Of a stretch of 64,000 nucleotides of DNA, positions 1 through 64,000 are shown one piece after another. The notes beneath the pieces are model-generated. The model was given only the letters and a program-made list of their open reading frames with translations, did not search any database and had not been told where the DNA came from. The stretch lies in assembly GCA_965222605.1 (NCBI GenBank), contig OZ244960.1, forward strand, positions 576,001 to 640,000, read 5' to 3'. Position 1 is the stretch's first letter; the number at the start of each line of letters is the position of its first letter. The DNA is from Candidatus Latescibacterota bacterium (GTDB lineage Bacteria > Latescibacterota > UBA2968). The position numbers were made by a program, and so were the translations under genes.

Positions 1-673
1 CCGCACCAGCCAGGATGAACATCAGCGGCTGCTGAAACTCTCGGCGCAAAATTTGTATGTCCTTCCCAAAATTCCGCATCGACATCGCCAGCCGGAAATC
101 TCGAAATCCGGTCTGGAAAGTAGTCCCGAAATCAATGCTAAAAGTCGAGTAATCCACCAGATCCAGGCTCTCTCGCAACCACATAAACCGCACCCCAAAC
201 GAGAGCTTGTCCGTAAACCTGCGCGCGTAGGCTGCGCCCATCCCCACCGTGCCCAAATCCAGCATCCGACCCGTACCTTGAGGCTCCAAAATCGTTGTCT
301 CTTCCACTTCCTCTGGGGCAAAACTCATAAAATTTACTGCAACCGCATGGATCCCCTTTCGAAAGCCGATCGCCCCCGAACTGAATTGCGAATTCACAAA
401 CCACCGCGAGTGGTTGAGCGATATCTCTGCCCGCTCCATTCCCACCAGCCCCGACGGATTCCACCAGATCGCATTGACATCATCTACCACGGGTGTAAAC
501 GCCTTTCCCATGGCAATGCCCCGGGCATCCTGCGCCACCTCCTGAGCCGAAAAAACCGTCAGCCCAAACCGTCTCACGATCGCCCCGGCGTCCGCCGGAT
601 CGGACCACGCCAGCAAGACCACCGCCAGACTCCATCCAATGAATAGTCTTTTATACATGGCACGCTTATACAT
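1..673 (-). CDS. PorV/PorQ-family outer-membrane beta-barrel, partial (runs off the left edge)
   Basis: Not in the ORF track; translated by hand as MYKRAMYKRLFIGWSLAVVLLAW...ARGIAMGKAFTPVVDDVNAIWWNPSGL...EETTILEPQGTG...FTDKLSFG. It has a signal peptide, an AGGAGA RBS at 681-686, and is clearly paralogous to 37533-38471. Confidence 0.85.
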   Translation of the reverse strand, partial: MYKRAMYKRLFIGWSLAVVLLAWSDPADAGAIVRRFGLTVFSAQEVAQDARGIAMGKAFTPVVDDVNAIWWNPSGLVGMERAEISLNHSRWFVNSQFSSGAIGFRKGIHAVAVNFMSFAPEEVEETTILEPQGTGRMLDLGTVGMGAAYARRFTDKLSFGVRFMWLRESLDLVDYSTFSIDFGTTFQTGFRDFRLAMSMRNFGKDIQILRREFQQPLMFILAGA

Positions 674-680
674 GGCACGC
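651..680. repeat. Perfect 15-bp tandem duplication (TTATACATGGCACGC x2) spanning the porV-like start codon
   Basis: Read directly; in frame, giving MYKRA-MYKRL. Confidence 0.95.
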
Positions 681-688
681 TCTCCTTA

Positions 689-1615
689 GAAGCTGTTTTA
701 AAACCCCTCGCTTAAGCGAGTCTGTTGATTAAGAGGTAAATCATAACGATGTAAATAAAGGCTTCACTACTGTCGGTCAAGTCTTCATAATCCTTTGATA
801 GTCGGCGAAAATTAAATAACCAGGCAAAGGTGCGCTCGACGACCCACCGGCGTTTGACGAGTTGAAAGCCTTTGCCTTTTGGGGTGACAACCTCAAGATC
901 AATCTTATGTGTGTGCTTCTTAGCAGCGACCCATTCTTTAAGGTCTTCGCCGCGATAGCCGCCATCGACCCATAGCTTGCGTAAGCGTGTCTGTCCGCTA
1001 TCAAAATACTGATTGATCACCTGCTTGAGGCCATCTCGATCTTGGAGATTGGCAGGTGAGACATAGGTGCTAATGACGAGTCCGAGGGTATCAACGAGAA
1101 GATGGCGTTTGCGTCCATTGACCTTTTTGCCAGCATCGTAACCCTTTGACTTTCCTTGGGTTGCTGTCTTAACACTTTGGCTGTCAATGCAGCCTGCTGA
1201 TGCGGTAGGCTTGCGTCCCTGTCGTTTGCGTTCTTTTTGTGTGAGCACCTGTTGCACCCGTTCAAAGATGCCTTGCTTGCGCCAACGATTGAAATAGCCA
1301 TACACGGTCTGCCAACAGCCAAAGGTAGGAGGCAGCATGCGCCATTGGCAGCCGGTCTTCGTCAGATACAGGATGCCATTGAACACTTGTTGCAAATTGG
1401 CAGGTGGGCGTCCAGAGCCCCCTTTTCGCCATTTACCTTTAGGCAGCAAGAGGATCAGCAGTTGCCATTGCGCTTGGGTGACATTTGTCGGATATTCCCT
1501 GTGCGTATTCATCTTTGTCCTTTCGTTTCAGGGTGATTTGCATAACCTGAATTTGGACAGATGAATACGCTTTTTCAACTCTTTTCTTCACTCACAATAG
1601 TTTTAAAACAGCTTC
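689..1615 (-). mobile_element. IS5-family insertion sequence (IS1031-like), 927 bp
   Basis: Perfect 16-bp terminal inverted repeats GAAGCTGTTTTAAAAC (689-704 and 1600-1615), TTA target duplication (686-688 and 1616-1618), and a single transposase ORF. Confidence 0.95.
712..1512 (-). CDS. IS5-family DDE transposase
   Basis: Motifs TGCQWRMLP, CIDSQSVK, GRKRHLLVDTLG, WVDGGY and RWVVERTFAW; intact 266 aa. Confidence 0.96.
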   Translation of the reverse strand: MNTHREYPTNVTQAQWQLLILLLPKGKWRKGGSGRPPANLQQVFNGILYLTKTGCQWRMLPPTFGCWQTVYGYFNRWRKQGIFERVQQVLTQKERKRQGRKPTASAGCIDSQSVKTATQGKSKGYDAGKKVNGRKRHLLVDTLGLVISTYVSPANLQDRDGLKQVINQYFDSGQTRLRKLWVDGGYRGEDLKEWVAAKKHTHKIDLEVVTPKGKGFQLVKRRWVVERTFAWLFNFRRLSKDYEDLTDSSEAFIYIVMIYLLINRLA

Positions 1616-1621
1616 TTAAAA

Positions 1622-4105
1622 TTACTGGGCGGTTGTGATCCCTCCAACAACCACGAATGTCCCGCGCTGGATCTCTCCGAGGCTCTCTGGCATCTCAGAC
1701 TCCACCACAAAGAAGTAGAGCCCCGGACTCAGCAACCCACTCACCTCTCGCGTCTCCTGGAAAAAGCTCGCCTCACCCGTACTCGGATTGTCGTGGGTGA
1801 ACTCGGCCACAAAGTTCCCTGAGACTGAGAAAACCTTCACATTGCACTTGGCCGGCAGGTTCACAAACCGGATCTTATCCGACCCCGTATAGGCATGCGT
1901 CCCATCGGCCAGGAAGGGGTTGGGCACCACCTTTACTTTACGCTCCAGCATGTTGGCCTCTACGTTGGACGCCACAGCAGGGCTGAAGGGCGGGTCTTCG
2001 TAGCGGAAGACTTGCTCTGCAGCCGAAAGCCCACTCTCCAGAGACGGCACCGGGCCGCGCCCCTTGAAATCGTTGTGCCCCGTATCGTAGGCGGTAACAG
2101 CAAAATAATACTGGAAGCCGGATAGGGCAGTATCATCCACAAATGTGTACTTGTCCGTAGATGGATCGTAGTAGGTCGGATCTCCCCTCGGGATATCCTT
2201 CAACAGTTTCCAGTTATCTACGTAAAAATCACTCCGATAAACCCGGTAGCCGGCCACATCCTTGGCCTCCGGGGTGCCGGCGTAATCCGGGTCTTCCAGA
2301 TCGTCCAGGCTCCCCCAGGTCAGATCGACGGTGGCGTCCACTGTGTTTTTCTTAGTCATCAGTACATCCGGCGGCGGCAGAGGCACATCGTATTCCAGGT
2401 CGTAAAGCTCTCTGGCTTTCCGAGCGTGCTTAATCAGATTTTGCATCGCTTTGTCCGTCTTCAGATCCGCCTGATTCTGCGGGATATTATCGTGCTGCCA
2501 GCCCCACATATTCTCCTCAACCGGCATTGCCGCCACAAAGGCCATCACAATTTTGACCTTGTCCCCCGGCTTCAGATCGTAAGGTCCGTAGGTATGTGCA
2601 AACGCATACCAGTTGGGAGACCTCGGAACATCGGCCGTTTCCCCGCTTCGGGACGGATTATTCTCCACTGGCAATGGCTCGGTCGGGTTCTCCGGCCAGC
2701 CCGTGCGCCCGTCCAGGTTGAACATGCTCGGGCGCTCGCCCAGTCGCGTCACCGACACCAACGCCAGAGCAATTTCGTCCTCGCTGTGCCGGTTGATCTC
2801 CGGTTCCTCTTTGTGCGGGAACCAGGGCACGGCAAAGGGCTGATCCATCACCCTGGGGGGTACGTAGGTCTCGCTGTCGTTGGCAAACCCGTCGGTCGGG
2901 TTCCAATCCAGGGGAATCACTCCCACGTACTGCCCCGCCATAATTTCTCCCCGTTCCTGGAAATTCTGCCGCCCCCGGCAGCACTGAATCTCGGGAACGT
3001 GAGGATCGCCCACATCGTCCCACGCCGTCAGTGGAGAATCCCAGTCAAACGCGTAGCTCATCTTCAGCCCGATGGCATCGGCCACATCGGCGTGTACCGG
3101 GTCTGCCGCCATATAGTTGGGCGCTTCCGTGTAGCGATAGACATCGTCGGTAACAATATCGTAGTTCCGCGACTCGGGCCACCGCAACAGCCAAATCTGG
3201 AACCCCAGCCCACCAATTACCCCGATATCGAAATTGGATGTGCCCCCTTCCGTGGGCCACAAATAATTGTAAAATGAAAAATACGTGTCGTTCAGGGTCA
3301 ACCCGGCCCCTCCGTTTAAATCCGCCGTCCCGTCTCCATCGGTATCTCCTGTATTCTCAAAGATATTCTCCACTATAATAAAGTCGTCGTAATCCCGGAA
3401 ACTCCACTGGTAAATCTTCTTTGTGCCCGTAATACCCGTCTCTGTCGTCCAGTGAGAAATCCCCAGCACTTCGCCAAACCGCTTGTGTTCCGGCTTCATG
3501 TACTTGCCGAAGTCGTTGTTGTGGATCTCCAGCACCTTGTTCGCATCCAGATGGGGGCCTCCATCTGCCCACCAACTCGCCATCGGCAATTCTGCCACCG
3601 GATGGAGGTGCTCAAAACCAACCCCGGCTACCCCTTCGGGCATGGATTCAATCGGATAGCGCACGGGCGTAATATCCGAACTTACCGAAAGCCCCGAAAA
3701 TGACACATTGTAGGTCTTGGCCCCATCGGGCTTGTATTCTGCCGGATCGGGCCTGGTAATGATATAGGTGCCCAGATTTCGGGCCGTGGAAGTCCGGTTC
3801 AAGTATTTCTGCATATGCGTCCTGGCCCCCGGCCACTGCCGAGCACTCCAGAGACTGCCGGTCAACCGGTTCCGGCCCGGATAGTTGACACCATCGGTGC
3901 TGGTTCGCCGGGATCCATCCCGGTCAGGCCCGTGCTGTCCGAAGTTCGTCAGACCCGTCCACACCTTGGCGCGCCTCAGATTCCGGTACTCCCCTTTCGG
4001 AATAATCTGTGCCCAGGCCACATCCCAGACCAGAACGGCCACCAGAAGCGCTCCGAAGATCACCCTCGCACAGGCCACCAGTGATATTCTGTGTACCCTT
4101 GTCAT
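1622..4105 (-). CDS. Large exported protein with an FN3-like domain and a T9SS-like C-terminal sorting domain
   Basis: Signal peptide; GYRVYRS...YYFAVTAYD (FN3-like); C-terminal VKVVPNPF...IRFVNLP..C.VKVFSVSG...GLYFFVVE; paralog of 38514-40889. Confidence 0.8.
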   Translation of the reverse strand: MTRVHRISLVACARVIFGALLVAVLVWDVAWAQIIPKGEYRNLRRAKVWTGLTNFGQHGPDRDGSRRTSTDGVNYPGRNRLTGSLWSARQWPGARTHMQKYLNRTSTARNLGTYIITRPDPAEYKPDGAKTYNVSFSGLSVSSDITPVRYPIESMPEGVAGVGFEHLHPVAELPMASWWADGGPHLDANKVLEIHNNDFGKYMKPEHKRFGEVLGISHWTTETGITGTKKIYQWSFRDYDDFIIVENIFENTGDTDGDGTADLNGGAGLTLNDTYFSFYNYLWPTEGGTSNFDIGVIGGLGFQIWLLRWPESRNYDIVTDDVYRYTEAPNYMAADPVHADVADAIGLKMSYAFDWDSPLTAWDDVGDPHVPEIQCCRGRQNFQERGEIMAGQYVGVIPLDWNPTDGFANDSETYVPPRVMDQPFAVPWFPHKEEPEINRHSEDEIALALVSVTRLGERPSMFNLDGRTGWPENPTEPLPVENNPSRSGETADVPRSPNWYAFAHTYGPYDLKPGDKVKIVMAFVAAMPVEENMWGWQHDNIPQNQADLKTDKAMQNLIKHARKARELYDLEYDVPLPPPDVLMTKKNTVDATVDLTWGSLDDLEDPDYAGTPEAKDVAGYRVYRSDFYVDNWKLLKDIPRGDPTYYDPSTDKYTFVDDTALSGFQYYFAVTAYDTGHNDFKGRGPVPSLESGLSAAEQVFRYEDPPFSPAVASNVEANMLERKVKVVPNPFLADGTHAYTGSDKIRFVNLPAKCNVKVFSVSGNFVAEFTHDNPSTGEASFFQETREVSGLLSPGLYFFVVESEMPESLGEIQRGTFVVVGGITTAQ

Positions 4106-4171
4106 AACATGGCTCCTCTATTGAGGGTTGGAAATCGAGCAGATTCGCCCGATCTCCAACCGCTTTGCTAT

Positions 4172-7100
4172 CTACCAGGTCACCCTCAGCCCCGCGAAGA
4201 TCTGTCGGCGCTCGTTCTCAAACCGATTCAATTCACTCACATCTCCAAACTGCTTGAAGAGCGTATCGTCCGGACGGGGCTCCAACAGCCCGAACCGGAG
4301 ATATTCCACAGGGGTCCTCTCTGCCTGGGTGCGCATCAACTGCTGGTTAAACAAATTGTTGATCTCCACATAGAGCAGCGGCCTTATACCCTTGATGTTA
4401 AACCCTTTCTGGAAGCTGATATCCACCGTGTCGCTGGTGGGGCCTTCCCGTTTGGCCTTGATATTGGTGATCGGATCGGTAAAGATGAATATCTGGCCGG
4501 TATAGATCCGGTAGATCAGGTTCAGCCGGATATCTCCAAAGAGCTTACTTCCCCAGAACCTCTCGCCAGGGCCGAAATCGGGTGGGCTGGCATAGATGAG
4601 CACCAGGCTCCCGTTCGTGCGACGAGCGTCGTCCCGGCTCCCCGCGCGCCAGGTTACTGTCTGAAGGGCGTAGAGACCCTGGAGTTGCGCCCTGCTCTCC
4701 TGGGACAATCCGGGCATTTCCCAGAGCTTGAATGTACGCCTGAAGTCCGCACCACTACCCAGTTCCCCGGCGATCAGTTTGTCCACCTGTGTCTGGGCGG
4801 CGGCTTGCAACTTCTCCAGTTCTGCTCCGGTCGGCGACTGGGGAATTTCCTCACCAGTGGTCTGATCGATCGTCCACTTATTCCAGTACCGGGTCGGATC
4901 GCCAATAAACGAGGCATCCGGATAGACGACCACACTGCCGTGACCCGCCTTGGTCCCACCAGTGTCCAGGTGCTCGCCCCACCCCATGTTGATCGCCGCT
5001 TTGAAGGAAAAGTTGTGCTTCAGCCCCTTTTTCAGCGCAAGTTCCAGCCCCCGTGTGGTGGCGTGTCGCTTGGGCCCAAAGGCTCGCGTCTTGCCCTTGG
5101 TGCCCAGCCCGGGATCCCGGAAGTCCCCTGTTTGCACCAGCAAAAACCCGTTGGACACCCGGTAATAGGCCGTGGTCTGAAGGGTGTAATCGCTGATGAA
5201 GTTCCACTCCGTGCCCAGTTCAAACGCCGTACTGATCTGGGTGTCCTGGAAACTGAACACATTGGCTGCAAATGCCGATCCAAACCCATCGTTGGCGAAC
5301 AAATTGTTGTTCTCCTCGGCCGGATCGATCTGTCCATTGCCGTTCTTGTCCAGAGAGGCCTGGCCCGCAGAGATCCAGCGATTCCTGAAGAAGAGTCCAA
5401 ACTCGGGCCGCGTGTGGTACTTCCCGTAGAAGAAGTGAATCTTCGATCTATCCGTAACCGGATGGGAAACCCCCAGCCGGGGCAGGATCCACTGGAGAGG
5501 CTCCATCTTACCCCAGGGCGTATATTTGACAAACCGGGTATAAGACTGGGTCATCGGTGCGGACTGAGTAATGTATAGCGGTACCTCCGCTCCCCAGAAG
5601 CGCTCATAGCGCAATCCCGCATTCACAATCAACCCTTCAAATTCCATTTTGTCCTGAATGTACCCCGTCAACTCCATCGGGGTCATCCCCTCCCGTAGCT
5701 GGCCGCGTTTTCCGTAGTAATACAGTCGGCGGTTCCGGGTCTTGGTATCTTCACGGGCGTCAAAAATACTGTAAGCATCAAATCGGGTCAAATTGAATCC
5801 CGCCTTCAGAAAGTGCCCCCGGGTCACCTGACTGGACAGATCTCCCCGCAGGCTCAAGCGCTTCTGCTCGCCAAGCTGGAACCGGCGCTGCGTGCCCGGC
5901 GTGACGTAGAACCAGGCGTCACTATCCAGATCCGGATCCACCGTCGCAGTCGGAATATCCGAGGTATCCTGCTTGCTTGCATAATACGATAGCCGCACCT
6001 CGTAAAAAGTTCGGGCCGACACGGTTTGTATAAGCGAGGCGTAGAGCATGTTGTCCGAATTTTTTTGGATGCCCCACCTGCTCTCAGTCTCGGGCAGGAA
6101 GATCGATCGGGCGTCGAAACTGGAACTGACCCGACGCTTATTCCACGAATACAACCCGCCCATACGCACCCGCATACTGGTTGAAGCATCGAATGTCACC
6201 TTGTAGCTATTATTCGTGTTAAAAGGCGTACGCTGCTCGGGCTGGGGCAGGCTTTTGGGCTGGAAGTCGTGCTGCGTACTGGTAAAAAAGGCAGCATTTC
6301 TACCGATCGGTCCCGATAACGAGGCCTCCAGAAAATGCCCTCGAACATCGGTATAGTCATCGGACGAGCGCTGATGTACCAGCCTGCCCGAATTATCGGT
6401 CTCCTTGTCCCAGACCGGATCTCCGTAATTCAGGTGGCCCCTGTGGACCGCGCTTTCATAGGCATTGTTCCCCCAGTGCTGCTGTTGCCCGGGCGTAAAC
6501 CGGTAGTGGACCTGTCCGTGATAATCCCGGCCTCCGTCCCGGGTCACAATCTGAATCGATCCGATATTGCCATATTCGGCGTTCAGCCCGCCGGCCAGCA
6601 CCGTGATCTCTGCAATCGCCGACGGATTGACATTGCCCCGCCAGTTTCGGCCGTCCTGCGTGGTCAACCGGATGCCATCTACCATATACTCGGCAACTTC
6701 GCCGTTTCCGGCCGCCCGGTAATAGGCATTCCGGACCCGATCCGTGCCATCTACATTGATCCCGGCTTCCAATTCCACAAAGCTGTCCATCGAGCGAACA
6801 AGGGGCAGAGCGTCAATTTCCTCGGCCGTCACCACATAGCGGCTCTCCGTCACATCGGCCTCCACCGGCGGCCGCTCTGCCACCACGGTCAATTCACCCA
6901 GTTCCAGAGTCGCTTCATTGAGCGTGAAATCCACTTCTGTCGTAATATCTGTCGTGACCCGCACGCCGGTTTTGCTCGCCGGAGTATAGCCGACTATCGA
7001 CGCCTTCATCGTATAACTCCCCGGATCTACGGACAGGATCAAATAGTAGCCATCCCTATCGGTCGTTGCCCCCCGATTCGTGCCTTCTACCACTATGTTC

Positions 7101-7234
7101 ACACCGGGCAGAGGCTCGCCTTTTTGATCGAATACATGGCCGATAATCTTCCCCGTCGTCGCCGCCCCGGCCAGGCTACAGACGCAGAAAACAAAGGCCA
7201 CCGCAAAAATCAAACACAGTCCTCGTTTGTCCAT
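4172..7234 (-). CDS. TonB-dependent receptor with an N-terminal CarboxypepD_reg-like domain
   Basis: TTGKIIGHVFD..GEPLPGVNIVVEG, plug motif AIAEITVLAGGLNAEYGN, YIQDKMEFEGLIVNAGLRY, PRLGVSHP, C-terminal Trp. Start moved to MDKRG using the AAAGGAG RBS. Confidence 0.92.
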   Translation of the reverse strand: MDKRGLCLIFAVAFVFCVCSLAGAATTGKIIGHVFDQKGEPLPGVNIVVEGTNRGATTDRDGYYLILSVDPGSYTMKASIVGYTPASKTGVRVTTDITTEVDFTLNEATLELGELTVVAERPPVEADVTESRYVVTAEEIDALPLVRSMDSFVELEAGINVDGTDRVRNAYYRAAGNGEVAEYMVDGIRLTTQDGRNWRGNVNPSAIAEITVLAGGLNAEYGNIGSIQIVTRDGGRDYHGQVHYRFTPGQQQHWGNNAYESAVHRGHLNYGDPVWDKETDNSGRLVHQRSSDDYTDVRGHFLEASLSGPIGRNAAFFTSTQHDFQPKSLPQPEQRTPFNTNNSYKVTFDASTSMRVRMGGLYSWNKRRVSSSFDARSIFLPETESRWGIQKNSDNMLYASLIQTVSARTFYEVRLSYYASKQDTSDIPTATVDPDLDSDAWFYVTPGTQRRFQLGEQKRLSLRGDLSSQVTRGHFLKAGFNLTRFDAYSIFDAREDTKTRNRRLYYYGKRGQLREGMTPMELTGYIQDKMEFEGLIVNAGLRYERFWGAEVPLYITQSAPMTQSYTRFVKYTPWGKMEPLQWILPRLGVSHPVTDRSKIHFFYGKYHTRPEFGLFFRNRWISAGQASLDKNGNGQIDPAEENNNLFANDGFGSAFAANVFSFQDTQISTAFELGTEWNFISDYTLQTTAYYRVSNGFLLVQTGDFRDPGLGTKGKTRAFGPKRHATTRGLELALKKGLKHNFSFKAAINMGWGEHLDTGGTKAGHGSVVVYPDASFIGDPTRYWNKWTIDQTTGEEIPQSPTGAELEKLQAAAQTQVDKLIAGELGSGADFRRTFKLWEMPGLSQESRAQLQGLYALQTVTWRAGSRDDARRTNGSLVLIYASPPDFGPGERFWGSKLFGDIRLNLIYRIYTGQIFIFTDPITNIKAKREGPTSDTVDISFQKGFNIKGIRPLLYVEINNLFNQQLMRTQAERTPVEYLRFGLLEPRPDDTLFKQFGDVSELNRFENERRQIFAGLRVTW

Positions 7235-7259
7235 TGACACCATCTCCTTTCTTCTCGGC

Positions 7260-7961
7260 CTACCAGAAATATTTGACCCCCACAATCAGATCGAGTGCCT
7301 GAAGTGGAAAAGCCTTCCTCAATCGCCAGTCCTCCAGAGGACGGAGTTCGCCCAGCATAATATTGAACCGCCCCCGGATATCTATCAGATAATGTTCCGA
7401 CCCAACGATAGTCACGCCACCGCCCAGCGAAAATGTCAGGGCCGCTCGCTTGTCCTTGTAAGGAGAAAGCAAGAGGGTCTGATTCAGGGTCTGCCCCGTC
7501 TGTCCAGAGAAAATCAGCCCCGATACCTCGTGCGAATACCCGTAAAATCCTAGCCCACCCTGCAGGTAGGGCATTGTTCCGCCTTGATTCAAGTCCCGGA
7601 AGTGGACCAGAGCAGTGGCTGAAAAGCTGTGGAACCACATATTCTGGGACGCATTCGGACTCCGGTAATTTTTTTTATCTACCGCCCAGGTGAACTCCCG
7701 GCTGTCCAGGTCTCCGCCCCCCATCTTTGAATAGTGATACTCAATCTCTGCAATCACCCGCTGCGCGGCCGCATAGTTATAGCTCACCCCGAGTTTCGGA
7801 GAAACAGAATACCACTGCTTGAATTTTCCGATCGGAACGTGCGCGCTTCCGAAAAACCCGATCCCCGACTGGCCTTCTTCTAAGGCTCCAGCCGTGGAAA
7901 CCGAGATCAGAACCGCCACAGTGAAGCATAGTGTTCTAAACATCGCTCTCAACATCCGCAT
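7260..7961 (-). CDS. Small outer-membrane beta-barrel protein
   Basis: Signal peptide, amphipathic strands (PYLQGGLGFY), ends VKYFW; AAGGAGG RBS before MRMLRAM; paralog of 44076-44792. Confidence 0.8.
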   Translation of the reverse strand: MRMLRAMFRTLCFTVAVLISVSTAGALEEGQSGIGFFGSAHVPIGKFKQWYSVSPKLGVSYNYAAAQRVIAEIEYHYSKMGGGDLDSREFTWAVDKKNYRSPNASQNMWFHSFSATALVHFRDLNQGGTMPYLQGGLGFYGYSHEVSGLIFSGQTGQTLNQTLLLSPYKDKRAALTFSLGGGVTIVGSEHYLIDIRGRFNIMLGELRPLEDWRLRKAFPLQALDLIVGVKYFW

Positions 7962-8239
7962 AAGCTGGCCCTCCTTTGAGATGGTAAAGAATACAACGCG
8001 GTATCGCACGCAATGCAAATACCTCTTCTTTCTGTGGCTCAATTTATTTTTTTTAAATAGAATTAATTTCTTTCAACTTCTTGTAAATATCAACTTCTAA
8101 TTTTCAGACACAGATACAAAAAAACCATCTATACCACGCCCTCCCGTTGGTCTTTAGACGGTTCTAACTCCACGCTAATAATGATGATAACTTAGTTGGC
8201 TATAATTTCATGAGTGTGAGTTTTTACTTATATCAAACA

Positions 8240-8270
8240 TAATATGCATTGAATTTTCCCCCAATGTCAA
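8240..8270 (-). promoter_or_regulatory. Putative sigma70 promoter for cassette 1
   Basis: TTGACA (8270-8265) followed by CATATT/TATTAT in an AT-rich intergenic region; spacing is not ideal. Confidence 0.45.
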
Positions 8271-8287
8271 GCATTTTTTCAACCCTT

Positions 8288-10429
8288 TCACCCGGCCAGC
8301 GAGAACGCGCACACCCGGCTCCAATCGCTCCACACCCCATGTGCATTTCGCGCGCGCACGCGCCAATAATATTGCTCATCCGGGTTCAACAGCCCTGCAA
8401 ACTGCGGTTGCCAGCACGTTTTTCCCGCGTATGCCGTGCGGCTCACATATCGGTCAAAAGTGGGACACACGCACCACCTGAAATCCGAGCATCTGCTCAC
8501 CTGTACGTGATAATCATCCACCTGTGACCCATTTCCCTCAGGCCGTTTCCAGCGAAACTCAAAATCCGTCTGATTCAACTCTGCCCCATCATCGGGAAAC
8601 ACCGGTTCGGGTATATCCGGCGGTTTAATACAGTGCTCCTCCTGCCATCCGTAGATTATCCGAACATTCCGTTTTCCCTTTGTCTCGTCTCGATATTGAA
8701 TGTGATTTTCACCACAGAACAGCGATGGCAAAGATCGCGTTGCACACTGCAAATCTGTATCAAACCAAATTTTATCCACCCCCACATTCTCGACATTCGC
8801 ACCAGCCCACATCGCCACCTGAACATAATATTCATAACGCGGTCCAACCCGCCATCCAGAATCCCAATCTCCCCGCCAGTCGAACAACGCCGGATTCAAA
8901 TACCAGTCCAGATCCACACATGCACTTGCCCGATGTCCCGTTGCCACCCAGACTGACCGCCAGTCCTCTCCATCCCAAGACAGCAACACTTCAAGCCCGT
9001 CTTCCCGGCTCGCCCGTCTGTAGGACAAGCCCACTCGCGCTCCGGCAATTGGATATGGCGAACACACCTTCCAGATCATCCGGGAAACGCGCTGCTCCTG
9101 AGCCGGATGAACAGCCGGCAATCGACTGAATGTTTCCTGCATCACATCCACATGCTGTTCTAACCCCCTCAATGCCAGCGGATTCCGCAGATCGGGCCGA
9201 TAGACCAGCTTGCCATTGGAATACCGCACCTCCGGGTGCAACCGACGCCCCCGCACCACTGTTTTGCCCGCCTGATCCCAATAGCGCACCAACTTTTCGC
9301 CCGGCCGCAAGCGCATCGCCATCGTATGGGGCGGTGGCAACTGCGCCGTATCCTGTTGCACCCGGCCATCTCCTCGCGTCCATGCAGCACTCGGGTTCGG
9401 CGGATACACAAATTCCCGATTCTTGAACTGCGCGCTGTAATAATCCTTCTCCGCCAGATCTTTTCCCGCCAGCCCCAGGTTCCGGTGCGACCTCCTCATC
9501 AAATCTGGATCTCGCGTCAGATCCGCAACACTCGCCACAGTGCGGTTATCGCGTTTTAAAAAAAACACCATCTGATCCGTATCGAGCAAATGCCACGCCC
9601 CATTTGCCCACGCTTCAAAAATCGTATGGCTGCACTGCCGCCCCCGACCGTGTCCATCCAGAATACCGCCAACCCATACCTCGCGCGACTTCACCCCCAT
9701 CACCTCCCCCAGCCGACTCGTGGCAATCGCATATCCAATACACCCTTCAAACCCATACGCGTTAAACAGCTTTACCGGATCACTCACATCGTCATACCAC
9801 GATATCCCGCATCGGCTATCGTAAACCTCGTCCACGACAAACTGCCACAACGCCATCATCCGCTCTTCTTCGCCCAAATCTCGCCCGCCTATCGCTTCTT
9901 TCGCCATCGTCTCCACCGACCACCAATCCCGCTGTCCGTTTGTCACCAGCCACGGATTCACCACATCTGTCTCACCCGTATTCTCGATTACCACATACAG
10001 ATTTGGCTCAAACACCTGATCATAAGGCGGCATGCTCGAATTAGGTCCCGGGCAATACACCTCCGGTCCAAGAGTCACCGCATTCGACTCATCTACATAC
10101 CCACCCACCTGCATCTCAAACACCTCTGTCTTCTGCGTCAGTTCGGCCTGTTTCTCACAAGGCGCACGGGGCACCTGCACCTCAACGGGTTCCATATCCT
10201 TCAACTCGTCCTGAGTTGGATACCTATCAGCACCGATGGCGACATAATAATAAGTCTTCCCCGGTATCAAATCCGCCACATCCACATACCGATCCTCTCG
10301 GGCAACGCCAACTTCCTCAAATACACCTCCTACCCGATCCGCGCGATAGATCCGCACTCCCCGGGCGTCTTTGCAGTCCACCTGCATAGTAACGCAATTG
10401 ACAGCCGTATCCAAAATTTTGAGCGACAT
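8288..10429 (-). CDS. Transglutaminase-like domain protein with FN3-like terminal domains
   Basis: Candidate Cys-His-Asp triad: GFEGCIGYA...HTIFEAWANGAWHLLDTD; FN3-like YYYVAIG and YYWRVRARN..GVWSDWS. Start at MSLKIL (GGAGG RBS). Confidence 0.65.
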   Translation of the reverse strand: MSLKILDTAVNCVTMQVDCKDARGVRIYRADRVGGVFEEVGVAREDRYVDVADLIPGKTYYYVAIGADRYPTQDELKDMEPVEVQVPRAPCEKQAELTQKTEVFEMQVGGYVDESNAVTLGPEVYCPGPNSSMPPYDQVFEPNLYVVIENTGETDVVNPWLVTNGQRDWWSVETMAKEAIGGRDLGEEERMMALWQFVVDEVYDSRCGISWYDDVSDPVKLFNAYGFEGCIGYAIATSRLGEVMGVKSREVWVGGILDGHGRGRQCSHTIFEAWANGAWHLLDTDQMVFFLKRDNRTVASVADLTRDPDLMRRSHRNLGLAGKDLAEKDYYSAQFKNREFVYPPNPSAAWTRGDGRVQQDTAQLPPPHTMAMRLRPGEKLVRYWDQAGKTVVRGRRLHPEVRYSNGKLVYRPDLRNPLALRGLEQHVDVMQETFSRLPAVHPAQEQRVSRMIWKVCSPYPIAGARVGLSYRRASREDGLEVLLSWDGEDWRSVWVATGHRASACVDLDWYLNPALFDWRGDWDSGWRVGPRYEYYVQVAMWAGANVENVGVDKIWFDTDLQCATRSLPSLFCGENHIQYRDETKGKRNVRIIYGWQEEHCIKPPDIPEPVFPDDGAELNQTDFEFRWKRPEGNGSQVDDYHVQVSRCSDFRWCVCPTFDRYVSRTAYAGKTCWQPQFAGLLNPDEQYYWRVRARNAHGVWSDWSRVCAFSLAG

Positions 10430-10537
10430 CTCTGATCCTCCTCTGATCAAAGCAGAAAATCGCTTGATGGATCATCCACAGGCATGTTATATTCCCTCAA
10501 ATCTTCCCTCTAACCTCCCAATCTCAGGAGACACGCC

Positions 10538-11599
10538 ATGAAACTCGTCGAAACCGATCCCAACTCCGGCGCTGAAATCTACCAGCTCATCGACGATCCC
10601 CGCCCCGCCGATAACATCTATGGCGAACAACCCTATTCCTCGGCAGATGGGAACCGCGTCACAATTCGATATTATCCCAAAAATGGTCAGGACGGTGGCC
10701 TATCCTTCCTCGACCTTGCAGACGGTAGCCTCCACACTGTACTCGCCGAAGCACCCCATTTCCCCGCCTTTCACGCCTGGGGCGAACACCTCTACTACCA
10801 TCAGCAAGACGGGGACGCGCTCGTACTCAGACGCTGCAACTATCAAACCCTGAAAAAAGACGACATCACATCTTTGCCGATCGAAGAGGGTCGATTCAGC
10901 TACGGCACCACTTCCCAGGACGGACAATACTACGCTGCCAGTGTCCATCCCGAAGAAGGCTCGAGCAAAGTCTGGTGTACAGACCTCTCAACCGGAAAAT
11001 GCGGCACCCTTGCCCAACGGGACGACTACCACTTCAAACACGAGCAATTCTCCCTCGACGGCAACAACCGCATCCTCATTCAAGCCAACAAAATGCCCGA
11101 CGTCAAATTCGTCCACCTGGGTGCCCTTGAACCCGACCGCGAAGGCATCACATGGTTTCCCGTTGATCGCCCACACACGCCGCGGCCCACCGGCCACGAA
11201 GCGTGGATCGGCACAACCGACAACATCTTCATCTCCACTGGACAAGACGAAGACAGCGAGGGGAACGTCTGGACTGCGGGCTTACGCGACAATGCGCCAA
11301 ACCTGGTCAGCAAAACTCCCCATCGTTTCGGTCACGTCAGCGTCTCCCGCTGTGGTCGATACTGGATCGGAGACGCCACCCAGGAAGAAAACATCCCCAT
11401 CCACATCGGTTCCCTCGAATCGGGTCGTCACAAATGCCTCGTCCTCAGCCGCACCGAACACGACAGCAACCAGTGGTCTCACACCCATCCTTACATGACC
11501 TCTGACAATGCGTGGCTCATCTACACCTCTAACCGCAACGGTCACCCTCAGGTCTATGGTGCAAAAATCCCACAGGAGATCCTGAATAGCCTTTCGTAA
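10538..11599 (+). CDS. Oligogalacturonate lyase-like beta-propeller protein
   Basis: ETDPNSGAEIYQL, HEQFS, GHEAW, HPYMTSDNAWLIYTSNRNGHPQVY; AGGAG RBS. Confidence 0.75.
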   Translation: MKLVETDPNSGAEIYQLIDDPRPADNIYGEQPYSSADGNRVTIRYYPKNGQDGGLSFLDLADGSLHTVLAEAPHFPAFHAWGEHLYYHQQDGDALVLRRCNYQTLKKDDITSLPIEEGRFSYGTTSQDGQYYAASVHPEEGSSKVWCTDLSTGKCGTLAQRDDYHFKHEQFSLDGNNRILIQANKMPDVKFVHLGALEPDREGITWFPVDRPHTPRPTGHEAWIGTTDNIFISTGQDEDSEGNVWTAGLRDNAPNLVSKTPHRFGHVSVSRCGRYWIGDATQEENIPIHIGSLESGRHKCLVLSRTEHDSNQWSHTHPYMTSDNAWLIYTSNRNGHPQVYGAKIPQEILNSLS

Positions 11600-11705
11600 T
11601 CTACCCCAAAAACCGCCGCAACACATTTGTCGAAATATCAGACACCGCCTCGCTCACCAGCAGCGAACTGATATAAGTAATCGATCCTGTAGAGAACACG
11701 GCGCC

Positions 11706-13673
11706 TCACCACCCGTGCACCCCATGTCCCGCATCTGGAAACCAGATTATATCCACCACCTTCGAGACCCCAATCCCAAACAAATACCCCACAATCGCCC
11801 CGTACCAAAACGGCAACGACCGCCGGTAAAGACTCACGCCCCCAAGCCGGATGACAATCGTCTTCATCAACCACACGATCAGCAGACAAAAACCGTATCG
11901 CCCCACAGGCAAAGCAATCGCCGCCGGATGAAACGGCCACCAGGCCACCCGCGCCTTCAAATAAGTCAGCACCCCTGCCTCTGCAAACCCAAAAAACCAC
12001 ACCCCCAACTTCTGCGGATCGAACACCGTCAGCTTGCTCCCCTCAATCAGCGACACCCTGCCCATCAGCACACCCCAGTCCCACAGCGCCATATGCCCGT
12101 TCAGACCGCCCTCGGTATAACACCGGTAAAGCTGCGCGCCCACAGAAGCCACAAAACCCGTCAAAAACGCCACCGGGATACACCCCCAGATCAGCGGATG
12201 TCGCCGCAAATGGTCTCCCAGCATCCGAAAAAAATGCGTCACCGAGGGGATACACGTAATCCGAATCGGCACCCCGCAAAGCGCGTTGCTATTCACCAGC
12301 CAGATAGACGTCTGTGTCGCAGGTGGTAGATTCGACGTTCCGCCCAGCGCCAGAAGCACATCGGCTCCTTTTCCACCCGCAGGAGACAAAAAAATAAATC
12401 CAGTAGTCGCCGCGTATTTGGTAATCCCAAAAAAGCAGATAAATAACAATAGCAACTGCACCAGCATCACGGGAACCCGCATCCCGGCAGACACCATCCA
12501 TCCCCCCAAAAACACCGCCGAAGCCAACAACCCCAGCCACGCCGTGCGGTAAGAAACCGGCGTTCCGTCATCGTCCCCGCGCCCCCTTTCAAACGCCTTT
12601 TGCAGCGTCTCACGCAAATGCCCTCTGGCAACCCATACCGACCAGCCCACCAGAAAAACCAGCGCCCCGTGCGATTCCAGCATCGCGATCTCGCCGCCCA
12701 TCGCCGGCTGCCCGGGCAAACCCACTGTAAACCCCGTGCGGTTCAGTAACCCCTTTTTCAAAATATTCACAAAATCGTAAAACCAGAAACTGAACAAAAT
12801 ATCCAGCGGGCACAAATACGCCAGCCCCATAATCATCGGCTGCACCCGCAAAAAATAATCCGGAAAATGATGTCCCAGAGGCACGGCTTTGTACGTGGTC
12901 GAATAAAACAGGGTAATAGGCGGAAAGCTGAGGGCGAAATACCCGATGATATTCCAGCCAATAATCCCCGCCACAAACCCAAATCCCATCCAGAACACCT
13001 TATTCTTAAACACATCCGGCACGCGGCTGCCCGCGGACTGCCTGAGCATATCCATCGGGAATGTCGCCATCGGAAAAACCAGCCGCTCCTTCTCGTGCCA
13101 CTGTTTATAAAAAATCACACTCGAAAAAAAACCCGCTCCAACCAGCGACAAACACGCCATCAACCACCAGAACAGCGGCCGCACCCAGGCCAACCACGGG
13201 ATAGCCCCATCCACCTGCACCCCGGTAAACAACTGCCCGATCACCGCCTCCGATTCCTCTGGAAACAGCCAGTCCGGGAAATAGGGCATCACCACCTCTC
13301 GCATCCGGTTCTCAGGAGAAGCGTAGTGAGCCGGAGCCGCAATATCGGTCACCATATACATCGCCCACCCGATACCCGGCAAATTCCCCACCAACCACAC
13401 CATGAAAAACACCGTCAGCATCTCCATCCGGGACAGTGCCCACCGCCGCGCGAAAAGCTTCAACACCGTATTGATCCCCAGCCACACCACAAATGGCAAA
13501 GCCACAGCTACGGGCATATAATTCTTCACCAGACTCCGCCCGAAATAGGACATGAAAAGCGCCATCCCCACAATCGTGAACACACCGATCACCAGCGCGC
13601 GAGCCGTCACCCGTTCACGGAGTGCCCCGGCCCGTTCTTCCACCGACTGCTTTTCATCGGTAGCAAGGCTCAT
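11706..13673 (-). CDS. DUF6785/DUF6784-family multi-pass membrane protein (putative transporter)
   Basis: YASPEN, IPWLAWVRPLFWW, KQWHEKERLVFPM, WWPFHPAA, RLGGVSLYRR; many hydrophobic segments; paralog of 33009-34988. Confidence 0.8.
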   Translation of the reverse strand: MSLATDEKQSVEERAGALRERVTARALVIGVFTIVGMALFMSYFGRSLVKNYMPVAVALPFVVWLGINTVLKLFARRWALSRMEMLTVFFMVWLVGNLPGIGWAMYMVTDIAAPAHYASPENRMREVVMPYFPDWLFPEESEAVIGQLFTGVQVDGAIPWLAWVRPLFWWLMACLSLVGAGFFSSVIFYKQWHEKERLVFPMATFPMDMLRQSAGSRVPDVFKNKVFWMGFGFVAGIIGWNIIGYFALSFPPITLFYSTTYKAVPLGHHFPDYFLRVQPMIMGLAYLCPLDILFSFWFYDFVNILKKGLLNRTGFTVGLPGQPAMGGEIAMLESHGALVFLVGWSVWVARGHLRETLQKAFERGRGDDDGTPVSYRTAWLGLLASAVFLGGWMVSAGMRVPVMLVQLLLLFICFFGITKYAATTGFIFLSPAGGKGADVLLALGGTSNLPPATQTSIWLVNSNALCGVPIRITCIPSVTHFFRMLGDHLRRHPLIWGCIPVAFLTGFVASVGAQLYRCYTEGGLNGHMALWDWGVLMGRVSLIEGSKLTVFDPQKLGVWFFGFAEAGVLTYLKARVAWWPFHPAAIALPVGRYGFCLLIVWLMKTIVIRLGGVSLYRRSLPFWYGAIVGYLFGIGVSKVVDIIWFPDAGHGVHGW

Positions 13674-13692
13674 ATCCCAACGCTCTCAGTCA

Positions 13693-14958
13693 TCACAATT
13701 GCTCCAGCAATCCCAAAGCCACATCGACAATCTGCTCGCCACAGCCCGGCGCAAAGACGCTTGCTTCCGGCTCGTATCCCCCTTCTTCATAAGACTGCCT
13801 CGTCGGCAAATAACCCACCGAATCATTGGCCAATTCGATCACTATCGTCTGAGAAAATGGAGACCGGGCTTTCAGATCCAATCCCAACTCCACCATCAAT
13901 TCCCCCGGCACTGCCACAATGCCCAGGTCCCCAATGCGAAGTGCCTGCACCCACGTCCGCACCCGATCCGGTACATCGGCCATGCGTTTGGTCACCCGCC
14001 GCACAAAAGCGCGTTCGGCCATCGTGGGCCGCTCCATATCTTCAATCTCCCTCACCCTCTCCAGGTCGGCCTCTGAAGGCTTTGACTTGCGCGCCAGAAC
14101 CACCTCTTGCATCGCCGCTCCGAGAGACACATCGGCTGCAAAATCCATCTCATTCCACACCCACAGGACACCCGCAGCAATCAAACCCGCCACCCGTTCT
14201 GCATGCAAAAAACGGTCTTTCACAGGGCGCGTCTCCCCCAGCACATCTATATTGTTGATATCTCCACACGCACCATTTGAAAGCGCCGCGACAAAAGAGG
14301 CGTCTCGCATCCGCTGAATCAGTGTTGAAAAAACCCCAAAATAATCCGCGGAAATCGAATACGTAGATTCGGGCACACCGATATAATGCAGCGCGTAATT
14401 GGCCAGCAAACCAATCGCCTCCCCGTCAACGCCCTGAAAACAAATCGCGCCGATCTCCGGATCAATCGGCCCCATTGGTGCCACCACATCGGGATTGCCC
14501 ACCCCCGGATTCGTACGCACCGACCCATCGCTCATGCGATAGCGGCGGTTAAAAACCACGCGGTCCTCCAATGTACGCCCAAACCCCATCGTCGCTGGCT
14601 TTCGGCTCTGCCACGCCAACCTGACCGCATCGGCGATCCGATCAATCAAAAACGCCGTATAAGCATCATCGCCCGTAGCCGCCCCCGTGTGCGTATGCGT
14701 GCAAGAAATCAAAACCCGTTCCGCACTCAGTTCCGTCTCCGCAGCAATCCGTTCCTTAGCGCGGTCCAGATAATCTCGCTTTACCCCGAGCAAATCGCAC
14801 ACCACAATCGCCACACCTTCTCCTCCTCGTTCCACCACAAAACTTCGCACATGCAATGGATCGCGCACCTTCTCGGCAAACCGATCCTGAAACGATCCCG
14901 GAATCATCGTGCCCAGCGGTGGTGTAATATCCAGACATGCAACTCCTGCAGTGATCAT
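13693..14958 (-). CDS. Neutral/alkaline ceramidase-like metallo-amidohydrolase
   Basis: DITPPLG, CTHTHTG, FNRR, NYALHY, ISADYFG, NGACGDIN, GYLPT...GGYE. Start at MITAG using the AAGGAG RBS. Confidence 0.8.
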   Translation of the reverse strand: MITAGVACLDITPPLGTMIPGSFQDRFAEKVRDPLHVRSFVVERGGEGVAIVVCDLLGVKRDYLDRAKERIAAETELSAERVLISCTHTHTGAATGDDAYTAFLIDRIADAVRLAWQSRKPATMGFGRTLEDRVVFNRRYRMSDGSVRTNPGVGNPDVVAPMGPIDPEIGAICFQGVDGEAIGLLANYALHYIGVPESTYSISADYFGVFSTLIQRMRDASFVAALSNGACGDINNIDVLGETRPVKDRFLHAERVAGLIAAGVLWVWNEMDFAADVSLGAAMQEVVLARKSKPSEADLERVREIEDMERPTMAERAFVRRVTKRMADVPDRVRTWVQALRIGDLGIVAVPGELMVELGLDLKARSPFSQTIVIELANDSVGYLPTRQSYEEGGYEPEASVFAPGCGEQIVDVALGLLEQL

Positions 14959-15010
14959 AGAACTCTCCTTTAAAAAAATCCTACGCCTTCCCCATTGCTT
15001 GCAGCGAGCG

Positions 15011-17185
15011 TCACGAATGAATCCCCGTCCGCCCCCAGGCCATCTCAGAAGGCACCGACTCATTGCCCGCCCGGTCCACGGCCGTCACGCGGTAATAATA
15101 CGTTGTCGAACACCAGTAGGGCGTAGCCGAAGGTAACCCCCAGTCAATCCACCCTATCTCTGAGGGCGAGGCAATCAGTGTGCGCTGGTCGCAGACAAAA
15201 TTGGGATCCGTGCTGGCGTACACATTGTAGTGATGGAAATCCGGATCCGACACTGGTGCCCAGGTCACCTGTAATTCCGACACATCGCCGGTCTCCACTT
15301 CTACCCCCGTCACCTGTGCGGGAGGCGTCGCGTCTTCTCCACCCTTTTCGGATGGAATATATGCGGTATCATCAGTCAGAAGCAATTGATCCAGCTTTAC
15401 ACCCCGATTTGATGTTGCCGCCGTCAACACATGCGCGCCCCCATCAAGATTCAGCACAATCGGTCTCCCGCGCGCGTCCAGCACCCGCACCCATCCCCAA
15501 GCATCCACCACTGCCTCACAGCACCCCACTTCCCGGTCATTGCAACATACAGTGAATCCCAAAATGCGATCGAGTTTTCCCGCCACCCGCGCCCACAGAC
15601 CATAGGACCCGGACCTGGGCAAATCCACATCCATGTGTACCCGTCCCGACTGCTCACTATCCTTCAACGCCACAAAATACAGATTGGACGCTCGTCCATC
15701 GAACTGATCAGTTAGCCCTTCTCGCCGCCCCAGTTCCGGTTCGATAAATAGCCGCACAGGCTCTTCCCCCGGCTCACTTCCCATCCGCACTTCAGCAGAA
15801 GATCGCCCCTCCAGCCCGGAATATTCCACCATCGTCACCCGGTAAAACGCCGTGCCCTGCCCGTGCGTTCTGTCTTCAAAAGCGTCACCGGTCACAATAC
15901 CCTCACTGACCTGCTCAAATCCCTCGCCCGATTCTCGACTTCGGTACACGTAATATCCCTTCAACTCTTTCGAGCGATCGGGACGCTTCCACGTCAGCCT
16001 TACCCGCCCTTCACGCCCTTCGGCCTGCAGTCCCACTGGTGGGTCGGGTCTTCTCAGCACAGCCACATACACCTCGCCCCACAGCCCCACCATATCCGAA
16101 TCAAAAACCACCTTGGTCCCATCGGGACTTACAATCGGCGCCGGATGCGTGGACTCGGCATCCGGATGCATTGCCCCCCAGCCCTGATAGGAGCTATTGT
16201 GGTAACAGATCCGGTGAATCCACCCCCGCTCTTCAGTATGAATCAGCAAAATCTGATTGGCGTATGGCCCTCTGGCCGTCACATCTGAAACAATCCACTC
16301 GTTGTCAAAACTCCATCCCCCGTGCATGCCACCCGCCAGATTGACGATCTGCCGCCTGTTCGTGCCATCTTTGTCCATTACCCAGATACTCGACTCTGAG
16401 GCATAAGACCATGCGTGCCCGTCGTGCGCCCAATCCGGATGTCCCGCCTGTCCACACGGCAACTCTGTTTTACCCGTTCCATCCGCCTGGATGATATAAC
16501 TGCCCAGCCTCACCTCTTTAATCGGATCGTTCAAATTGTAAAAGATGGAATAATCAGCCCCCCGCGTGAACCGCAGCCGGTGAATATTGCCCTCGATGGG
16601 TACTTCTCGCTGTTTTCCGCTCTGGATATCGATCAGATAAACCGTCCACACCTTTTGTTCTGGATCCTTTCGCCCCCGCACCAGGAGTTTCTTCTCATCG
16701 CTGCTGGGCGGGCAAAACTCCACGTTGTGTTGCAGATCTACCGACGCGAGTTCGCGCCTTTCTCCCGTCTTTACATTGACTGAACAGAACGCCGTCCGAG
16801 AGCCGCGGTTAGCGGAATAATACATCACGTCCGGCTTCAAACCACTCCACAAAGGCCGCGGCACCCGCCCTTCTTCGCCGCGAATATACAATTCCCGGAT
16901 CCGCCCTCCATCCGCATCCATAAGCCAGTTTCCCCCGTGTTTGCCCGGCCGCCGCGATACAAAAAACAGTGCGGAACCATCGGCATTCCACGCCGGAATA
17001 TCGTAATAAATATGTCGCGAAATCGCCGGATCGTGCGTCAGTTTCCACACCTCGGCATGCGTTCCCGTATCCCGAAAAATCGTGCGCTCAGATGCGTAAG
17101 CATCTCCATTTTTCAGCTTCTCATATGGCTTGTGCCCGTCCCGCACCGAAAGCGTCTCTAGATTGTGAGATCGATCAATGGCCAT
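15011..17185 (-). CDS. Beta-propeller (TolB/oligogalacturonate lyase-like) protein with FN3 and carbohydrate-binding-like domains
   Basis: DTGTHAEVWKLT, HPAPIVSPDGTKVVFDSD, FN3 motifs GYYVYRS and YYYRVTAVDRAGNES. Confidence 0.65.
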   Translation of the reverse strand: MAIDRSHNLETLSVRDGHKPYEKLKNGDAYASERTIFRDTGTHAEVWKLTHDPAISRHIYYDIPAWNADGSALFFVSRRPGKHGGNWLMDADGGRIRELYIRGEEGRVPRPLWSGLKPDVMYYSANRGSRTAFCSVNVKTGERRELASVDLQHNVEFCPPSSDEKKLLVRGRKDPEQKVWTVYLIDIQSGKQREVPIEGNIHRLRFTRGADYSIFYNLNDPIKEVRLGSYIIQADGTGKTELPCGQAGHPDWAHDGHAWSYASESSIWVMDKDGTNRRQIVNLAGGMHGGWSFDNEWIVSDVTARGPYANQILLIHTEERGWIHRICYHNSSYQGWGAMHPDAESTHPAPIVSPDGTKVVFDSDMVGLWGEVYVAVLRRPDPPVGLQAEGREGRVRLTWKRPDRSKELKGYYVYRSRESGEGFEQVSEGIVTGDAFEDRTHGQGTAFYRVTMVEYSGLEGRSSAEVRMGSEPGEEPVRLFIEPELGRREGLTDQFDGRASNLYFVALKDSEQSGRVHMDVDLPRSGSYGLWARVAGKLDRILGFTVCCNDREVGCCEAVVDAWGWVRVLDARGRPIVLNLDGGAHVLTAATSNRGVKLDQLLLTDDTAYIPSEKGGEDATPPAQVTGVEVETGDVSELQVTWAPVSDPDFHHYNVYASTDPNFVCDQRTLIASPSEIGWIDWGLPSATPYWCSTTYYYRVTAVDRAGNESVPSEMAWGRTGIHS

Positions 17186-17214
17186 GTCAAATCTCCTTTT
17201 CTCTTTCTGATCAT

Positions 17215-18072
17215 TTAACCCATTCCAAACTGCCGATTCAAAAATTCAACTGTCTCTCTAAAAAACCGCGCCTGAATCGCCTCTTGACCCTCCTCTGGCA
17301 CATCCTCCCGCATCCGCACCACGCATTCTACACCCAGCGCATCCATCTTCTCCTTAAGCACCTGTCCGAATATCGGATGGTGGATTCCCTGACCCGCATC
17401 TGGCTCGGGGTCCATTGGCAAATTTGGCGTGGTGTACCACAACATCACAGGCGGCGCATCTTTAGACACATAATTGATTGCAGAAGCTGCTTTAAACATC
17501 GCCCGGGCCTCCGGCTTGTCGAATTCTTCAGGCGAAAATCCAAAAAATAGTTGCAACGCCTCGTGTGCATACGCCGGCCCCGAAATAATCTTACGAATAA
17601 AATGCGGATCGTACGAACACTGTCCCTGCCACGACGCCACACACGTCAGCCGCGTGGATTGTCGGACCACCGGATCTTCGCTTTCCGGCTTTGCTTCTTC
17701 CCCGCGAAACCCGATCCACATCGAAATCCCGGCCCCAGCAGATCCACCACCAGCCGCCACCCGGGAAGCGTCCAAATTCCACTCTCCTGCCTTCCATCGA
17801 ATAAACTGAATTGCCCGCCGGCTGTGCTCCATCGCCGCCGGATACCGATCCGTTCCCGAAAGCGGATAATTGATCGCCGCCACCGAAATACCCGCTTCCA
17901 GGCAACCTTTTAGCAACACCTGCGAAATCCCCACTTTATCCCCACCCCGAAATCCCCCACCGTGAATATACACATACACCGGTGCCGGACCTTTCGAATC
18001 CGCCTGATACAGATCTACCACATCCCGCTCGTGATCCCCATACGCCACATCTCGATAAGTCGGTTCGCCCAT
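17215..18072 (-). CDS. Alpha/beta hydrolase (HSL-like esterase)
   Basis: HGGGF oxyanion motif and GGSAG nucleophile elbow. Confidence 0.9.
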   Translation of the reverse strand: MGEPTYRDVAYGDHERDVVDLYQADSKGPAPVYVYIHGGGFRGGDKVGISQVLLKGCLEAGISVAAINYPLSGTDRYPAAMEHSRRAIQFIRWKAGEWNLDASRVAAGGGSAGAGISMWIGFRGEEAKPESEDPVVRQSTRLTCVASWQGQCSYDPHFIRKIISGPAYAHEALQLFFGFSPEEFDKPEARAMFKAASAINYVSKDAPPVMLWYTTPNLPMDPEPDAGQGIHHPIFGQVLKEKMDALGVECVVRMREDVPEEGQEAIQARFFRETVEFLNRQFGMG

Positions 18073-18180
18073 TGTTCCCCCTTGAAATGTTATCTGTAAT
18101 CCCGGCTTTATTGTACCTGTTCGTCTCCCAGAAACACCGCCGTCAGACAGCTCAGGTCAAGGTTAAAGCACTAAGAAACA

Positions 18181-19218
18181 CTACGGTGTTTGAAATTTTC
18201 GGAACTTTGTCCGAAACCTCGATGTTTCAAGCACATCACGGTTCACCACGGCCTCGGGAATCTCACCCCGAAGAATCTGCGCGGCCTGGCGGATTTTATC
18301 GCGCCAGGCACCTTCGAAGTATTCATCGGTATGCCCCAGGGAGTGCGGGGATACAACGACATTGTCCATTTTGAGGATCGGATTGTCGGGATCGACGGGC
18401 TCCTGTTCGAACACATCCAATCCGGCCCCTCGAATCCATCCCTGCTGCAGCGCCTGAATGAGCGCGGCTTCATCGACGACGGGGCCGCGCGAGGTGTTGA
18501 TCAAATAGGCCGTGGATTTCATTTTGCGCAATTCTTCTTCCCCAATCAGATGGTGTGTCTGTTCGCTAAATGGGACGCTGATGCTCAGGAAGTCGGACTC
18601 AGCCAGAATCGTATCCATGTCCACCAGGTCTGCGCCGATATCGGACACGGCGTCCTGTTCTACGTAGGGGTCACAGACCAGGTGCCGCATCCCGAACGGC
18701 CTGGCCAGTAAAAACACCTCGTGGCCGATGTTGCCGACGCCGATGGAACCGAGAGTCTTGCCGGTCAGACCTTCACCGTGATACGCATCCCGTTCCGACC
18801 AGCGTCCCTGGCGGGTTATTCTGTCTTTGTTAATGAGTCGCATCGCGAGCGCCAGAATGAAGGTGATGATGGTGCAGGCCATTGGCCGGCGAACCGCGTC
18901 GGGAGCAAAGCAGAGCATGACGCCCGCATGGGTGAGAGCCCGAACATCGATGTGGTCGTATCCTACGCCGGTATAGAGAACTGCGATCAGTTGGTCGTTT
19001 CCCGCAAGTGAGCGCTTTGTCCAGTGAGCGGTCCAGGAGATGACCATATCGCATCCACGTATTTGTTCGGCGCCGACTTCCGGCAGAAACCGATCAAATA
19101 TCCGGTACTCGACTTCGGGCATCTCATTGAGCAGTTCCAGCCCCGGGCCGGGAATGGCCAGATTTCCGGCCGGATCGAAGAAATCTCTGGTAATTCCGAG
19201 CCTGACTTTCCTCTCCAT
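18181..19218 (-). CDS. D-isomer-specific 2-hydroxyacid dehydrogenase
   Basis: GVGYDHID, GSIGVGNIG, INTSRGPVVDE, GAGLDVFEQEP, SPH. Confidence 0.93.
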   Translation of the reverse strand: MERKVRLGITRDFFDPAGNLAIPGPGLELLNEMPEVEYRIFDRFLPEVGAEQIRGCDMVISWTAHWTKRSLAGNDQLIAVLYTGVGYDHIDVRALTHAGVMLCFAPDAVRRPMACTIITFILALAMRLINKDRITRQGRWSERDAYHGEGLTGKTLGSIGVGNIGHEVFLLARPFGMRHLVCDPYVEQDAVSDIGADLVDMDTILAESDFLSISVPFSEQTHHLIGEEELRKMKSTAYLINTSRGPVVDEAALIQALQQGWIRGAGLDVFEQEPVDPDNPILKMDNVVVSPHSLGHTDEYFEGAWRDKIRQAAQILRGEIPEAVVNRDVLETSRFRTKFRKFQTP

Positions 19219-19313
19219 ATATTCTCTCCTATTTTTCGTATTTAGAAGTCTGCGAAGGTAAAACCGTCTGCGTGAAAATCTCGAATTTGATCGGGTGTGA
19301 GATTCATAAAAAC

Positions 19314-21584
19314 CTACCTTTTAACCCAGATTGGGCTCGACCATGCAAAATCGCCCTGCGCCACCTGCAAATTTCCACAGCGCCCGCCCATCGGCACCCG
19401 ACGAAGTGGCTTTAGTCTAATCTCTACATAATAAAAATGTTCTCCAGGGTCTGGCTCGTCCTCAAACATCAAAACGGCCTGGTGCTTTCCGACCCATTGC
19501 GCCAGCACCTGCTCTCCATCCCTGAACAGCGCGACCTGCTGCACTATTCGGGATGCCTGCACGCTACAGTTCAAATGGATTTGCCCGGTTACCTCCACCT
19601 CCGATCCCATGGGCATTCCATTCACCCGCACATCCAGCATGACACGAGCACCGTTGGTGGCAAAACACCGTCGTGCCCACAAGGCTTCAAATAGCGCCTC
19701 TCGGGTCAACGCCTCTGCCCACACACCCGTCAGAGCACCGCCCATCCCGGGCACTATCCGATGGGAATCGCTATTCCCCATAAACGCCAGGCGATAGCCC
19801 TGCCGCAGTGCCTCTGGAATCGTATCTCGCATGTGAATGTAAATATCCCAGCACGAACACAGTTCCACGCCCCCGAGCCGACTGCTCGGAATCACCCACC
19901 ATGTGGGATGGTGCGGAAATGTGAAAGCCCGTGTCTGTTCCATCGCTGCCACCCACTTCTCCAGTGTATCCGCATCGGACTCGGTAAAATGATATAGCGG
20001 CATTGCTCCGCCAGGAAATAGCATAATCCTATGGTTCGGTCCGCCCTCTGATTCCTTGCGATAGGTGCGCTCATAGGCGGGAACGGTCACAAACCGTCCC
20101 GAATCGTTAAAGTGATCGGCCTCCGCCAGGATCAGCTCGAGCTCTGATGGCGTGAGAATATTATCGTAAAGCACATCATTATCCGTCACAGCCATAAAAT
20201 CCAGCCGTGCCTTGTAGCGTCCATACGCGTAATTCTCGTCGATCTCGCCCTCTGCATCACCCGACAGATTGCCGTGGCAGTGGAGGTCCCCCCAGTAAAG
20301 CCTATAGGTTTTTCCCTTCACCTCTATTTCGGGCCGCCGATCAAACGCAGGCGGTTCGGGCAGTCGGATCGGCCGCCATGATCGCCAGGCCGAAGCCGGG
20401 CGTTCCTCTGCGGGCCGCGCCTGATCCAGTGGCAAACTCCCCGCACAGATATCCGCATAATATCGCCCCTCGGAAATCTGGGCGGTAAACGGCAATCTTC
20501 CACCTACCACCGGTAAATCTCCGTTCACCGTATAGGCGTGTACCTCTCCATCTACCTCGCAAGACTGCCCTTGATTTTTCCCGGTCAGCGGACGAGCGTA
20601 AAACAGCGCATCCGGACCGTGCCGGTTGACCAACTCGTCCTCTTTGCGCTCGTACAGGACCCAGACGTCCCCACTCGTTTCCCGCACAATCTGCGGCCTC
20701 CGCCGCCACCCCACAAAACCCATATAATGCTCGCGTCCCAACAATCCATCGTAGAGATGCGCCACATACCCTTCGGGCATGGTGCGATCCGGACCCCGGT
20801 AGGGCGTCCAGGATCGGCCGTCAAAATGCGAAGCCATCGCCTCCACTTTGTGATCCACAAATCCCCTGGGATGGGTCACATCGCGCGTGACTGTCCACGT
20901 CGCCCAGATCCCGCCCGAACCGTCGGGACACAACCTCGGGAATAACTCCCAGGCATCTGTAAGCGAGAACTTCCTCGGTTGTCCCACCCCATCCGGCGTC
21001 CAGTTTCTCAAAAACAGATCACAGGCTCCATTTTGGTGCGTCTGGTAAGCCACCCAGGCGCCCCCGGCGTGTCCGCACAGCACGGGCCGATAGTGATCTC
21101 CCCCACCCTGCGATAGATCCACGACTTCAGCCCAGCGATTCCCATCCAGACACCGCCCAAACACCCGACGCCTTCTACCCACCAGCGCCGTCCAGACCGC
21201 CCATATTCTATCCTCACTGTCCGAAGTCACATCTGGGAAAGCCAGACTCGCATCCGCCTCGCCCAGCCACACCACTTCACCCATTTCGTCTGCCGATCGG
21301 GCCAGCACGCACCACCGTCCCTCCCGCATAGCGCACCACACCACCCACACTGCATCGCCCCCGCACGCAATCCTCGGCTGAAAATTGATCCCCACCTCTT
21401 CGCCCACCGAGAGTAGAGGACCTCGCCGCTGGCCCTTAAAAGACCGCACCAGAATTCGGTCTTCTTTGGGCCTATACGCGTGCCAGGCCACCCAAAACCG
21501 TCCAGATCCATCCACAGTCAGTGCTGGGTCTTTATCCACATGCCCGCGGCGATGCTCTGACAATCGAATTTGCAAACGCCCCAT
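19314..21584 (-). CDS. PHP-like metallohydrolase (DUF3604/CehA-McbA-like) with an N-terminal propeller
   Basis: YWGDLHCHGNLSGD, LDFMAVTDND, GNSDSH, GLTGVWA-like, RRCFATNG, AWSSPIW. Confidence 0.8.
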   Translation of the reverse strand: MGRLQIRLSEHRRGHVDKDPALTVDGSGRFWVAWHAYRPKEDRILVRSFKGQRRGPLLSVGEEVGINFQPRIACGGDAVWVVWCAMREGRWCVLARSADEMGEVVWLGEADASLAFPDVTSDSEDRIWAVWTALVGRRRRVFGRCLDGNRWAEVVDLSQGGGDHYRPVLCGHAGGAWVAYQTHQNGACDLFLRNWTPDGVGQPRKFSLTDAWELFPRLCPDGSGGIWATWTVTRDVTHPRGFVDHKVEAMASHFDGRSWTPYRGPDRTMPEGYVAHLYDGLLGREHYMGFVGWRRRPQIVRETSGDVWVLYERKEDELVNRHGPDALFYARPLTGKNQGQSCEVDGEVHAYTVNGDLPVVGGRLPFTAQISEGRYYADICAGSLPLDQARPAEERPASAWRSWRPIRLPEPPAFDRRPEIEVKGKTYRLYWGDLHCHGNLSGDAEGEIDENYAYGRYKARLDFMAVTDNDVLYDNILTPSELELILAEADHFNDSGRFVTVPAYERTYRKESEGGPNHRIMLFPGGAMPLYHFTESDADTLEKWVAAMEQTRAFTFPHHPTWWVIPSSRLGGVELCSCWDIYIHMRDTIPEALRQGYRLAFMGNSDSHRIVPGMGGALTGVWAEALTREALFEALWARRCFATNGARVMLDVRVNGMPMGSEVEVTGQIHLNCSVQASRIVQQVALFRDGEQVLAQWVGKHQAVLMFEDEPDPGEHFYYVEIRLKPLRRVPMGGRCGNLQVAQGDFAWSSPIWVKR

Positions 21585-21716
21585 ACTCCGATCCTCCCGT
21601 GAAACGCCCCGGAATCAACCTGAGTGTCACAAGATAACTTTTGTTTTCGGGAATAATTTGTATATTTCTCACGAGAACTCTGATACAACCCGTTCATTTC
21701 TCCGGAGAAATCAACA

Positions 21717-22967
21717 GTGACAACAAATACCATTCGCGTGGGCATCATCGGAACCGGCAGCCGCGGCATCAACTGTATTGGTCATCAAATTGCCGAACAA
21801 GCCAGCGATTTAGACATCGCAATAACTGCCTTTTGCAACCGAACAGAAAGCCGCATGCACATTGCTCTTGAAGATGTGAACAGAATCGCGACAACGGCGG
21901 GCAACACGGCTTTTTCACCCGCTTTCTACAGCGATCCAACAGCCCTGATCTCAGACGACAACGTAGATCTAATTGTCATCACCACGCCCACGGCAGCCCA
22001 TCGCGAAGCCGCAATACCCGCACTGCGCTCGGGCAAAAAGGTCTATCTGGACAAGCCCATTGCACATACGCTTGAAGATGCCATAGCCATCCACAAAGAA
22101 GAGCATCGATCAAATAACCCGATGATCATGGGCTTTACCAGGCGCTATGAACAACCCTGGATCGAACTCTACAACTTGCTGCAAAGCGGCGTCATCGGCG
22201 ACCTCAAAATGATGCTCATTCGCGCCGTAATCCCCTACACGCATTATTTTATGACCTGGCACCGCACGCGGGCCTTAAGCGGCGGTGCGCTCAACGACAA
22301 GGCATCGCACTACACGGACGTATTCAACTGGTTTGCGGGCAGCCATTGTCTCCAGGTCAACGCCTTTGGAGGGCGCAACCTCTTTGAAGTGCGCGAAGAC
22401 GCCCCCGAATTTTGTGCTGTCTGCGACGACTGGACCTGTCCTTATCGAGCGGAGTTAGTCGAAACGGGTACACAGGATCAGACTCGAGGCGCGATTGACC
22501 AGACCTTCGCCCATGAAACCGATCCCACGCGCCGAAAAGACAATTGCGTATATAAACCCGGCGCAGACATTTTCGACCACGCATCCATCCACTTCCAGTA
22601 TGACAACGGAATCGTCGCCTCCATCTTCTACGCCATTTACGGTCCCAAAGCCGAAGATGAAGAAACTTTTGAACTGGTCGGCACAAAAGGGCGCATGATC
22701 CTGACGCGACTGAAGGGCGAAATCGACCTTGTAACGGACTATGGGGAACGCAGAGAAGAAATCATACAATGCAAAGCTGAAGCCTTTGAAACCTCTCACT
22801 TTGGCGCAGACCGCAAGCTGGTTCAAGAAATTGTTAAATTTGCCCGCGGCGGTCCATCCCCAGTAGATGGTCGATACGGCATGGAAGCCACGCGAATGAT
22901 CCTATCTGCAATGCAATCCATCGACGAGGGCGGCGAAACCGTTCGCCTCGCTAACGAGCCAATCTGA
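21717..22967 (+). CDS. Gfo/Idh/MocA-family oxidoreductase
   Basis: VGIIGTGSRG, DKPIA, GFTRRY, SGGALNDKASHYTD; GTG start after GGAG. Confidence 0.92.
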   Translation: MTTNTIRVGIIGTGSRGINCIGHQIAEQASDLDIAITAFCNRTESRMHIALEDVNRIATTAGNTAFSPAFYSDPTALISDDNVDLIVITTPTAAHREAAIPALRSGKKVYLDKPIAHTLEDAIAIHKEEHRSNNPMIMGFTRRYEQPWIELYNLLQSGVIGDLKMMLIRAVIPYTHYFMTWHRTRALSGGALNDKASHYTDVFNWFAGSHCLQVNAFGGRNLFEVREDAPEFCAVCDDWTCPYRAELVETGTQDQTRGAIDQTFAHETDPTRRKDNCVYKPGADIFDHASIHFQYDNGIVASIFYAIYGPKAEDEETFELVGTKGRMILTRLKGEIDLVTDYGERREEIIQCKAEAFETSHFGADRKLVQEIVKFARGGPSPVDGRYGMEATRMILSAMQSIDEGGETVRLANEPI

Positions 22968-22997
22968 GGATATAAACTAATTCACTCGGGAGGAAAA

Positions 22998-23816
22998 ATG
23001 ATACCACTACCTATGACCGACGAGCAAAAATTCTTCTTCGACCTTCGCGGCTGGATTCTGCTGCCTTCTGTGCTATCGGCAGCCGAGATAGAAGAGATGA
23101 AAGCCGAAGTGTATGCCGGCGCCAGGCGGAGTTATGAAGGTACGCTTCAGAACCTGCTGGACCACCCGGCAATCGTCGGCATTCTAAACGAAATTCTATC
23201 CGAAAAACCTTTTGTGAAAGACGACTGCTACGGCTTCCGTTGCGAAGGCTCCTTCACCACCGTGCGACCTCCCGGATGGAGCAAATCGGAACGCGGCGAC
23301 AATGGCCTACCGCACGTCGTGCGTCCCCCCCAGCAAGCCAACGCCATGCGCTACCAGGTTGCGGGAAATAAAATTTTTGCCGGGCTGACCCGGGTTGTGT
23401 GGGAACTCGAGGAAGTGGTAGCCGGACACGGCGGGACCTCTTTTCTCAGCGGGTCACACAAAGCCCACTTCAATTACGGCGGCCCGGATCCGTTTCGGCC
23501 CAATATCGGCGGCTCTCCCTATGAATCCAGTATGCGAGATGCAATGGAAGATTATAGCTGCCCCGCAGGCTCGGTGGTCATCTTCACAGAAAGCCTGATC
23601 CACGCAGCCAACGACTGGACCAACCCGAACAATCCGAGATGCGCGGTCTTCAACTGCTACAACTCCATCTGGGCGCAGTGGCATCGCCTCAACCTCGACC
23701 ACGAAACGATCGAAGCCCTGCCCCCAAAGCGCCGCACGCTCTTTCGCGGCACCTGGGCAATTGGCGGCGACCCAAATGGAAACCGCGAGTACTCGCTGGA
23801 TAACAGAACCGTTTAA
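22998..23816 (+). CDS. PhyH-family Fe/2OG dioxygenase-like protein
   Basis: FFFDLRGWILL, LLDHP, GGTSFLSGSHK, AGSVVIFTESLIH..W...R. Confidence 0.85.
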   Translation: MIPLPMTDEQKFFFDLRGWILLPSVLSAAEIEEMKAEVYAGARRSYEGTLQNLLDHPAIVGILNEILSEKPFVKDDCYGFRCEGSFTTVRPPGWSKSERGDNGLPHVVRPPQQANAMRYQVAGNKIFAGLTRVVWELEEVVAGHGGTSFLSGSHKAHFNYGGPDPFRPNIGGSPYESSMRDAMEDYSCPAGSVVIFTESLIHAANDWTNPNNPRCAVFNCYNSIWAQWHRLNLDHETIEALPPKRRTLFRGTWAIGGDPNGNREYSLDNRTV

Positions 23817-23882
23817 ATTGTTCCCCTTGAAAATTTTAGAAAATCGAGATAAAACCACAAACCGCGCCAGATACTTCCAAGT

Positions 23883-24341
23883 TCAAGGCGTTAATCCAAC
23901 CGTGTAGGCCCGTCCTTCTGGCCTCGGATAGGTTTCTTTGAACCCGTGCGGCCGGCGCAGCAGATATTTCAGCCAGCTTCTCTCGGGCGCCTTTTCAAAC
24001 AGCTTGTCGTACAGACCATCCCCACTGTAAGAATTGGTGATCACACTGGGACAGTAGGTAAAAATAACCGCCCAGCGCACTTTGTCAGATGTATTGAGGG
24101 ACGAATGGTACATATCGTGGGAAAACAGCAATACTGAGCCCGCCTTCATCGGAATCTCGACCTCCATATGGCCCAAATAGGTATCATCCGGCAGAGGCAA
24201 GTTGGCCTTGTGGCTACCCGGAATCAACTTCAAACCACCCTCTCCAGGCTCAATATCGCGCAGAGCGTAGAATACCTGGAATGGAATCACCTCATCTCCA
24301 ATAAGATTAACAGGACAGGTTATCAAGCTATACATCCTCAA
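23883..24341 (-). pseudogene. PhyH-family fragment (C-terminal half only)
   Basis: Has YALRDI..GEGGLKLIPGSHK and AGSVLLFSHDMYH but lacks the N-terminal half with the first metal-binding His. Confidence 0.65.
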
Positions 24342-25143
24342 AATTGTACGTGTACGGCTCCCGATAGCATTGGTCGAGCTTACCGCGCCACTCGCCTAAA
24401 ACACCCCGAAGATCGGCATTCCGTATATTCTGGAAAAACCATTCGGGCACCTCGTAATGCCGCATATTGCAGTAGAATGGCGGAATAAATGTATAAGTCA
24501 TCGAATACCGTGTATTCTCGGTCAGGATATGGGGCGCCGAGTGCATCAGCGATTCCGTAAACAGGAAGGCGTCTCCTGCCCTGCAAGTGGCCTCGATAGG
24601 CTCACAGGACTTACTCACTTCCGCATAGTCACCGTGAACCTTATGGGACCTATCCATAACCCAGGTCCCGCCATCGCCCGGTCCTACATCCGTCAGGAAC
24701 ACAAAGAAATTCAGGTACGGAAAATGGTGCATTCCCGGGTGGCACTCGTCTTCGTACATCCCCCACTTCGGAGTGCTACCGCGATGCCAGCCCTTCCTGT
24801 AGCTCATGTCTTTCTTGTATTTTCGGACCTCTTCCGCGTCATGGCGAAAATCGGCAGGTCGCTTGATAAAAGCCCAGGAATTTTTGAGTGTGGCTGCGAT
24901 ACCGCCGATTTCAGTGTAAGCTTCCAGGATGCAGGGAATTTTGATGAACTCGATAAAAGAGTCGTCCCGAAGAATGAGGGTGTCAATTCGAGTGGTCGTT
25001 ATGTCATTGCCTGTCAGCGACCAAATCCCGGACGCGATGCGATCCAACGTGGTTTTGTAAGCGTTTATTTCATCTTGTTTCAACACGCCTTCGAGTCGCA
25101 CCCAACCATGTTTCTCAAAATGTTGACGCATTTCTGATATCAC
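24328..25143 (-). CDS. PhyH-family Fe/2OG dioxygenase
   Basis: FEKHGWVRLEGVL, GWHRG, FLTDVGPGDGGT...SHK, AGDAFLFTESLMH...R. Confidence 0.88.
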   Translation of the reverse strand: MISEMRQHFEKHGWVRLEGVLKQDEINAYKTTLDRIASGIWSLTGNDITTTRIDTLILRDDSFIEFIKIPCILEAYTEIGGIAATLKNSWAFIKRPADFRHDAEEVRKYKKDMSYRKGWHRGSTPKWGMYEDECHPGMHHFPYLNFFVFLTDVGPGDGGTWVMDRSHKVHGDYAEVSKSCEPIEATCRAGDAFLFTESLMHSAPHILTENTRYSMTYTFIPPFYCNMRHYEVPEWFFQNIRNADLRGVLGEWRGKLDQCYREPYTYNFEDV

Positions 25144-25155
25144 AACGCTTTCTCC

Positions 25156-25174
25156 TTATAAAAACAGCTTCTTA
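25156..25174. mobile_element. Probable scar of the same IS5 element (13-bp TIR remnant between two TTA)
   Basis: TTA-TAAAAACAGCTTC-TTA; 14 bp (AAAACAGCTTCTTA) are identical to the IS end plus target duplication at 1605-1618. Confidence 0.6.
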
Positions 25175-26542
25175 GAGCGCCCATATAAACCGTTCCGGAT
25201 TTAAAGACGCGTACGCATCCGCGTCTCGCTCGATGGCCGCAGCCAGCGCCCCTTCGGAATGCATCAAATTGTCAACTTCGCACGGATCTTGAGTAAGGTT
25301 ATAAATTTCTGCTTTGGGCAGTCCATTGAAATAGTCGATCCTCGCTTCCAGGGACATCCGGTTCTCCGGCGGCGGCATGCACAGTTCGTGCATGTGCCGG
25401 GCCTCGTGGGTCAATTCGAACACTGCCATCCCCCGTTTGACAAACTTGTGGGTCTCCGTTCGGACTCCCAGTTCAGCAGAACGCCACCGGCCAAACTGCT
25501 TGATCACCCCGCCATGGATAAAAAGTGAGGAATGGATGCGAGCCGTTTCCCCCCGCACCAGCGGCAACCAGCTCTTTCCGTCCACCCGCTCCTGGACCGG
25601 CAGTCCGGCCAGATCCAGCAGTGTCGGCATCAGGTCGATATGGCCGGTTAAGGGCAAAATTCGTTTGCCCGGTGTGAACTCAAAATTTGCATGGGGTTTC
25701 ACGATCAAGGGCACATGGGTGTTTGCCTCGTAGGTCTCGCGATGTTCAAATGGCGAGTTATGCTCCTCCATATCCTCTCCATGGTCCCCGGTCAAAACAA
25801 TAAGCGTGTCATCGTAGATCCCCACTTCTTTCAGTTTATCAATAACCCGTCCGATTTGGTGATCTACATACGAATACTCTCCGTCGTAGAGCCCGATCTT
25901 ATCCTTCTTTTCCGTCGTCAACCGGTCTATCCATCCCCACCGCGGCAGGTACTCGCGTCCATCGGCATTCCGTTTCGCCTTCGGTTCCGGACCACCAATG
26001 TGGATCTGCCGGTATGGGTCGGGCTGATTATAGGGCTGGTGCGTATCCCAGTAATGCACAAACATAAAAAAGGGGTCTTTGCAGTAGCAATCCAGCCAGT
26101 TAAACAGCCGTGCATTGATCTGTTCGGCCAGTACCGCTGCTACAAACGGATTTTTTGGATCAAGCGTATTGATATAAAAATCGTAGCCCTTTGCAAACCA
26201 CTTGGGAATGCACCGAAACTGCAACAGGTTATCGAATGCCACGGTGGTATATCCGCCTGCGCGAAACAGCTCTGCCAGCGTGGCAGTGCGGTCGTTCAAT
26301 ACCTGATCCGGCTCATTGGGCGCGCCGGAAAGTGTGGCCACAATATCATGGGTGACGGGATACTGCCCCGTCACCAATGTGGTGAAAATCGGCATTGTAT
26401 GTCCTGTTTGCGTGATGTGATTCTCAAACAGGATGCTTTCTTCGGCAAGCGCATCGATATTCGGGCTTGTTTCCCTGTGATAACCGTAACATCCGAGGTG
26501 GTCGGCCCGCATGGTATCAACTGCGATCACAAGAATATTCAT
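25172..26542 (-). CDS. Sulfatase-like alkaline-phosphatase-superfamily hydrolase (Thr at the nucleophile position)
   Basis: VDTMRADHLGCYGY, HTMPIFTTLVTG, HYWDTHQPY, TGDHGE. Confidence 0.88.
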   Translation of the reverse strand: MNILVIAVDTMRADHLGCYGYHRETSPNIDALAEESILFENHITQTGHTMPIFTTLVTGQYPVTHDIVATLSGAPNEPDQVLNDRTATLAELFRAGGYTTVAFDNLLQFRCIPKWFAKGYDFYINTLDPKNPFVAAVLAEQINARLFNWLDCYCKDPFFMFVHYWDTHQPYNQPDPYRQIHIGGPEPKAKRNADGREYLPRWGWIDRLTTEKKDKIGLYDGEYSYVDHQIGRVIDKLKEVGIYDDTLIVLTGDHGEDMEEHNSPFEHRETYEANTHVPLIVKPHANFEFTPGKRILPLTGHIDLMPTLLDLAGLPVQERVDGKSWLPLVRGETARIHSSLFIHGGVIKQFGRWRSAELGVRTETHKFVKRGMAVFELTHEARHMHELCMPPPENRMSLEARIDYFNGLPKAEIYNLTQDPCEVDNLMHSEGALAAAIERDADAYASLNPERFIWAL

Positions 26543-26553
26543 ACAGGACTCTC

Positions 26554-27870
26554 CTACTCTGGAATCTGGCCGGAGGCCTCTGCCTTCCGCAGGGCATCCA
26601 GATTTACCGTGACCTTCCGAAAAGCCTCAATATAGTGCTCAATCAACCCGCTCTGATCGCCTCGCCAGGCCACACTTCCACCGATTGTCAACTCTCTGTT
26701 TGCGCACAGGTCTTCAGCAACCGGACAGTCTCCCTCTGTATAAGACACATCTCGGTGGCCCATAGACCACGGTAGTCCGCGGCCTGAGAAATATTCCCGT
26801 TCCTGGAAGGTACGCCGCAAATGTATGGGCCGCCGCACGTAGCCCAATCCGACCGGCACGCCTTCGGCTGTCAGAGCCTTCACATAGGTTTCTCGAGAAA
26901 CGCCCACCACCTCTTCGGGTTCAAAGGTCGAACTATAGATATGGTAGATATGCTCATTCTCCGGCAACACCTCAGGTGGGTGTATTCCTGGAAATTCGCG
27001 GAGGGCTTCGGACAGGTATTCTGAATTTTTGCGCCTGTCCGCATTCCATTCGTCCAGATAATTGAGCTGCACACCTGCAATCATTGCACAGGCCGGATGC
27101 ATACGGTATGTGAAAATCAAATTGTCGCTGAGGGCCTTCAGATCTTCATCTACCAGCTCATTGCTGTGCCGTACAGGATGGTGTCCATACAGAAGCGCCT
27201 CCTGAAACTTCCGGTGGCTGTTGGTCAAAATCATGCCGCCCTCGCCACCAACCATATTCTTGCCCGACCCGATGCTAAAACATCCAAAATCTCCAAAAGT
27301 CCCCACATAACGCCCATTGTGCTTGGCGCCCACAGCCTGTGCGCAATCTTCGATCACAATCAAATCGTGTCTTTGGGCGATGTCCAAAATCGCGTCCATA
27401 TCTGCAGGATTACCAAAGATATGGACCACAACAATCGCCCTGGTATGCGACGTGATACACTGCGCGATCGAAGCGGGATCGATATTGTAAGTCTCTGGAT
27501 CAATATCGGCGAAAACAGGGATACAATTGTGCTGCAGGATACAGGAAACTGTCTGCCCCCAGGTGTAAGGAGACACAATAATCTCGTCTCCAGCCTTCGC
27601 ACCAGAAGCCATTACTGCCGTATGGAGTGCGGGCCCCCCGCCACTCATACTCAGGGCAAACTCGGCGCCCATATATTCTGCAAACCCCTTCTCCAGGGCC
27701 TCCACCGGCCCCCCACCGGCAGGCGCCGTCAGATAACGCGTATCTTCTCCGACCTGTCCCAACCCCTCTGTCACAGCTGCGATTTCTTCTTCTCCAATTG
27801 CCGGCCACTTGGGACCGGGTACAGTCACGGCCTTCGTGCCGCCCAGAATTGCCAGACTTCCGTCTTTCAT
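26554..27870 (-). CDS. DegT/DnrJ/EryC1/StrS-family PLP aminotransferase
   Basis: VFADID, VHIFGNPAD, IEDCAQA, CFSIGSGKNMVGGEGG. Confidence 0.93.
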   Translation of the reverse strand: MKDGSLAILGGTKAVTVPGPKWPAIGEEEIAAVTEGLGQVGEDTRYLTAPAGGGPVEALEKGFAEYMGAEFALSMSGGGPALHTAVMASGAKAGDEIIVSPYTWGQTVSCILQHNCIPVFADIDPETYNIDPASIAQCITSHTRAIVVVHIFGNPADMDAILDIAQRHDLIVIEDCAQAVGAKHNGRYVGTFGDFGCFSIGSGKNMVGGEGGMILTNSHRKFQEALLYGHHPVRHSNELVDEDLKALSDNLIFTYRMHPACAMIAGVQLNYLDEWNADRRKNSEYLSEALREFPGIHPPEVLPENEHIYHIYSSTFEPEEVVGVSRETYVKALTAEGVPVGLGYVRRPIHLRRTFQEREYFSGRGLPWSMGHRDVSYTEGDCPVAEDLCANRELTIGGSVAWRGDQSGLIEHYIEAFRKVTVNLDALRKAEASGQIPE

Positions 27871-28005
27871 TTACATTCTCTCCTTACACGCAATGTATTG
27901 GTGGGGTTGACGATTGTGACAATACAGTTCTTCAGGCCAACTCCCATGGAAGCCCGCCCTCTTCCCTGGCGCGAGCAATTTCGAGAACCCCGTCAAGATC
28001 GTCAT
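27871..28005 (-). other. Possible 44-aa small ORF or gene remnant
   Basis: AAGGAG RBS 7 nt before the ATG; MTILTGFSKLLAPGKRAGFHGSWPEELYCHNRQPHQYIACKERM*; the stop abuts the next ATG. Confidence 0.3.
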
Positions 28006-28063
28006 TGCCTGCTCCTTCCCTGTGATACCAAATTGAAACGGCCCAAAGGATCTTATACCTCTA

Positions 28064-29770
28064 CTATTTGCGATTCGGCAACTTTACGGCCACGATCCCC
28101 TTTCCCTCTTCAATTATGAAAAACCGGTCTGCCGGAATATCTTCAAAGACCTCGCTTTTTTTTCTGGACCAGCGCACCTCCAGCCGGTCCACCCGAACCC
28201 TGTTTCCCAGCCCAAAATGTACCCGAAGGTCATTTTGCGACCGGTAACTCGACCCGGCCTTTACCTCCCGGATCTGCTTCAGCGTCCCTGCAACAGCCGT
28301 CACGCGGGCGCCGACTGCGCTACGGTTGGCCGTTGTCCCGACCAGCTGGATCTGGAGCCAGTGATTCTGATTGCCGGCCTGGTTTTGCAACAATGTGGGC
28401 GTCTCATCCACATTCATAATCAGAAGATCCAGATCGCCGTCGTTGTCATAATCTCCAAATGCTGCTCCTCGGCTGGATTTTCGGACTCGCATCCCATCCC
28501 CAGAAATTCCGGAAACATCTACAAAGTGGCCAGCGTCATTCCGAAAAATCTGGTTGGTCTGACCGTAGCTCTCGTTGAGGTCCGGATGTGCATCTACAGC
28601 CGGATACAGGTGACCGTTGGCCACAAAAAGATCCAGATCGCCGTCGTTGTCATAGTCCAGAAAACCCGTGCCCCAGCTAAGCGGGCGGTAGGTCGGCTGC
28701 ACAAGACCGCTCCACTCACTCACATCTTCGAAATAGGCCCCCTCAATATTTTTATACAGCGTGCTGTAGTCAAATGCGAAATTGGTGACAAAAAGATCCG
28801 TATCTCCGTCGTTGTCATAATCTCCCGCACCCACCCCCATCCCGGCCTGAGATTTCCCGGCTCTGGAAAGGGCAAGTCCTGTCCACAGGGCCATGTCCGT
28901 AAATGTCCCGTCCCCGTTGTTGCGGTAATAAAAATTGGGATTCGAATCGTTGGCCACATAAAGATCGGGCCGGCTGTCGCCATCGGCATCGGCTGCACAG
29001 ACTCCGTAGCCGTAGGAAAGGGCGGCGTCTGTCAATCCGGCCTCTTCGGTGATGTCTGTGAACGTGCCATCCCCATTGTTGCGATAAAAAATATCCGCTG
29101 CCCCATTCATCCCCATCGGACCCGTCGCGACCTTCACTGTCCCCCGCCAGAGCAGGCTCTTCTCTGCATTTCGAATATCCTCCATCGTACATGTCACATA
29201 ATTCGCCACATAGAGATCTACGTCTCCATCGGTATCAAAATCCAAAAACGCGGCATTGCCCGACCAGGCATTGCCCTGTACGCCTGCATCCTGCGCCACC
29301 TCAGCAAACGTCCCATCCCCGTTGTTGCGATAAAGCAGATTGGGGCCAAAATTAGTGACATAAAGATCTGGAGCTCCGTCGTTATTATAATCCGCAACGC
29401 AAACCCCGCCGCCCCAGCCCCGGTCTCCAACTCCGCTCAGCTCGGTCACATCCTCAAACGTCCCGTCTCTCCGGTTGCGATAAAGTGCATTGGCGCCTTT
29501 CATCTCGGGAGTGCCGTTTTTTAACGTCCAGGCATTCACAATATAAATGTCCAGAAATCCGTCTCCATCATAATCCAAAAATGCCCCGCCCGTTCCATCC
29601 GACTCAATCAAATGCTTCTTCTCTAAACCGCCGCAATGGGTTACAATATTTAATCCTGTCTTCCGGGCGACATCTACAAACCGCACGGTCAATTCTTGCC
29701 CGCTTCCTGGCTTGCCCGGCAAACCTATTAAAAAAAAGATCCATATCAGATGTCCAAAATGACGTTTCAA
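28064..29770 (-). CDS. CRTAC1-family protein (FG-GAP repeats plus ASPIC/UnbV domain)
   Basis: Repeated DYDNDGDxDL motifs; C-terminal SYRSQND.RVHFGLG...EVRW; signal peptide. Confidence 0.93.
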   Translation of the reverse strand: MKRHFGHLIWIFFLIGLPGKPGSGQELTVRFVDVARKTGLNIVTHCGGLEKKHLIESDGTGGAFLDYDGDGFLDIYIVNAWTLKNGTPEMKGANALYRNRRDGTFEDVTELSGVGDRGWGGGVCVADYNNDGAPDLYVTNFGPNLLYRNNGDGTFAEVAQDAGVQGNAWSGNAAFLDFDTDGDVDLYVANYVTCTMEDIRNAEKSLLWRGTVKVATGPMGMNGAADIFYRNNGDGTFTDITEEAGLTDAALSYGYGVCAADADGDSRPDLYVANDSNPNFYYRNNGDGTFTDMALWTGLALSRAGKSQAGMGVGAGDYDNDGDTDLFVTNFAFDYSTLYKNIEGAYFEDVSEWSGLVQPTYRPLSWGTGFLDYDNDGDLDLFVANGHLYPAVDAHPDLNESYGQTNQIFRNDAGHFVDVSGISGDGMRVRKSSRGAAFGDYDNDGDLDLLIMNVDETPTLLQNQAGNQNHWLQIQLVGTTANRSAVGARVTAVAGTLKQIREVKAGSSYRSQNDLRVHFGLGNRVRVDRLEVRWSRKKSEVFEDIPADRFFIIEEGKGIVAVKLPNRK

Positions 29771-29870
29771 CAGGGAGGCCTCCCTCTATCCCGCATCTGC
29801 TGTCAATTCTGCTTCCGCGATCAGTTGAGGTCGGATGCGCCTGCAGCATCCTCAAAACAGACATCGTATC

Positions 29871-29942
29871 TTACGGATAAACCACATATTGAGACAGCAC
29901 TTTTTCGTCCATCTCAATTCCCAGCCCCGGTCCTTCAGGGAC
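29871..29942 (-). pseudogene. C-terminal remnant of a mandelate racemase/muconate lactonizing enzyme-family gene
   Basis: Hand translation VPEGPGLGIEMDEKVLSQYVVYP* matches the enolase-superfamily C-terminal PxxPGLGIExDE motif. Confidence 0.7.
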
Positions 29943-29976
29943 CTGTCTTCCTTGTTTTCACATTGATCGGAAACAT

Positions 29977-31755
29977 TTACTCGTAGTAGGCTTCCACCGT
30001 CCTGGAATCGTTCTCCGCCATATCCAGCGTGAAAAGCCCATATGGCGTCCCTTTCAACCGGTTCCAGGTCCAGCAAACCGTTTCTTCATTTACCCGAACA
30101 GCCTTGAGGAATCGGCCTCCGAACCGGGCAGGCAACATCCAGGTGATCTCCACCACGGCCGATTTGCTTGAAAGGGTAAATACGAGACGGCCGCGCCGCG
30201 CGTCGTAGGCCAACCCAGCCACCTTCATCTCTCGTCGTGCATCGTTGAAGCGCACCCATGCATCGCCCCCTACCATCGGGATATTTCGCTCCCAGCAGCG
30301 TTCGGCCAGCGCTTCCAGCAGCCACATCGCCTCCCGCGTTGTGAGGCATGGGTGGAAGGATGGCTGAAAAACACCGTGGTAGCAATCTGCGCAATCGTCC
30401 AGCATTTTGAAAGCGATCTGGAGCACTTCCTCCTGGGAATATCCCGCTACCAGAAACTTGAGATCTTCAACGGATCCATCGTCGGTAATATGGGTGTTCT
30501 GTTCGTAAATATCCAGGAGCGTGCCTTTCTCATCCATAAATTTGACCGGCAGACCGCTCCCGTTCAGATAGCCGTGCCGGTAGTAGCGGCGGGGGATAAA
30601 GTTCTGGTCCATCCGCACGCCACCTGCAGATAGAAATTGAGCCATCTCCGTCCACCCCACCCAGATCAAACAGTGCCCCCGGTTGGTCAACGGCGGATAC
30701 GCGTACGTCTCTCGAAATTTTTTCATTTCCCGGTCTACCTGTGCCTTCGCATCTTCCATACCGACCTGCCAGTCCAGAATTACATGCTGTCCAAAGCTGT
30801 GCCCTTTTGTCCGAAGATCCTTTTCCAGAGAGGGCGGAACGACCTTGTGGTGCTCTTCCATCAGATAAACGGTATACTTCCCCCCGTACTTTTCCAGGGT
30901 GGAAACCACATTCAGGTACTCTTCCCGATTCATGCTGTCGCTGTCCCCATTAAAATAGGCAATACACGGGACCGCATTCGGGAAATACCATGTTCTGGGA
31001 ATCGGCCGATGGAAGCTACTCATCCAGTGGAGCATCCGGACCAGCAGGTCCTGGTGAATATCGGCCTGAGGTACGTATTTGAGGCGGGTGTCCAGGTAGT
31101 TAATAAAAAAATCATTGGGAATCCACCGATTGTCTCGATCCGGATCTGGATTGGACCCGATGCTACTGTTTTCACGCAGGCCCTGATGGAAAAGCACCGT
31201 AGAAGCGGCCAGATCGTATGCAAATGCTGCCGTATGCCCGGCGCCGAAACAGAAAGTACCCACGGCCACATACCCGGACCGCCTCTCAAGATCTCCCGAT
31301 AGGTAGGCCAAAACATCTGCTCCGCCCGAAACGTACAGATCGGCGGTGCCGTGGAACTGAAGGGTCTCGGCACCCACATCCCGGGCCAGAGGATGTTGTG
31401 GTTCAACCTGAATGTAGAGATCGTCTGCACAGCTATTGATATCGTTATTGACCTCAAGTCCGAAAAGATCCACCATCTCACCGGGCGGGCGCAAACCGAT
31501 TAGATTACCTCCGTCCTGAACGTAGCGACGCATACAGGCCTGCTGTTTGGATGAAACCCGGATGTTTGTCAGAATGACGATATCGTATAGCTTCAACTCG
31601 GCCTCGGATAAATCCGAAACAGACAGATCCTTAACCTCGTAGGCGAAGATCCCTTCAACATCCAGAATCTCCAGAATATAAGAGGCAAACCGATTGGAGG
31701 CCGTACAATCTGTCAGCACCAGAATGGGCTGTTCGACCGGATGCTCGTCAGCCAT
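29977..31755 (-). CDS. Hypothetical protein with a GATase-like N-terminus and a polysaccharide-deacetylase-like barrel
   Basis: 592-aa ORF coupled to its neighbours; YVQDGGNLIG, NGDSD, GHSFGQH, TNRGHCLIW, YLNGSGLPVKF, SFHP. Confidence 0.6.
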   Translation of the reverse strand: MADEHPVEQPILVLTDCTASNRFASYILEILDVEGIFAYEVKDLSVSDLSEAELKLYDIVILTNIRVSSKQQACMRRYVQDGGNLIGLRPPGEMVDLFGLEVNNDINSCADDLYIQVEPQHPLARDVGAETLQFHGTADLYVSGGADVLAYLSGDLERRSGYVAVGTFCFGAGHTAAFAYDLAASTVLFHQGLRENSSIGSNPDPDRDNRWIPNDFFINYLDTRLKYVPQADIHQDLLVRMLHWMSSFHRPIPRTWYFPNAVPCIAYFNGDSDSMNREEYLNVVSTLEKYGGKYTVYLMEEHHKVVPPSLEKDLRTKGHSFGQHVILDWQVGMEDAKAQVDREMKKFRETYAYPPLTNRGHCLIWVGWTEMAQFLSAGGVRMDQNFIPRRYYRHGYLNGSGLPVKFMDEKGTLLDIYEQNTHITDDGSVEDLKFLVAGYSQEEVLQIAFKMLDDCADCYHGVFQPSFHPCLTTREAMWLLEALAERCWERNIPMVGGDAWVRFNDARREMKVAGLAYDARRGRLVFTLSSKSAVVEITWMLPARFGGRFLKAVRVNEETVCWTWNRLKGTPYGLFTLDMAENDSRTVEAYYE

Positions 31756-31779
31756 AGAAATTTCCTTTCGCGGGAGTGA

Positions 31780-32994
31780 TTAAACCGTAAACAGGTCCGC
31801 CAGAGTAAAATCTTGCGAAAAATCCGGCACATCCTCGTAGGCAATTCGATAACACCGGTAAACGCCCTCCTCCATGCGTTTCATCCCCCGGTAACGGAAC
31901 TGCCCCATATAGCCGTTGATGTACTCCCAAACCAGTTCCCCTCCGGGTGTGATCTCAAACAGCCGGCCCATATTGGAGTCCAGGGAAAGTGTATTGCCGT
32001 TGGGCAGGCGCTGCGCGCTCCCCCAGGAATAACTGAAGAATTTGTGGTGGAAATAGAGCCTGGGGTTGTGGACGTACTCCCAGACAATCTCTCCGCTAAC
32101 CGGCTCGACCTCGATCAGACGCGTGTAGATCCGGGTCTCCCTCGGATATCCCCCCAGGCCGCCATTGTCATAGACCAGGATATTTCCGTTGTCCAGCATA
32201 TTGGGGTGGTGCTGTCCTACCAAATTGCCAGGCCCCCACCGCCAGACCACATCGCCGGTATCTCGATCTACGATATAAATGGTATTGGTATTCCGTTGGC
32301 TGCTGAGAATATTGCCCTTTCGAAATCGGAGATCTCGTCTGCCCAGGGGGTTATCGGGCAGCACCTCGACCGTATTGGTGTGCAGATAATCTCCTGGCCC
32401 GGTCCCCATGTGGGTGCCCGGTGCTTCCCGGATCAGACGCTTCCCTTCCTCAGTAAACCCGAACTCCTCGAAATGTTCGCTGGAGTGCCACGCCCACACG
32501 GCCTGCCCCTCAGGCGTTACCTCTACGAAGTAATCCGAACTCAGTGGGTGGTCTGAAATGGTGGGATTCCGCACTTCCTCGCTTGCCAGAATGAGCGTAT
32601 TTCCGTTTTCCAGACGCTGGAAGTCGTGGTGGGCGCCTTTGATTTTGTAACCGGGGTCCCACGCAATCAACCCCGAAGCGCCGTGGGGATCTTCCTCGGC
32701 TCCCTCGGGACGGTAATGCCATACCACGTTTCCATCCCAGTCCATTTCGGTAATCCAGTTGGATCCGTAGAGAATACGACCTTCTCCCATGTACTTCGCG
32801 TGGGTCGCCGTCTTTCTGTTCGCCCCCTCACCGACAAACCACATATGAACGACCTCACCGGTCATGTCGATCAGATAAATCGCGGGTGAACTGACCGGGC
32901 AGAACAGCGTGTAACCCCTGAAACATTTCTGCGGATGATAGACCGTGACGCCCTTTGGCCAGTCCAGGACAGACCGCTGAGAAATGGACAGCAT
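31780..32994 (-). CDS. Aryl-sulfate sulfotransferase-like beta-propeller
   Basis: HHDFQRLENGNTL, DYLHTN, QHHP..LDNGNILVYDNG, SAQRLPNGNTL. Start at MLSISQ (AAGGAG RBS). Confidence 0.88.
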   Translation of the reverse strand: MLSISQRSVLDWPKGVTVYHPQKCFRGYTLFCPVSSPAIYLIDMTGEVVHMWFVGEGANRKTATHAKYMGEGRILYGSNWITEMDWDGNVVWHYRPEGAEEDPHGASGLIAWDPGYKIKGAHHDFQRLENGNTLILASEEVRNPTISDHPLSSDYFVEVTPEGQAVWAWHSSEHFEEFGFTEEGKRLIREAPGTHMGTGPGDYLHTNTVEVLPDNPLGRRDLRFRKGNILSSQRNTNTIYIVDRDTGDVVWRWGPGNLVGQHHPNMLDNGNILVYDNGGLGGYPRETRIYTRLIEVEPVSGEIVWEYVHNPRLYFHHKFFSYSWGSAQRLPNGNTLSLDSNMGRLFEITPGGELVWEYINGYMGQFRYRGMKRMEEGVYRCYRIAYEDVPDFSQDFTLADLFTV

Positions 32995-33008
32995 ACAAAA
33001 GGCTCCTT

Positions 33009-34988
33009 TCAATACGAATGGATCCGGTGCCCGCCTCCAGAAAACCAGATGGCGTCGACTCCGAACAGGAGCGTCACGCCCAGCGCCCAGCCCACCAGCA
33101 GCCCCACCACAAAAGGTCGAAACCGCCGGTAAAGCATCACGCCCCCAATTTTCATAATCATCGTCTTGACGCCCCAGGCCATAAATAGCGTCCACCCGAT
33201 CCGGTGCATCACGAACGTGGGCGAAAAGGCCAGTCCGATCGGATGGACGGGCCACCAGGGAAATCGATATCTCAGAAATGTCAGCAGGGCCATAAGCCCC
33301 GCCCCGAGGCCAAAAAACAGCAATCGCCGCCAGTCTGTGGAAAAAGGCGCCGTCATCGTATTCATCACGATGTAAAAAGGCCGCTGGCTACCCGCGGCGA
33401 AGACCCACTCATTGAAATTAAAGGCCCCGTAGGTGTATCCCAGGTAGAGCGTGTACCCGGTTGATGCAGCAATCCCGACCGCCAGCGCCAGCATGACCGC
33501 GCCCCCGATTCCTTTTCGGCGTTCTTTGGCTACGTCCGCCAGCCGGGCAGTATGGGCCAGTGCCGGCATGAACAGCCCCGCGCTCCGGGCAACCAGCACG
33601 TAGGTAAAAGCCAGCACTGTCAGCCCGGTTCTCGGCGCTTCGGCCGTACCCAGCAGATAGAGCGTCGCCGCCTGGGGCGTCATAGGCGCCCGGGCGTAAA
33701 GCAGCCCGGATTGCGCCACCATCTTGGCCAGACCGGTATAGATCGTAAACGCAAACAGGATGAGCGGAATGGCCAGCTTGTATTCCATCCCTGCGCAAGC
33801 AAGCCAGAAGACGAGAAAGCACAGACTTCCGGCCAGCCCGAACACCGCTGTCCTGTACGACACGATCTCCCCTGAATCATCCACCGGATAGGTGGTATCG
33901 AGGGCTTTTTTTACCACTTCCCGCAGGTGCTTGCGGGCGATAAACAGACCCCAGACAACCATAAAAAAAAAGGCCCCCCAGCTCTGCCAGCCCGTGATTG
34001 CGTCGTAGGAAGACCAGGGATCGAGAGAAGACCCGATCGTATATCCGATCCGGTTCAGTACGCCAGCCTGAACAATAAAAAACAGAAAAAAAAACCACAT
34101 ACTGAACAGCACTTCCAGGCTGGCAAAAAAAGAAAACGCGAACGTATAAAAACTGATATTGGTAGAAAACCATGGAAAACCGGTCGCAATCGTAAAATTC
34201 CGGGCCGCGAAAGGAAATTCGGGAGCGGCCGGCCAGAAATAGGACAGGATATTCCAGCAAACCATCCCAAATGGAATAGCCATCCCTATCCAGAATAGCT
34301 TCCCCCGCATGAACTCCGGCATCAGCTCTATGCCGCTGGATTTCTCGGATATATCGATCCCCACCTGGATCAGCGGGTAGTCCAGCTTTTCGTATTCCAC
34401 CCACTGCTTCCGCATCATCGCCCCAATACAGAGCGAGGCCAGTGCCACGGCTGCAATAAAGCAGAACCACCAGAACAGCGGCACGTACCACACCGACAGC
34501 GGGGCTGCCACATCCGGGGGCAGCCCCTCGAAAAACCACTTCAGCCCGTTGTCCCGGTCAACTGGTGCCATCCAGGAAGGGATATAATCGTGGAAATATT
34601 CGGCCCATCGGTTCTCTGGCGTCGCGTAATAATACGGCGAGGCCAGAATGCCCAAAAAAAATCCGATGAACCCCCAGGTGGGTACCACGCTCCCTACCAG
34701 GATCATCGCCAGAAGCGTCAATTTTTCAGCGGGACGGAGGGCCTGCTTCAGACCGACGGCGCACAGGAGGGAATCACAAAAAACGATTAGAAAAAAAACG
34801 ACAAACGCGGCTAAAGGGAACTGGCTCAGATTGATATGGGAGGAATGAACAATATAGTTGGTATATGTAACCCAGAGATTGATGATCACAACGCCTGCCA
34901 ATCCCAGACACAAACTGGAGGCCGACACATACCGGCTACGCCCTGGTCGGAATGCTTCCAAAGGGTAATGTGTCTCCGATAATGCCAT
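33009..34988 (-). CDS. DUF6785/DUF6784-family multi-pass membrane protein
   Basis: PYYYATPENRW, RKQWVEYEKLDYPL, WWPVHPIG, KIGGVMLYRR. Confidence 0.8.
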   Translation of the reverse strand: MALSETHYPLEAFRPGRSRYVSASSLCLGLAGVVIINLWVTYTNYIVHSSHINLSQFPLAAFVVFFLIVFCDSLLCAVGLKQALRPAEKLTLLAMILVGSVVPTWGFIGFFLGILASPYYYATPENRWAEYFHDYIPSWMAPVDRDNGLKWFFEGLPPDVAAPLSVWYVPLFWWFCFIAAVALASLCIGAMMRKQWVEYEKLDYPLIQVGIDISEKSSGIELMPEFMRGKLFWIGMAIPFGMVCWNILSYFWPAAPEFPFAARNFTIATGFPWFSTNISFYTFAFSFFASLEVLFSMWFFFLFFIVQAGVLNRIGYTIGSSLDPWSSYDAITGWQSWGAFFFMVVWGLFIARKHLREVVKKALDTTYPVDDSGEIVSYRTAVFGLAGSLCFLVFWLACAGMEYKLAIPLILFAFTIYTGLAKMVAQSGLLYARAPMTPQAATLYLLGTAEAPRTGLTVLAFTYVLVARSAGLFMPALAHTARLADVAKERRKGIGGAVMLALAVGIAASTGYTLYLGYTYGAFNFNEWVFAAGSQRPFYIVMNTMTAPFSTDWRRLLFFGLGAGLMALLTFLRYRFPWWPVHPIGLAFSPTFVMHRIGWTLFMAWGVKTMIMKIGGVMLYRRFRPFVVGLLVGWALGVTLLFGVDAIWFSGGGHRIHSY

Positions 34989-35003
34989 CAATATCCCGGT
35001 AAA

Positions 35004-35984
35004 TTATGGCGTCTTCGCACAGCGAAATCCGATATCCATATGCTTCAAAGTGGGAAAAGCCCGCATTCGGTTTGTCGTACGCAAATTGCTCTGATAATCA
35101 ATCCAGGCGCCGCCTCTTAGCACGCGGGTGAGGCCTTCCGAAGGCCCTTTCGGATTTTGGGCCGCATGGATTTCATAGACGTTTTCATCGTACCAGTCCG
35201 CACACCATTCCCACACATTACCGAGCAAATCGTGAATCCCATAAACACTCACACCATCCGCATAACTTCCCACAGGTGCGGTAAATACATACCCATCAGC
35301 GGCTGGATCCGGATCCCGGGCATAATCCGCATGTCCCCGCCAGTTTAACCTCACCCCGTCAAACTTATCTCCCCACGGATAGATCCTGCCTTCGGTCCCC
35401 CGAGCGGCCTTCTCCCACTCTGCCTCAGTGGGCAGGCGCTTCCCGGCCCAGCGGCAGTACGCATCGGCATCAACCCAGGCCACACCCACCACCGGCTGCT
35501 CCAGCCCTTTAAACCGGGAATCTCCCCAATAAATCGGCGGAGGATATTCCAGGGCCTCCAGAAACGCTCGATACTGTCCATTCGTCACTTCATACCGGTC
35601 AATCCAGAATGCGTCCAGAACCACGGTATGCACCGGGCGCTCGTCCTCATCGCCGTCTTGAAATCCCATCGAAAATTTCCCGGCGGGAATCGGGACCATA
35701 TCCAGATCCAGGCGCCTCCGACTGTACCGGACAGAATCCTGAATCCGCACCGCAGACTTTGGCACCCACCCTTCGGTGCTGTCAGCGATCCGCACGTTCA
35801 ACCACCCCTCGACCGTTTCCAGGACCTTTACGCTGTCGCCCGGAGCCAGGCGGGCCTTAACGCGAAACCCCTGTCCGGGTCCTGACCGGACGTCCACACC
35901 AGAGGTCACTGTCCCGGACTGCACTTCTATCCCCCGCGCTGTTCCGAAACAGATCCCGATCAGAAAACAAATCAAGATACGCAT
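35004..35984 (-). CDS. SH3b plus FGE-sulfatase (SUMF1-like) domain protein, exported
   Basis: VRSGPG...GWV (SH3b); YEVTNGQY, RLPTEAEWEKAARG, GNVWEW, RGGAW, GFRCA. The catalytic Cys pair of true FGE is not seen. Confidence 0.9.
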   Translation of the reverse strand: MRILICFLIGICFGTARGIEVQSGTVTSGVDVRSGPGQGFRVKARLAPGDSVKVLETVEGWLNVRIADSTEGWVPKSAVRIQDSVRYSRRRLDLDMVPIPAGKFSMGFQDGDEDERPVHTVVLDAFWIDRYEVTNGQYRAFLEALEYPPPIYWGDSRFKGLEQPVVGVAWVDADAYCRWAGKRLPTEAEWEKAARGTEGRIYPWGDKFDGVRLNWRGHADYARDPDPAADGYVFTAPVGSYADGVSVYGIHDLLGNVWEWCADWYDENVYEIHAAQNPKGPSEGLTRVLRGGAWIDYQSNLRTTNRMRAFPTLKHMDIGFRCAKTP

Positions 35985-35994
35985 ATCATCTGTT

Positions 35995-37446
35995 CTAAGG
36001 CTCCTCTGTTTCTCCCACATCCCCCGGCCTGATCACGCGATCCATCATTCCAGCACGGTCGTGAATCCTCATGGTCTCCGCCTGCCAGTTCGGATTATAA
36101 AGCTCTCCGAGCATCGTCGAGTGTACCAGTTCATGCACGCTATTCCCGCGCTTATCTACAAAAACAAACTTGTAATATCCGATCTGATCGTAAGACCAAA
36201 TCTCGTACGATTTTCCGGTGGAATGGTAATCATGGCGTTCCACATGATCGGGAGGACCGTATTTGATATAGACCCGGCCCCTGTCCGTATTCGACCCCTT
36301 ATGCCTGGGCAGGGCGGGAAAATTCGTATCGGCATAATGAATGCGCTTGAAATACTCTGCGGCAAATTCGTTTTCCGGCGTATTCGGCGTGGGATCCCGC
36401 TTCTTCCAGAACGCGAGAATAAACCGCACCTTTTCCTCCGGATCTAACCCGCGATATTCATCCAGTTCTTCGCCTTCAGCAATATACTGAATCTGATTGT
36501 AGTACCGTTCCAAAGACGCCTCATCCGTTGCCAGGGAGACCTCCTCCAGCCTCCAGATTTGAAACAGTCGCCTGCCTGTTACAATTTTTCCCGTACCATT
36601 ATCTTTCACCAGCACCTGCAAAACATAACGGTCTGGAGAAAGCCCTTGAATATCCAGTGAATCGCCCATCACGCAACTGGTGCCCGGCTTTCTGAACCGC
36701 TTGGAAGAATAACTTTTAACCTGGAATCCCGTGGTATCCAGAATGGTGTATGCCAGATCGAATGTCTTCGGAGCGTCCTGGATAGCCAGATTATAAATCT
36801 CGAAATACACGTGTAATGCAGATCGGTCCTGCAAAAAACGTCGGGTGATATTGGGCACCACCCGCTTTCCATTTTTCACGAATCGACCCGGCCTGTTGGC
36901 ATCTCCAATGTGGGAGGCCAACTGCAAATTGCTGATCGACAGCGTCTTTGCGCCAAAAGCAGGTACAACAATCTCGCCCCGATAAGCGCCTTCGGCACCG
37001 GAATGCGTATCGATCACCTCCACCGTCAATTGATATGAGCCCGGCAGCAAAAGAAAAGAAAACACATCCAGAATTGTGGTATTTCCCGTATCCTTTTCAC
37101 CGGAACTCAGATCCATACCTCGCCGCCAGACCTGATCAACCTGTGAACCTATCTTCGGGGCCGTTTCCCCGGAAGCCAGAGCCTGGATGCGAACCTGGTA
37201 ATCCGCCCGATACCGGTCTTCTTCCCGAACAAACGAAAAACCATTTAGGGACAGAAGCATATCCACCTCAACATAGGTCTTCTCCTCTGTTGCTCGAAAT
37301 GCTTCCCAATCCATCCTGAACCGGATTTGTCCACTGCTCGTCAGAAGGCGGTCCTGTCCGAGACCATCGGACACAGTGCTTTCCACTGGTCCGACCACCC
37401 CGCATAAGACGACCAGGCAAATAGATGCACACCATCTTGCCATCAT
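35995..37446 (-). CDS. GWxTD-domain protein
   Basis: FWKKRDPTPNTPENE..EYFKRI.YA...GSNTDRGRVYIKYGPPD...YEIWSY. Start at MMARW. Confidence 0.9.
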   Translation of the reverse strand: MMARWCASICLVVLCGVVGPVESTVSDGLGQDRLLTSSGQIRFRMDWEAFRATEEKTYVEVDMLLSLNGFSFVREEDRYRADYQVRIQALASGETAPKIGSQVDQVWRRGMDLSSGEKDTGNTTILDVFSFLLLPGSYQLTVEVIDTHSGAEGAYRGEIVVPAFGAKTLSISNLQLASHIGDANRPGRFVKNGKRVVPNITRRFLQDRSALHVYFEIYNLAIQDAPKTFDLAYTILDTTGFQVKSYSSKRFRKPGTSCVMGDSLDIQGLSPDRYVLQVLVKDNGTGKIVTGRRLFQIWRLEEVSLATDEASLERYYNQIQYIAEGEELDEYRGLDPEEKVRFILAFWKKRDPTPNTPENEFAAEYFKRIHYADTNFPALPRHKGSNTDRGRVYIKYGPPDHVERHDYHSTGKSYEIWSYDQIGYYKFVFVDKRGNSVHELVHSTMLGELYNPNWQAETMRIHDRAGMMDRVIRPGDVGETEEP

Positions 37447-37471
37447 TGTCTTGACTCCCGGGTAAAACGCG

Positions 37472-37514
37472 AAAAAAAGCAAGCAACCACCAATGTGTTC
37501 ATCGGTGGTTGCTT
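37472..37514 (-). terminator. Intrinsic terminator after the porV-like gene
   Basis: 11-bp stem AAGCAACCACC/GGTGGTTGCTT followed on the minus strand by GC then T7. Confidence 0.75.
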
Positions 37515-37532
37515 AACAATAAATGTTGTCGC

Positions 37533-38471
37533 CTAAAAGGAGCCGCCGATCGTCAGTCTCAGCGGAGCATCAAAATGATTGCCAAAGTTGCTATATGCAA
37601 GATCCAGGGTAAACTTCCGACCCCCAAATTCCCGCTTGAGACCAACACCCAGGGAAAAATCCTCCAGGTCGTAATTCCACTTGTAACCGCCCCGCAAAGC
37701 AAGCGTATTGGCCAACCAGAGTTCTGCGCCCATATGCACCCGCGCCTCGAAATCTACGAAAAACACATTCTGGGCAGACACTGTCAAATAGGTCGGATCT
37801 CCCTTCTCACCCAGAACTTCCATCGCCCCGCCGATTGAGTAAACCACGGGCATAAACATTCGATCCAGAACCACTTTATTGTCCTTTCCAAAATTCTGCA
37901 AAGACATCGCGATTCGGGCCGACCTGAACCCCGTATAGAACATCGTACCCATATCGATGGAAAACGTCCTGTTTGTCCTGTCCGCCAATTCCTGTTGCAC
38001 AAACCGGATCTGTGCCCCGAAGGACATCTTGTTGGTCAGTTGAACCGCAAAGGACCCGCCCAGTGCCATATTGGAATTGTTAAAAATCTGACCTGTTCCG
38101 CCAGGTTGAAAGATCGTGGTTTCTTCAAATGCCGGAAGCTGAAGCGTCACGAGGCTCATTCCCCAGACCATATTACCCGTCTTATACGCAACCGCCCCGG
38201 AATAAAATTTCGAATCCACCAGCCAGCGGGTGTACGTAAACATATACTCCGCCCGCTTGATCCTGGTCAATCCCGCGGGATTCTGAAAAATCCCATTGAT
38301 ATCATCTGCAATCGCCGCATAAGCGTCGCCCATCGCCGCCGAACGCGTGGACTGGCCTACCTTGAGAAAAGTGAACCCGGCCGTGCCGACCTTCTTAAAT
38401 CCCGCATCGGCAGTTTCCGATAACAGAACCAGGACGGAGGCCATTACCCCTGTCAAAATCAAACGCACCAT
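37533..38471 (-). CDS. PorV/PorQ-family outer-membrane beta-barrel
   Basis: KVGTAGFTFLKVG..RSAAMGDA..AIADD...FQNPAGL, LRGGY, DLAY..FG, C-terminal Phe. Confidence 0.88.
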   Translation of the reverse strand: MVRLILTGVMASVLVLLSETADAGFKKVGTAGFTFLKVGQSTRSAAMGDAYAAIADDINGIFQNPAGLTRIKRAEYMFTYTRWLVDSKFYSGAVAYKTGNMVWGMSLVTLQLPAFEETTIFQPGGTGQIFNNSNMALGGSFAVQLTNKMSFGAQIRFVQQELADRTNRTFSIDMGTMFYTGFRSARIAMSLQNFGKDNKVVLDRMFMPVVYSIGGAMEVLGEKGDPTYLTVSAQNVFFVDFEARVHMGAELWLANTLALRGGYKWNYDLEDFSLGVGLKREFGGRKFTLDLAYSNFGNHFDAPLRLTIGGSF

Positions 38472-38513
38472 GTTAAATTCCTCCTTGAAAAATAGAGCAG
38501 AACCAGGCTCCTC

Positions 38514-40889
38514 CTACCGGATCACCGCAAAAATCCCTTTGGCAATCTTTCCCTCCTGTCCCGGCACCAGCGACTCTACGATATAAAAATAATGTCCGCT
38601 GGAAACCTGCGTTGAAAAATTGTACGTCGCCTGGGTCCAGATCTGCTCACCGGCCGGCGCGTCGGTCGGCCTCCGGGGATGGTCGATCACACCCACCAGG
38701 TCTCCCGAAATCGAATAAATAGATATCTTGCACTTCCTTGGAATATTTACAAATCGGATCCGCTCACTACCGGCATATCGGTGAACATCGTCCGGAATAT
38801 AGGGGTTGGGGACCACCCGCACCGGCTCCAGCAGCGCATCCTTCTGATCAGTTGCAATCACAATGGGGCTGTCCGAAAGGTTCACCCGCTGCTCCGGTGC
38901 CGCCCCTCCGCTTTCCAGCCCCGTCTGAATCCGCTGCTGCTGTCCCGAATCCAGATCGCTCAGCGTGGAAATGCCGTTGGTCCATGTGCTATGGCCGGTA
39001 TCGTAGCTTCGCACCGAGTAGTAATACTCAAACCCGGGCACCGACTCGACATCGTGGTAGGTATAAATCCCCGGCTCGCTTGCTGATTCCCTTCCGGCGG
39101 AAACCCAGGTCGCGTTCGCATCGTATTCCGTGTTTGCGGGGTAGGGACCTCCCGCGGGAATATCCGCAATTTGGGTCCACGGACCGATATGTCTGAACTC
39201 AGCCCGATAGACCCGATATCCTTTCACATCCTGTGCGTCGGCACCCGTATAATCCGGATCTATGGCACTGTCCACTGCGTCGGACCATGAAATGGCCAGG
39301 TTGCCGTTCTCATCGCTGGCCACCTTGATGGCCACGTCCGGCGGTGGTTTCGGGAGCTTATACCCATTATCATAGGCGAATTGCGCCCGCTCCAGATGCT
39401 GCAACAGCGCCCGCTCCCCGTCGGCCAGGTGTGTCTTATCTCCCATTCTGGACCAGACGAATACGTCCATCGGGCCGCCACCTGGCCCGGCAAACTCCGC
39501 TCCACTGCCCGCCACAAACGCCACCACGATTTTGGCCTTATCCCCGGGCGCCAGATCGTATGGCCCATAGACCTGAGCGGTAGTCGCTTTTTGAAGCGTG
39601 GTCGGATTCTCCATAATGGCCGGTGTAGTTCCCTTCCCGATCAGTTCCATGTAAATCTCTTCGTCCGCGCTCTTCCCCGGAGCAGGCATGGTGAAGTCTG
39701 ATTGACTGGTGACTGGCCACCAGGTTGCGCTGACCGGCTGGTCTGCCACCTTGGGTGCCACGTAGATCTCGGCATCGTTCGTAAACGGAGGCATATAATC
39801 CAGCGGCGCAAATCCAATATACTGAAACGCCATCAACTGTCCTTCGATCAGAGCACCCCGGGATTGCACCCCCGAAGGGGCCTGATTCAGAAAAACGGGA
39901 CCGCCTGTATCATCGTCCGAGGTCGTGGGATCGTCTCCGTCGTACACATAGAAAATCTTCTTTCCCCTCAACCCGGGCAGACCGTCGAAATTGGACGCCT
40001 CGCTGTATTTGATCCAGTCGTCACCCATACCCGGCTGATGCCAGTACGCATGCCCGCCCACGCCGGCATTGAGCCAGGATCGTTGCGCTTCAGATACGTA
40101 CATATTATTGACAAAAGCAAAGTAGGCATTATTCAGCGTAACCGGCAATCCCCGGTCGGCGTCGGGCAGGCCGTCTCCGGTTGCATCCCCCGTGTTCTCA
40201 AACGCAATCTCCAGAATAAAGAAATCGTCGTAATCGGGGTAGCTCCACGCCTTCGCCCGCCGCGTCACCGTGATACCTCGTTCGGTCGTCCACTGAGAAA
40301 TCACGATCTCCTCGGCCTCCGTACTGACCGGTATATACCGCCCGTACTCGTAATTGTGGATCTCCGTCAGGTCCGCCACAATCGCAGGCGCGCCCGGCCA
40401 GTAATTGGCCTTTAACGCGCCGGTCATGTGCGAAGTGGCCTGGATACCCAGATCCCGCTCGGGACCTTTGGAAGGATCGTATATCATCTCGGCAATATCG
40501 TCCGTGTTCACCCACGGGTTAGACCCGGAGACATTGAACTCCATCCCCTCTCTGGTCATAATCCAGATCCCTTCTCCACGGCCGCAGTTGTAGAGAAACT
40601 CTGGCTCGGTGTAGGACTGGATGACCTGTCTGGGGTCCGACCCCCAGTACTCTTCAAAATCCCGGCTCGAAACCCGGAACCCCGGGTACATCAGATCCAC
40701 CTCGTCTCCGAAGTAGGTGTCCTGGCGATATCCCTGGGTTCCCGTCTTGCGAAATGTACTCCAGAGTTGGCCTCGCGTCAGGCTTCTCTGCACCTCCGGC
40801 TGCTGGGCCAAAACGGCATCCCATCCGCCCGGGCCGATCAAGACGACGGCTACGATGAGGCACCATAGGCTTGTCTTGATGTTGCTCAT
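38514..40889 (-). CDS. Large exported protein with an FN3-like domain and a T9SS-like C-terminal domain
   Basis: WSYPDYDDFFI, YGPYDLAPGDK, PKPPPDV, GYRVYR, VRVVPNPY...IRFVNIP; paralog of 1622-4105. Confidence 0.8.
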   Translation of the reverse strand: MSNIKTSLWCLIVAVVLIGPGGWDAVLAQQPEVQRSLTRGQLWSTFRKTGTQGYRQDTYFGDEVDLMYPGFRVSSRDFEEYWGSDPRQVIQSYTEPEFLYNCGRGEGIWIMTREGMEFNVSGSNPWVNTDDIAEMIYDPSKGPERDLGIQATSHMTGALKANYWPGAPAIVADLTEIHNYEYGRYIPVSTEAEEIVISQWTTERGITVTRRAKAWSYPDYDDFFILEIAFENTGDATGDGLPDADRGLPVTLNNAYFAFVNNMYVSEAQRSWLNAGVGGHAYWHQPGMGDDWIKYSEASNFDGLPGLRGKKIFYVYDGDDPTTSDDDTGGPVFLNQAPSGVQSRGALIEGQLMAFQYIGFAPLDYMPPFTNDAEIYVAPKVADQPVSATWWPVTSQSDFTMPAPGKSADEEIYMELIGKGTTPAIMENPTTLQKATTAQVYGPYDLAPGDKAKIVVAFVAGSGAEFAGPGGGPMDVFVWSRMGDKTHLADGERALLQHLERAQFAYDNGYKLPKPPPDVAIKVASDENGNLAISWSDAVDSAIDPDYTGADAQDVKGYRVYRAEFRHIGPWTQIADIPAGGPYPANTEYDANATWVSAGRESASEPGIYTYHDVESVPGFEYYYSVRSYDTGHSTWTNGISTLSDLDSGQQQRIQTGLESGGAAPEQRVNLSDSPIVIATDQKDALLEPVRVVPNPYIPDDVHRYAGSERIRFVNIPRKCKISIYSISGDLVGVIDHPRRPTDAPAGEQIWTQATYNFSTQVSSGHYFYIVESLVPGQEGKIAKGIFAVIR

Positions 40890-40937
40890 AAAGCACCCTC
40901 CTTCAAATCATTTCGTGGCGATTACATCGCCTCGATA

Positions 40938-43900
40938 TTAGAACATAATCTGGAACCCTGCCTCGATCTGCCTGGGGAACCCGACCCACCGGGTATTTTC
41001 TTGGGGATCGCCGAACGTCCTATAATTTGCATTCGTCGGCGCCGGCAGAATCAGGCCATAGCGGTACCAGCTATTTCTGTTGCTCCTGGAAAGGGCCCTG
41101 ACGTCCCGCTGGTTAAACAGGTTCGTCATATTCAGGAGAAAACTCGCCCTGAGTTTGTCGTTAACCCGAAACTGCTTTTCAAAGGCCAGATCGGTCATCG
41201 TTTGCATCGGCGCAAATTTATTCTCGGCTGCCTGCCCGGGCAACTGCACGGACACCGACTCGCCAGACTTGATCCGGTAGATCAGGTTGACCCGGATATC
41301 GCCCAGAATCGTCCCATAGGTCGGCGGCGTCTGATACACAAAACTCACCTTGCCGAAACTCTGTCGGCTCGACCCCTCGCCGATTTCCCCTCCGGTTGTG
41401 ATCGTTCGCCCTGCGGGAATCCGGTTCGGCCGGTTGAAAGACCAGAGTCCGGGAACGCCATAGACCGGAATCAACGGTTCGTCGGTAAGCGGATCCCAGT
41501 CTAAAGCCGTTCCGGCCCGCACCGACTGGATCATTGCATCGGCGGCCGCACTCAACACCTGAACTTCTTCGGACGTCAGCGGAACCGGCACTTCGTTTCC
41601 GGTGTTGGTGTCCCGGGTGAAAGTCAGCCAGTAATCCCCGTTGGCAATAAAACTTCCGTCGGGAATATAAAAGGTGCGCTGCTCGGCAAGCTGCCCCCGG
41701 GTGTGCCACTGCTGGTTGAAGGAGATTTGAAAGGAAAGGTTGTCGCTGAACGCCTTCCGCAGGGACAGTTCGAACCCCTTCGTATCCTCAAACGCGTTGT
41801 TCAGCGCTGTCCGGCTCGTCCGGATAAATCCCCGCTTCTGCGGATCCCACCAGTACGGATTCCAGTTGCCTACATAATCCGTTCCACTCCTGTAATACGT
41901 AGTCACACTGGCCGTATAATCGCGGTAGAAATTCCAGTCCGTCCCCACTTCCCACTCTATGGTGGACTCAAAGCCCAGGTCGGTGCTGGAAGATGATCCC
42001 CGCTGCACAAGCTGGTTGTAAAGTTCGGTGTCGTCAATCCGGCCATTGCCGTTGAAGTCCGCCGAGGATTTTCCGCCCCAGAACGAGTTGACATAGACCC
42101 GGTAGAGCGAAGGCATCTGGGCGAACACCCCATAGGAGAAGTGAATCGCGGCATCGGCTGTAATCGGATGGGATACCCCGATCCGCGGACTCCACTTCTG
42201 GTGGGGTTTGGTCTTTACCCTGGGCGCGTAAAGCTGGTGCCGCCGGTACGAGTTGGCCATCGGCGCCACCATCCAGAGTCCGGTAGATACGGCCACCGGC
42301 TCGAAGTTGTGATCCCAGCGATCGTAGCGAAGGCCGACGTTGACGATCATTCCCTCAAACTCCATCTTGTCCTGAAGGTACACCGATGTCATAATCGGGT
42401 TGATCGGTTCCCCGATCTCATCCGGCTGGCTCACGGTCTCCAGACGGGGACTCCCGTTGGATCGGACCTGTAGCCAGGTCCACCAGAGGCTGTGGTAAGA
42501 CATCTCAACTCCGGTCTTGACCAGGTGGCCTTTCGTCACCTGACTGGTCAGGTCGAACTTGATGCCATACCGTTGCCGGTTGTCCGCCTCATAGGAAGTC
42601 TGCCGGTTGAAATCCACGGTAAACCAACCGTCTGCGTCCAGGCTTACTCTCTCTGCGGGAATGCCTTCCAGAGGGCTATTCTGATCCGTAGGCACATCGG
42701 TGGTATCCCTCGCATCCCGAAACCAGGACAGCCGGAACTCATAAAACGTCTTGGGACTCAACGTGTGGGTCAAAGAGAGATAGGATAGATCGTTCTTAAA
42801 AAGATTCTTACCTGCGCCGCTCTGACCCTCCGGCAAAAAGATGTTCCGCGTGTGATTTCGCTGTGTTCCCAGAAAAGTCTGGTGGCGCTCGTAGATACCC
42901 CCCAGTTTCACCTTCATATTGTCCCGCGCATCCCACGCCAGCTTGTAGGATCCCTGGAAATTTCCCGGAGAGGAAAACCAGTTGGTCTGTGAGACTGGAT
43001 TTTCAAAAAATCCTCGCATCTCGGCTCGTGGTGTTGGTGAGACCAGCCCCTGATATTTTCCGGAAACGAAGAAGGAAGCGATTCCCCCGATCGGTCCGGA
43101 TCCGGTCCCTTCGGCCCAGTGCCCATGCACACCCGTATAATCGTACCGCTCGTGGACCTTTCGCCCATTGGTATCCACTTCGTTTTCCCAGGTCGGATCG
43201 CCCCACTTCATTTTACCCTGATGCACGGCGCTATCAAAGAGATTGTTTCCCCAGTGCTTCTTCCTAGGAGCCGTCCACCTGTACTCCGCTTTTCCGTGAA
43301 AATCCTTGCCCCCCTCCTTTGTGATCACATTCACGACACCGCCGATGGCATTCCCATATTCGGCCGCCATACCGCCCGTAATCACCGTCACCTCCTGCAC
43401 CGCCCCGGCATTGATCCCGGTAAACGGCAGTTGGTGCCGCAATTCAGAGGCCTCCATCGGAACGCCGTCCAGCATAATCACCACATCGGACGTGCCCGTC
43501 CGGAGGTGCCCCCGGTTCCCGGAGTAACTGCCCCGCAGCGTCGGCAGGCCGTCCAGGCCAGCCCCCGCCTGAAGGGCGACAATATCCGAGATTTCCCGGA
43601 TGCTGGAAAGCTGCTCAATATCCTCCGCGGTCACCACATACTGGCTCGTGGTCTTGTCCGGCTCGATCGGTGGGCGCTTGGCCACCACCGTCAACTCAGC
43701 CAGTTCAACCGTGGTCTCCTTCAGCGTAAAGTTCAGCGTTCTTGTAAAATCTGCCGCAACCGAAACCCCGGTCTGGGTCTGATTGGCATACCCCACCAGC
43801 GAAGCTACCATAGTATAACGCCCGGGAGAAACCGACAGGATCAGATAGACACCTTCCGCATCTGTAGTGCCCCCCAGTCGTATTCCCTCGAGCACCACGT

Positions 43901-44048
43901 TAGCCCCGGGCAGGGGATTGCCCTGCTCATCACTGACCCTGCCCGTAAGTTTCCCCGTGGTGCCCCCGAACGCCCCCCCTGCTGCCAAAGCGACAACCAA
44001 CACACCAAGCAGGAGGCTGGCCTTCCTCACAAACAGGCGATTGTCCAT
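40938..44048 (-). CDS. TonB-dependent receptor with a CarboxypepD_reg-like domain
   Basis: TTGKLTGRV, AVQEVTVITGGMAAEYGNA, YLQDKMEFEGMIVNVGLRYD, SPRIGVSHP, C-terminal Phe. Confidence 0.92.
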   Translation of the reverse strand: MDNRLFVRKASLLLGVLVVALAAGGAFGGTTGKLTGRVSDEQGNPLPGANVVLEGIRLGGTTDAEGVYLILSVSPGRYTMVASLVGYANQTQTGVSVAADFTRTLNFTLKETTVELAELTVVAKRPPIEPDKTTSQYVVTAEDIEQLSSIREISDIVALQAGAGLDGLPTLRGSYSGNRGHLRTGTSDVVIMLDGVPMEASELRHQLPFTGINAGAVQEVTVITGGMAAEYGNAIGGVVNVITKEGGKDFHGKAEYRWTAPRKKHWGNNLFDSAVHQGKMKWGDPTWENEVDTNGRKVHERYDYTGVHGHWAEGTGSGPIGGIASFFVSGKYQGLVSPTPRAEMRGFFENPVSQTNWFSSPGNFQGSYKLAWDARDNMKVKLGGIYERHQTFLGTQRNHTRNIFLPEGQSGAGKNLFKNDLSYLSLTHTLSPKTFYEFRLSWFRDARDTTDVPTDQNSPLEGIPAERVSLDADGWFTVDFNRQTSYEADNRQRYGIKFDLTSQVTKGHLVKTGVEMSYHSLWWTWLQVRSNGSPRLETVSQPDEIGEPINPIMTSVYLQDKMEFEGMIVNVGLRYDRWDHNFEPVAVSTGLWMVAPMANSYRRHQLYAPRVKTKPHQKWSPRIGVSHPITADAAIHFSYGVFAQMPSLYRVYVNSFWGGKSSADFNGNGRIDDTELYNQLVQRGSSSSTDLGFESTIEWEVGTDWNFYRDYTASVTTYYRSGTDYVGNWNPYWWDPQKRGFIRTSRTALNNAFEDTKGFELSLRKAFSDNLSFQISFNQQWHTRGQLAEQRTFYIPDGSFIANGDYWLTFTRDTNTGNEVPVPLTSEEVQVLSAAADAMIQSVRAGTALDWDPLTDEPLIPVYGVPGLWSFNRPNRIPAGRTITTGGEIGEGSSRQSFGKVSFVYQTPPTYGTILGDIRVNLIYRIKSGESVSVQLPGQAAENKFAPMQTMTDLAFEKQFRVNDKLRASFLLNMTNLFNQRDVRALSRSNRNSWYRYGLILPAPTNANYRTFGDPQENTRWVGFPRQIEAGFQIMF

Positions 44049-44075
44049 AACAATACCCCCTTGCTGAAATAGAGA

Positions 44076-44792
44076 TTATTCGCCGGAAATATAAAACTTC
44101 AGTCCTGCGCCCACATCGAGTAAATGGAAGAAACTCGTTTTCTGGATGCCCCACACGGCAAAGGGACGAAGTTCTCCCAACACAAAATTGTAGCGTACCC
44201 GCAGATCCAGCGCGGCTCGTTCACTAAAAAAGAACAGCGTTCCACCCCCCACATTGATGCTGAGTGCCGTCCGCGTATCTTCGACCGGTTCCAGCAGGAT
44301 CGCCGGGTCAGGCGGCGCTCCTGGACTCGACGGTTTCTGCTCCGGATAGATCAGCCCGCTAACCTTGTTGGCATAATCGTAAAATCCGGTCCCGAATGTG
44401 ATGTAGGGCGCCCCTCCCTGGCCAAACCCGTTTTGCTTCAAAGCCAACAGCCAGTTGACTGATATACTGTTGAAGGTCATGTCCGAGCTGGCCTGTGGAC
44501 TTCTGTGATCCTTCCCATCAGCAAACCTGAAGGTCCGCTCCTCCAAACTCCCGTCGGAAAATTTGGCGTAGTGGTACTCCACCTCCATCAGCTTGCGAGG
44601 GCTGAGCATGTGGTGGACTGACACGCCAAACTTGCCGGTATCTGTGTACATATCCCGGAACTTGAAGAAGGGCCTGTAGAGAGAGCCAAACACACCGCCC
44701 CCCCAGTTTCCAGACAGGTCGGCGGCCTTTGCAGCTGAAGCCGATAACCAGACCGACAGAAATATCAAGCCAATGACTTTGATATATCTCAT
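44076..44792 (-). CDS. Small outer-membrane beta-barrel protein
   Basis: Signal peptide; shares EYHYxK, RSPxAS, VSGLI and LGELRP with 7260-7961. Confidence 0.8.
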   Translation of the reverse strand: MRYIKVIGLIFLSVWLSASAAKAADLSGNWGGGVFGSLYRPFFKFRDMYTDTGKFGVSVHHMLSPRKLMEVEYHYAKFSDGSLEERTFRFADGKDHRSPQASSDMTFNSISVNWLLALKQNGFGQGGAPYITFGTGFYDYANKVSGLIYPEQKPSSPGAPPDPAILLEPVEDTRTALSINVGGGTLFFFSERAALDLRVRYNFVLGELRPFAVWGIQKTSFFHLLDVGAGLKFYISGE

Positions 44793-44894
44793 CGTTTTGT
44801 CTCCTTTCTCCTTAATCGTTGAGATACGCTGTGATCCAATGTCGAAAAACTGTTTTCATTTTCTTTAAGGGATATCACAACAGCTACAAGCCCA

Positions 44895-44951
44895 AGGGAC
44901 TGATCCCTCGGGTTGACCGCACAGATCCTCTGTTTCGGGATCCTGTCCCCT
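44895..44951. repeat. Imperfect inverted repeat (REP-like)
   Basis: AGGGACTGATCCC ... GGGATCCTGTCCCCT. Confidence 0.4.
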
Positions 44952-44984
44952 CAATAAGATTTATGCAGTCGTAAAATGTGCTTA

Positions 44985-45130
44985 GAGCTTTGTTAATTCT
45001 CTGCTTGACAAAAGTAGAGAATTAACAATATACTGTATGGCCTGAGAAGGTTTGTGAATCTCCTCATGACATCCAAGCCGTTAGCCTCTCCTCACCAAAG
45101 TTGATGCTAACGGCTTACTTTTTTAGGCCC
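44985..45130 (+). other. Structured non-coding element (promoter inside a palindrome, two hairpins, T-tract): sRNA or IS-end remnant
   Basis: TTGACA-N18-TATACT with the -35 inside the 13-bp IR TTGTTAATTCTCT/AGAGAATTAACAA; 11-bp stem AAGCCGTTAGC/GCTAACGGCTT plus T-run; TTA on both flanks. Confidence 0.55.
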
Positions 45131-45310
45131 TTATTCTTTCAGAATCTCCAGCCAGTCGGCACGCAGATGGTTTCTGAGTTCGCGGTAGTATTCTGGGCCT
45201 CTGCCCTTCCCCCGCCTGCCTTCCACTTCTTGTTTTCATCGCCTCCAAATCGTCTTCCGTGGCGCGTTTAATCACCAGATCAACCATTGGATATTGTCAA
45301 ACAAAAGCAT
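45131..45310 (-). pseudogene. Collapsed GntR/FadR-family regulator remnant
   Basis: Fragments in different frames: MLLFDNIQ / MVDLVIKRATEDDLEAMK / QEVE...YRELRNHLRADWLEILKE*, resembling FCD-domain segments. Confidence 0.5.
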
Positions 45311-45349
45311 TCTTTCATGTATTTATTAGAATGATTTATGGTCAAATCA

Positions 45350-45377
45350 AATATATATTCGCTTTTTTCTCTGTCAA
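45350..45377 (-). promoter_or_regulatory. Putative sigma70 promoter upstream of cassette 2
   Basis: TTGACA-N16-TATATT on the minus strand in AT-rich DNA. Confidence 0.5.
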
Positions 45378-45526
45378 GTGTTTTCTGCCATTTGCCGGCG
45401 CAAAGAGAGCAATCCTGCAAAGCCTACCTTTTAACCTAGATCGGGCTCGACCAGGCAGAATCGCTCTGCGCCTTTCCACAGCACCCGCTCTCTGATCCTC
45501 TGCCCTCTGCTGCCTTCAGCCGCACG

Positions 45527-47287
45527 TCACCGGTTTCGCATCTGTTCAACCACTGGTGTCGCTGGCGCCTCGCCGCTATAAAGTGCCCGCCCCCGCTCGT
45601 AGGACACCTCCACCTCGCCATCCCTCACTTCCAGCCGGGGCACGTTGTAATCTCTCGCATCCCGATCCGTGCCGCGCATCACGGCCAAATGCGCGTCCGT
45701 CATGCCCTCCACCATATCGTCGCCCCAGCGGTTCCACGGATGCACTATCTCCCCACCGCTGCGGTGAAAACTCCGCGACGAGTATTTGATCAAAATACCC
45801 CGCCTCGGGATGGGATTCTTCCACGCCGTGGTGCCGTGCGTCGTCGAGCCATCGGCAAAAAACAGCACATCTCCCGCCTCCATCACCAACTGCTTCGCCA
45901 GACCCATGTGGTCGTCGCATGACCGCACGCCCGGCGGCGTGGGGTATTTTCCCTTATGAGAACCCGGCACACAGGCAAACCCGCCAAGACCGGGCGGCAC
46001 ATCCCGCAACTGCCATGTAACCGTCACCGCCTCCGAATAGCTTCGCCCATTCTGAAACTGATAGCCCATGGGTGGATACATCGGTTCCCCGGCATCGTGC
46101 AAAGCATGGCCAGATGTCCCCTGGACAGAGCAAAACGCCGCAGGCCCACTCATTCGCGCACCGCTCCCACCCATCCACGTCAACCTGTGCTGCACCAGCG
46201 GATGGGCCACCATCTTCCGAAACGGCTCGCAATACAGCTCGGGAAGATCCAGCAAACCGCCCAGCACCGGACGTCCCGTGCCCGCCAGACTCTTCGACCC
46301 TCGCGACAATTCCTCCTGCACCACAATCCGATCCTCAAACTTGTCAACCGCCTCATTCGCCTTCTCCAACCATTCCTCGTCCATCACCCCTTTGAGAATC
46401 AAATACCCGTTCAATTCCCAGAAATAAAACTCTTTTTCATCGATATTGGAATTGGGATCTCGACTGTAAATTGAAGGATGAAACACCTCTCGCGATTCAT
46501 CCAGTTTTACAGTCTCGCCATCCGTCACAACCACAGGCGGAGGCGTCGAGTACTCATAATCCGGTTTGTAAAGCGACGCGCGCTGTTCGGGACTGATATT
46601 CCCATGCCACTCGGGAGACGGATCCTCCGCAACCTTTGGCCCCGTGCCCGCAGACTGAATCGCCGCCCGCCCCACATACTCGTAACTCAACAGCCGTTGC
46701 GACCCCTTCTCTCGCCACGGCCGCACCCCCTGCAATACCGTCCCTGCCACCAGAAATAGATCTCCAGCCTTCAGCGCTGGTTGGAACGTCAGACCCATAT
46801 CGTCCTTACCCGTAGCCACATCTCCTGGTGTCTCCACATTGACCTTGTGTGTACACGGCACCATCACAAATCCGCCATCGCCCTCTTCCACATCCTCAAG
46901 CGCCCAGATCGCCCGCACTGCCTGGCAATACCGGCGGCCATTCTGAAAATAATACGCCCTGGCCGGATTTCTCGGCTCATTGCCCCCCACCAGAGGTGCT
47001 CCTACATCCCAGGTCTCATCGCACAACAACTCTGGCTCCCGGTCCAACCGAAATCCATAGCCTACGACCTGATTCAGATACCACACCAATTGTGGATGAA
47101 TCATCAAATCCCGAAACACATCCCGAAGTGGAGAAGCCCATCTCAGCATCCCCTCACTCTGTCCCCCTTCGTCCAGCGCTTCATTCAGCGCCTTCACTTC
47201 ACCTCGGTTCAGCACGCCCGGGATGTGCAAATAGCCTGCCACATCAAAGCAGTAATTCTCCTCGTTGCTCATCGCTTCCCGGTCCAT
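45527..47287 (-). CDS. Tandem two-domain PhyH-family protein
   Basis: Two repeats: FDVAGYL...GGFVMVPCTHK...AGD and FWELNGYL...GGFACVPGSHK...AGDVLFF..HG..W...RR. Confidence 0.88.
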   Translation of the reverse strand: MDREAMSNEENYCFDVAGYLHIPGVLNRGEVKALNEALDEGGQSEGMLRWASPLRDVFRDLMIHPQLVWYLNQVVGYGFRLDREPELLCDETWDVGAPLVGGNEPRNPARAYYFQNGRRYCQAVRAIWALEDVEEGDGGFVMVPCTHKVNVETPGDVATGKDDMGLTFQPALKAGDLFLVAGTVLQGVRPWREKGSQRLLSYEYVGRAAIQSAGTGPKVAEDPSPEWHGNISPEQRASLYKPDYEYSTPPPVVVTDGETVKLDESREVFHPSIYSRDPNSNIDEKEFYFWELNGYLILKGVMDEEWLEKANEAVDKFEDRIVVQEELSRGSKSLAGTGRPVLGGLLDLPELYCEPFRKMVAHPLVQHRLTWMGGSGARMSGPAAFCSVQGTSGHALHDAGEPMYPPMGYQFQNGRSYSEAVTVTWQLRDVPPGLGGFACVPGSHKGKYPTPPGVRSCDDHMGLAKQLVMEAGDVLFFADGSTTHGTTAWKNPIPRRGILIKYSSRSFHRSGGEIVHPWNRWGDDMVEGMTDAHLAVMRGTDRDARDYNVPRLEVRDGEVEVSYERGRALYSGEAPATPVVEQMRNR

Positions 47288-47440
47288 CTCTGACCTCCTG
47301 TTAGAAGATTGGGGTTTATTAGTACATTTAATACATGGTACGCTAATTTTTGGCTCAATTCAAAATAAAAATGCTTATACTGTTACAATGGAATTTCTCC
47401 GTGCGTCTCTGGATCAGATCGGCCTGCTCCAGGAGGAACA

Positions 47441-48754
47441 TTAAGGCAACGCATACACCCACATAAACCTTCGGTCGTAGATCAGTGCTTCCTCCCTACC
47501 GTCATTGTTCATATCACAAACCTGCATAGCATAGCTATAACCGATGTCGTCGAGCCGTGTGCGCTCCAGGATACCCGCTGGACAATCGGGATGTTTTGCA
47601 TTCGCAGGCGGTGAAAACTCCAGCGATATCTCACCATCCCCATCCATCCCCCAGGGCCATCCGCCATCGGCATACCCGATCCATGTCTGGCTCCCTCGAA
47701 GCGCGATAATCGGCCGGTTTCTGTGCATGCGGAGCTTTTCCCCGCCTTTGGGAAAACCCATCGGCCAGACCCGCTCAGTGGGCCTGCTCCAAATTTCTAC
47801 GCCGGATGGATCGTAGAGCACCACAGGGCCGTTTGGCGAATTGTAGAGCGCGACCTGAAATTCAGAATCCGAACGGAAGCGTCCCAGAGCCGTACCCTGG
47901 CAATGAATGTGTTCTCTCGAAAAATAAGTCCTGCCACCCGCGCCAAAAAGGTGCAGCTTGTCGGACGCGGCAATAGAAAAAACCGGACCGCTGGCAGTGT
48001 GAAACACATCCGTGTAATCCACATGCTGTTGGTCTGCATTCAGTGTTTCCGGATCAACAGCATCCACCGTCCACAAAATCTGCCCATTCACACCCACGGC
48101 ACAGTATCCGATTAGATACGTCTGCTCGTCATCCACATCCAGGGACAAAATGTGGTGCCCACCTCCCGGAACAGCTTTGGGTCCCCATACCGGCTCCAGA
48201 TCCGCATTCAGACCCAGCACCGGCTCGCCATACCGCCACAAACCATTTCCAGCCTCTCCATTTTTGATCGCAATAGCAGCCTCGTGTTTATCGGTGGGCC
48301 GTGCAGTGGTCTGGAGGATATAATAATTTTCATCGGGAAGACGGGCGCTTTTTACCTCCTCCCCCGTCTCACCGTCCAGGATCACAACCCTATTGCCATC
48401 TGCTACGACCACTTCAATGCGTCCGTCCCCGTCAATATCCCCTGTAGCGATACAGGCCTCGTAGGAGTGAGAGATATAGGGAAAGTGCGACGGGTTTGGC
48501 GTCCCCCAGGTCCACAGGCGCTGGCCATCTGCGCGAAAGGCCGAGACAGACACGGACTTGGGAAACAGCGCTTTTACAAAATCCCAACTCCTGAACGGCT
48601 CCGGCCCAAAGATGCCCGGTCCCTGATAGGTGAGAATCTCCGGAATCCCATCTCCGTCGATATCTGCCGGAAAACACTCTGCCCCGCCGTATTCCTCAAA
48701 CGCGATCTCAAACATACACGATACCGTTGTCATTGCAGATCCCTTTTCATACAC
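47441..48754 (-). CDS. FG-GAP/calcium-blade repeat propeller protein (rhamnogalacturonan lyase family 11-like)
   Basis: ADIDGDGIPEI, GDIDGDGRIEV, GGHH, HVDY, HCQ, CDMNNDGREE. Start uncertain (possibly 48733). Confidence 0.6.
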   Translation of the reverse strand: MYEKGSAMTTVSCMFEIAFEEYGGAECFPADIDGDGIPEILTYQGPGIFGPEPFRSWDFVKALFPKSVSVSAFRADGQRLWTWGTPNPSHFPYISHSYEACIATGDIDGDGRIEVVVADGNRVVILDGETGEEVKSARLPDENYYILQTTARPTDKHEAAIAIKNGEAGNGLWRYGEPVLGLNADLEPVWGPKAVPGGGHHILSLDVDDEQTYLIGYCAVGVNGQILWTVDAVDPETLNADQQHVDYTDVFHTASGPVFSIAASDKLHLFGAGGRTYFSREHIHCQGTALGRFRSDSEFQVALYNSPNGPVVLYDPSGVEIWSRPTERVWPMGFPKGGEKLRMHRNRPIIALRGSQTWIGYADGGWPWGMDGDGEISLEFSPPANAKHPDCPAGILERTRLDDIGYSYAMQVCDMNNDGREEALIYDRRFMWVYALP

Positions 48755-48783
48755 AAAACCGGGACTTGCGGTAAGCCCCGGTT
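48755..48783 (-). terminator. Putative intrinsic terminator
   Basis: AACCGGGACTT/AAGCCCCGGTT stem (a G-U pair on the minus strand) ending in TTTT. Confidence 0.55.
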
Positions 48784-48804
48784 CTATACACCCTGCAAAA
48801 CTAT

Positions 48805-48985
48805 CTATAGCCCCTGCAATTCAATCTCACCAGTGGCAATGCGCTGCAACGTCCGGACGTAGAGCCTGTGTTCCTGTTGCAACATCCGGGGCCTCGCTTG
48901 CAATCGTCCTGTTTTGCAGGCGTCGAGGATGGCCTGCATATTGGTACCTCTGAAAGCCCAGCTGCAAGATCCGTCCAATCGGCAT
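48805..48985 (-). pseudogene. purN: Phosphoribosylglycinamide formyltransferase remnant with internal deletions
   Basis: GGAGG RBS; MPIGRILQLGF /frameshift/ RGTNMQAILDACKTGRLQARP joined to RMLQQEHRLYVRTLQRIATGEIELQGL*, i.e. the PurN N- and C-terminal motifs with the core missing. Confidence 0.8.
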
Positions 48986-48999
48986 TTTCCCGTTCCTCC

Positions 49000-50739
49000 C
49001 TAATCCACCTTTTCCCCTGGCTTCCGATAAGAAGCCGAATATCGGTCGCCCTCTGGATCGTAAGACACATGCACCTGTCCATCGTGTACTACCAACCTGG
49101 GCACCGTGCGGTCCCGTCCATCGCGTTCGGGACCGCGCATAACCGCAAACTGTTCCTCAGTCATATCTTCGACCATATCGCCCCAGCGCTCCTGGGGATC
49201 GATCACGCCACCACCCCAGTTAGAGTTTTTGGACTGATATTTAACCAGCACACCCCGTCTGGGAATCGGATTTTTCCACGCCAGCGCGCCGTGTGTACAC
49301 CCACCATCCATAAAAAATAACACATCTCCCGCTTTCATCGCCGGCTGCGCCACCAGTCCCATCGTCTCGTCGCATGTACGGACTCCCGGAGGCATCGAAT
49401 ACTGCGTCTTGTGAGAACCTGGCACACAGGCAAACCCACCCAGATCCGGCTCCACATCCCGCAACTGCCACGTAACCGTCACCGTCTCGCAATGACTCCG
49501 ACCATTCTTAAACTGGTAGCCCCGCGAAGGACTCATCGGCTCATTCCCATCGTGCAAAGAGTGCCCCGATGTGCCCTGAACCGCACAGAATACCGTACCG
49601 CCACCCGTGCGATACCCGCTGGCTCCCATCCAGTTCAGCCGATGCACCACAGCGGGATGGGCAATCATCCGCCGGAACGAATCGCAATAGGGCGCGGGCA
49701 AATCCACCAAACCCGACAATAACGGCCGCCCCGTCCCGGCCTGGCTCTTCGAACCTCGCGCCAGTTCGTCACCAACCACAACCCGGTCCTGGAATTTATC
49801 TACCGCCCCATTAGCCTTTTCCAGCCATCCCTCGTCCATCACCCCGCGTACCACCAGATAGCCATTCAAATCCCAAAAATAAAATTCCTTCTCATCAATG
49901 GTCGAATTTGGGTCTTTGATATAAATCGAAGGGTGAATCACCTCAGAACTCTCTTCCACCCACGTCTTTTCACCATCGGTATTCAGTACCGGTGGCGGAT
50001 TAGATCCCTTAAACCCCGGCCTGTACATCACCGCCTTCTGTTCGGGAGGCGCACTCTCCGTCCACCCGGGTCGCGTTTCGATTTCAGCGCCCGGTCCCGG
50101 TCCATTCGACTGAATAACCGCCCGCCCCGCATACCAGTACGTCAACAGCCGTTTCGATGCTCCCGTCCACGGGCGCATCCCCTGCAAAGTAGATTCGGCC
50201 AGCAAAAATAAATCGCCCGCCTTTAGCACTGGCTGTTTCACCAGCCCCATATCGTCCTGTCCAGTCGCCAGATCCTGGGGCGTTTCCACATTGCTCTGAT
50301 GACTCGCCTGAACCACCACCAGTCCGCCATCTCCTTCCTTCACATCCTCCAGCACCCAGATCGCCTTCACCCCCTGGCACGATCGGCGACCATTTTGAAT
50401 AAAATACGCCCGGGACGGATTCCGAGGTTCATCTCCACCAACCAGGCCCTGTCCAATCTCCCCCTCACGGCTCCCTAACAATCGGGGCGCCTGATCCAGT
50501 CGGAACCCATGTCCAGTAATTTGATTCAAATACCACACCAGTTGCGGATGCACCAGCAAATCCCGAAATAAATCTCGCTGGGGTGCCTCCCAACCCAGCA
50601 TGCCTTCAGACGCGTCCACCTCGTCCAATGCTCTGTTCAAAGCCTCAACTTCCCCCCGGCTCAACACCCCTGGAACATGCAAATAGCCCGCCACATCAAA
50701 CGCATAGTCCTCTTCATTGCTCATCTCTTCCCGGTCCAT
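49000..50739 (-). CDS. Tandem two-domain PhyH-family protein (paralog of 45527-47287)
   Basis: Colinear similarity along the full length and a nearly identical RBS/start region. Confidence 0.88.
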   Translation of the reverse strand: MDREEMSNEEDYAFDVAGYLHVPGVLSRGEVEALNRALDEVDASEGMLGWEAPQRDLFRDLLVHPQLVWYLNQITGHGFRLDQAPRLLGSREGEIGQGLVGGDEPRNPSRAYFIQNGRRSCQGVKAIWVLEDVKEGDGGLVVVQASHQSNVETPQDLATGQDDMGLVKQPVLKAGDLFLLAESTLQGMRPWTGASKRLLTYWYAGRAVIQSNGPGPGAEIETRPGWTESAPPEQKAVMYRPGFKGSNPPPVLNTDGEKTWVEESSEVIHPSIYIKDPNSTIDEKEFYFWDLNGYLVVRGVMDEGWLEKANGAVDKFQDRVVVGDELARGSKSQAGTGRPLLSGLVDLPAPYCDSFRRMIAHPAVVHRLNWMGASGYRTGGGTVFCAVQGTSGHSLHDGNEPMSPSRGYQFKNGRSHCETVTVTWQLRDVEPDLGGFACVPGSHKTQYSMPPGVRTCDETMGLVAQPAMKAGDVLFFMDGGCTHGALAWKNPIPRRGVLVKYQSKNSNWGGGVIDPQERWGDMVEDMTEEQFAVMRGPERDGRDRTVPRLVVHDGQVHVSYDPEGDRYSASYRKPGEKVD

Positions 50740-50771
50740 CTCTGACCTCCTGTTGGAAGATACCGCGAATA

Positions 50772-51788
50772 TTAAATCTGATGCACCGCCTTGCGCTTCG
50801 TGCGCATACTGGCGTGCGATTCTGGCGACCCATCGTGAAACGTGCCAAACCAGTAATCAAATGGAAAATCGTTCTCCCCGTAATTGCACTCAAAATAGCG
50901 GTGATGTAACTGGTGAAAGAACGACGCCGCGGGCATTCTATCACTCCCTCCCACCTCAATTTTATCAAACCCCACATGCCCCTGCGCCGGCGTAAACGCC
51001 GCATGTTGTGCATTCATCAACATGTGAATCGGATGGGATGGCACCACCCAGTGAATCAGAATACAGCTAAAATACAACAAATGCTCAATCGGGTGCATAG
51101 CCAGCCCGGACCAGGGCCCGATATTGATATTCTTGTGATGCAAATAGTGCGCGGACTTGTACAGAGGTTTCCAATGGGTCAGGCGGTGAGCCCAATAAAA
51201 ATGGAAAAGCCGCCAGAACTGAATACCACATAGCAACGCAACAAAGTAAACCGGTTCTGTGCGCCAATCGACATAAGGGATAATCTCATTGGCAAACGCC
51301 CACATAGAAACCACTTCATAAGCCGTCCAGATCGTGCCCCCACTCACACAACTCCAAAAAATATTGTCGCGCAGTTGATTGCCCCCCAAAAACTTGCGAT
51401 TTGATGTGGCGAGCCATTTCGACGTGTATTTATACCGCGTGCCCTGCGCTTTGAACCTGTAGAAATACACATGCCACGCGCCCACAATGACGATTAGCAT
51501 CGCAATATTGCGCACATACATCTCGGCAATCCAATCCACGCGGAACTCCGCACAGCGCTCGAGCGCGGGTTGCAGATAAAGCCATGTTCCAATGGCAATA
51601 AGCATATAAATCGCGTTCCAGGGCCACAAATAGCCGGGAAAACCGAACATCCACTTCAGCGCCTCAACAGGACGCGGAGGCCACGCAAAAATCGGCGCAG
51701 GCGCCGGGCGTTTTGCGGGCTGCCACTCGCCACTTTCATCCCGAGCAACGCCATCTACGACTTCTCTCTCCACTTTGGTATCAGCCAT
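50772..51788 (-). CDS. Sterol desaturase/fatty acid hydroxylase-family protein
   Basis: His boxes HRLTH, HYLHH and HQLHH; NYG...DYWFGTF. Confidence 0.92.
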   Translation of the reverse strand: MADTKVEREVVDGVARDESGEWQPAKRPAPAPIFAWPPRPVEALKWMFGFPGYLWPWNAIYMLIAIGTWLYLQPALERCAEFRVDWIAEMYVRNIAMLIVIVGAWHVYFYRFKAQGTRYKYTSKWLATSNRKFLGGNQLRDNIFWSCVSGGTIWTAYEVVSMWAFANEIIPYVDWRTEPVYFVALLCGIQFWRLFHFYWAHRLTHWKPLYKSAHYLHHKNINIGPWSGLAMHPIEHLLYFSCILIHWVVPSHPIHMLMNAQHAAFTPAQGHVGFDKIEVGGSDRMPAASFFHQLHHRYFECNYGENDFPFDYWFGTFHDGSPESHASMRTKRKAVHQI

Positions 51789-51878
51789 CTTGCCCCTCCT
51801 TGTTGCGAAAATCCAACCTGTAGTTGCCTTTCCCCTACCGCCACCAATCCCTGCCTCTCGTCTATGTCTGTCTGGACA

Positions 51879-51946
51879 ATATCCTATATCCTACGGGCCC
51901 TCATCCTGCTCATCCTTTTATCCTGCTCATCCTGATCCTAAATCCT
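51879..51946. repeat. Short-period ATCCT-containing repeat
   Basis: CATCCTGCT CATCCTTTT ATCCTGCT CATCCTGAT CCTAAATCCT, period about 8-9 bp. Confidence 0.7.
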
Positions 51947-52597
51947 CCCGCTGACCCACTGAATACCCCGCATTAACACCGCCTGAAAATTTTCATCCTT
52001 CCACGTCTGATTGTCGTGCCCGCTCTGAAGGCAAAACACCTGCGTATCATTGTATTGTCGCGTCCAGCCAATCGACTTCATACACACCGGGTGATCTGTC
52101 GTCAGCAGCAACTGGCTATCCGCATCCGGCTCGCCCATCACATAAGTCTCATCGATCATCCCCCAATCGGATATCCCTCGCGTAATCGGATGATCCCCAT
52201 CCTCTATCGCAATCCGCATCGTCTCATCGTGGCTAAACGACTCAAACGACCCCGCAACAACACCGGCCATCTGCACCCAGGGGTCCCAATTTGGAAATGC
52301 CAAAATCGCGTGGTGCAACAACACAATACCCTTACCCGTTGCCAGCCAGGATTCCAGCGCGCTTCGAGGTCGCCCCATCCACCCGGGGCGGTTCTCATCT
52401 GTCGGACCTTCCTTGTGCATATTGTAAAACACAGCCACATCGTAAAAATCGCGGTCCTCTTCTCGCGACGATGCAAAATCCTCCAACGGCTGAATATAAG
52501 CATCCACACCTTCTATCTTGCGGAACAACCCGTGAAAATTCGGCACATCAAAACGGTGACCGCCGGTCACCACCGCCACCTTAATAGTGTCGTCCAT
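51938..52597 (-). CDS. ThuA-like (class I GATase-fold) protein
   Basis: VVTGGHRFD, GKGIVLLHH, HPITRG, DETY, GWTR...GHD. Start at MDDTIK. Confidence 0.88.
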   Translation of the reverse strand: MDDTIKVAVVTGGHRFDVPNFHGLFRKIEGVDAYIQPLEDFASSREEDRDFYDVAVFYNMHKEGPTDENRPGWMGRPRSALESWLATGKGIVLLHHAILAFPNWDPWVQMAGVVAGSFESFSHDETMRIAIEDGDHPITRGISDWGMIDETYVMGEPDADSQLLLTTDHPVCMKSIGWTRQYNDTQVFCLQSGHDNQTWKDENFQAVLMRGIQWVSGRI

Positions 52598-52620
52598 AAT
52601 CATACCTCCCTCAAAACAAC

Positions 52621-54069
52621 CTACCGACCTCGATTTGTCTCCCACACCGGACACTCCTGCCATGGCTCAAAATCTGGATTCTCTTCGGGAATCTTGGCTT
52701 CGATCTCCTCCTGCCACGCCTTCAAAAGTCCGTGCAACCGATCTCGTACATCGGGTAATTCACCTGAGAGGTCATGCTCCTCGCCAATATCCTCTCGCAG
52801 ATTGTACAACTCGACATGCCCGGATTCAAAAAATTCGATCAGTTTATAATCCCCCGCTCGAACAGAAGATCCAGGTGTCCCTCCCTGATTGCCATAATGC
52901 GGGAAATGCCAGTAAATCGCATCGCGCGTCAGATCGCCCCCCTTTAACAAAGGCGCGATACTCACCCCATCGCAATGCTGTTCGGGAATCAGATCCAGAC
53001 CCGCCATTTCCAGTATCGTCGGATAATAATCTGTACTTGTCACAGGAACATCGCAAACAGACCCCGCCTGTACCACGCCGGGCCATTTGACAATCAGCGG
53101 TTCCCGCGTTCCGCCTTCATACATCCAGCCCTTACCTTCAGCGAGCGGTGCATTGCACGTTGGCGAGCCTTCACTCGTCGCCAACCCACCATTATCTGAG
53201 GTGAACATAATCGCGGTATTATCGGCAATGCCCGCTGCTTCCAGCGCATATAGAATGCGCCCCACACTTTCATCCATGCTTTCGATCATCGCGGCATAAA
53301 CCGGATCGGACTGCACCTTCCGTCGCGTAATGCGCCTATCCTTCTTGTGTGCGCCAGGAAAAAAATCGCCCTCTTCAAACGGCTCAATTTTATCCAGGCC
53401 CATTGCTTTTGCTTTCTCTTTGTACTTCTCGATCTTTTCTCGCTTCGCCTGAATGGGTGTATGCACGGTATAATACCACAAATTCAGGAAAAACGGGCGA
53501 TCATCGCGGTTCTCGATCAAATCTATAACGCGATCCGTCAAATAATCCGTCAAATACGTACCATCTGGTACATCCACATCGTCCAACACCGGAATCGTCC
53601 AGGGACTAAAATAACCTCCTCGCCCGGGCGATCCCTGTTCACACCCGCCCACATTCACATCAAACCCGTGTTCATCGGGATAAAACGCAGGCCCGCCCAA
53701 ATGCCATTTGCCAACATGCCAGGTCGTATATCCCCCATCCTTCATCGCCTGTGCAAGCGTACGCTCTTCATGGGGCAGATACCTGAAATAGGGCACATCG
53801 ATCAATTTTCCGCGATTGGGATGATTCCTACCCATCCAATCAATAAAATTCGTCACCCCAACCCGCGCGGGATATTTGCCACTCATCACACTCGCGCGCG
53901 TTGGCGAACACACCGGGCACGACGCATACGCATCCGTAAACTTCATCCCCTCGGCGCACAACCGATCCAAATTGGGCGTTTCGTAAAACTCACTTCCGTA
54001 ACACGTCGTATCTGCCCATCCGTAATCGTCTAACAAAATAAAGATAATATTTGGTTTGCCCATTGCCAT
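52621..54069 (-). CDS. Cys-type sulfatase (S1 family)
   Basis: PNIIFILLDDYG, CSPTRAS, GKWHLG, SDNGG, YEGGTREP. Confidence 0.95.
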   Translation of the reverse strand: MAMGKPNIIFILLDDYGWADTTCYGSEFYETPNLDRLCAEGMKFTDAYASCPVCSPTRASVMSGKYPARVGVTNFIDWMGRNHPNRGKLIDVPYFRYLPHEERTLAQAMKDGGYTTWHVGKWHLGGPAFYPDEHGFDVNVGGCEQGSPGRGGYFSPWTIPVLDDVDVPDGTYLTDYLTDRVIDLIENRDDRPFFLNLWYYTVHTPIQAKREKIEKYKEKAKAMGLDKIEPFEEGDFFPGAHKKDRRITRRKVQSDPVYAAMIESMDESVGRILYALEAAGIADNTAIMFTSDNGGLATSEGSPTCNAPLAEGKGWMYEGGTREPLIVKWPGVVQAGSVCDVPVTSTDYYPTILEMAGLDLIPEQHCDGVSIAPLLKGGDLTRDAIYWHFPHYGNQGGTPGSSVRAGDYKLIEFFESGHVELYNLREDIGEEHDLSGELPDVRDRLHGLLKAWQEEIEAKIPEENPDFEPWQECPVWETNRGR

Positions 54070-55061
54070 TATATCTCCACATCCACACTCTTGCCAGAAG
54101 CACCCGACTCGCGTGCCGCGTGCAACACCTGCATCACCCGCAAACCGTGTTCGGCGGTAATAATCAACGCCTCACCCTCGCGCAAATGCCGGGCAATATT
54201 CGCGTGCAGATTTTCGCGCGGGACCGCATCGGTGCGCTCTTCCTGCGAATCTTCCCCATAAACCGTAACCTCATTACCTCCCCCACGCGCACACACAAGC
54301 GTGGCTTCCGTGCCCAGAACAATCCACTTATACGGCAGAGAATAATAAGAAATATCCGCCTTGGCAGCCCGCGCACGCACGCCATTGTCAAACACCATCA
54401 CAATATCAAACAAATCGTCTGAATCGCCCCACTTCGTATGCCGCACATCGGCAAATACCGATACCACCTTGTGACCCGACATCAAATCGATAATCTGCTC
54501 GATCCAGTGCGGACCAAAATCCAACAGGGTTCCCCCACCCGCCGCGGCTGTCACGCGCCATTGCTGATTGTAATCGGGCACACCAAAACCCACTGCGGGC
54601 CGCGCACCCATCGTGCGATTCTCAAGCGCAACAATCTCGCCAACCGCACCATCTAAAACCGCGTGCTTCACCAGACAATAATCGCGATCGTAATGCCGGT
54701 TGTGGTGCATCGTCAACATCACGCCATTGTCTTTGGCCGCCTGCACCATTTCCTCGGCCTCTGGCCCGGTCAAAGCCATGGGCTTTTCAATCAGCATGTG
54801 CTTCTTCGCCGCTGCCACCTTGAGCGCGTCGGCATAATGCGCCGCCGAATGCGTCGTAATCAAGACCAACTCGACATCCCAACCGAGAAATTCATCGAGA
54901 TTATCGGTCGCACGCATGCCTTCGGCAACCGCCGCTTCCCGCCTGGATTCCGTAATATCGCACACCCCCACCACATCGTACAACCCCGTCTCGCGCATCG
55001 TTCTCAGATGACCGCCAGCCACCCGCCCAAACCCGATAATACCTGCTCTAACTCTTTCCAT
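54069..55061 (-). CDS. Gfo/Idh/MocA-family oxidoreductase
   Basis: GIIGFGRVA, IEKPMA, HNRHYD, GGGTLLDFGPH. Confidence 0.92.
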   Translation of the reverse strand: MERVRAGIIGFGRVAGGHLRTMRETGLYDVVGVCDITESRREAAVAEGMRATDNLDEFLGWDVELVLITTHSAAHYADALKVAAAKKHMLIEKPMALTGPEAEEMVQAAKDNGVMLTMHHNRHYDRDYCLVKHAVLDGAVGEIVALENRTMGARPAVGFGVPDYNQQWRVTAAAGGGTLLDFGPHWIEQIIDLMSGHKVVSVFADVRHTKWGDSDDLFDIVMVFDNGVRARAAKADISYYSLPYKWIVLGTEATLVCARGGGNEVTVYGEDSQEERTDAVPRENLHANIARHLREGEALIITAEHGLRVMQVLHAARESGASGKSVDVEI

Positions 55062-55787
55062 TTATTTTTCCTCATCATCTCCGTATTCTTCACCGCGATA
55101 AGCCGCGCGCAATTCGGCGATATTCGTCGCCTTCTTAACGCGCTCTTGAAGCGCCTCCTCTCCTGCGATCAGTTCCTTTACATTCGCCAACACCTCCGCC
55201 ATCCGATCTGCGGGAAATTTAACCGCGCCATTTTCATCCATGTGAATAATCTCGCCAGGGGCAACATCCATGCCGCAAATCGACACCGGCACATTCACCG
55301 CCTGCACAGCCTGATCGCCATGGCCCGGCGATATACCCGTCAACAAATACTGAAATTCCATCGGACGGATTTCATCGATATCTCTCGACGGCCCATTTGA
55401 CACGCATCCCACGCACCCCAGTGCTTTCATCGTCGTCGTCATATTGCCACCTGCAAGCCCCACCTTACCCGCAATCTCCGGCGGGAACTTCTGCTCCAGT
55501 GCCAGTATCGTCGGCTTTGGCGATGCATCCAAAGCCTCGGACACATCCATAAATGACAACCGGCTAAATCCCGCATCTGGCAACGCAAAAGTACACGTCA
55601 CGGCATAACCGCACCGCGCGCCGAGTTCTGGATACATACACTTAATCGTCTGATCCGTGTACCAATTTTCAGTCCAGGGATTGTAAAGCCCCAAACACAA
55701 CGGATTATTCGGATACGTCGCCACCACATTTGTAATAGACGGTGTATCGAAATTCTCCAACTCCTTCAAAATCTCCTGCTCTGTCAT
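55062..55787 (-). CDS. RraA-family / HMG aldolase-like protein
   Basis: FDTPSITN, GYAVT, GCVSNGPSRDIDE, V.PGEIIHMDENG. Confidence 0.88.
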   Translation of the reverse strand: MTEQEILKELENFDTPSITNVVATYPNNPLCLGLYNPWTENWYTDQTIKCMYPELGARCGYAVTCTFALPDAGFSRLSFMDVSEALDASPKPTILALEQKFPPEIAGKVGLAGGNMTTTMKALGCVGCVSNGPSRDIDEIRPMEFQYLLTGISPGHGDQAVQAVNVPVSICGMDVAPGEIIHMDENGAVKFPADRMAEVLANVKELIAGEEALQERVKKATNIAELRAAYRGEEYGDDEEK

Positions 55788-56761
55788 GGTATTCTCCTTT
55801 TACCAATTTTCACCACATGTTCCTGATCCCAATCCTGGATCAACGGTTCCAAATCATTCCAAAACGCTTCGGGAATTTCAATACTGCCAGCTTCAGCATT
55901 TTGAATGGTCTCTGCTTTATTTCGCCCCCCGCAAATCGCCGTTGCAATCAACGGATGCCGCGTACACCACTGCAGCGATGCAGCCACCAGTGGAATGCCA
56001 TAATCGTCGCAAAGCGCTTTTATCCTTCCAACGCGGTCTAAAACCGCCTGACTAAAATTGCGATTCACATAAGAATGGCCGGGCACTGGTCCCGTCGCCA
56101 ACAAACCGCGTTCCAGAGGCGTAGCAAGTGCAATGCCCACATTGTGTTTTTCAGCACCGGGAAAAATGAAGGTATCCGCCGTGCGGTTCAACAAACTCCA
56201 TGCATCGGGAACCACCGCAGCATCAAACTCGCCCGTTTCAATATAGGGACCATTTGAATCGGGATCATTGGCGGCAATACCAACAAAACGCACCACACCC
56301 TCATCCTGCAATTTTCGCAACGCCCCAAGTGCGCCATCTTTTGCCATCACCTGTTGCATGGGAAAATCCATAGGATCGTGAATATACAGCACGCCAAACG
56401 CATCCATTCCCAACCGCTCCTGACTGCCTTCCACCTGCCGCATCACCCCGTCAAAAGAGAAATCGTATTCTTCTCCCGATCTTCCCACTTTTGTCGTCAC
56501 CGTACACTTTTCTGCCAGATCGGGGCGTTCGCGCAACGCGCGACCAATAATTTTTTCACTCGCGGTATCTCCGTAAAGTGGTGCAGTATCGACCAGTGTA
56601 CACCCAGCCTCAATAGCAGCCGCCACATTCTCTACCCCCACATCTTCATCAACTCCCGGCGACAAACGACCATCTACCCCCATCGTGCGAGCGAGAAATG
56701 CCGTACCAAAACCGACGATTGGAACCTCCAACCCCGTTCTACCCAATACCTTACTCTGCAT
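55784..56761 (-). CDS. Aldo/keto reductase
   Basis: LGRTGLEV, DTAPLYG, TTKVG, IHDP. Confidence 0.93.
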   Translation of the reverse strand: MQSKVLGRTGLEVPIVGFGTAFLARTMGVDGRLSPGVDEDVGVENVAAAIEAGCTLVDTAPLYGDTASEKIIGRALRERPDLAEKCTVTTKVGRSGEEYDFSFDGVMRQVEGSQERLGMDAFGVLYIHDPMDFPMQQVMAKDGALGALRKLQDEGVVRFVGIAANDPDSNGPYIETGEFDAAVVPDAWSLLNRTADTFIFPGAEKHNVGIALATPLERGLLATGPVPGHSYVNRNFSQAVLDRVGRIKALCDDYGIPLVAASLQWCTRHPLIATAICGGRNKAETIQNAEAGSIEIPEAFWNDLEPLIQDWDQEHVVKIGKRRIP

Positions 56762-56925
56762 CGCAAATCTCCTCCTGAAAAAACCCCTCGCATAATAGAC
56801 GACAGAACCCCGCGTGTCAATGCGAAAAAATCCCCTGCTCTGTGTGGTAAGTGATGTTACACAGCTTTAAGCAGATTAGCGTTGCTTGTCGAAAGTGTTG
56901 ATGATGATTCCACCTTTTTCTTTTT

Positions 56926-57007
56926 GTTCTGCCTTCGGCGTGGAGTCGAAGTGATAAAGACGGGTGTCATTGCGGCATGGTGTTAGCCGCCACGCCGCAG
57001 GCACAAC
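56926..57007. repeat. 18-bp imperfect inverted repeat (REP/MITE-like) at the edge of the defence island
   Basis: GTTCTGCCTTCGGCGTGG ... CCACGCCGCAGGCACAAC, 16 of 18 complementary. Confidence 0.6.
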
Positions 57008-57034
57008 GTCAGTAATCCAGTCGAGAAAAAAATA

Positions 57035-57087
57035 TTGACAAACTATCTCGTTATGTTATATTTGAAAATATTATGATAAATATAACA
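57035..57087 (+). promoter_or_regulatory. hsdM promoter with an overlapping palindromic operator
   Basis: TTGACA-N16-TATATT with a TGn extension; perfect IR TGTTATATTT (57054-63) / AAATATAACA (57078-87). Confidence 0.7.
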
Positions 57088-58908
57088 AATATACACAACA
57101 TTTCTGCTGTTTTGCGTGCCATCCGTGCCCATCTTGACCTGACACAGGAAGAACTCGCGGATCGCCTCGGCGTTGCCTTCGCCACCGTCAACCGCTGGGA
57201 AGGCGGCGTAACTAAGCCTCAGAAGGCAGCGCGAGAGGCAATCGCCGCACTCGCGGCCGATGCGGGAATCGACATTGCGGAAGTTACCGCAGAACCAGTC
57301 GAAGCAGCAGCACAAGTGACAAGACGACGGCGCGTTTCAAAAGCTCCTTCCACGAAGACTATGGAACAAATGCTGTGGGACGCAGCCTGCTCCATCCGAG
57401 GCGAAAAAGATGCGGCCAAGTTCAAAGATTATTTGCTCCCGCTCTTGTTCCTCAAACGCCTGTCCGATGTCTTCGACGATGAAATCGAGCGTCTTGCAGA
57501 GGAATATGGCGATCAAGAGACTGCCCTGGAAATTGCCGAGCTTGACCACGGACTATTGCGCTTTTATATCCCACCTGAGGCGCGATGGGCTGTCATAAAT
57601 GGACGCGAGAGTCATAATTGGCCTGATGACCAGGGGCGAAGTACGCGCCCGAAGGACATTGGCGAGCACCTGACCAAAGCAGTTCGCGCCATCGTACGGC
57701 ATAACCCCTCGCTCTCCGGCGTCATAGACCTTGAGGATTTCGCTGCCGAGCGCAATGGTGAGCGCGATATCAATCCCGCGAAACTCACCGAGGTCGTTGA
57801 GACCTTCTCCGATCCGCGCTACCGCCTGGGACTTGCCGACGTGCAACCCGATTTTCTCGGACGCGCCTACGAGTTCCTCCTGCGGAAATTTGCCGAAGGC
57901 TCTGGCCAAAGCGCGGGTGAATTTTTCACCCCAACCGAAGTCGGCCTTCTAATGGCCCACATCATGCGTCCAAGACCCGGCGAGGAATGCCACGACTATG
58001 CTTGCGGTTCGGCTGGTCTTCTCGTAAAACTCCAACTCATCGCTCGCGAACTCGATCCCATTAGTCGCGTGCCTCTCAAGCTCTATGGACAGGAACTACA
58101 GGCCGAAAGCTATGCGGTCGCCAAAATGAATGCTACCATCCACGACATGGAAACTGAAATTGAGCGCGGCGATACGATGATCAATCCGAAGTTCAAAACC
58201 GCAGACAGCAAAATCCGCACTTATGACATCGCGGTCGCTAATCCTATGTGGAATCAGCCATTCAATCCGGACATCTTCGCCGACGATCCCTTCGACCGCT
58301 TCCGTACCCAGGGCGGCGTCACCACAGGCAAAGGCGACTGGGCATGGCTTCAGCACACCCTCACCTGCTTGAACGAACGTGGACGTGCGGCTGTGGTGCT
58401 CGACACCGGCGCAGTAACGCGCGGCTCAGGAGCCAAACACGAAGACCGGGAACGCAACATCCGCAATTGGTTCGTCGAACACGATCTGATTGACGGCGTG
58501 ATCCTCCTCCCAGACAATCTGTTCTACAACACCAGTGCCGCTGGCGTAATCATCGTTCTCTCAAAGCGCAAACCCGCCGCACGGCAGAACAAAATCGTCC
58601 TCCTCAACGCCAGCCAGCGCGTGCGTAAGGGCCGTCCCAAAAACTATATCCCGGAAGAAGATCTACGCCCACTCGCAGCGGCCTACCTCAAGGGCGAACC
58701 TGTCGAGGGTGAGATCGCGGTCATCACGCGGAAGCAAGCAGAGGAAGCAGACTATAACCTCAGCCCGAGCCGATGGGTGGGGCAGACAGATATAGCGGTT
58801 CAGCGTCCGATAAAGGAGATTGTTGCTGAAATGCAGCGTCTTGATGATGAAGCCCGCGAGGTGGATGCGCGCTTGTTAGATATGTTGGCACAATTGCAAG
58901 AGAAATGA
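57073..58908 (+). CDS. hsdM: Type I R-M methyltransferase subunit with an N-terminal XRE helix-turn-helix
   Basis: [23 protein letters not shown] (HTH); [38 protein letters not shown]. Confidence 0.93.
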
Positions 58909-59533
58909 ACCTCAGAGAAGAAAGGAGAAGAAAAATATGGGCGCAACACACGTAACGGTCAGGATTACGAACCCCGCCGACCCGGACAAGTTCTGGGAGG
59001 GGCTTTTTCTGGTTGACACTGGCGCGACGGATTCCCTCGCGCCCAGGCCGCACCTGGAAGCCATCGGCCTCAAACCCGAGGGAAAACGCGTGTATGAACT
59101 GGCCGACGGCAGCGAGATCGCAGTGGATGTCGCCGTTGCCAAAATTGAGTTCATGGGCGAGTTCGTCGGCGGGACGATCATATTCGGCGAGGCCGACGCG
59201 GAGCCGTTGTTGGGCGTGACGGCACTGGAATCCGTCGGTATAGAAGTAGATCCGCTGAATCAGCAGTTGAAGAGGTTGCCAGCCGTGCGGCTCAAGGGGC
59301 TGGCGTAATCATCGTCCTCTCAAAGCGCAAACCCGCCGCACGGCAGAACAAAATCGTCCTCCTCAACGCCAGCGCGTGCGTAAGGGCCGACCAAAAAACT
59401 ATATCCCGGAAGAAGACCTGCGCCCACTCGCAGCAGCCTATCTCAAAGGCGAACCAGTCGAGGGTGAGATCGCAGTCATAACGCGGGAGCAAGCAGAGGA
59501 AGCAGACTATAACCTCAGCCCAAGCCGATGGGT
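58540..59533 (+). repeat. Imperfect direct repeat of hsdM 3' coding DNA (58540-58778 and 59299-59533)
   Basis: Hand alignment gives 13 substitutions and one 4-bp deletion in copy 2. Confidence 0.95.
58937..59308 (+). CDS. Clan AA (retropepsin-like) aspartyl protease
   Basis: [23 protein letters not shown]...VDP; AAGGAG RBS. Confidence 0.9.
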
Positions 59534-59684
59534 TTTAGGAATAGAGAACAATGAAGTATCTTCAGTCAAGGAATTAATTGATCAACTCGCCACGCTATCA
59601 AAAGAGCAATTCGAGCATGATGAAAAACTATTTGCACTCTTGAAGCCACTAACTGATGGAACGCTCAATGTCGCTACTGACTGA
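59299..59684 (+). pseudogene. Second, silent hsdM 3' segment with an alternative C-terminal tail
   Basis: [14 protein letters not shown]...YNLSPSRWV followed by a different tail ([18 protein letters not shown]...NVATD) that overlaps the hsdS start. Confidence 0.85.
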
Positions 59685-60915
59685 ATGGGGCCAGTGTCGC
59701 TTAAGTGAGGTAACTATTCCGGCAACGAAATGGAATCCTCGCCTCAATCTCCGTCCTTCAATCCGTTATATCGATGTTTCGGCTGTCTCTCGGGATGAAC
59801 TCAGGATCGTCTCTGAGACAACATACTCATCAAAGGATGCCCCAAGCCGGGCTCGCAAAATCGTAAAGACTGGAGATACAATCTTCGCAACGATCCGCCC
59901 CACTCTGCGACGAATTGCACAGATACCGTCGTCTCTGGATGGTGAAATTGTCTCCACAGCCTTTTGTGTCCTTCGACCCGATCCTCAGGTGATTGACGCG
60001 GATTTTCTCTACTTCGCTACACAGCTTGAGTACGTGATAAAGGGTATTGCTGGCATGGAGTCAGGCGCAAGCTATCCGGCGGTGAGGGATGTTGACGTTC
60101 TCGATCAAGTAATTTCACTTCCTCCTTTGCTTGAGCAACGGGAAATTGCCACAGTTCTCAACACCATACGCACTGCTTTGCTTCATCAAACCAAATGTGA
60201 AGAGAACGCAACCGCTCTCAAACGCGCTACGATGCAAGAGGTATTCACTCAGGGCCTGCGGGGCGAAGCGCAGAAGGAAACCGAAATCGGTCCGGTACCG
60301 GAGAGTTGGAACTTGTCAACGCTGGGAACACTTTGCGAAAACACTAATCCTGTTGATATCCGATCCGAGGCTGACCGGGTGATTGAGTATGTAGATGTCT
60401 CCTCCATCTCCCGCGATTATATGTGCATAGAAAATACGTCCCGATTCATACTCAGAGAAGCTCCCGGTCGTGCTAGAAAACGCATTTTGACTGGCGACGT
60501 TATATTTGCGACTGTGCGACCCACGCTCCTGCGTGTTGCCGTTATCCCCGAGGAACTGGACAATCAGGTTTGCTCCACTGCGTTCTGTGTCTTGCGCCGG
60601 GACAGCAAGATGAGCATCCACAATTTCATCTACTACGTCGTGCAACGGGACCAGTTTATCCAGCAACTCGCCGAGATTGAAACTGGTGCTAGTTACCCGG
60701 CTGTAACAGATCGGATAGTCAAGGAACAGATAGTTCCGGTGCCGAGCCTAGATGAACAGTGCGAAATCGTCGCCATCCTCAACACCATTGACCGCAAGAT
60801 TGACCTGCACCGAAGGAAACGCGCAGTGCTTGACGACCTGTTCAAAGCACTGCTGCACAAGCTGATGACGGGTGAGATTCGCGTAGGTGATCTTGCCCTG
60901 ACGAATAATGAGTGA
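59656..60915 (+). CDS. hsdS: Type I R-M specificity subunit
   Basis: Two TRDs; conserved [44 protein letters not shown]. Confidence 0.95.
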
Positions 60916-60988
60916 AAGTAGGGTATTGAACTGACCTCATCACTGATACCGCAACCGACAAAATTAGCATCCAGAAGGAAAATTCACC

Positions 60989-62743
60989 GTGAATATTGAT
61001 TCCATATACTTCAAGGGACATCTTTGCTTTCAAAAAGAGTGGGCTGGATTCGACACAATCGAGCCTATCAACGTCATTATAGGACGCAATAACTCAGGAA
61101 AATCGCACCTTTTGGATTTGGTTGAAGCATTATTTAGCAAAGACAAAATTGACAGACAAAATTGGCAATATCGATGTAGTGGCGCATTAGACGAGGAGTC
61201 ATTGAGAAGTGTACTTCCCCATTACATAGGCGATGAACAAGAAGGAATTTTCTTGACCGATGAAGATCAAAAAGATCAATGGTATAAATTTTCACGACGT
61301 TTGATTGATGTTGCGATGACCTGGGAGGTTGACGCAAATGGGGATGTATTTAATGAAGTCTTCCCCGACGATTTTGAATTAGGTCCCTTTTATAATAAAT
61401 GCCTAGCCCATGAATATGTTAGAAAGGTCCTACAGCATATAAATCATCAGTTTAACGAGCATTCATTCCGCAGACTTCTCGCAGATAGAGACATTAAAAC
61501 CGAGCCAGAAGATCTTAATCTAACACTTGAACCGGATGGAAATGGTGCTTCCAACATAGTACGGCGTTTCCTCCTTACCGCCAACGAGGAATTTCCGGGA
61601 GAGGTGATCAAACAGGAACTTCTGGATGCTCTGAATTTCATTTTTGGAAATGACGGCGAGTTTTCAGAAATCACGGTACAAGTTCATGATGATGAAAAAT
61701 CAGATGGGACAAAAGGGCATTGGGAAATCTATCTCCGTGAAGATAAAAAGGGCTTGATTTCCTTGAGCAAATCGGGAAGCGGGCTGAAGACTATTCTTCT
61801 AGTTCTGCTGAACTTATTGGTCGTGCCCAAGGCCAAGATAGAGGAGAACAGAAACAGATCTGATTTTGTATTCGCTTTCGAAGAACTCGAAAACAATCTT
61901 CATCCAGCACTTCTGCGGCGGCTTTTTCAGTATATTGAAAAATACGCTATCAATGAAAACGCACATATTTTTTTAACAACTCATTCAAGCACGGCATTGG
62001 ACTTCTTTAGTCTCTCAAATAATGCTCAAATAATCCATGTTTTACATGATGGCGAGTCGGCTCGCACGACAACAGTTTCCGCACACTTTGATCGCCTCAG
62101 AGTAGTATATGAATTGGGTGCGAAACCATCGGATTTGCTCCAGGCAAATGGCATAGTTTGGGTGGAAGGACCGTCGGACAGAATTTATCTCAATCGCTGG
62201 ATTGACCTCTACTCGAAAGGTCGTTTTCAGGAGGGTCGGGATTATCAGTGTGCATTCTACGGCGGAGCGCTTTTGGCACGGACACAATTCAAGGCTCCCG
62301 AGGAAGCAGAAGCTGATCTTGTAAATCTGCTCCGGGTTAATCCAAATATCATTGTTGTGTGTGATGGGGACCGAGTCTCCAAAGACTCTGAGATAAAAGG
62401 TAGGGTGAAGAGGATTAATACGGAGGTACAAAAAATACCTGATGCTCATATTTGGATAACCGATGCTAAGGAAATTGAAAATTATATTCCCGGTTCTGTT
62501 CTCGAGAGGGCATTAGACCGTTCAGGTCTTCGTGATCCTGAACAGTATGAGAACTTCTTTCCCCTTAAAAAAGCATGTTCCGAGTCATATATCGAAGCCA
62601 ACCTGAATCGGCGTAATGTCGATAAGGTGGATTTAGCCATGTCAAGTGTTCAGTACATGGAAAACGGCATAATGGCAAAGCGATTTGATTGGGAAGAACA
62701 GATGAAGAAAATTGTTGCTCGTATAAAATCCTGGAATTCTTGA
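60989..62743 (+). CDS. OLD-family ABC ATPase-TOPRIM nuclease
   Basis: GRNNSGKS, SGSG signature, FEELENNLHP, TTHS, WVEGPSD, DGD, EIENY; visibly more AT-rich than the flanks. Confidence 0.88.
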   Translation: MNIDSIYFKGHLCFQKEWAGFDTIEPINVIIGRNNSGKSHLLDLVEALFSKDKIDRQNWQYRCSGALDEESLRSVLPHYIGDEQEGIFLTDEDQKDQWYKFSRRLIDVAMTWEVDANGDVFNEVFPDDFELGPFYNKCLAHEYVRKVLQHINHQFNEHSFRRLLADRDIKTEPEDLNLTLEPDGNGASNIVRRFLLTANEEFPGEVIKQELLDALNFIFGNDGEFSEITVQVHDDEKSDGTKGHWEIYLREDKKGLISLSKSGSGLKTILLVLLNLLVVPKAKIEENRNRSDFVFAFEELENNLHPALLRRLFQYIEKYAINENAHIFLTTHSSTALDFFSLSNNAQIIHVLHDGESARTTTVSAHFDRLRVVYELGAKPSDLLQANGIVWVEGPSDRIYLNRWIDLYSKGRFQEGRDYQCAFYGGALLARTQFKAPEEAEADLVNLLRVNPNIIVVCDGDRVSKDSEIKGRVKRINTEVQKIPDAHIWITDAKEIENYIPGSVLERALDRSGLRDPEQYENFFPLKKACSESYIEANLNRRNVDKVDLAMSSVQYMENGIMAKRFDWEEQMKKIVARIKSWNS

Positions 62744-62835
62744 AGAGCCTGCATCGTAACCAGCGAATATGAGATATTGGAGTGCAAGAACACAACAAAA
62801 ACTCGGTAGGAAGCGGCTATACAAAGGGATCGCGA

Positions 62836-63062
62836 TTGAGGCTACCCAATGCACATCTATCGCAGGAGGTGAGAGGTGTTAAAGGAACATGAACAGATCG
62901 TATTCACTCATCCACATCCACCCGGATGAAGAAGCCCTTGTAGTGGAGTTCATGTCCCTCAATGGCGACACAGTGGCCATCGCGACGGTGTTGCTGTCAC
63001 AGGCGCGCCCTGTGACCAACGCGGACCTCACACATGCGAGAACAGTTCTGGCGGCCGTCTGA
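62836..63062 (+). pseudogene. Collapsed DUF6883-like/DUF4926-like gene pair
   Basis: TTG-RLPNAHL stub, then MLKEHEQIVFT /frameshift/ IHIHPDEEALVVEFMSLNGDTVAIATV..SQARPV, which resembles DUF4926 with an internal deletion. Confidence 0.6.
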
Positions 63063-63075
63063 TCGCTTTTGTATC

Positions 63076-63294
63076 GATTTCGGCAACAGTGTCGCAGATT
63101 TTCGACGGTGAGAAGATTTCCGAGACAGCGTTGCGGATTTTATCCAATCCGTCAATAGGAAAGATGCGACAGACAGTGTCTGTTAAATCTACTGAACACG
63201 TTGAGAGTTCATAGACGCTGTCTGCGAAAAATTGGAGTACTTAGCATTTGTTGACGAAATTCCTGCAATTGGACCGACACCGTCGGACGAATCT
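63076..63294 (+). repeat. Five spaced degenerate 13-bp palindromic cores (DUF1016/YhcG-linker-like remnant)
   Basis: Cores at 63083, 63122, 63170, 63212 and 63274, e.g. CAGACAGTGTCTG and CCGACACCGTCGG. Confidence 0.65.
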
Positions 63295-63383
63295 GTTTCC
63301 CTACCACCAGCCGCATTGCGTCTCTTGAAAGACGCAATTATGGAGGAATGAACCTGTAGTATGACCCAGATGAGGATATGGCC

Positions 63384-64000
63384 ATGACCCTTGATGAAAT
63401 CTCAACGTTGGCCCAAACCGGTGAATCCGAAACGCTGGAGTTCAAGCGCACGACGGGAACTCGGCGGGAAGCGGCCAGAACCATTTGTGCCATGCTCAAC
63501 CAGCGCGGCGGACAGGTATTGTTCGGTGTGACATCAGAAGGAAATGTGGTTGGGCAACAGGTGAGCGAACGTACCATCGAGGGGTTGAGTGCCGAACTTC
63601 AGAGAATAGATCCCCCGGCGTTTCCAACGGTTGAGCGAGTACCCACAGCGGAAGGTCGCGAGGTGCTTGTGGTTCGCGTAAGTCAAGGGACAGCGCGACC
63701 TTATGCGTACCGCGGCACCGCCTATCGTCGGGTTGGAAATACCACTGTAGCGATGTCGGCTGACGAGTACAACCAAATGCTCTTCGAGCGTATGCACAGC
63801 GAGCAGCGCTGGGAAAATCAACCCGCTACTGGATGGACGGTAGATGATCTGGATGTGGGAGAAATTCGACGCACAGTGGCAGAGGCAGTTCGACGAGGCC
63901 GACTGGAGGAGCCTCTGAGTCGGGAGCCAGCGGATCTCTTGCGCGGACTTGGACTTTTGCGTGACGGTGTGTTGTTCCGAGCAGCGGTGGTGTTGTTCGG
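63384..64000 (+). CDS. AlbA_2 (Schlafen-like) domain protein, partial (runs off the right edge)
   Basis: Hand translation: MTLDEISTLAQTGESETLEFKRTT...ICAMLNQRGGQVLFGV...AYRRVGNTT; GAGGA RBS. Confidence 0.88.
   Translation, partial: MTLDEISTLAQTGESETLEFKRTTGTRREAARTICAMLNQRGGQVLFGVTSEGNVVGQQVSERTIEGLSAELQRIDPPAFPTVERVPTAEGREVLVVRVSQGTARPYAYRGTAYRRVGNTTVAMSADEYNQMLFERMHSEQRWENQPATGWTVDDLDVGEIRRTVAEAVRRGRLEEPLSREPADLLRGLGLLRDGVLFRAAVVLF

Follow-up and report, generated by a model that had tools for sequence, protein, structure and literature searches.

A repeated outer-membrane gene cassette of Latescibacterota as a probable nutrient-uptake module

Described systems and the two cassettes of the window

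Nutrient niches of Bacteroidota are read from genomes through SusC/SusD pairs. In these loci, including RagA/RagB and the utilisomes of that phylum, the gene for a large N-extended TonB-dependent receptor (TBDR) is followed by the gene for a surface partner, and many paralogous pairs occur per genome. PorQ and PorZ are single housekeeping parts of the T9SS (type IX secretion system); in Porphyromonas gingivalis, the C-terminal domain (CTD) of PorZ stays uncleaved and is held at the surface by PorQ. The cassette reported here shares the receptor-partner order and the multiplicity of SusC/SusD, and it places a PorV-family barrel beside a protein with a PorZ-like tail, as in PorQ-PorZ (and PorV-PorU) of P. 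gingivalis. Unlike SusD, however, the partner protein (hereafter the cargo) has no SusD family match, is all-beta, lacks a convincing lipobox and bears a T9SS-type tail, while the locus co-encodes two extra barrels and its flanks are not CAZyme-dense. It differs from PorQ-PorZ in that the Latescibacterota genome has 28 such pairs, all of them private and associated with a TBDR, which score far below the PorQ, PorV and PorZ equivalog cut-offs and resemble PorZ in the tail alone. Surface anchoring by a cognate barrel that is encoded together with its cargo is likewise found in SprF/PorP systems with type B CTD proteins (PMC9143113, in the part available), but no type B CTD (TIGR04131) or PorP-family match was found among the window proteins, where the barrel is of the PorV/PorQ family. 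We assign a probability of about 0.6 to the reading that the cassette is a module for uptake with a surface partner retained in the manner of PorQ-PorZ. Such a module would probably capture and import nutrients in much the same way as SusC/SusD of Bacteroides, without a SusD lipoprotein.

The window, i.e. the whole stretch of 64,000 nucleotides that was analyzed, contains two sets of four outer-membrane genes at the positions given by the first-pass annotation, with all eight genes on the minus strand. Copy 2 is contiguous and comprises a small beta-barrel of 238 aa with conserved loop motifs in the alignment (44076..44792; OMP_b-brl E 7e-6, below cut-off), a TBDR (40938..44048), a secreted cargo of 791 aa (38514..40889) and a PorV/PorQ-family barrel of 312 aa (37533..38471; NF033709 159 bits, cut-off 90). 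Copy 1 comprises a small barrel of 233 aa (7260..7961; OMP_b-brl E 0.003, below cut-off), a TBDR with CarboxypepD_reg and Plug matches and a ribosome-binding site before its start (4172..7243), a cargo of 827 aa (1622..4105) and the 5' part of a PorV/PorQ-family gene (1..673; NF033709 101 bits against the same cut-off). The latter encodes 320 aa, ends 290 nt beyond the window start and is complete in the genome. The same gene order had been claimed for both copies, yet in copy 1 it is interrupted between the cargo and PorV genes by an IS5-family element (about 687..1616, minus strand) with inverted ends, DDE_Tnp_1 and DUF4096 matches and a transposase at 712-1512. The genome contains 10 copies of this element that are close to full length, and the corresponding gap is at most 52 nt in the other 21 four-gene cassettes. 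The two copies are paralogous but diverged, as had been proposed, with identities of 40.4% (small barrel), 38.6% (TBDR), 38.7% (cargo) and 38.5% (PorV-like barrel). Extra ribosome-binding-like sites lie upstream, where no conserved leader peptide was found.

Several minus-strand genes accompany the two copies. Immediately downstream of PorV in copy 2 lies a GWxTD-domain protein (35995..37482; TIGR04514 106 bits), followed by a co-directional but variable neighbor with SH3 and FGE-sulfatase domains (35004..36020; Pfam) and by a polytopic DUF6785/DUF6784 membrane protein with ~12 hydrophobic segments (33009..34991; Pfam), a candidate inner-membrane transporter. Identification of the FGE-domain neighbor as GldK was rejected at 132 bits against a cut-off of 350. 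A second DUF6785/DUF6784 protein with ~10 hydrophobic segments (11706..13673; Pfam) lies 3.7 kb upstream of copy 1, and its link to that copy is uncertain. Part of copy 2 is also contained in 13 RNA-labelled sequencing runs. Of four such runs compared, each from a different study, one yields a 16.3-kb contig spanning the whole copy 2 block at ~97.5% identity and the other three yield short, low-depth pieces of it. What these data confirm is the assembly and the order of the genes; they do not demonstrate transcription, because the material is contigs throughout, coverage extends to flanking genes and carried-over DNA may be present.

Copy number, co-inheritance and genomic context

Although the cassette had been noted as present twice, which is true of the window, that number is too low for the genome, where 22 four-gene cassettes (small barrel, TBDR, cargo, PorV-like barrel) and 6 three-gene versions lacking the small barrel were found. 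Gene order is fixed in 22/22 and 6/6 of these, respectively. The small-barrel family is represented by 22 genes in the genome, all in cassettes. Beyond this genome, a neighborhood survey recovered the intact order at 64 of the best 78 related genome loci and in two KSB1 genomes; six of the surveyed loci lack the small barrel although their upstream flank is complete. Records labelled Gemmatimonas or Gemmatimonadota were not counted as another phylum, since they have contigs in common with genomes from the phylum of the window itself (G154/G061, G155/G066). A literature search covering titles and the beginnings of abstracts, with most subscription journals and supplements outside its reach, returned no description of such a cassette.

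The mirror-tree comparison that had been suggested as a check gave correlated distance matrices for the four genes (Spearman 0.41-0.62), with 0/2000 permutations as high, and 7/18 splits are common to all four gene trees. The four genes duplicate together. As evidence for an uptake module this carries a caveat, since co-inheritance is expected for any linked genes and partial correlations give no tail-PorV signal within the genome (0.0; reached by 247/500 permutations). A partial Mantel signal between the small barrel and PorV (0.37 over 37 cassettes) fell to 0.11 within the genome and to 0.16 without distant lineages, and was dismissed as a lineage effect. Residue covariation between receptor and cargo was likewise set aside, as adjacent-strand control pairs were not enriched at the top and the alignment held 38 effective sequences. 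Of the three outcomes that the first-pass annotation had named as refuting (no conserved synteny in other genomes, no predicted cognate interfaces, or a large protein matching a characterized enzyme without a link to the TBDR), none was encountered.

Neighboring genes bear on the nature of the substrate. DUF6785 genes lie within 6 kb of 15/22 cassettes, as compared with 2.3 expected from randomly placed points (at most 7 in any of 1000 draws), and are downstream and co-directional in 12/22; among metagenome loci, many of them short, DUF6785 was seen at 4/69. GWxTD genes are also enriched near cassettes. Sulfatases are not (5/22 vs 5.3), and CAZyme-type families account for 5/87 flanking proteins of 20 cassettes, as judged by Pfam only with many neighbors unannotated; a glycan substrate is thus unsupported by context. 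The earlier description of the loci as "PUL-like" therefore holds only loosely, and the enriched neighbors are DUF6785 and GWxTD genes instead of CAZymes. In a comparison of DUF6785 with OPT/YSL transporters, one Atlas cluster carried PF03169 on 11% of members and no PF03169 match was found in 22 members. A profile search returned no solved relative for DUF6785, and the literature search no relevant paper on DUF6785 or GWxTD.

Fold, export and partner of the cargo

The AlphaFold2 model of the copy 2 cargo (pLDDT 93.5, pTM 0.94) is mostly beta. Fold searches and a profile search of the PDB divide it into a galactose-mutarotase-like beta-supersandwich (mature residues 1-480), an FN3 domain (~490-605) and a PorZ-like tail (~660-763; positions 38514-38828), an architecture shared by the copy 1 cargo, for which a Pfam search gave no match. 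The N-domain resembles the N-terminal supersandwich of GH15, GH94 and GH65 enzymes (1lf6 Z 18.8, rmsd 2.9, 234 aligned). Its likeness to these, to GH116 and to aldose 1-epimerases extends into the helix that follows (Z 14-19). In contrast to those GH enzymes, however, the cargo has 7-12% identity to them, continues into FN3 and a secretion tail, and lacks the (alpha/alpha)6 catalytic barrel in a model with 642/763 residues at pLDDT >= 90.

This fold raises the possibility that the cargo is a surface-tethered enzyme (a glycosidase, lyase or epimerase with a catalytic supersandwich) whose products are imported by the receptor. All top fold matches are carbohydrate-active enzymes, some of whose chains are mostly sandwich, and this is also the fold of some enzymes that stand alone (mutarotase-like chains, Z 14.0; GH174 fucanase, Z 13.6). 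Polar residues R11, N151, Y157, E165, N204, D262, D289 and D299 are nearly invariant among 51 close members, and tandem cargo arrays in one KSB1 genome resemble enzyme sets. We nevertheless consider catalysis unlikely: in the two-domain enzymes that match most strongly, the matching part is the N-domain, which is non-catalytic; the cargo is matched by no enzyme model from Pfam or NCBIfam; and in 69 distant members most of these residues fall to 36-74% or vanish, with N204 remaining at 90%. The alignment of 128 sequences has zero invariant columns.

The T9SS-type tail that had been attributed to the cargo is borne out, and its closest counterpart is PorZ (5m11 Z 12.6, rmsd 2.3, 94 aligned; PDB profile search E 2e-5); the copy 1 tail gives a weak PorZ match (E 0.027). 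Cargos combine a signal peptide with a C-terminal Ig-like CTD, as T9SS substrates do. Their N-termini are hydrophobic as judged by eye, and a lipobox pattern, as a pattern match only, occurs in 1/22, in the early part of a signal peptide that otherwise looks ordinary. A profile of the tails of the 22 cargos recovers these and the 6 three-gene cargos (E <= 1.3e-13; next match E 0.067), and all 28 adjoin a PorV-family gene. The type A CTD model TIGR04183 has 14 genome matches over cut-off, none a cassette cargo; among 15 matches in all, 0/22 four-gene cargos and one three-gene cargo, below cut-off, were found. The copy 2 PorV-like barrel matches solved PorV (6h3i_F, E 1e-26) by profile and scores 75 bits with the PorQ model and 59 bits with the PorV model, both below cut-offs. 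Orthology to PorQ/PorZ is not indicated, as the barrels score 44-75 bits against 220 for PorQ and the cargos at most 31 bits against 260 for PorZ, over the tail only. The genome has 39 PorV-family matches, 28 of them within cassettes. The suggested search for core T9SS genes recovered SprA, a 2059-aa gene at 632 bits against 200, while the GldM and GldN models matched neither the genome nor the controls.

The PorV paralogue could instead act as a private shuttle only, with the cargo released as a hemophore-like scavenger or host-binding protein and the receptor retaking cargo or ligand. A PorU-like gene of 1900 aa is present, below cut-off, and the fold matches of the receptor include pairs of a secreted scavenger and its receptor, such as HasA/HasR. 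Some additional cargo copies have no PorV of their own. Release appears less likely still than catalysis, given that the tail resembles the uncleaved PorZ CTD and not generic type A tails, and that 28 PorV paralogues are not obviously needed for such a route. The tail length of ~100 aa also falls within the 96-108 aa of uncleaved CTDs, as against 67-88 aa (PMC11285876, in the part available).

The copy 2 receptor model (pLDDT 83.5) has an N-terminal extension, a plug, a 22-strand barrel and large outer loops, and Foldseek matched it to TonB-dependent transporters only (E about 1e-22 to 1e-27), SusC structures among them. The SusC/RagA model TIGR04056 scores 71 and 79 bits against 368, over the N-terminal 260 residues only. 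As had been claimed, the cassettes are SusD-less: four SusD Pfam models, with positive controls in B. thetaiotaomicron, found none in any cassette. The single genome match (PF07980) lies outside the cassettes beside an unrelated receptor, and PF14322, PF12771 and PF12741 had no match in the genome. TonB genes are present (12 TonB_C matches). The copy 2 small barrel has OMP barrels as Atlas neighbors, and the only PDB match of the small-barrel profile, to the designed protein MITSUBA-1 (E 2e-5), was judged spurious.

PorF is listed as a T9SS component and is TBDR-like. In a similar way, the cassette could build a surface structure (an adhesin or coat) whose TBDR-like barrel serves in assembly or anchoring instead of import. 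The lineage occurs in sponge samples, where surface proteins may matter. This is the least probable of the alternatives: plug and N-terminal extension are intact in all receptor copies, the cargo has no repeats, and nearby genes encode catabolic functions, regulators of the sugar type and a family of membrane proteins.

Within the uptake reading, we infer a SusD-like lid role for the cargo, but that it closes over the barrel as a strict lid is doubtful; it may only sit beside it. Against the uptake reading, more than one cargo match was found at 25/69 metagenome loci, tandem cargo arrays occur in one KSB1 genome, and at locus L102 the cargo is not followed by a PorV gene although the flank is long enough. 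In other lineages, some loci have several cargos for each TBDR or PorV gene, which fits poorly with a strict one-to-one lid. Complex prediction for receptor residues 609-1008, only part of the barrel, with cargo residues 4-603 gave 0.00 in both runs from 52-row alignments, an outcome that speaks neither for nor against their contact.

Proposed route of uptake and its implications

Each cassette would encode one outer-membrane module for nutrient capture and import. The cargo is predicted to cross the inner membrane by its signal peptide and to exit through SprA via its C-terminal tail. By analogy with PorZ in PorQ, it may retain this tail and stay at the surface in the adjacently encoded PorV/PorQ-like barrel. 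The supersandwich would bind substrate and hand it over for import to the co-encoded TBDR, whose fold is modelled, with the small barrel as a putative lineage-restricted structural subunit. In Latescibacterota, the observed linkage suggests that the DUF6785 protein probably moves the substrate across the inner membrane, and paralogous cassettes probably serve different substrates. A bolder and tentative proposal is a distinct class of TonB-dependent uptake in non-Bacteroidota FCB lineages, in which a T9SS-exported, non-lipoprotein lid, its tail seated in a private PorV-like barrel, docks on its cognate receptor, with the small barrel as fourth subunit and DUF6785 as the matching inner-membrane transporter. 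This class would replace SusC/SusD as the main importer of the lineage, whose T9SS would then serve chiefly for the import of nutrients.

Because SusD genes are few in lineages such as Latescibacterota and KSB1, the loci that these lineages use for uptake go unnoticed. If the cassette is the counterpart of SusC/SusD, it would offer a marker for uptake loci in Latescibacterota and KSB1-like lineages. It would also assign a role to a large family that lacks annotation, with 2415 clusters at 50% identity (E <= 1e-10), explain why the genome has so many PorV paralogues and provide an initial lead on DUF6785 and GWxTD proteins, and type IX secretion would be directly linked to TonB-dependent import.

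Cassettes in the window and across the genome

The two four-gene sets described in the first-pass annotation lie at window 1-7961 (copy 1, which extends 290 nt beyond the window start) and 37533-44792 (copy 2), both on the minus strand and in the order small barrel, TonB-dependent receptor (TBDR), large secreted protein (cargo) and PorV-family barrel. Their reported status as paralogous but diverged agrees with identities of 38-40% per gene between the copies. That the cassette is "present twice" holds within the window, but not for the genome (6.34 Mb, one contig), where profiles built from the paralogues recovered 22 four-gene and 6 three-gene cassettes, the latter without the small barrel. 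Whole-genome profile searches placed in these cassettes all 22 small-barrel matches, 28 of 29 cargo matches, 28/39 PorV-family matches and 28/44 TBDR-profile matches. Sponge metagenome runs also contain window sequence.

Mean identity among paralogues is 36-42%. With one near-identical duplicate cassette removed, the four genes' distance matrices show correlations of 0.41-0.62, a level reached in none of 2000 permutations, and 7 of 18 splits are common to all four gene trees; the cassette therefore duplicates as one unit. Linkage alone predicts joint duplication, which is thus not evidence of contact between the products, and partial correlations within the genome carry no tail-to-PorV signal.

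Two cassettes (contig positions 552651-560216 and 4049200-4056769) are 98% identical across 7.57 kb of DNA, and neighboring repeat-rich FN3/LRR surface-protein genes are doubled as well; either the duplication is recent or it is an artefact of strain differences. A second AGGAGG ribosome-binding-like site precedes the real one by 54-119 nt at the small-barrel genes of 7/22 cassettes versus 7/932 background genes; no conserved leader peptide was found at these sites, which could represent a regulatory RNA element. Truncated-looking PorV-family genes outside cassettes, at 225174-226280 (followed by a 656-aa protein resembling the DUF6785 neighbors of cassettes) and 794712-795428, are possibly cassette remnants. 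At 4602000-4610000 and 4586708-4589157, PorV-family genes are interleaved with secreted-looking proteins of 300-420 aa without the cassette tail or any NCBIfam match, and these constitute a second type of PorV-linked locus.

Anatomy of the four proteins and host machinery

The receptor model shows 22 strands together with a plug and an N-terminal extension. Fold searches match it to TonB-dependent transporters, SusC among them, and by TIGR04056 it is not a SusC-family member. A long outer loop (~760-860) is found in four-gene receptors and is mostly absent from the six three-gene receptors. By pattern match, 15 of 22 receptors carry an EF-hand-like DxNxNG motif, located in an outer loop at residues ~636-644 of the receptor at window 40938-44048; a similar motif presumably occurs in SusC proteins.

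In the cargo model (pLDDT 93.5) a galactose-mutarotase-like supersandwich is followed by an FN3 domain and then the tail. In fold searches the sandwich aligns with the N-terminal domains of glucoamylase, glucodextranase and the GH94 phosphorylases at Z 17-19, and the model is without the catalytic barrel of those enzymes; that the cargo acts as a surface enzyme we consider unlikely. Its tail matches the PorZ CTD both in fold comparison and in a profile search of PDB structures. TIGR04183 misses 22/22 four-gene cargo tails, and a profile built on those tails picks up the 6 three-gene cargos left out of it, with no other match under E 0.067: the tail is a distinct, private type. The barrel scores above the PorV/PorQ family model cut-off and is homologous to solved PorV, and it fails both the PorV and PorQ equivalog models. 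In alignment, the loops of the small barrel carry conserved motifs, and only generic barrel neighbors were found for it.

SprA, whose presence had been a proposed check for core T9SS genes, is encoded in the genome, as is TonB; GldM and GldN had no match there in searches run without a positive control. At 739537-746727 lies a gene of 1900 aa that resembles PorU, though below the cut-off for that family, and has a type A tail. The cassettes were rightly called SusD-less, as four SusD models gave one genome match, adjoining an unrelated receptor.

Distribution and gene neighborhood

The small-barrel profile matches 31/31 close genomes and 52/153 genomes of the phylum (2 weakly); strong matches are confined to three families, with 0/69 genomes matching in a fourth. 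Among the best 78 genome loci (from 361 hits), which are biased to close kin and mutually non-independent, the full order is conserved in 64 and in 2 more with one broken gene; 10 retain TBDR-cargo-PorV (4 end early upstream, 6 lack the small barrel), PorV is missing from 1, and 1 more is truncated on its downstream side. The order recurs in KSB1-phylum genomes, at 2/3 loci fetched (the third stops at a contig end), and the small barrel was matched in 6/81 genomes sampled from that phylum. Of 69 metagenome loci, many of them short, 25 contain the complete ordered set, interrupted in some by one inserted gene; TBDR-cargo-PorV is seen in 43, and 25 carry at least two cargo matches. Multi-cargo loci outside the Latescibacterota lineage argue against a strict one-to-one lid. 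The cargo profile reached 5940 clusters at E <= 0.001, of which 342 remain at E <= 1e-30; among 10 clusters looked up, the few names were "hypothetical protein" or "T9SS type A sorting domain-containing protein", in records labelled Bacteroidota, KSB1 and Neomarinimicrobiota.

In several marine metagenome loci and one KSB1-phylum locus (L133, L142, L146, L152, L155, L169, L199), an extra ~340-aa gene, its product secreted-looking where inspected, separates the small barrel from the receptor. Several of the marine loci also encode another cargo further downstream, and in some PorV is followed by a 520-aa membrane protein. One KSB1 genome has tandem cargo-family arrays (G153:C427 and G153:C354, L200), with about six genes on one contig.

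DUF6785/DUF6784 membrane proteins occur within 6 kb of 15/22 cassettes (2.3 expected at random points), and GWxTD/TPR proteins, defined by a five-seed profile, within that distance of 13/22 (2.1 expected); sulfatase, PhyH and Gfo/Idh/MocA genes showed no clear enrichment. DUF6785 is downstream and co-directional in 12/22 cassettes. As it is found at 68 of the best 78 genome loci versus 4/69 of the often short metagenome loci, the association is probably a Latescibacterota feature. A weak hint ties the family to OPT transporters, without support from direct searches, and literature searches by the names DUF6785 and GWxTD found no relevant paper. The genome encodes 52 DUF6785-family and ~50 GWxTD/TPR-type genes, the former including window 11706-13673 and 33009-34991.

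The other 87 flanking proteins (20 cassettes) include 5 CAZyme-type proteins and 5 sulfatases (one in both counts), 6 PhyH, 4 Gfo/Idh/MocA and 4 peptidase-type proteins; LacI, GntR and ROK regulators also occur. The "PUL-like" label fits in a loose sense only, CAZyme-type proteins being 5/87: these neighborhoods are catabolic islands, not classical PULs. In the window, two paralogous double-domain PhyH dioxygenases (45527-47287 and 49000-50739) lie in a catabolic block with sulfatases, an arylsulfotransferase and oxidoreductases, and a lower-GC type I restriction-modification region (57073-64000) holds an HTH-fused HsdM, an aspartyl-protease-like gene, HsdS, an AAA ATPase and a Schlafen/AlbA_2 protein.

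A proposed uptake module

Alongside the established gene linkage, modelled folds, private tail, SusD absence and SprA and TonB presence, the most economical reading, to which we assign a probability of roughly 0.6, is an uptake module. The cargo would be exported through SprA, retained at the surface with its tail held in its own PorV-like barrel, and would bind substrate and hand it to the receptor, with a putative role for the small barrel and possible transport by DUF6785. The precedent for this arrangement is PorZ: its CTD stays uncleaved and belongs to neither the A nor the B type, and the protein is proposed to be picked up at the translocon and anchored by PorQ (PMC10947112); uncleaved CTDs are described as longer, at 96-108 residues (PMC11285876), and the cassette tail is of like length. 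That the cargo is instead released as a scavenger seems less likely still than a surface enzyme, and a role in surface assembly is the least probable. The uptake module is proposed to work as SusC/SusD does and resembles PorQ-PorZ in its build, but tests for membership place it in neither system.

In the available text of the Latescibacteria genome paper (PMC4454575), B12 and iron are the only substrates named for TonB-dependent import, and SusD never appears; the distribution of SprA and SusCD across FCB phyla is noted in tables of PMC12611786. Literature listings and abstract openings held no description of the cassette, which is apparently undescribed in print. It is real, conserved and heavily expanded, and belongs with TBDR-plus-surface-partner systems, contact between the partners being predicted. 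An IS5-family element (window 687-1616; 10 copies in the genome) separates the PorV gene of copy 1 from its cargo gene and may exert a polar effect on that PorV; this split copy would be a natural test of the need for a cognate barrel.
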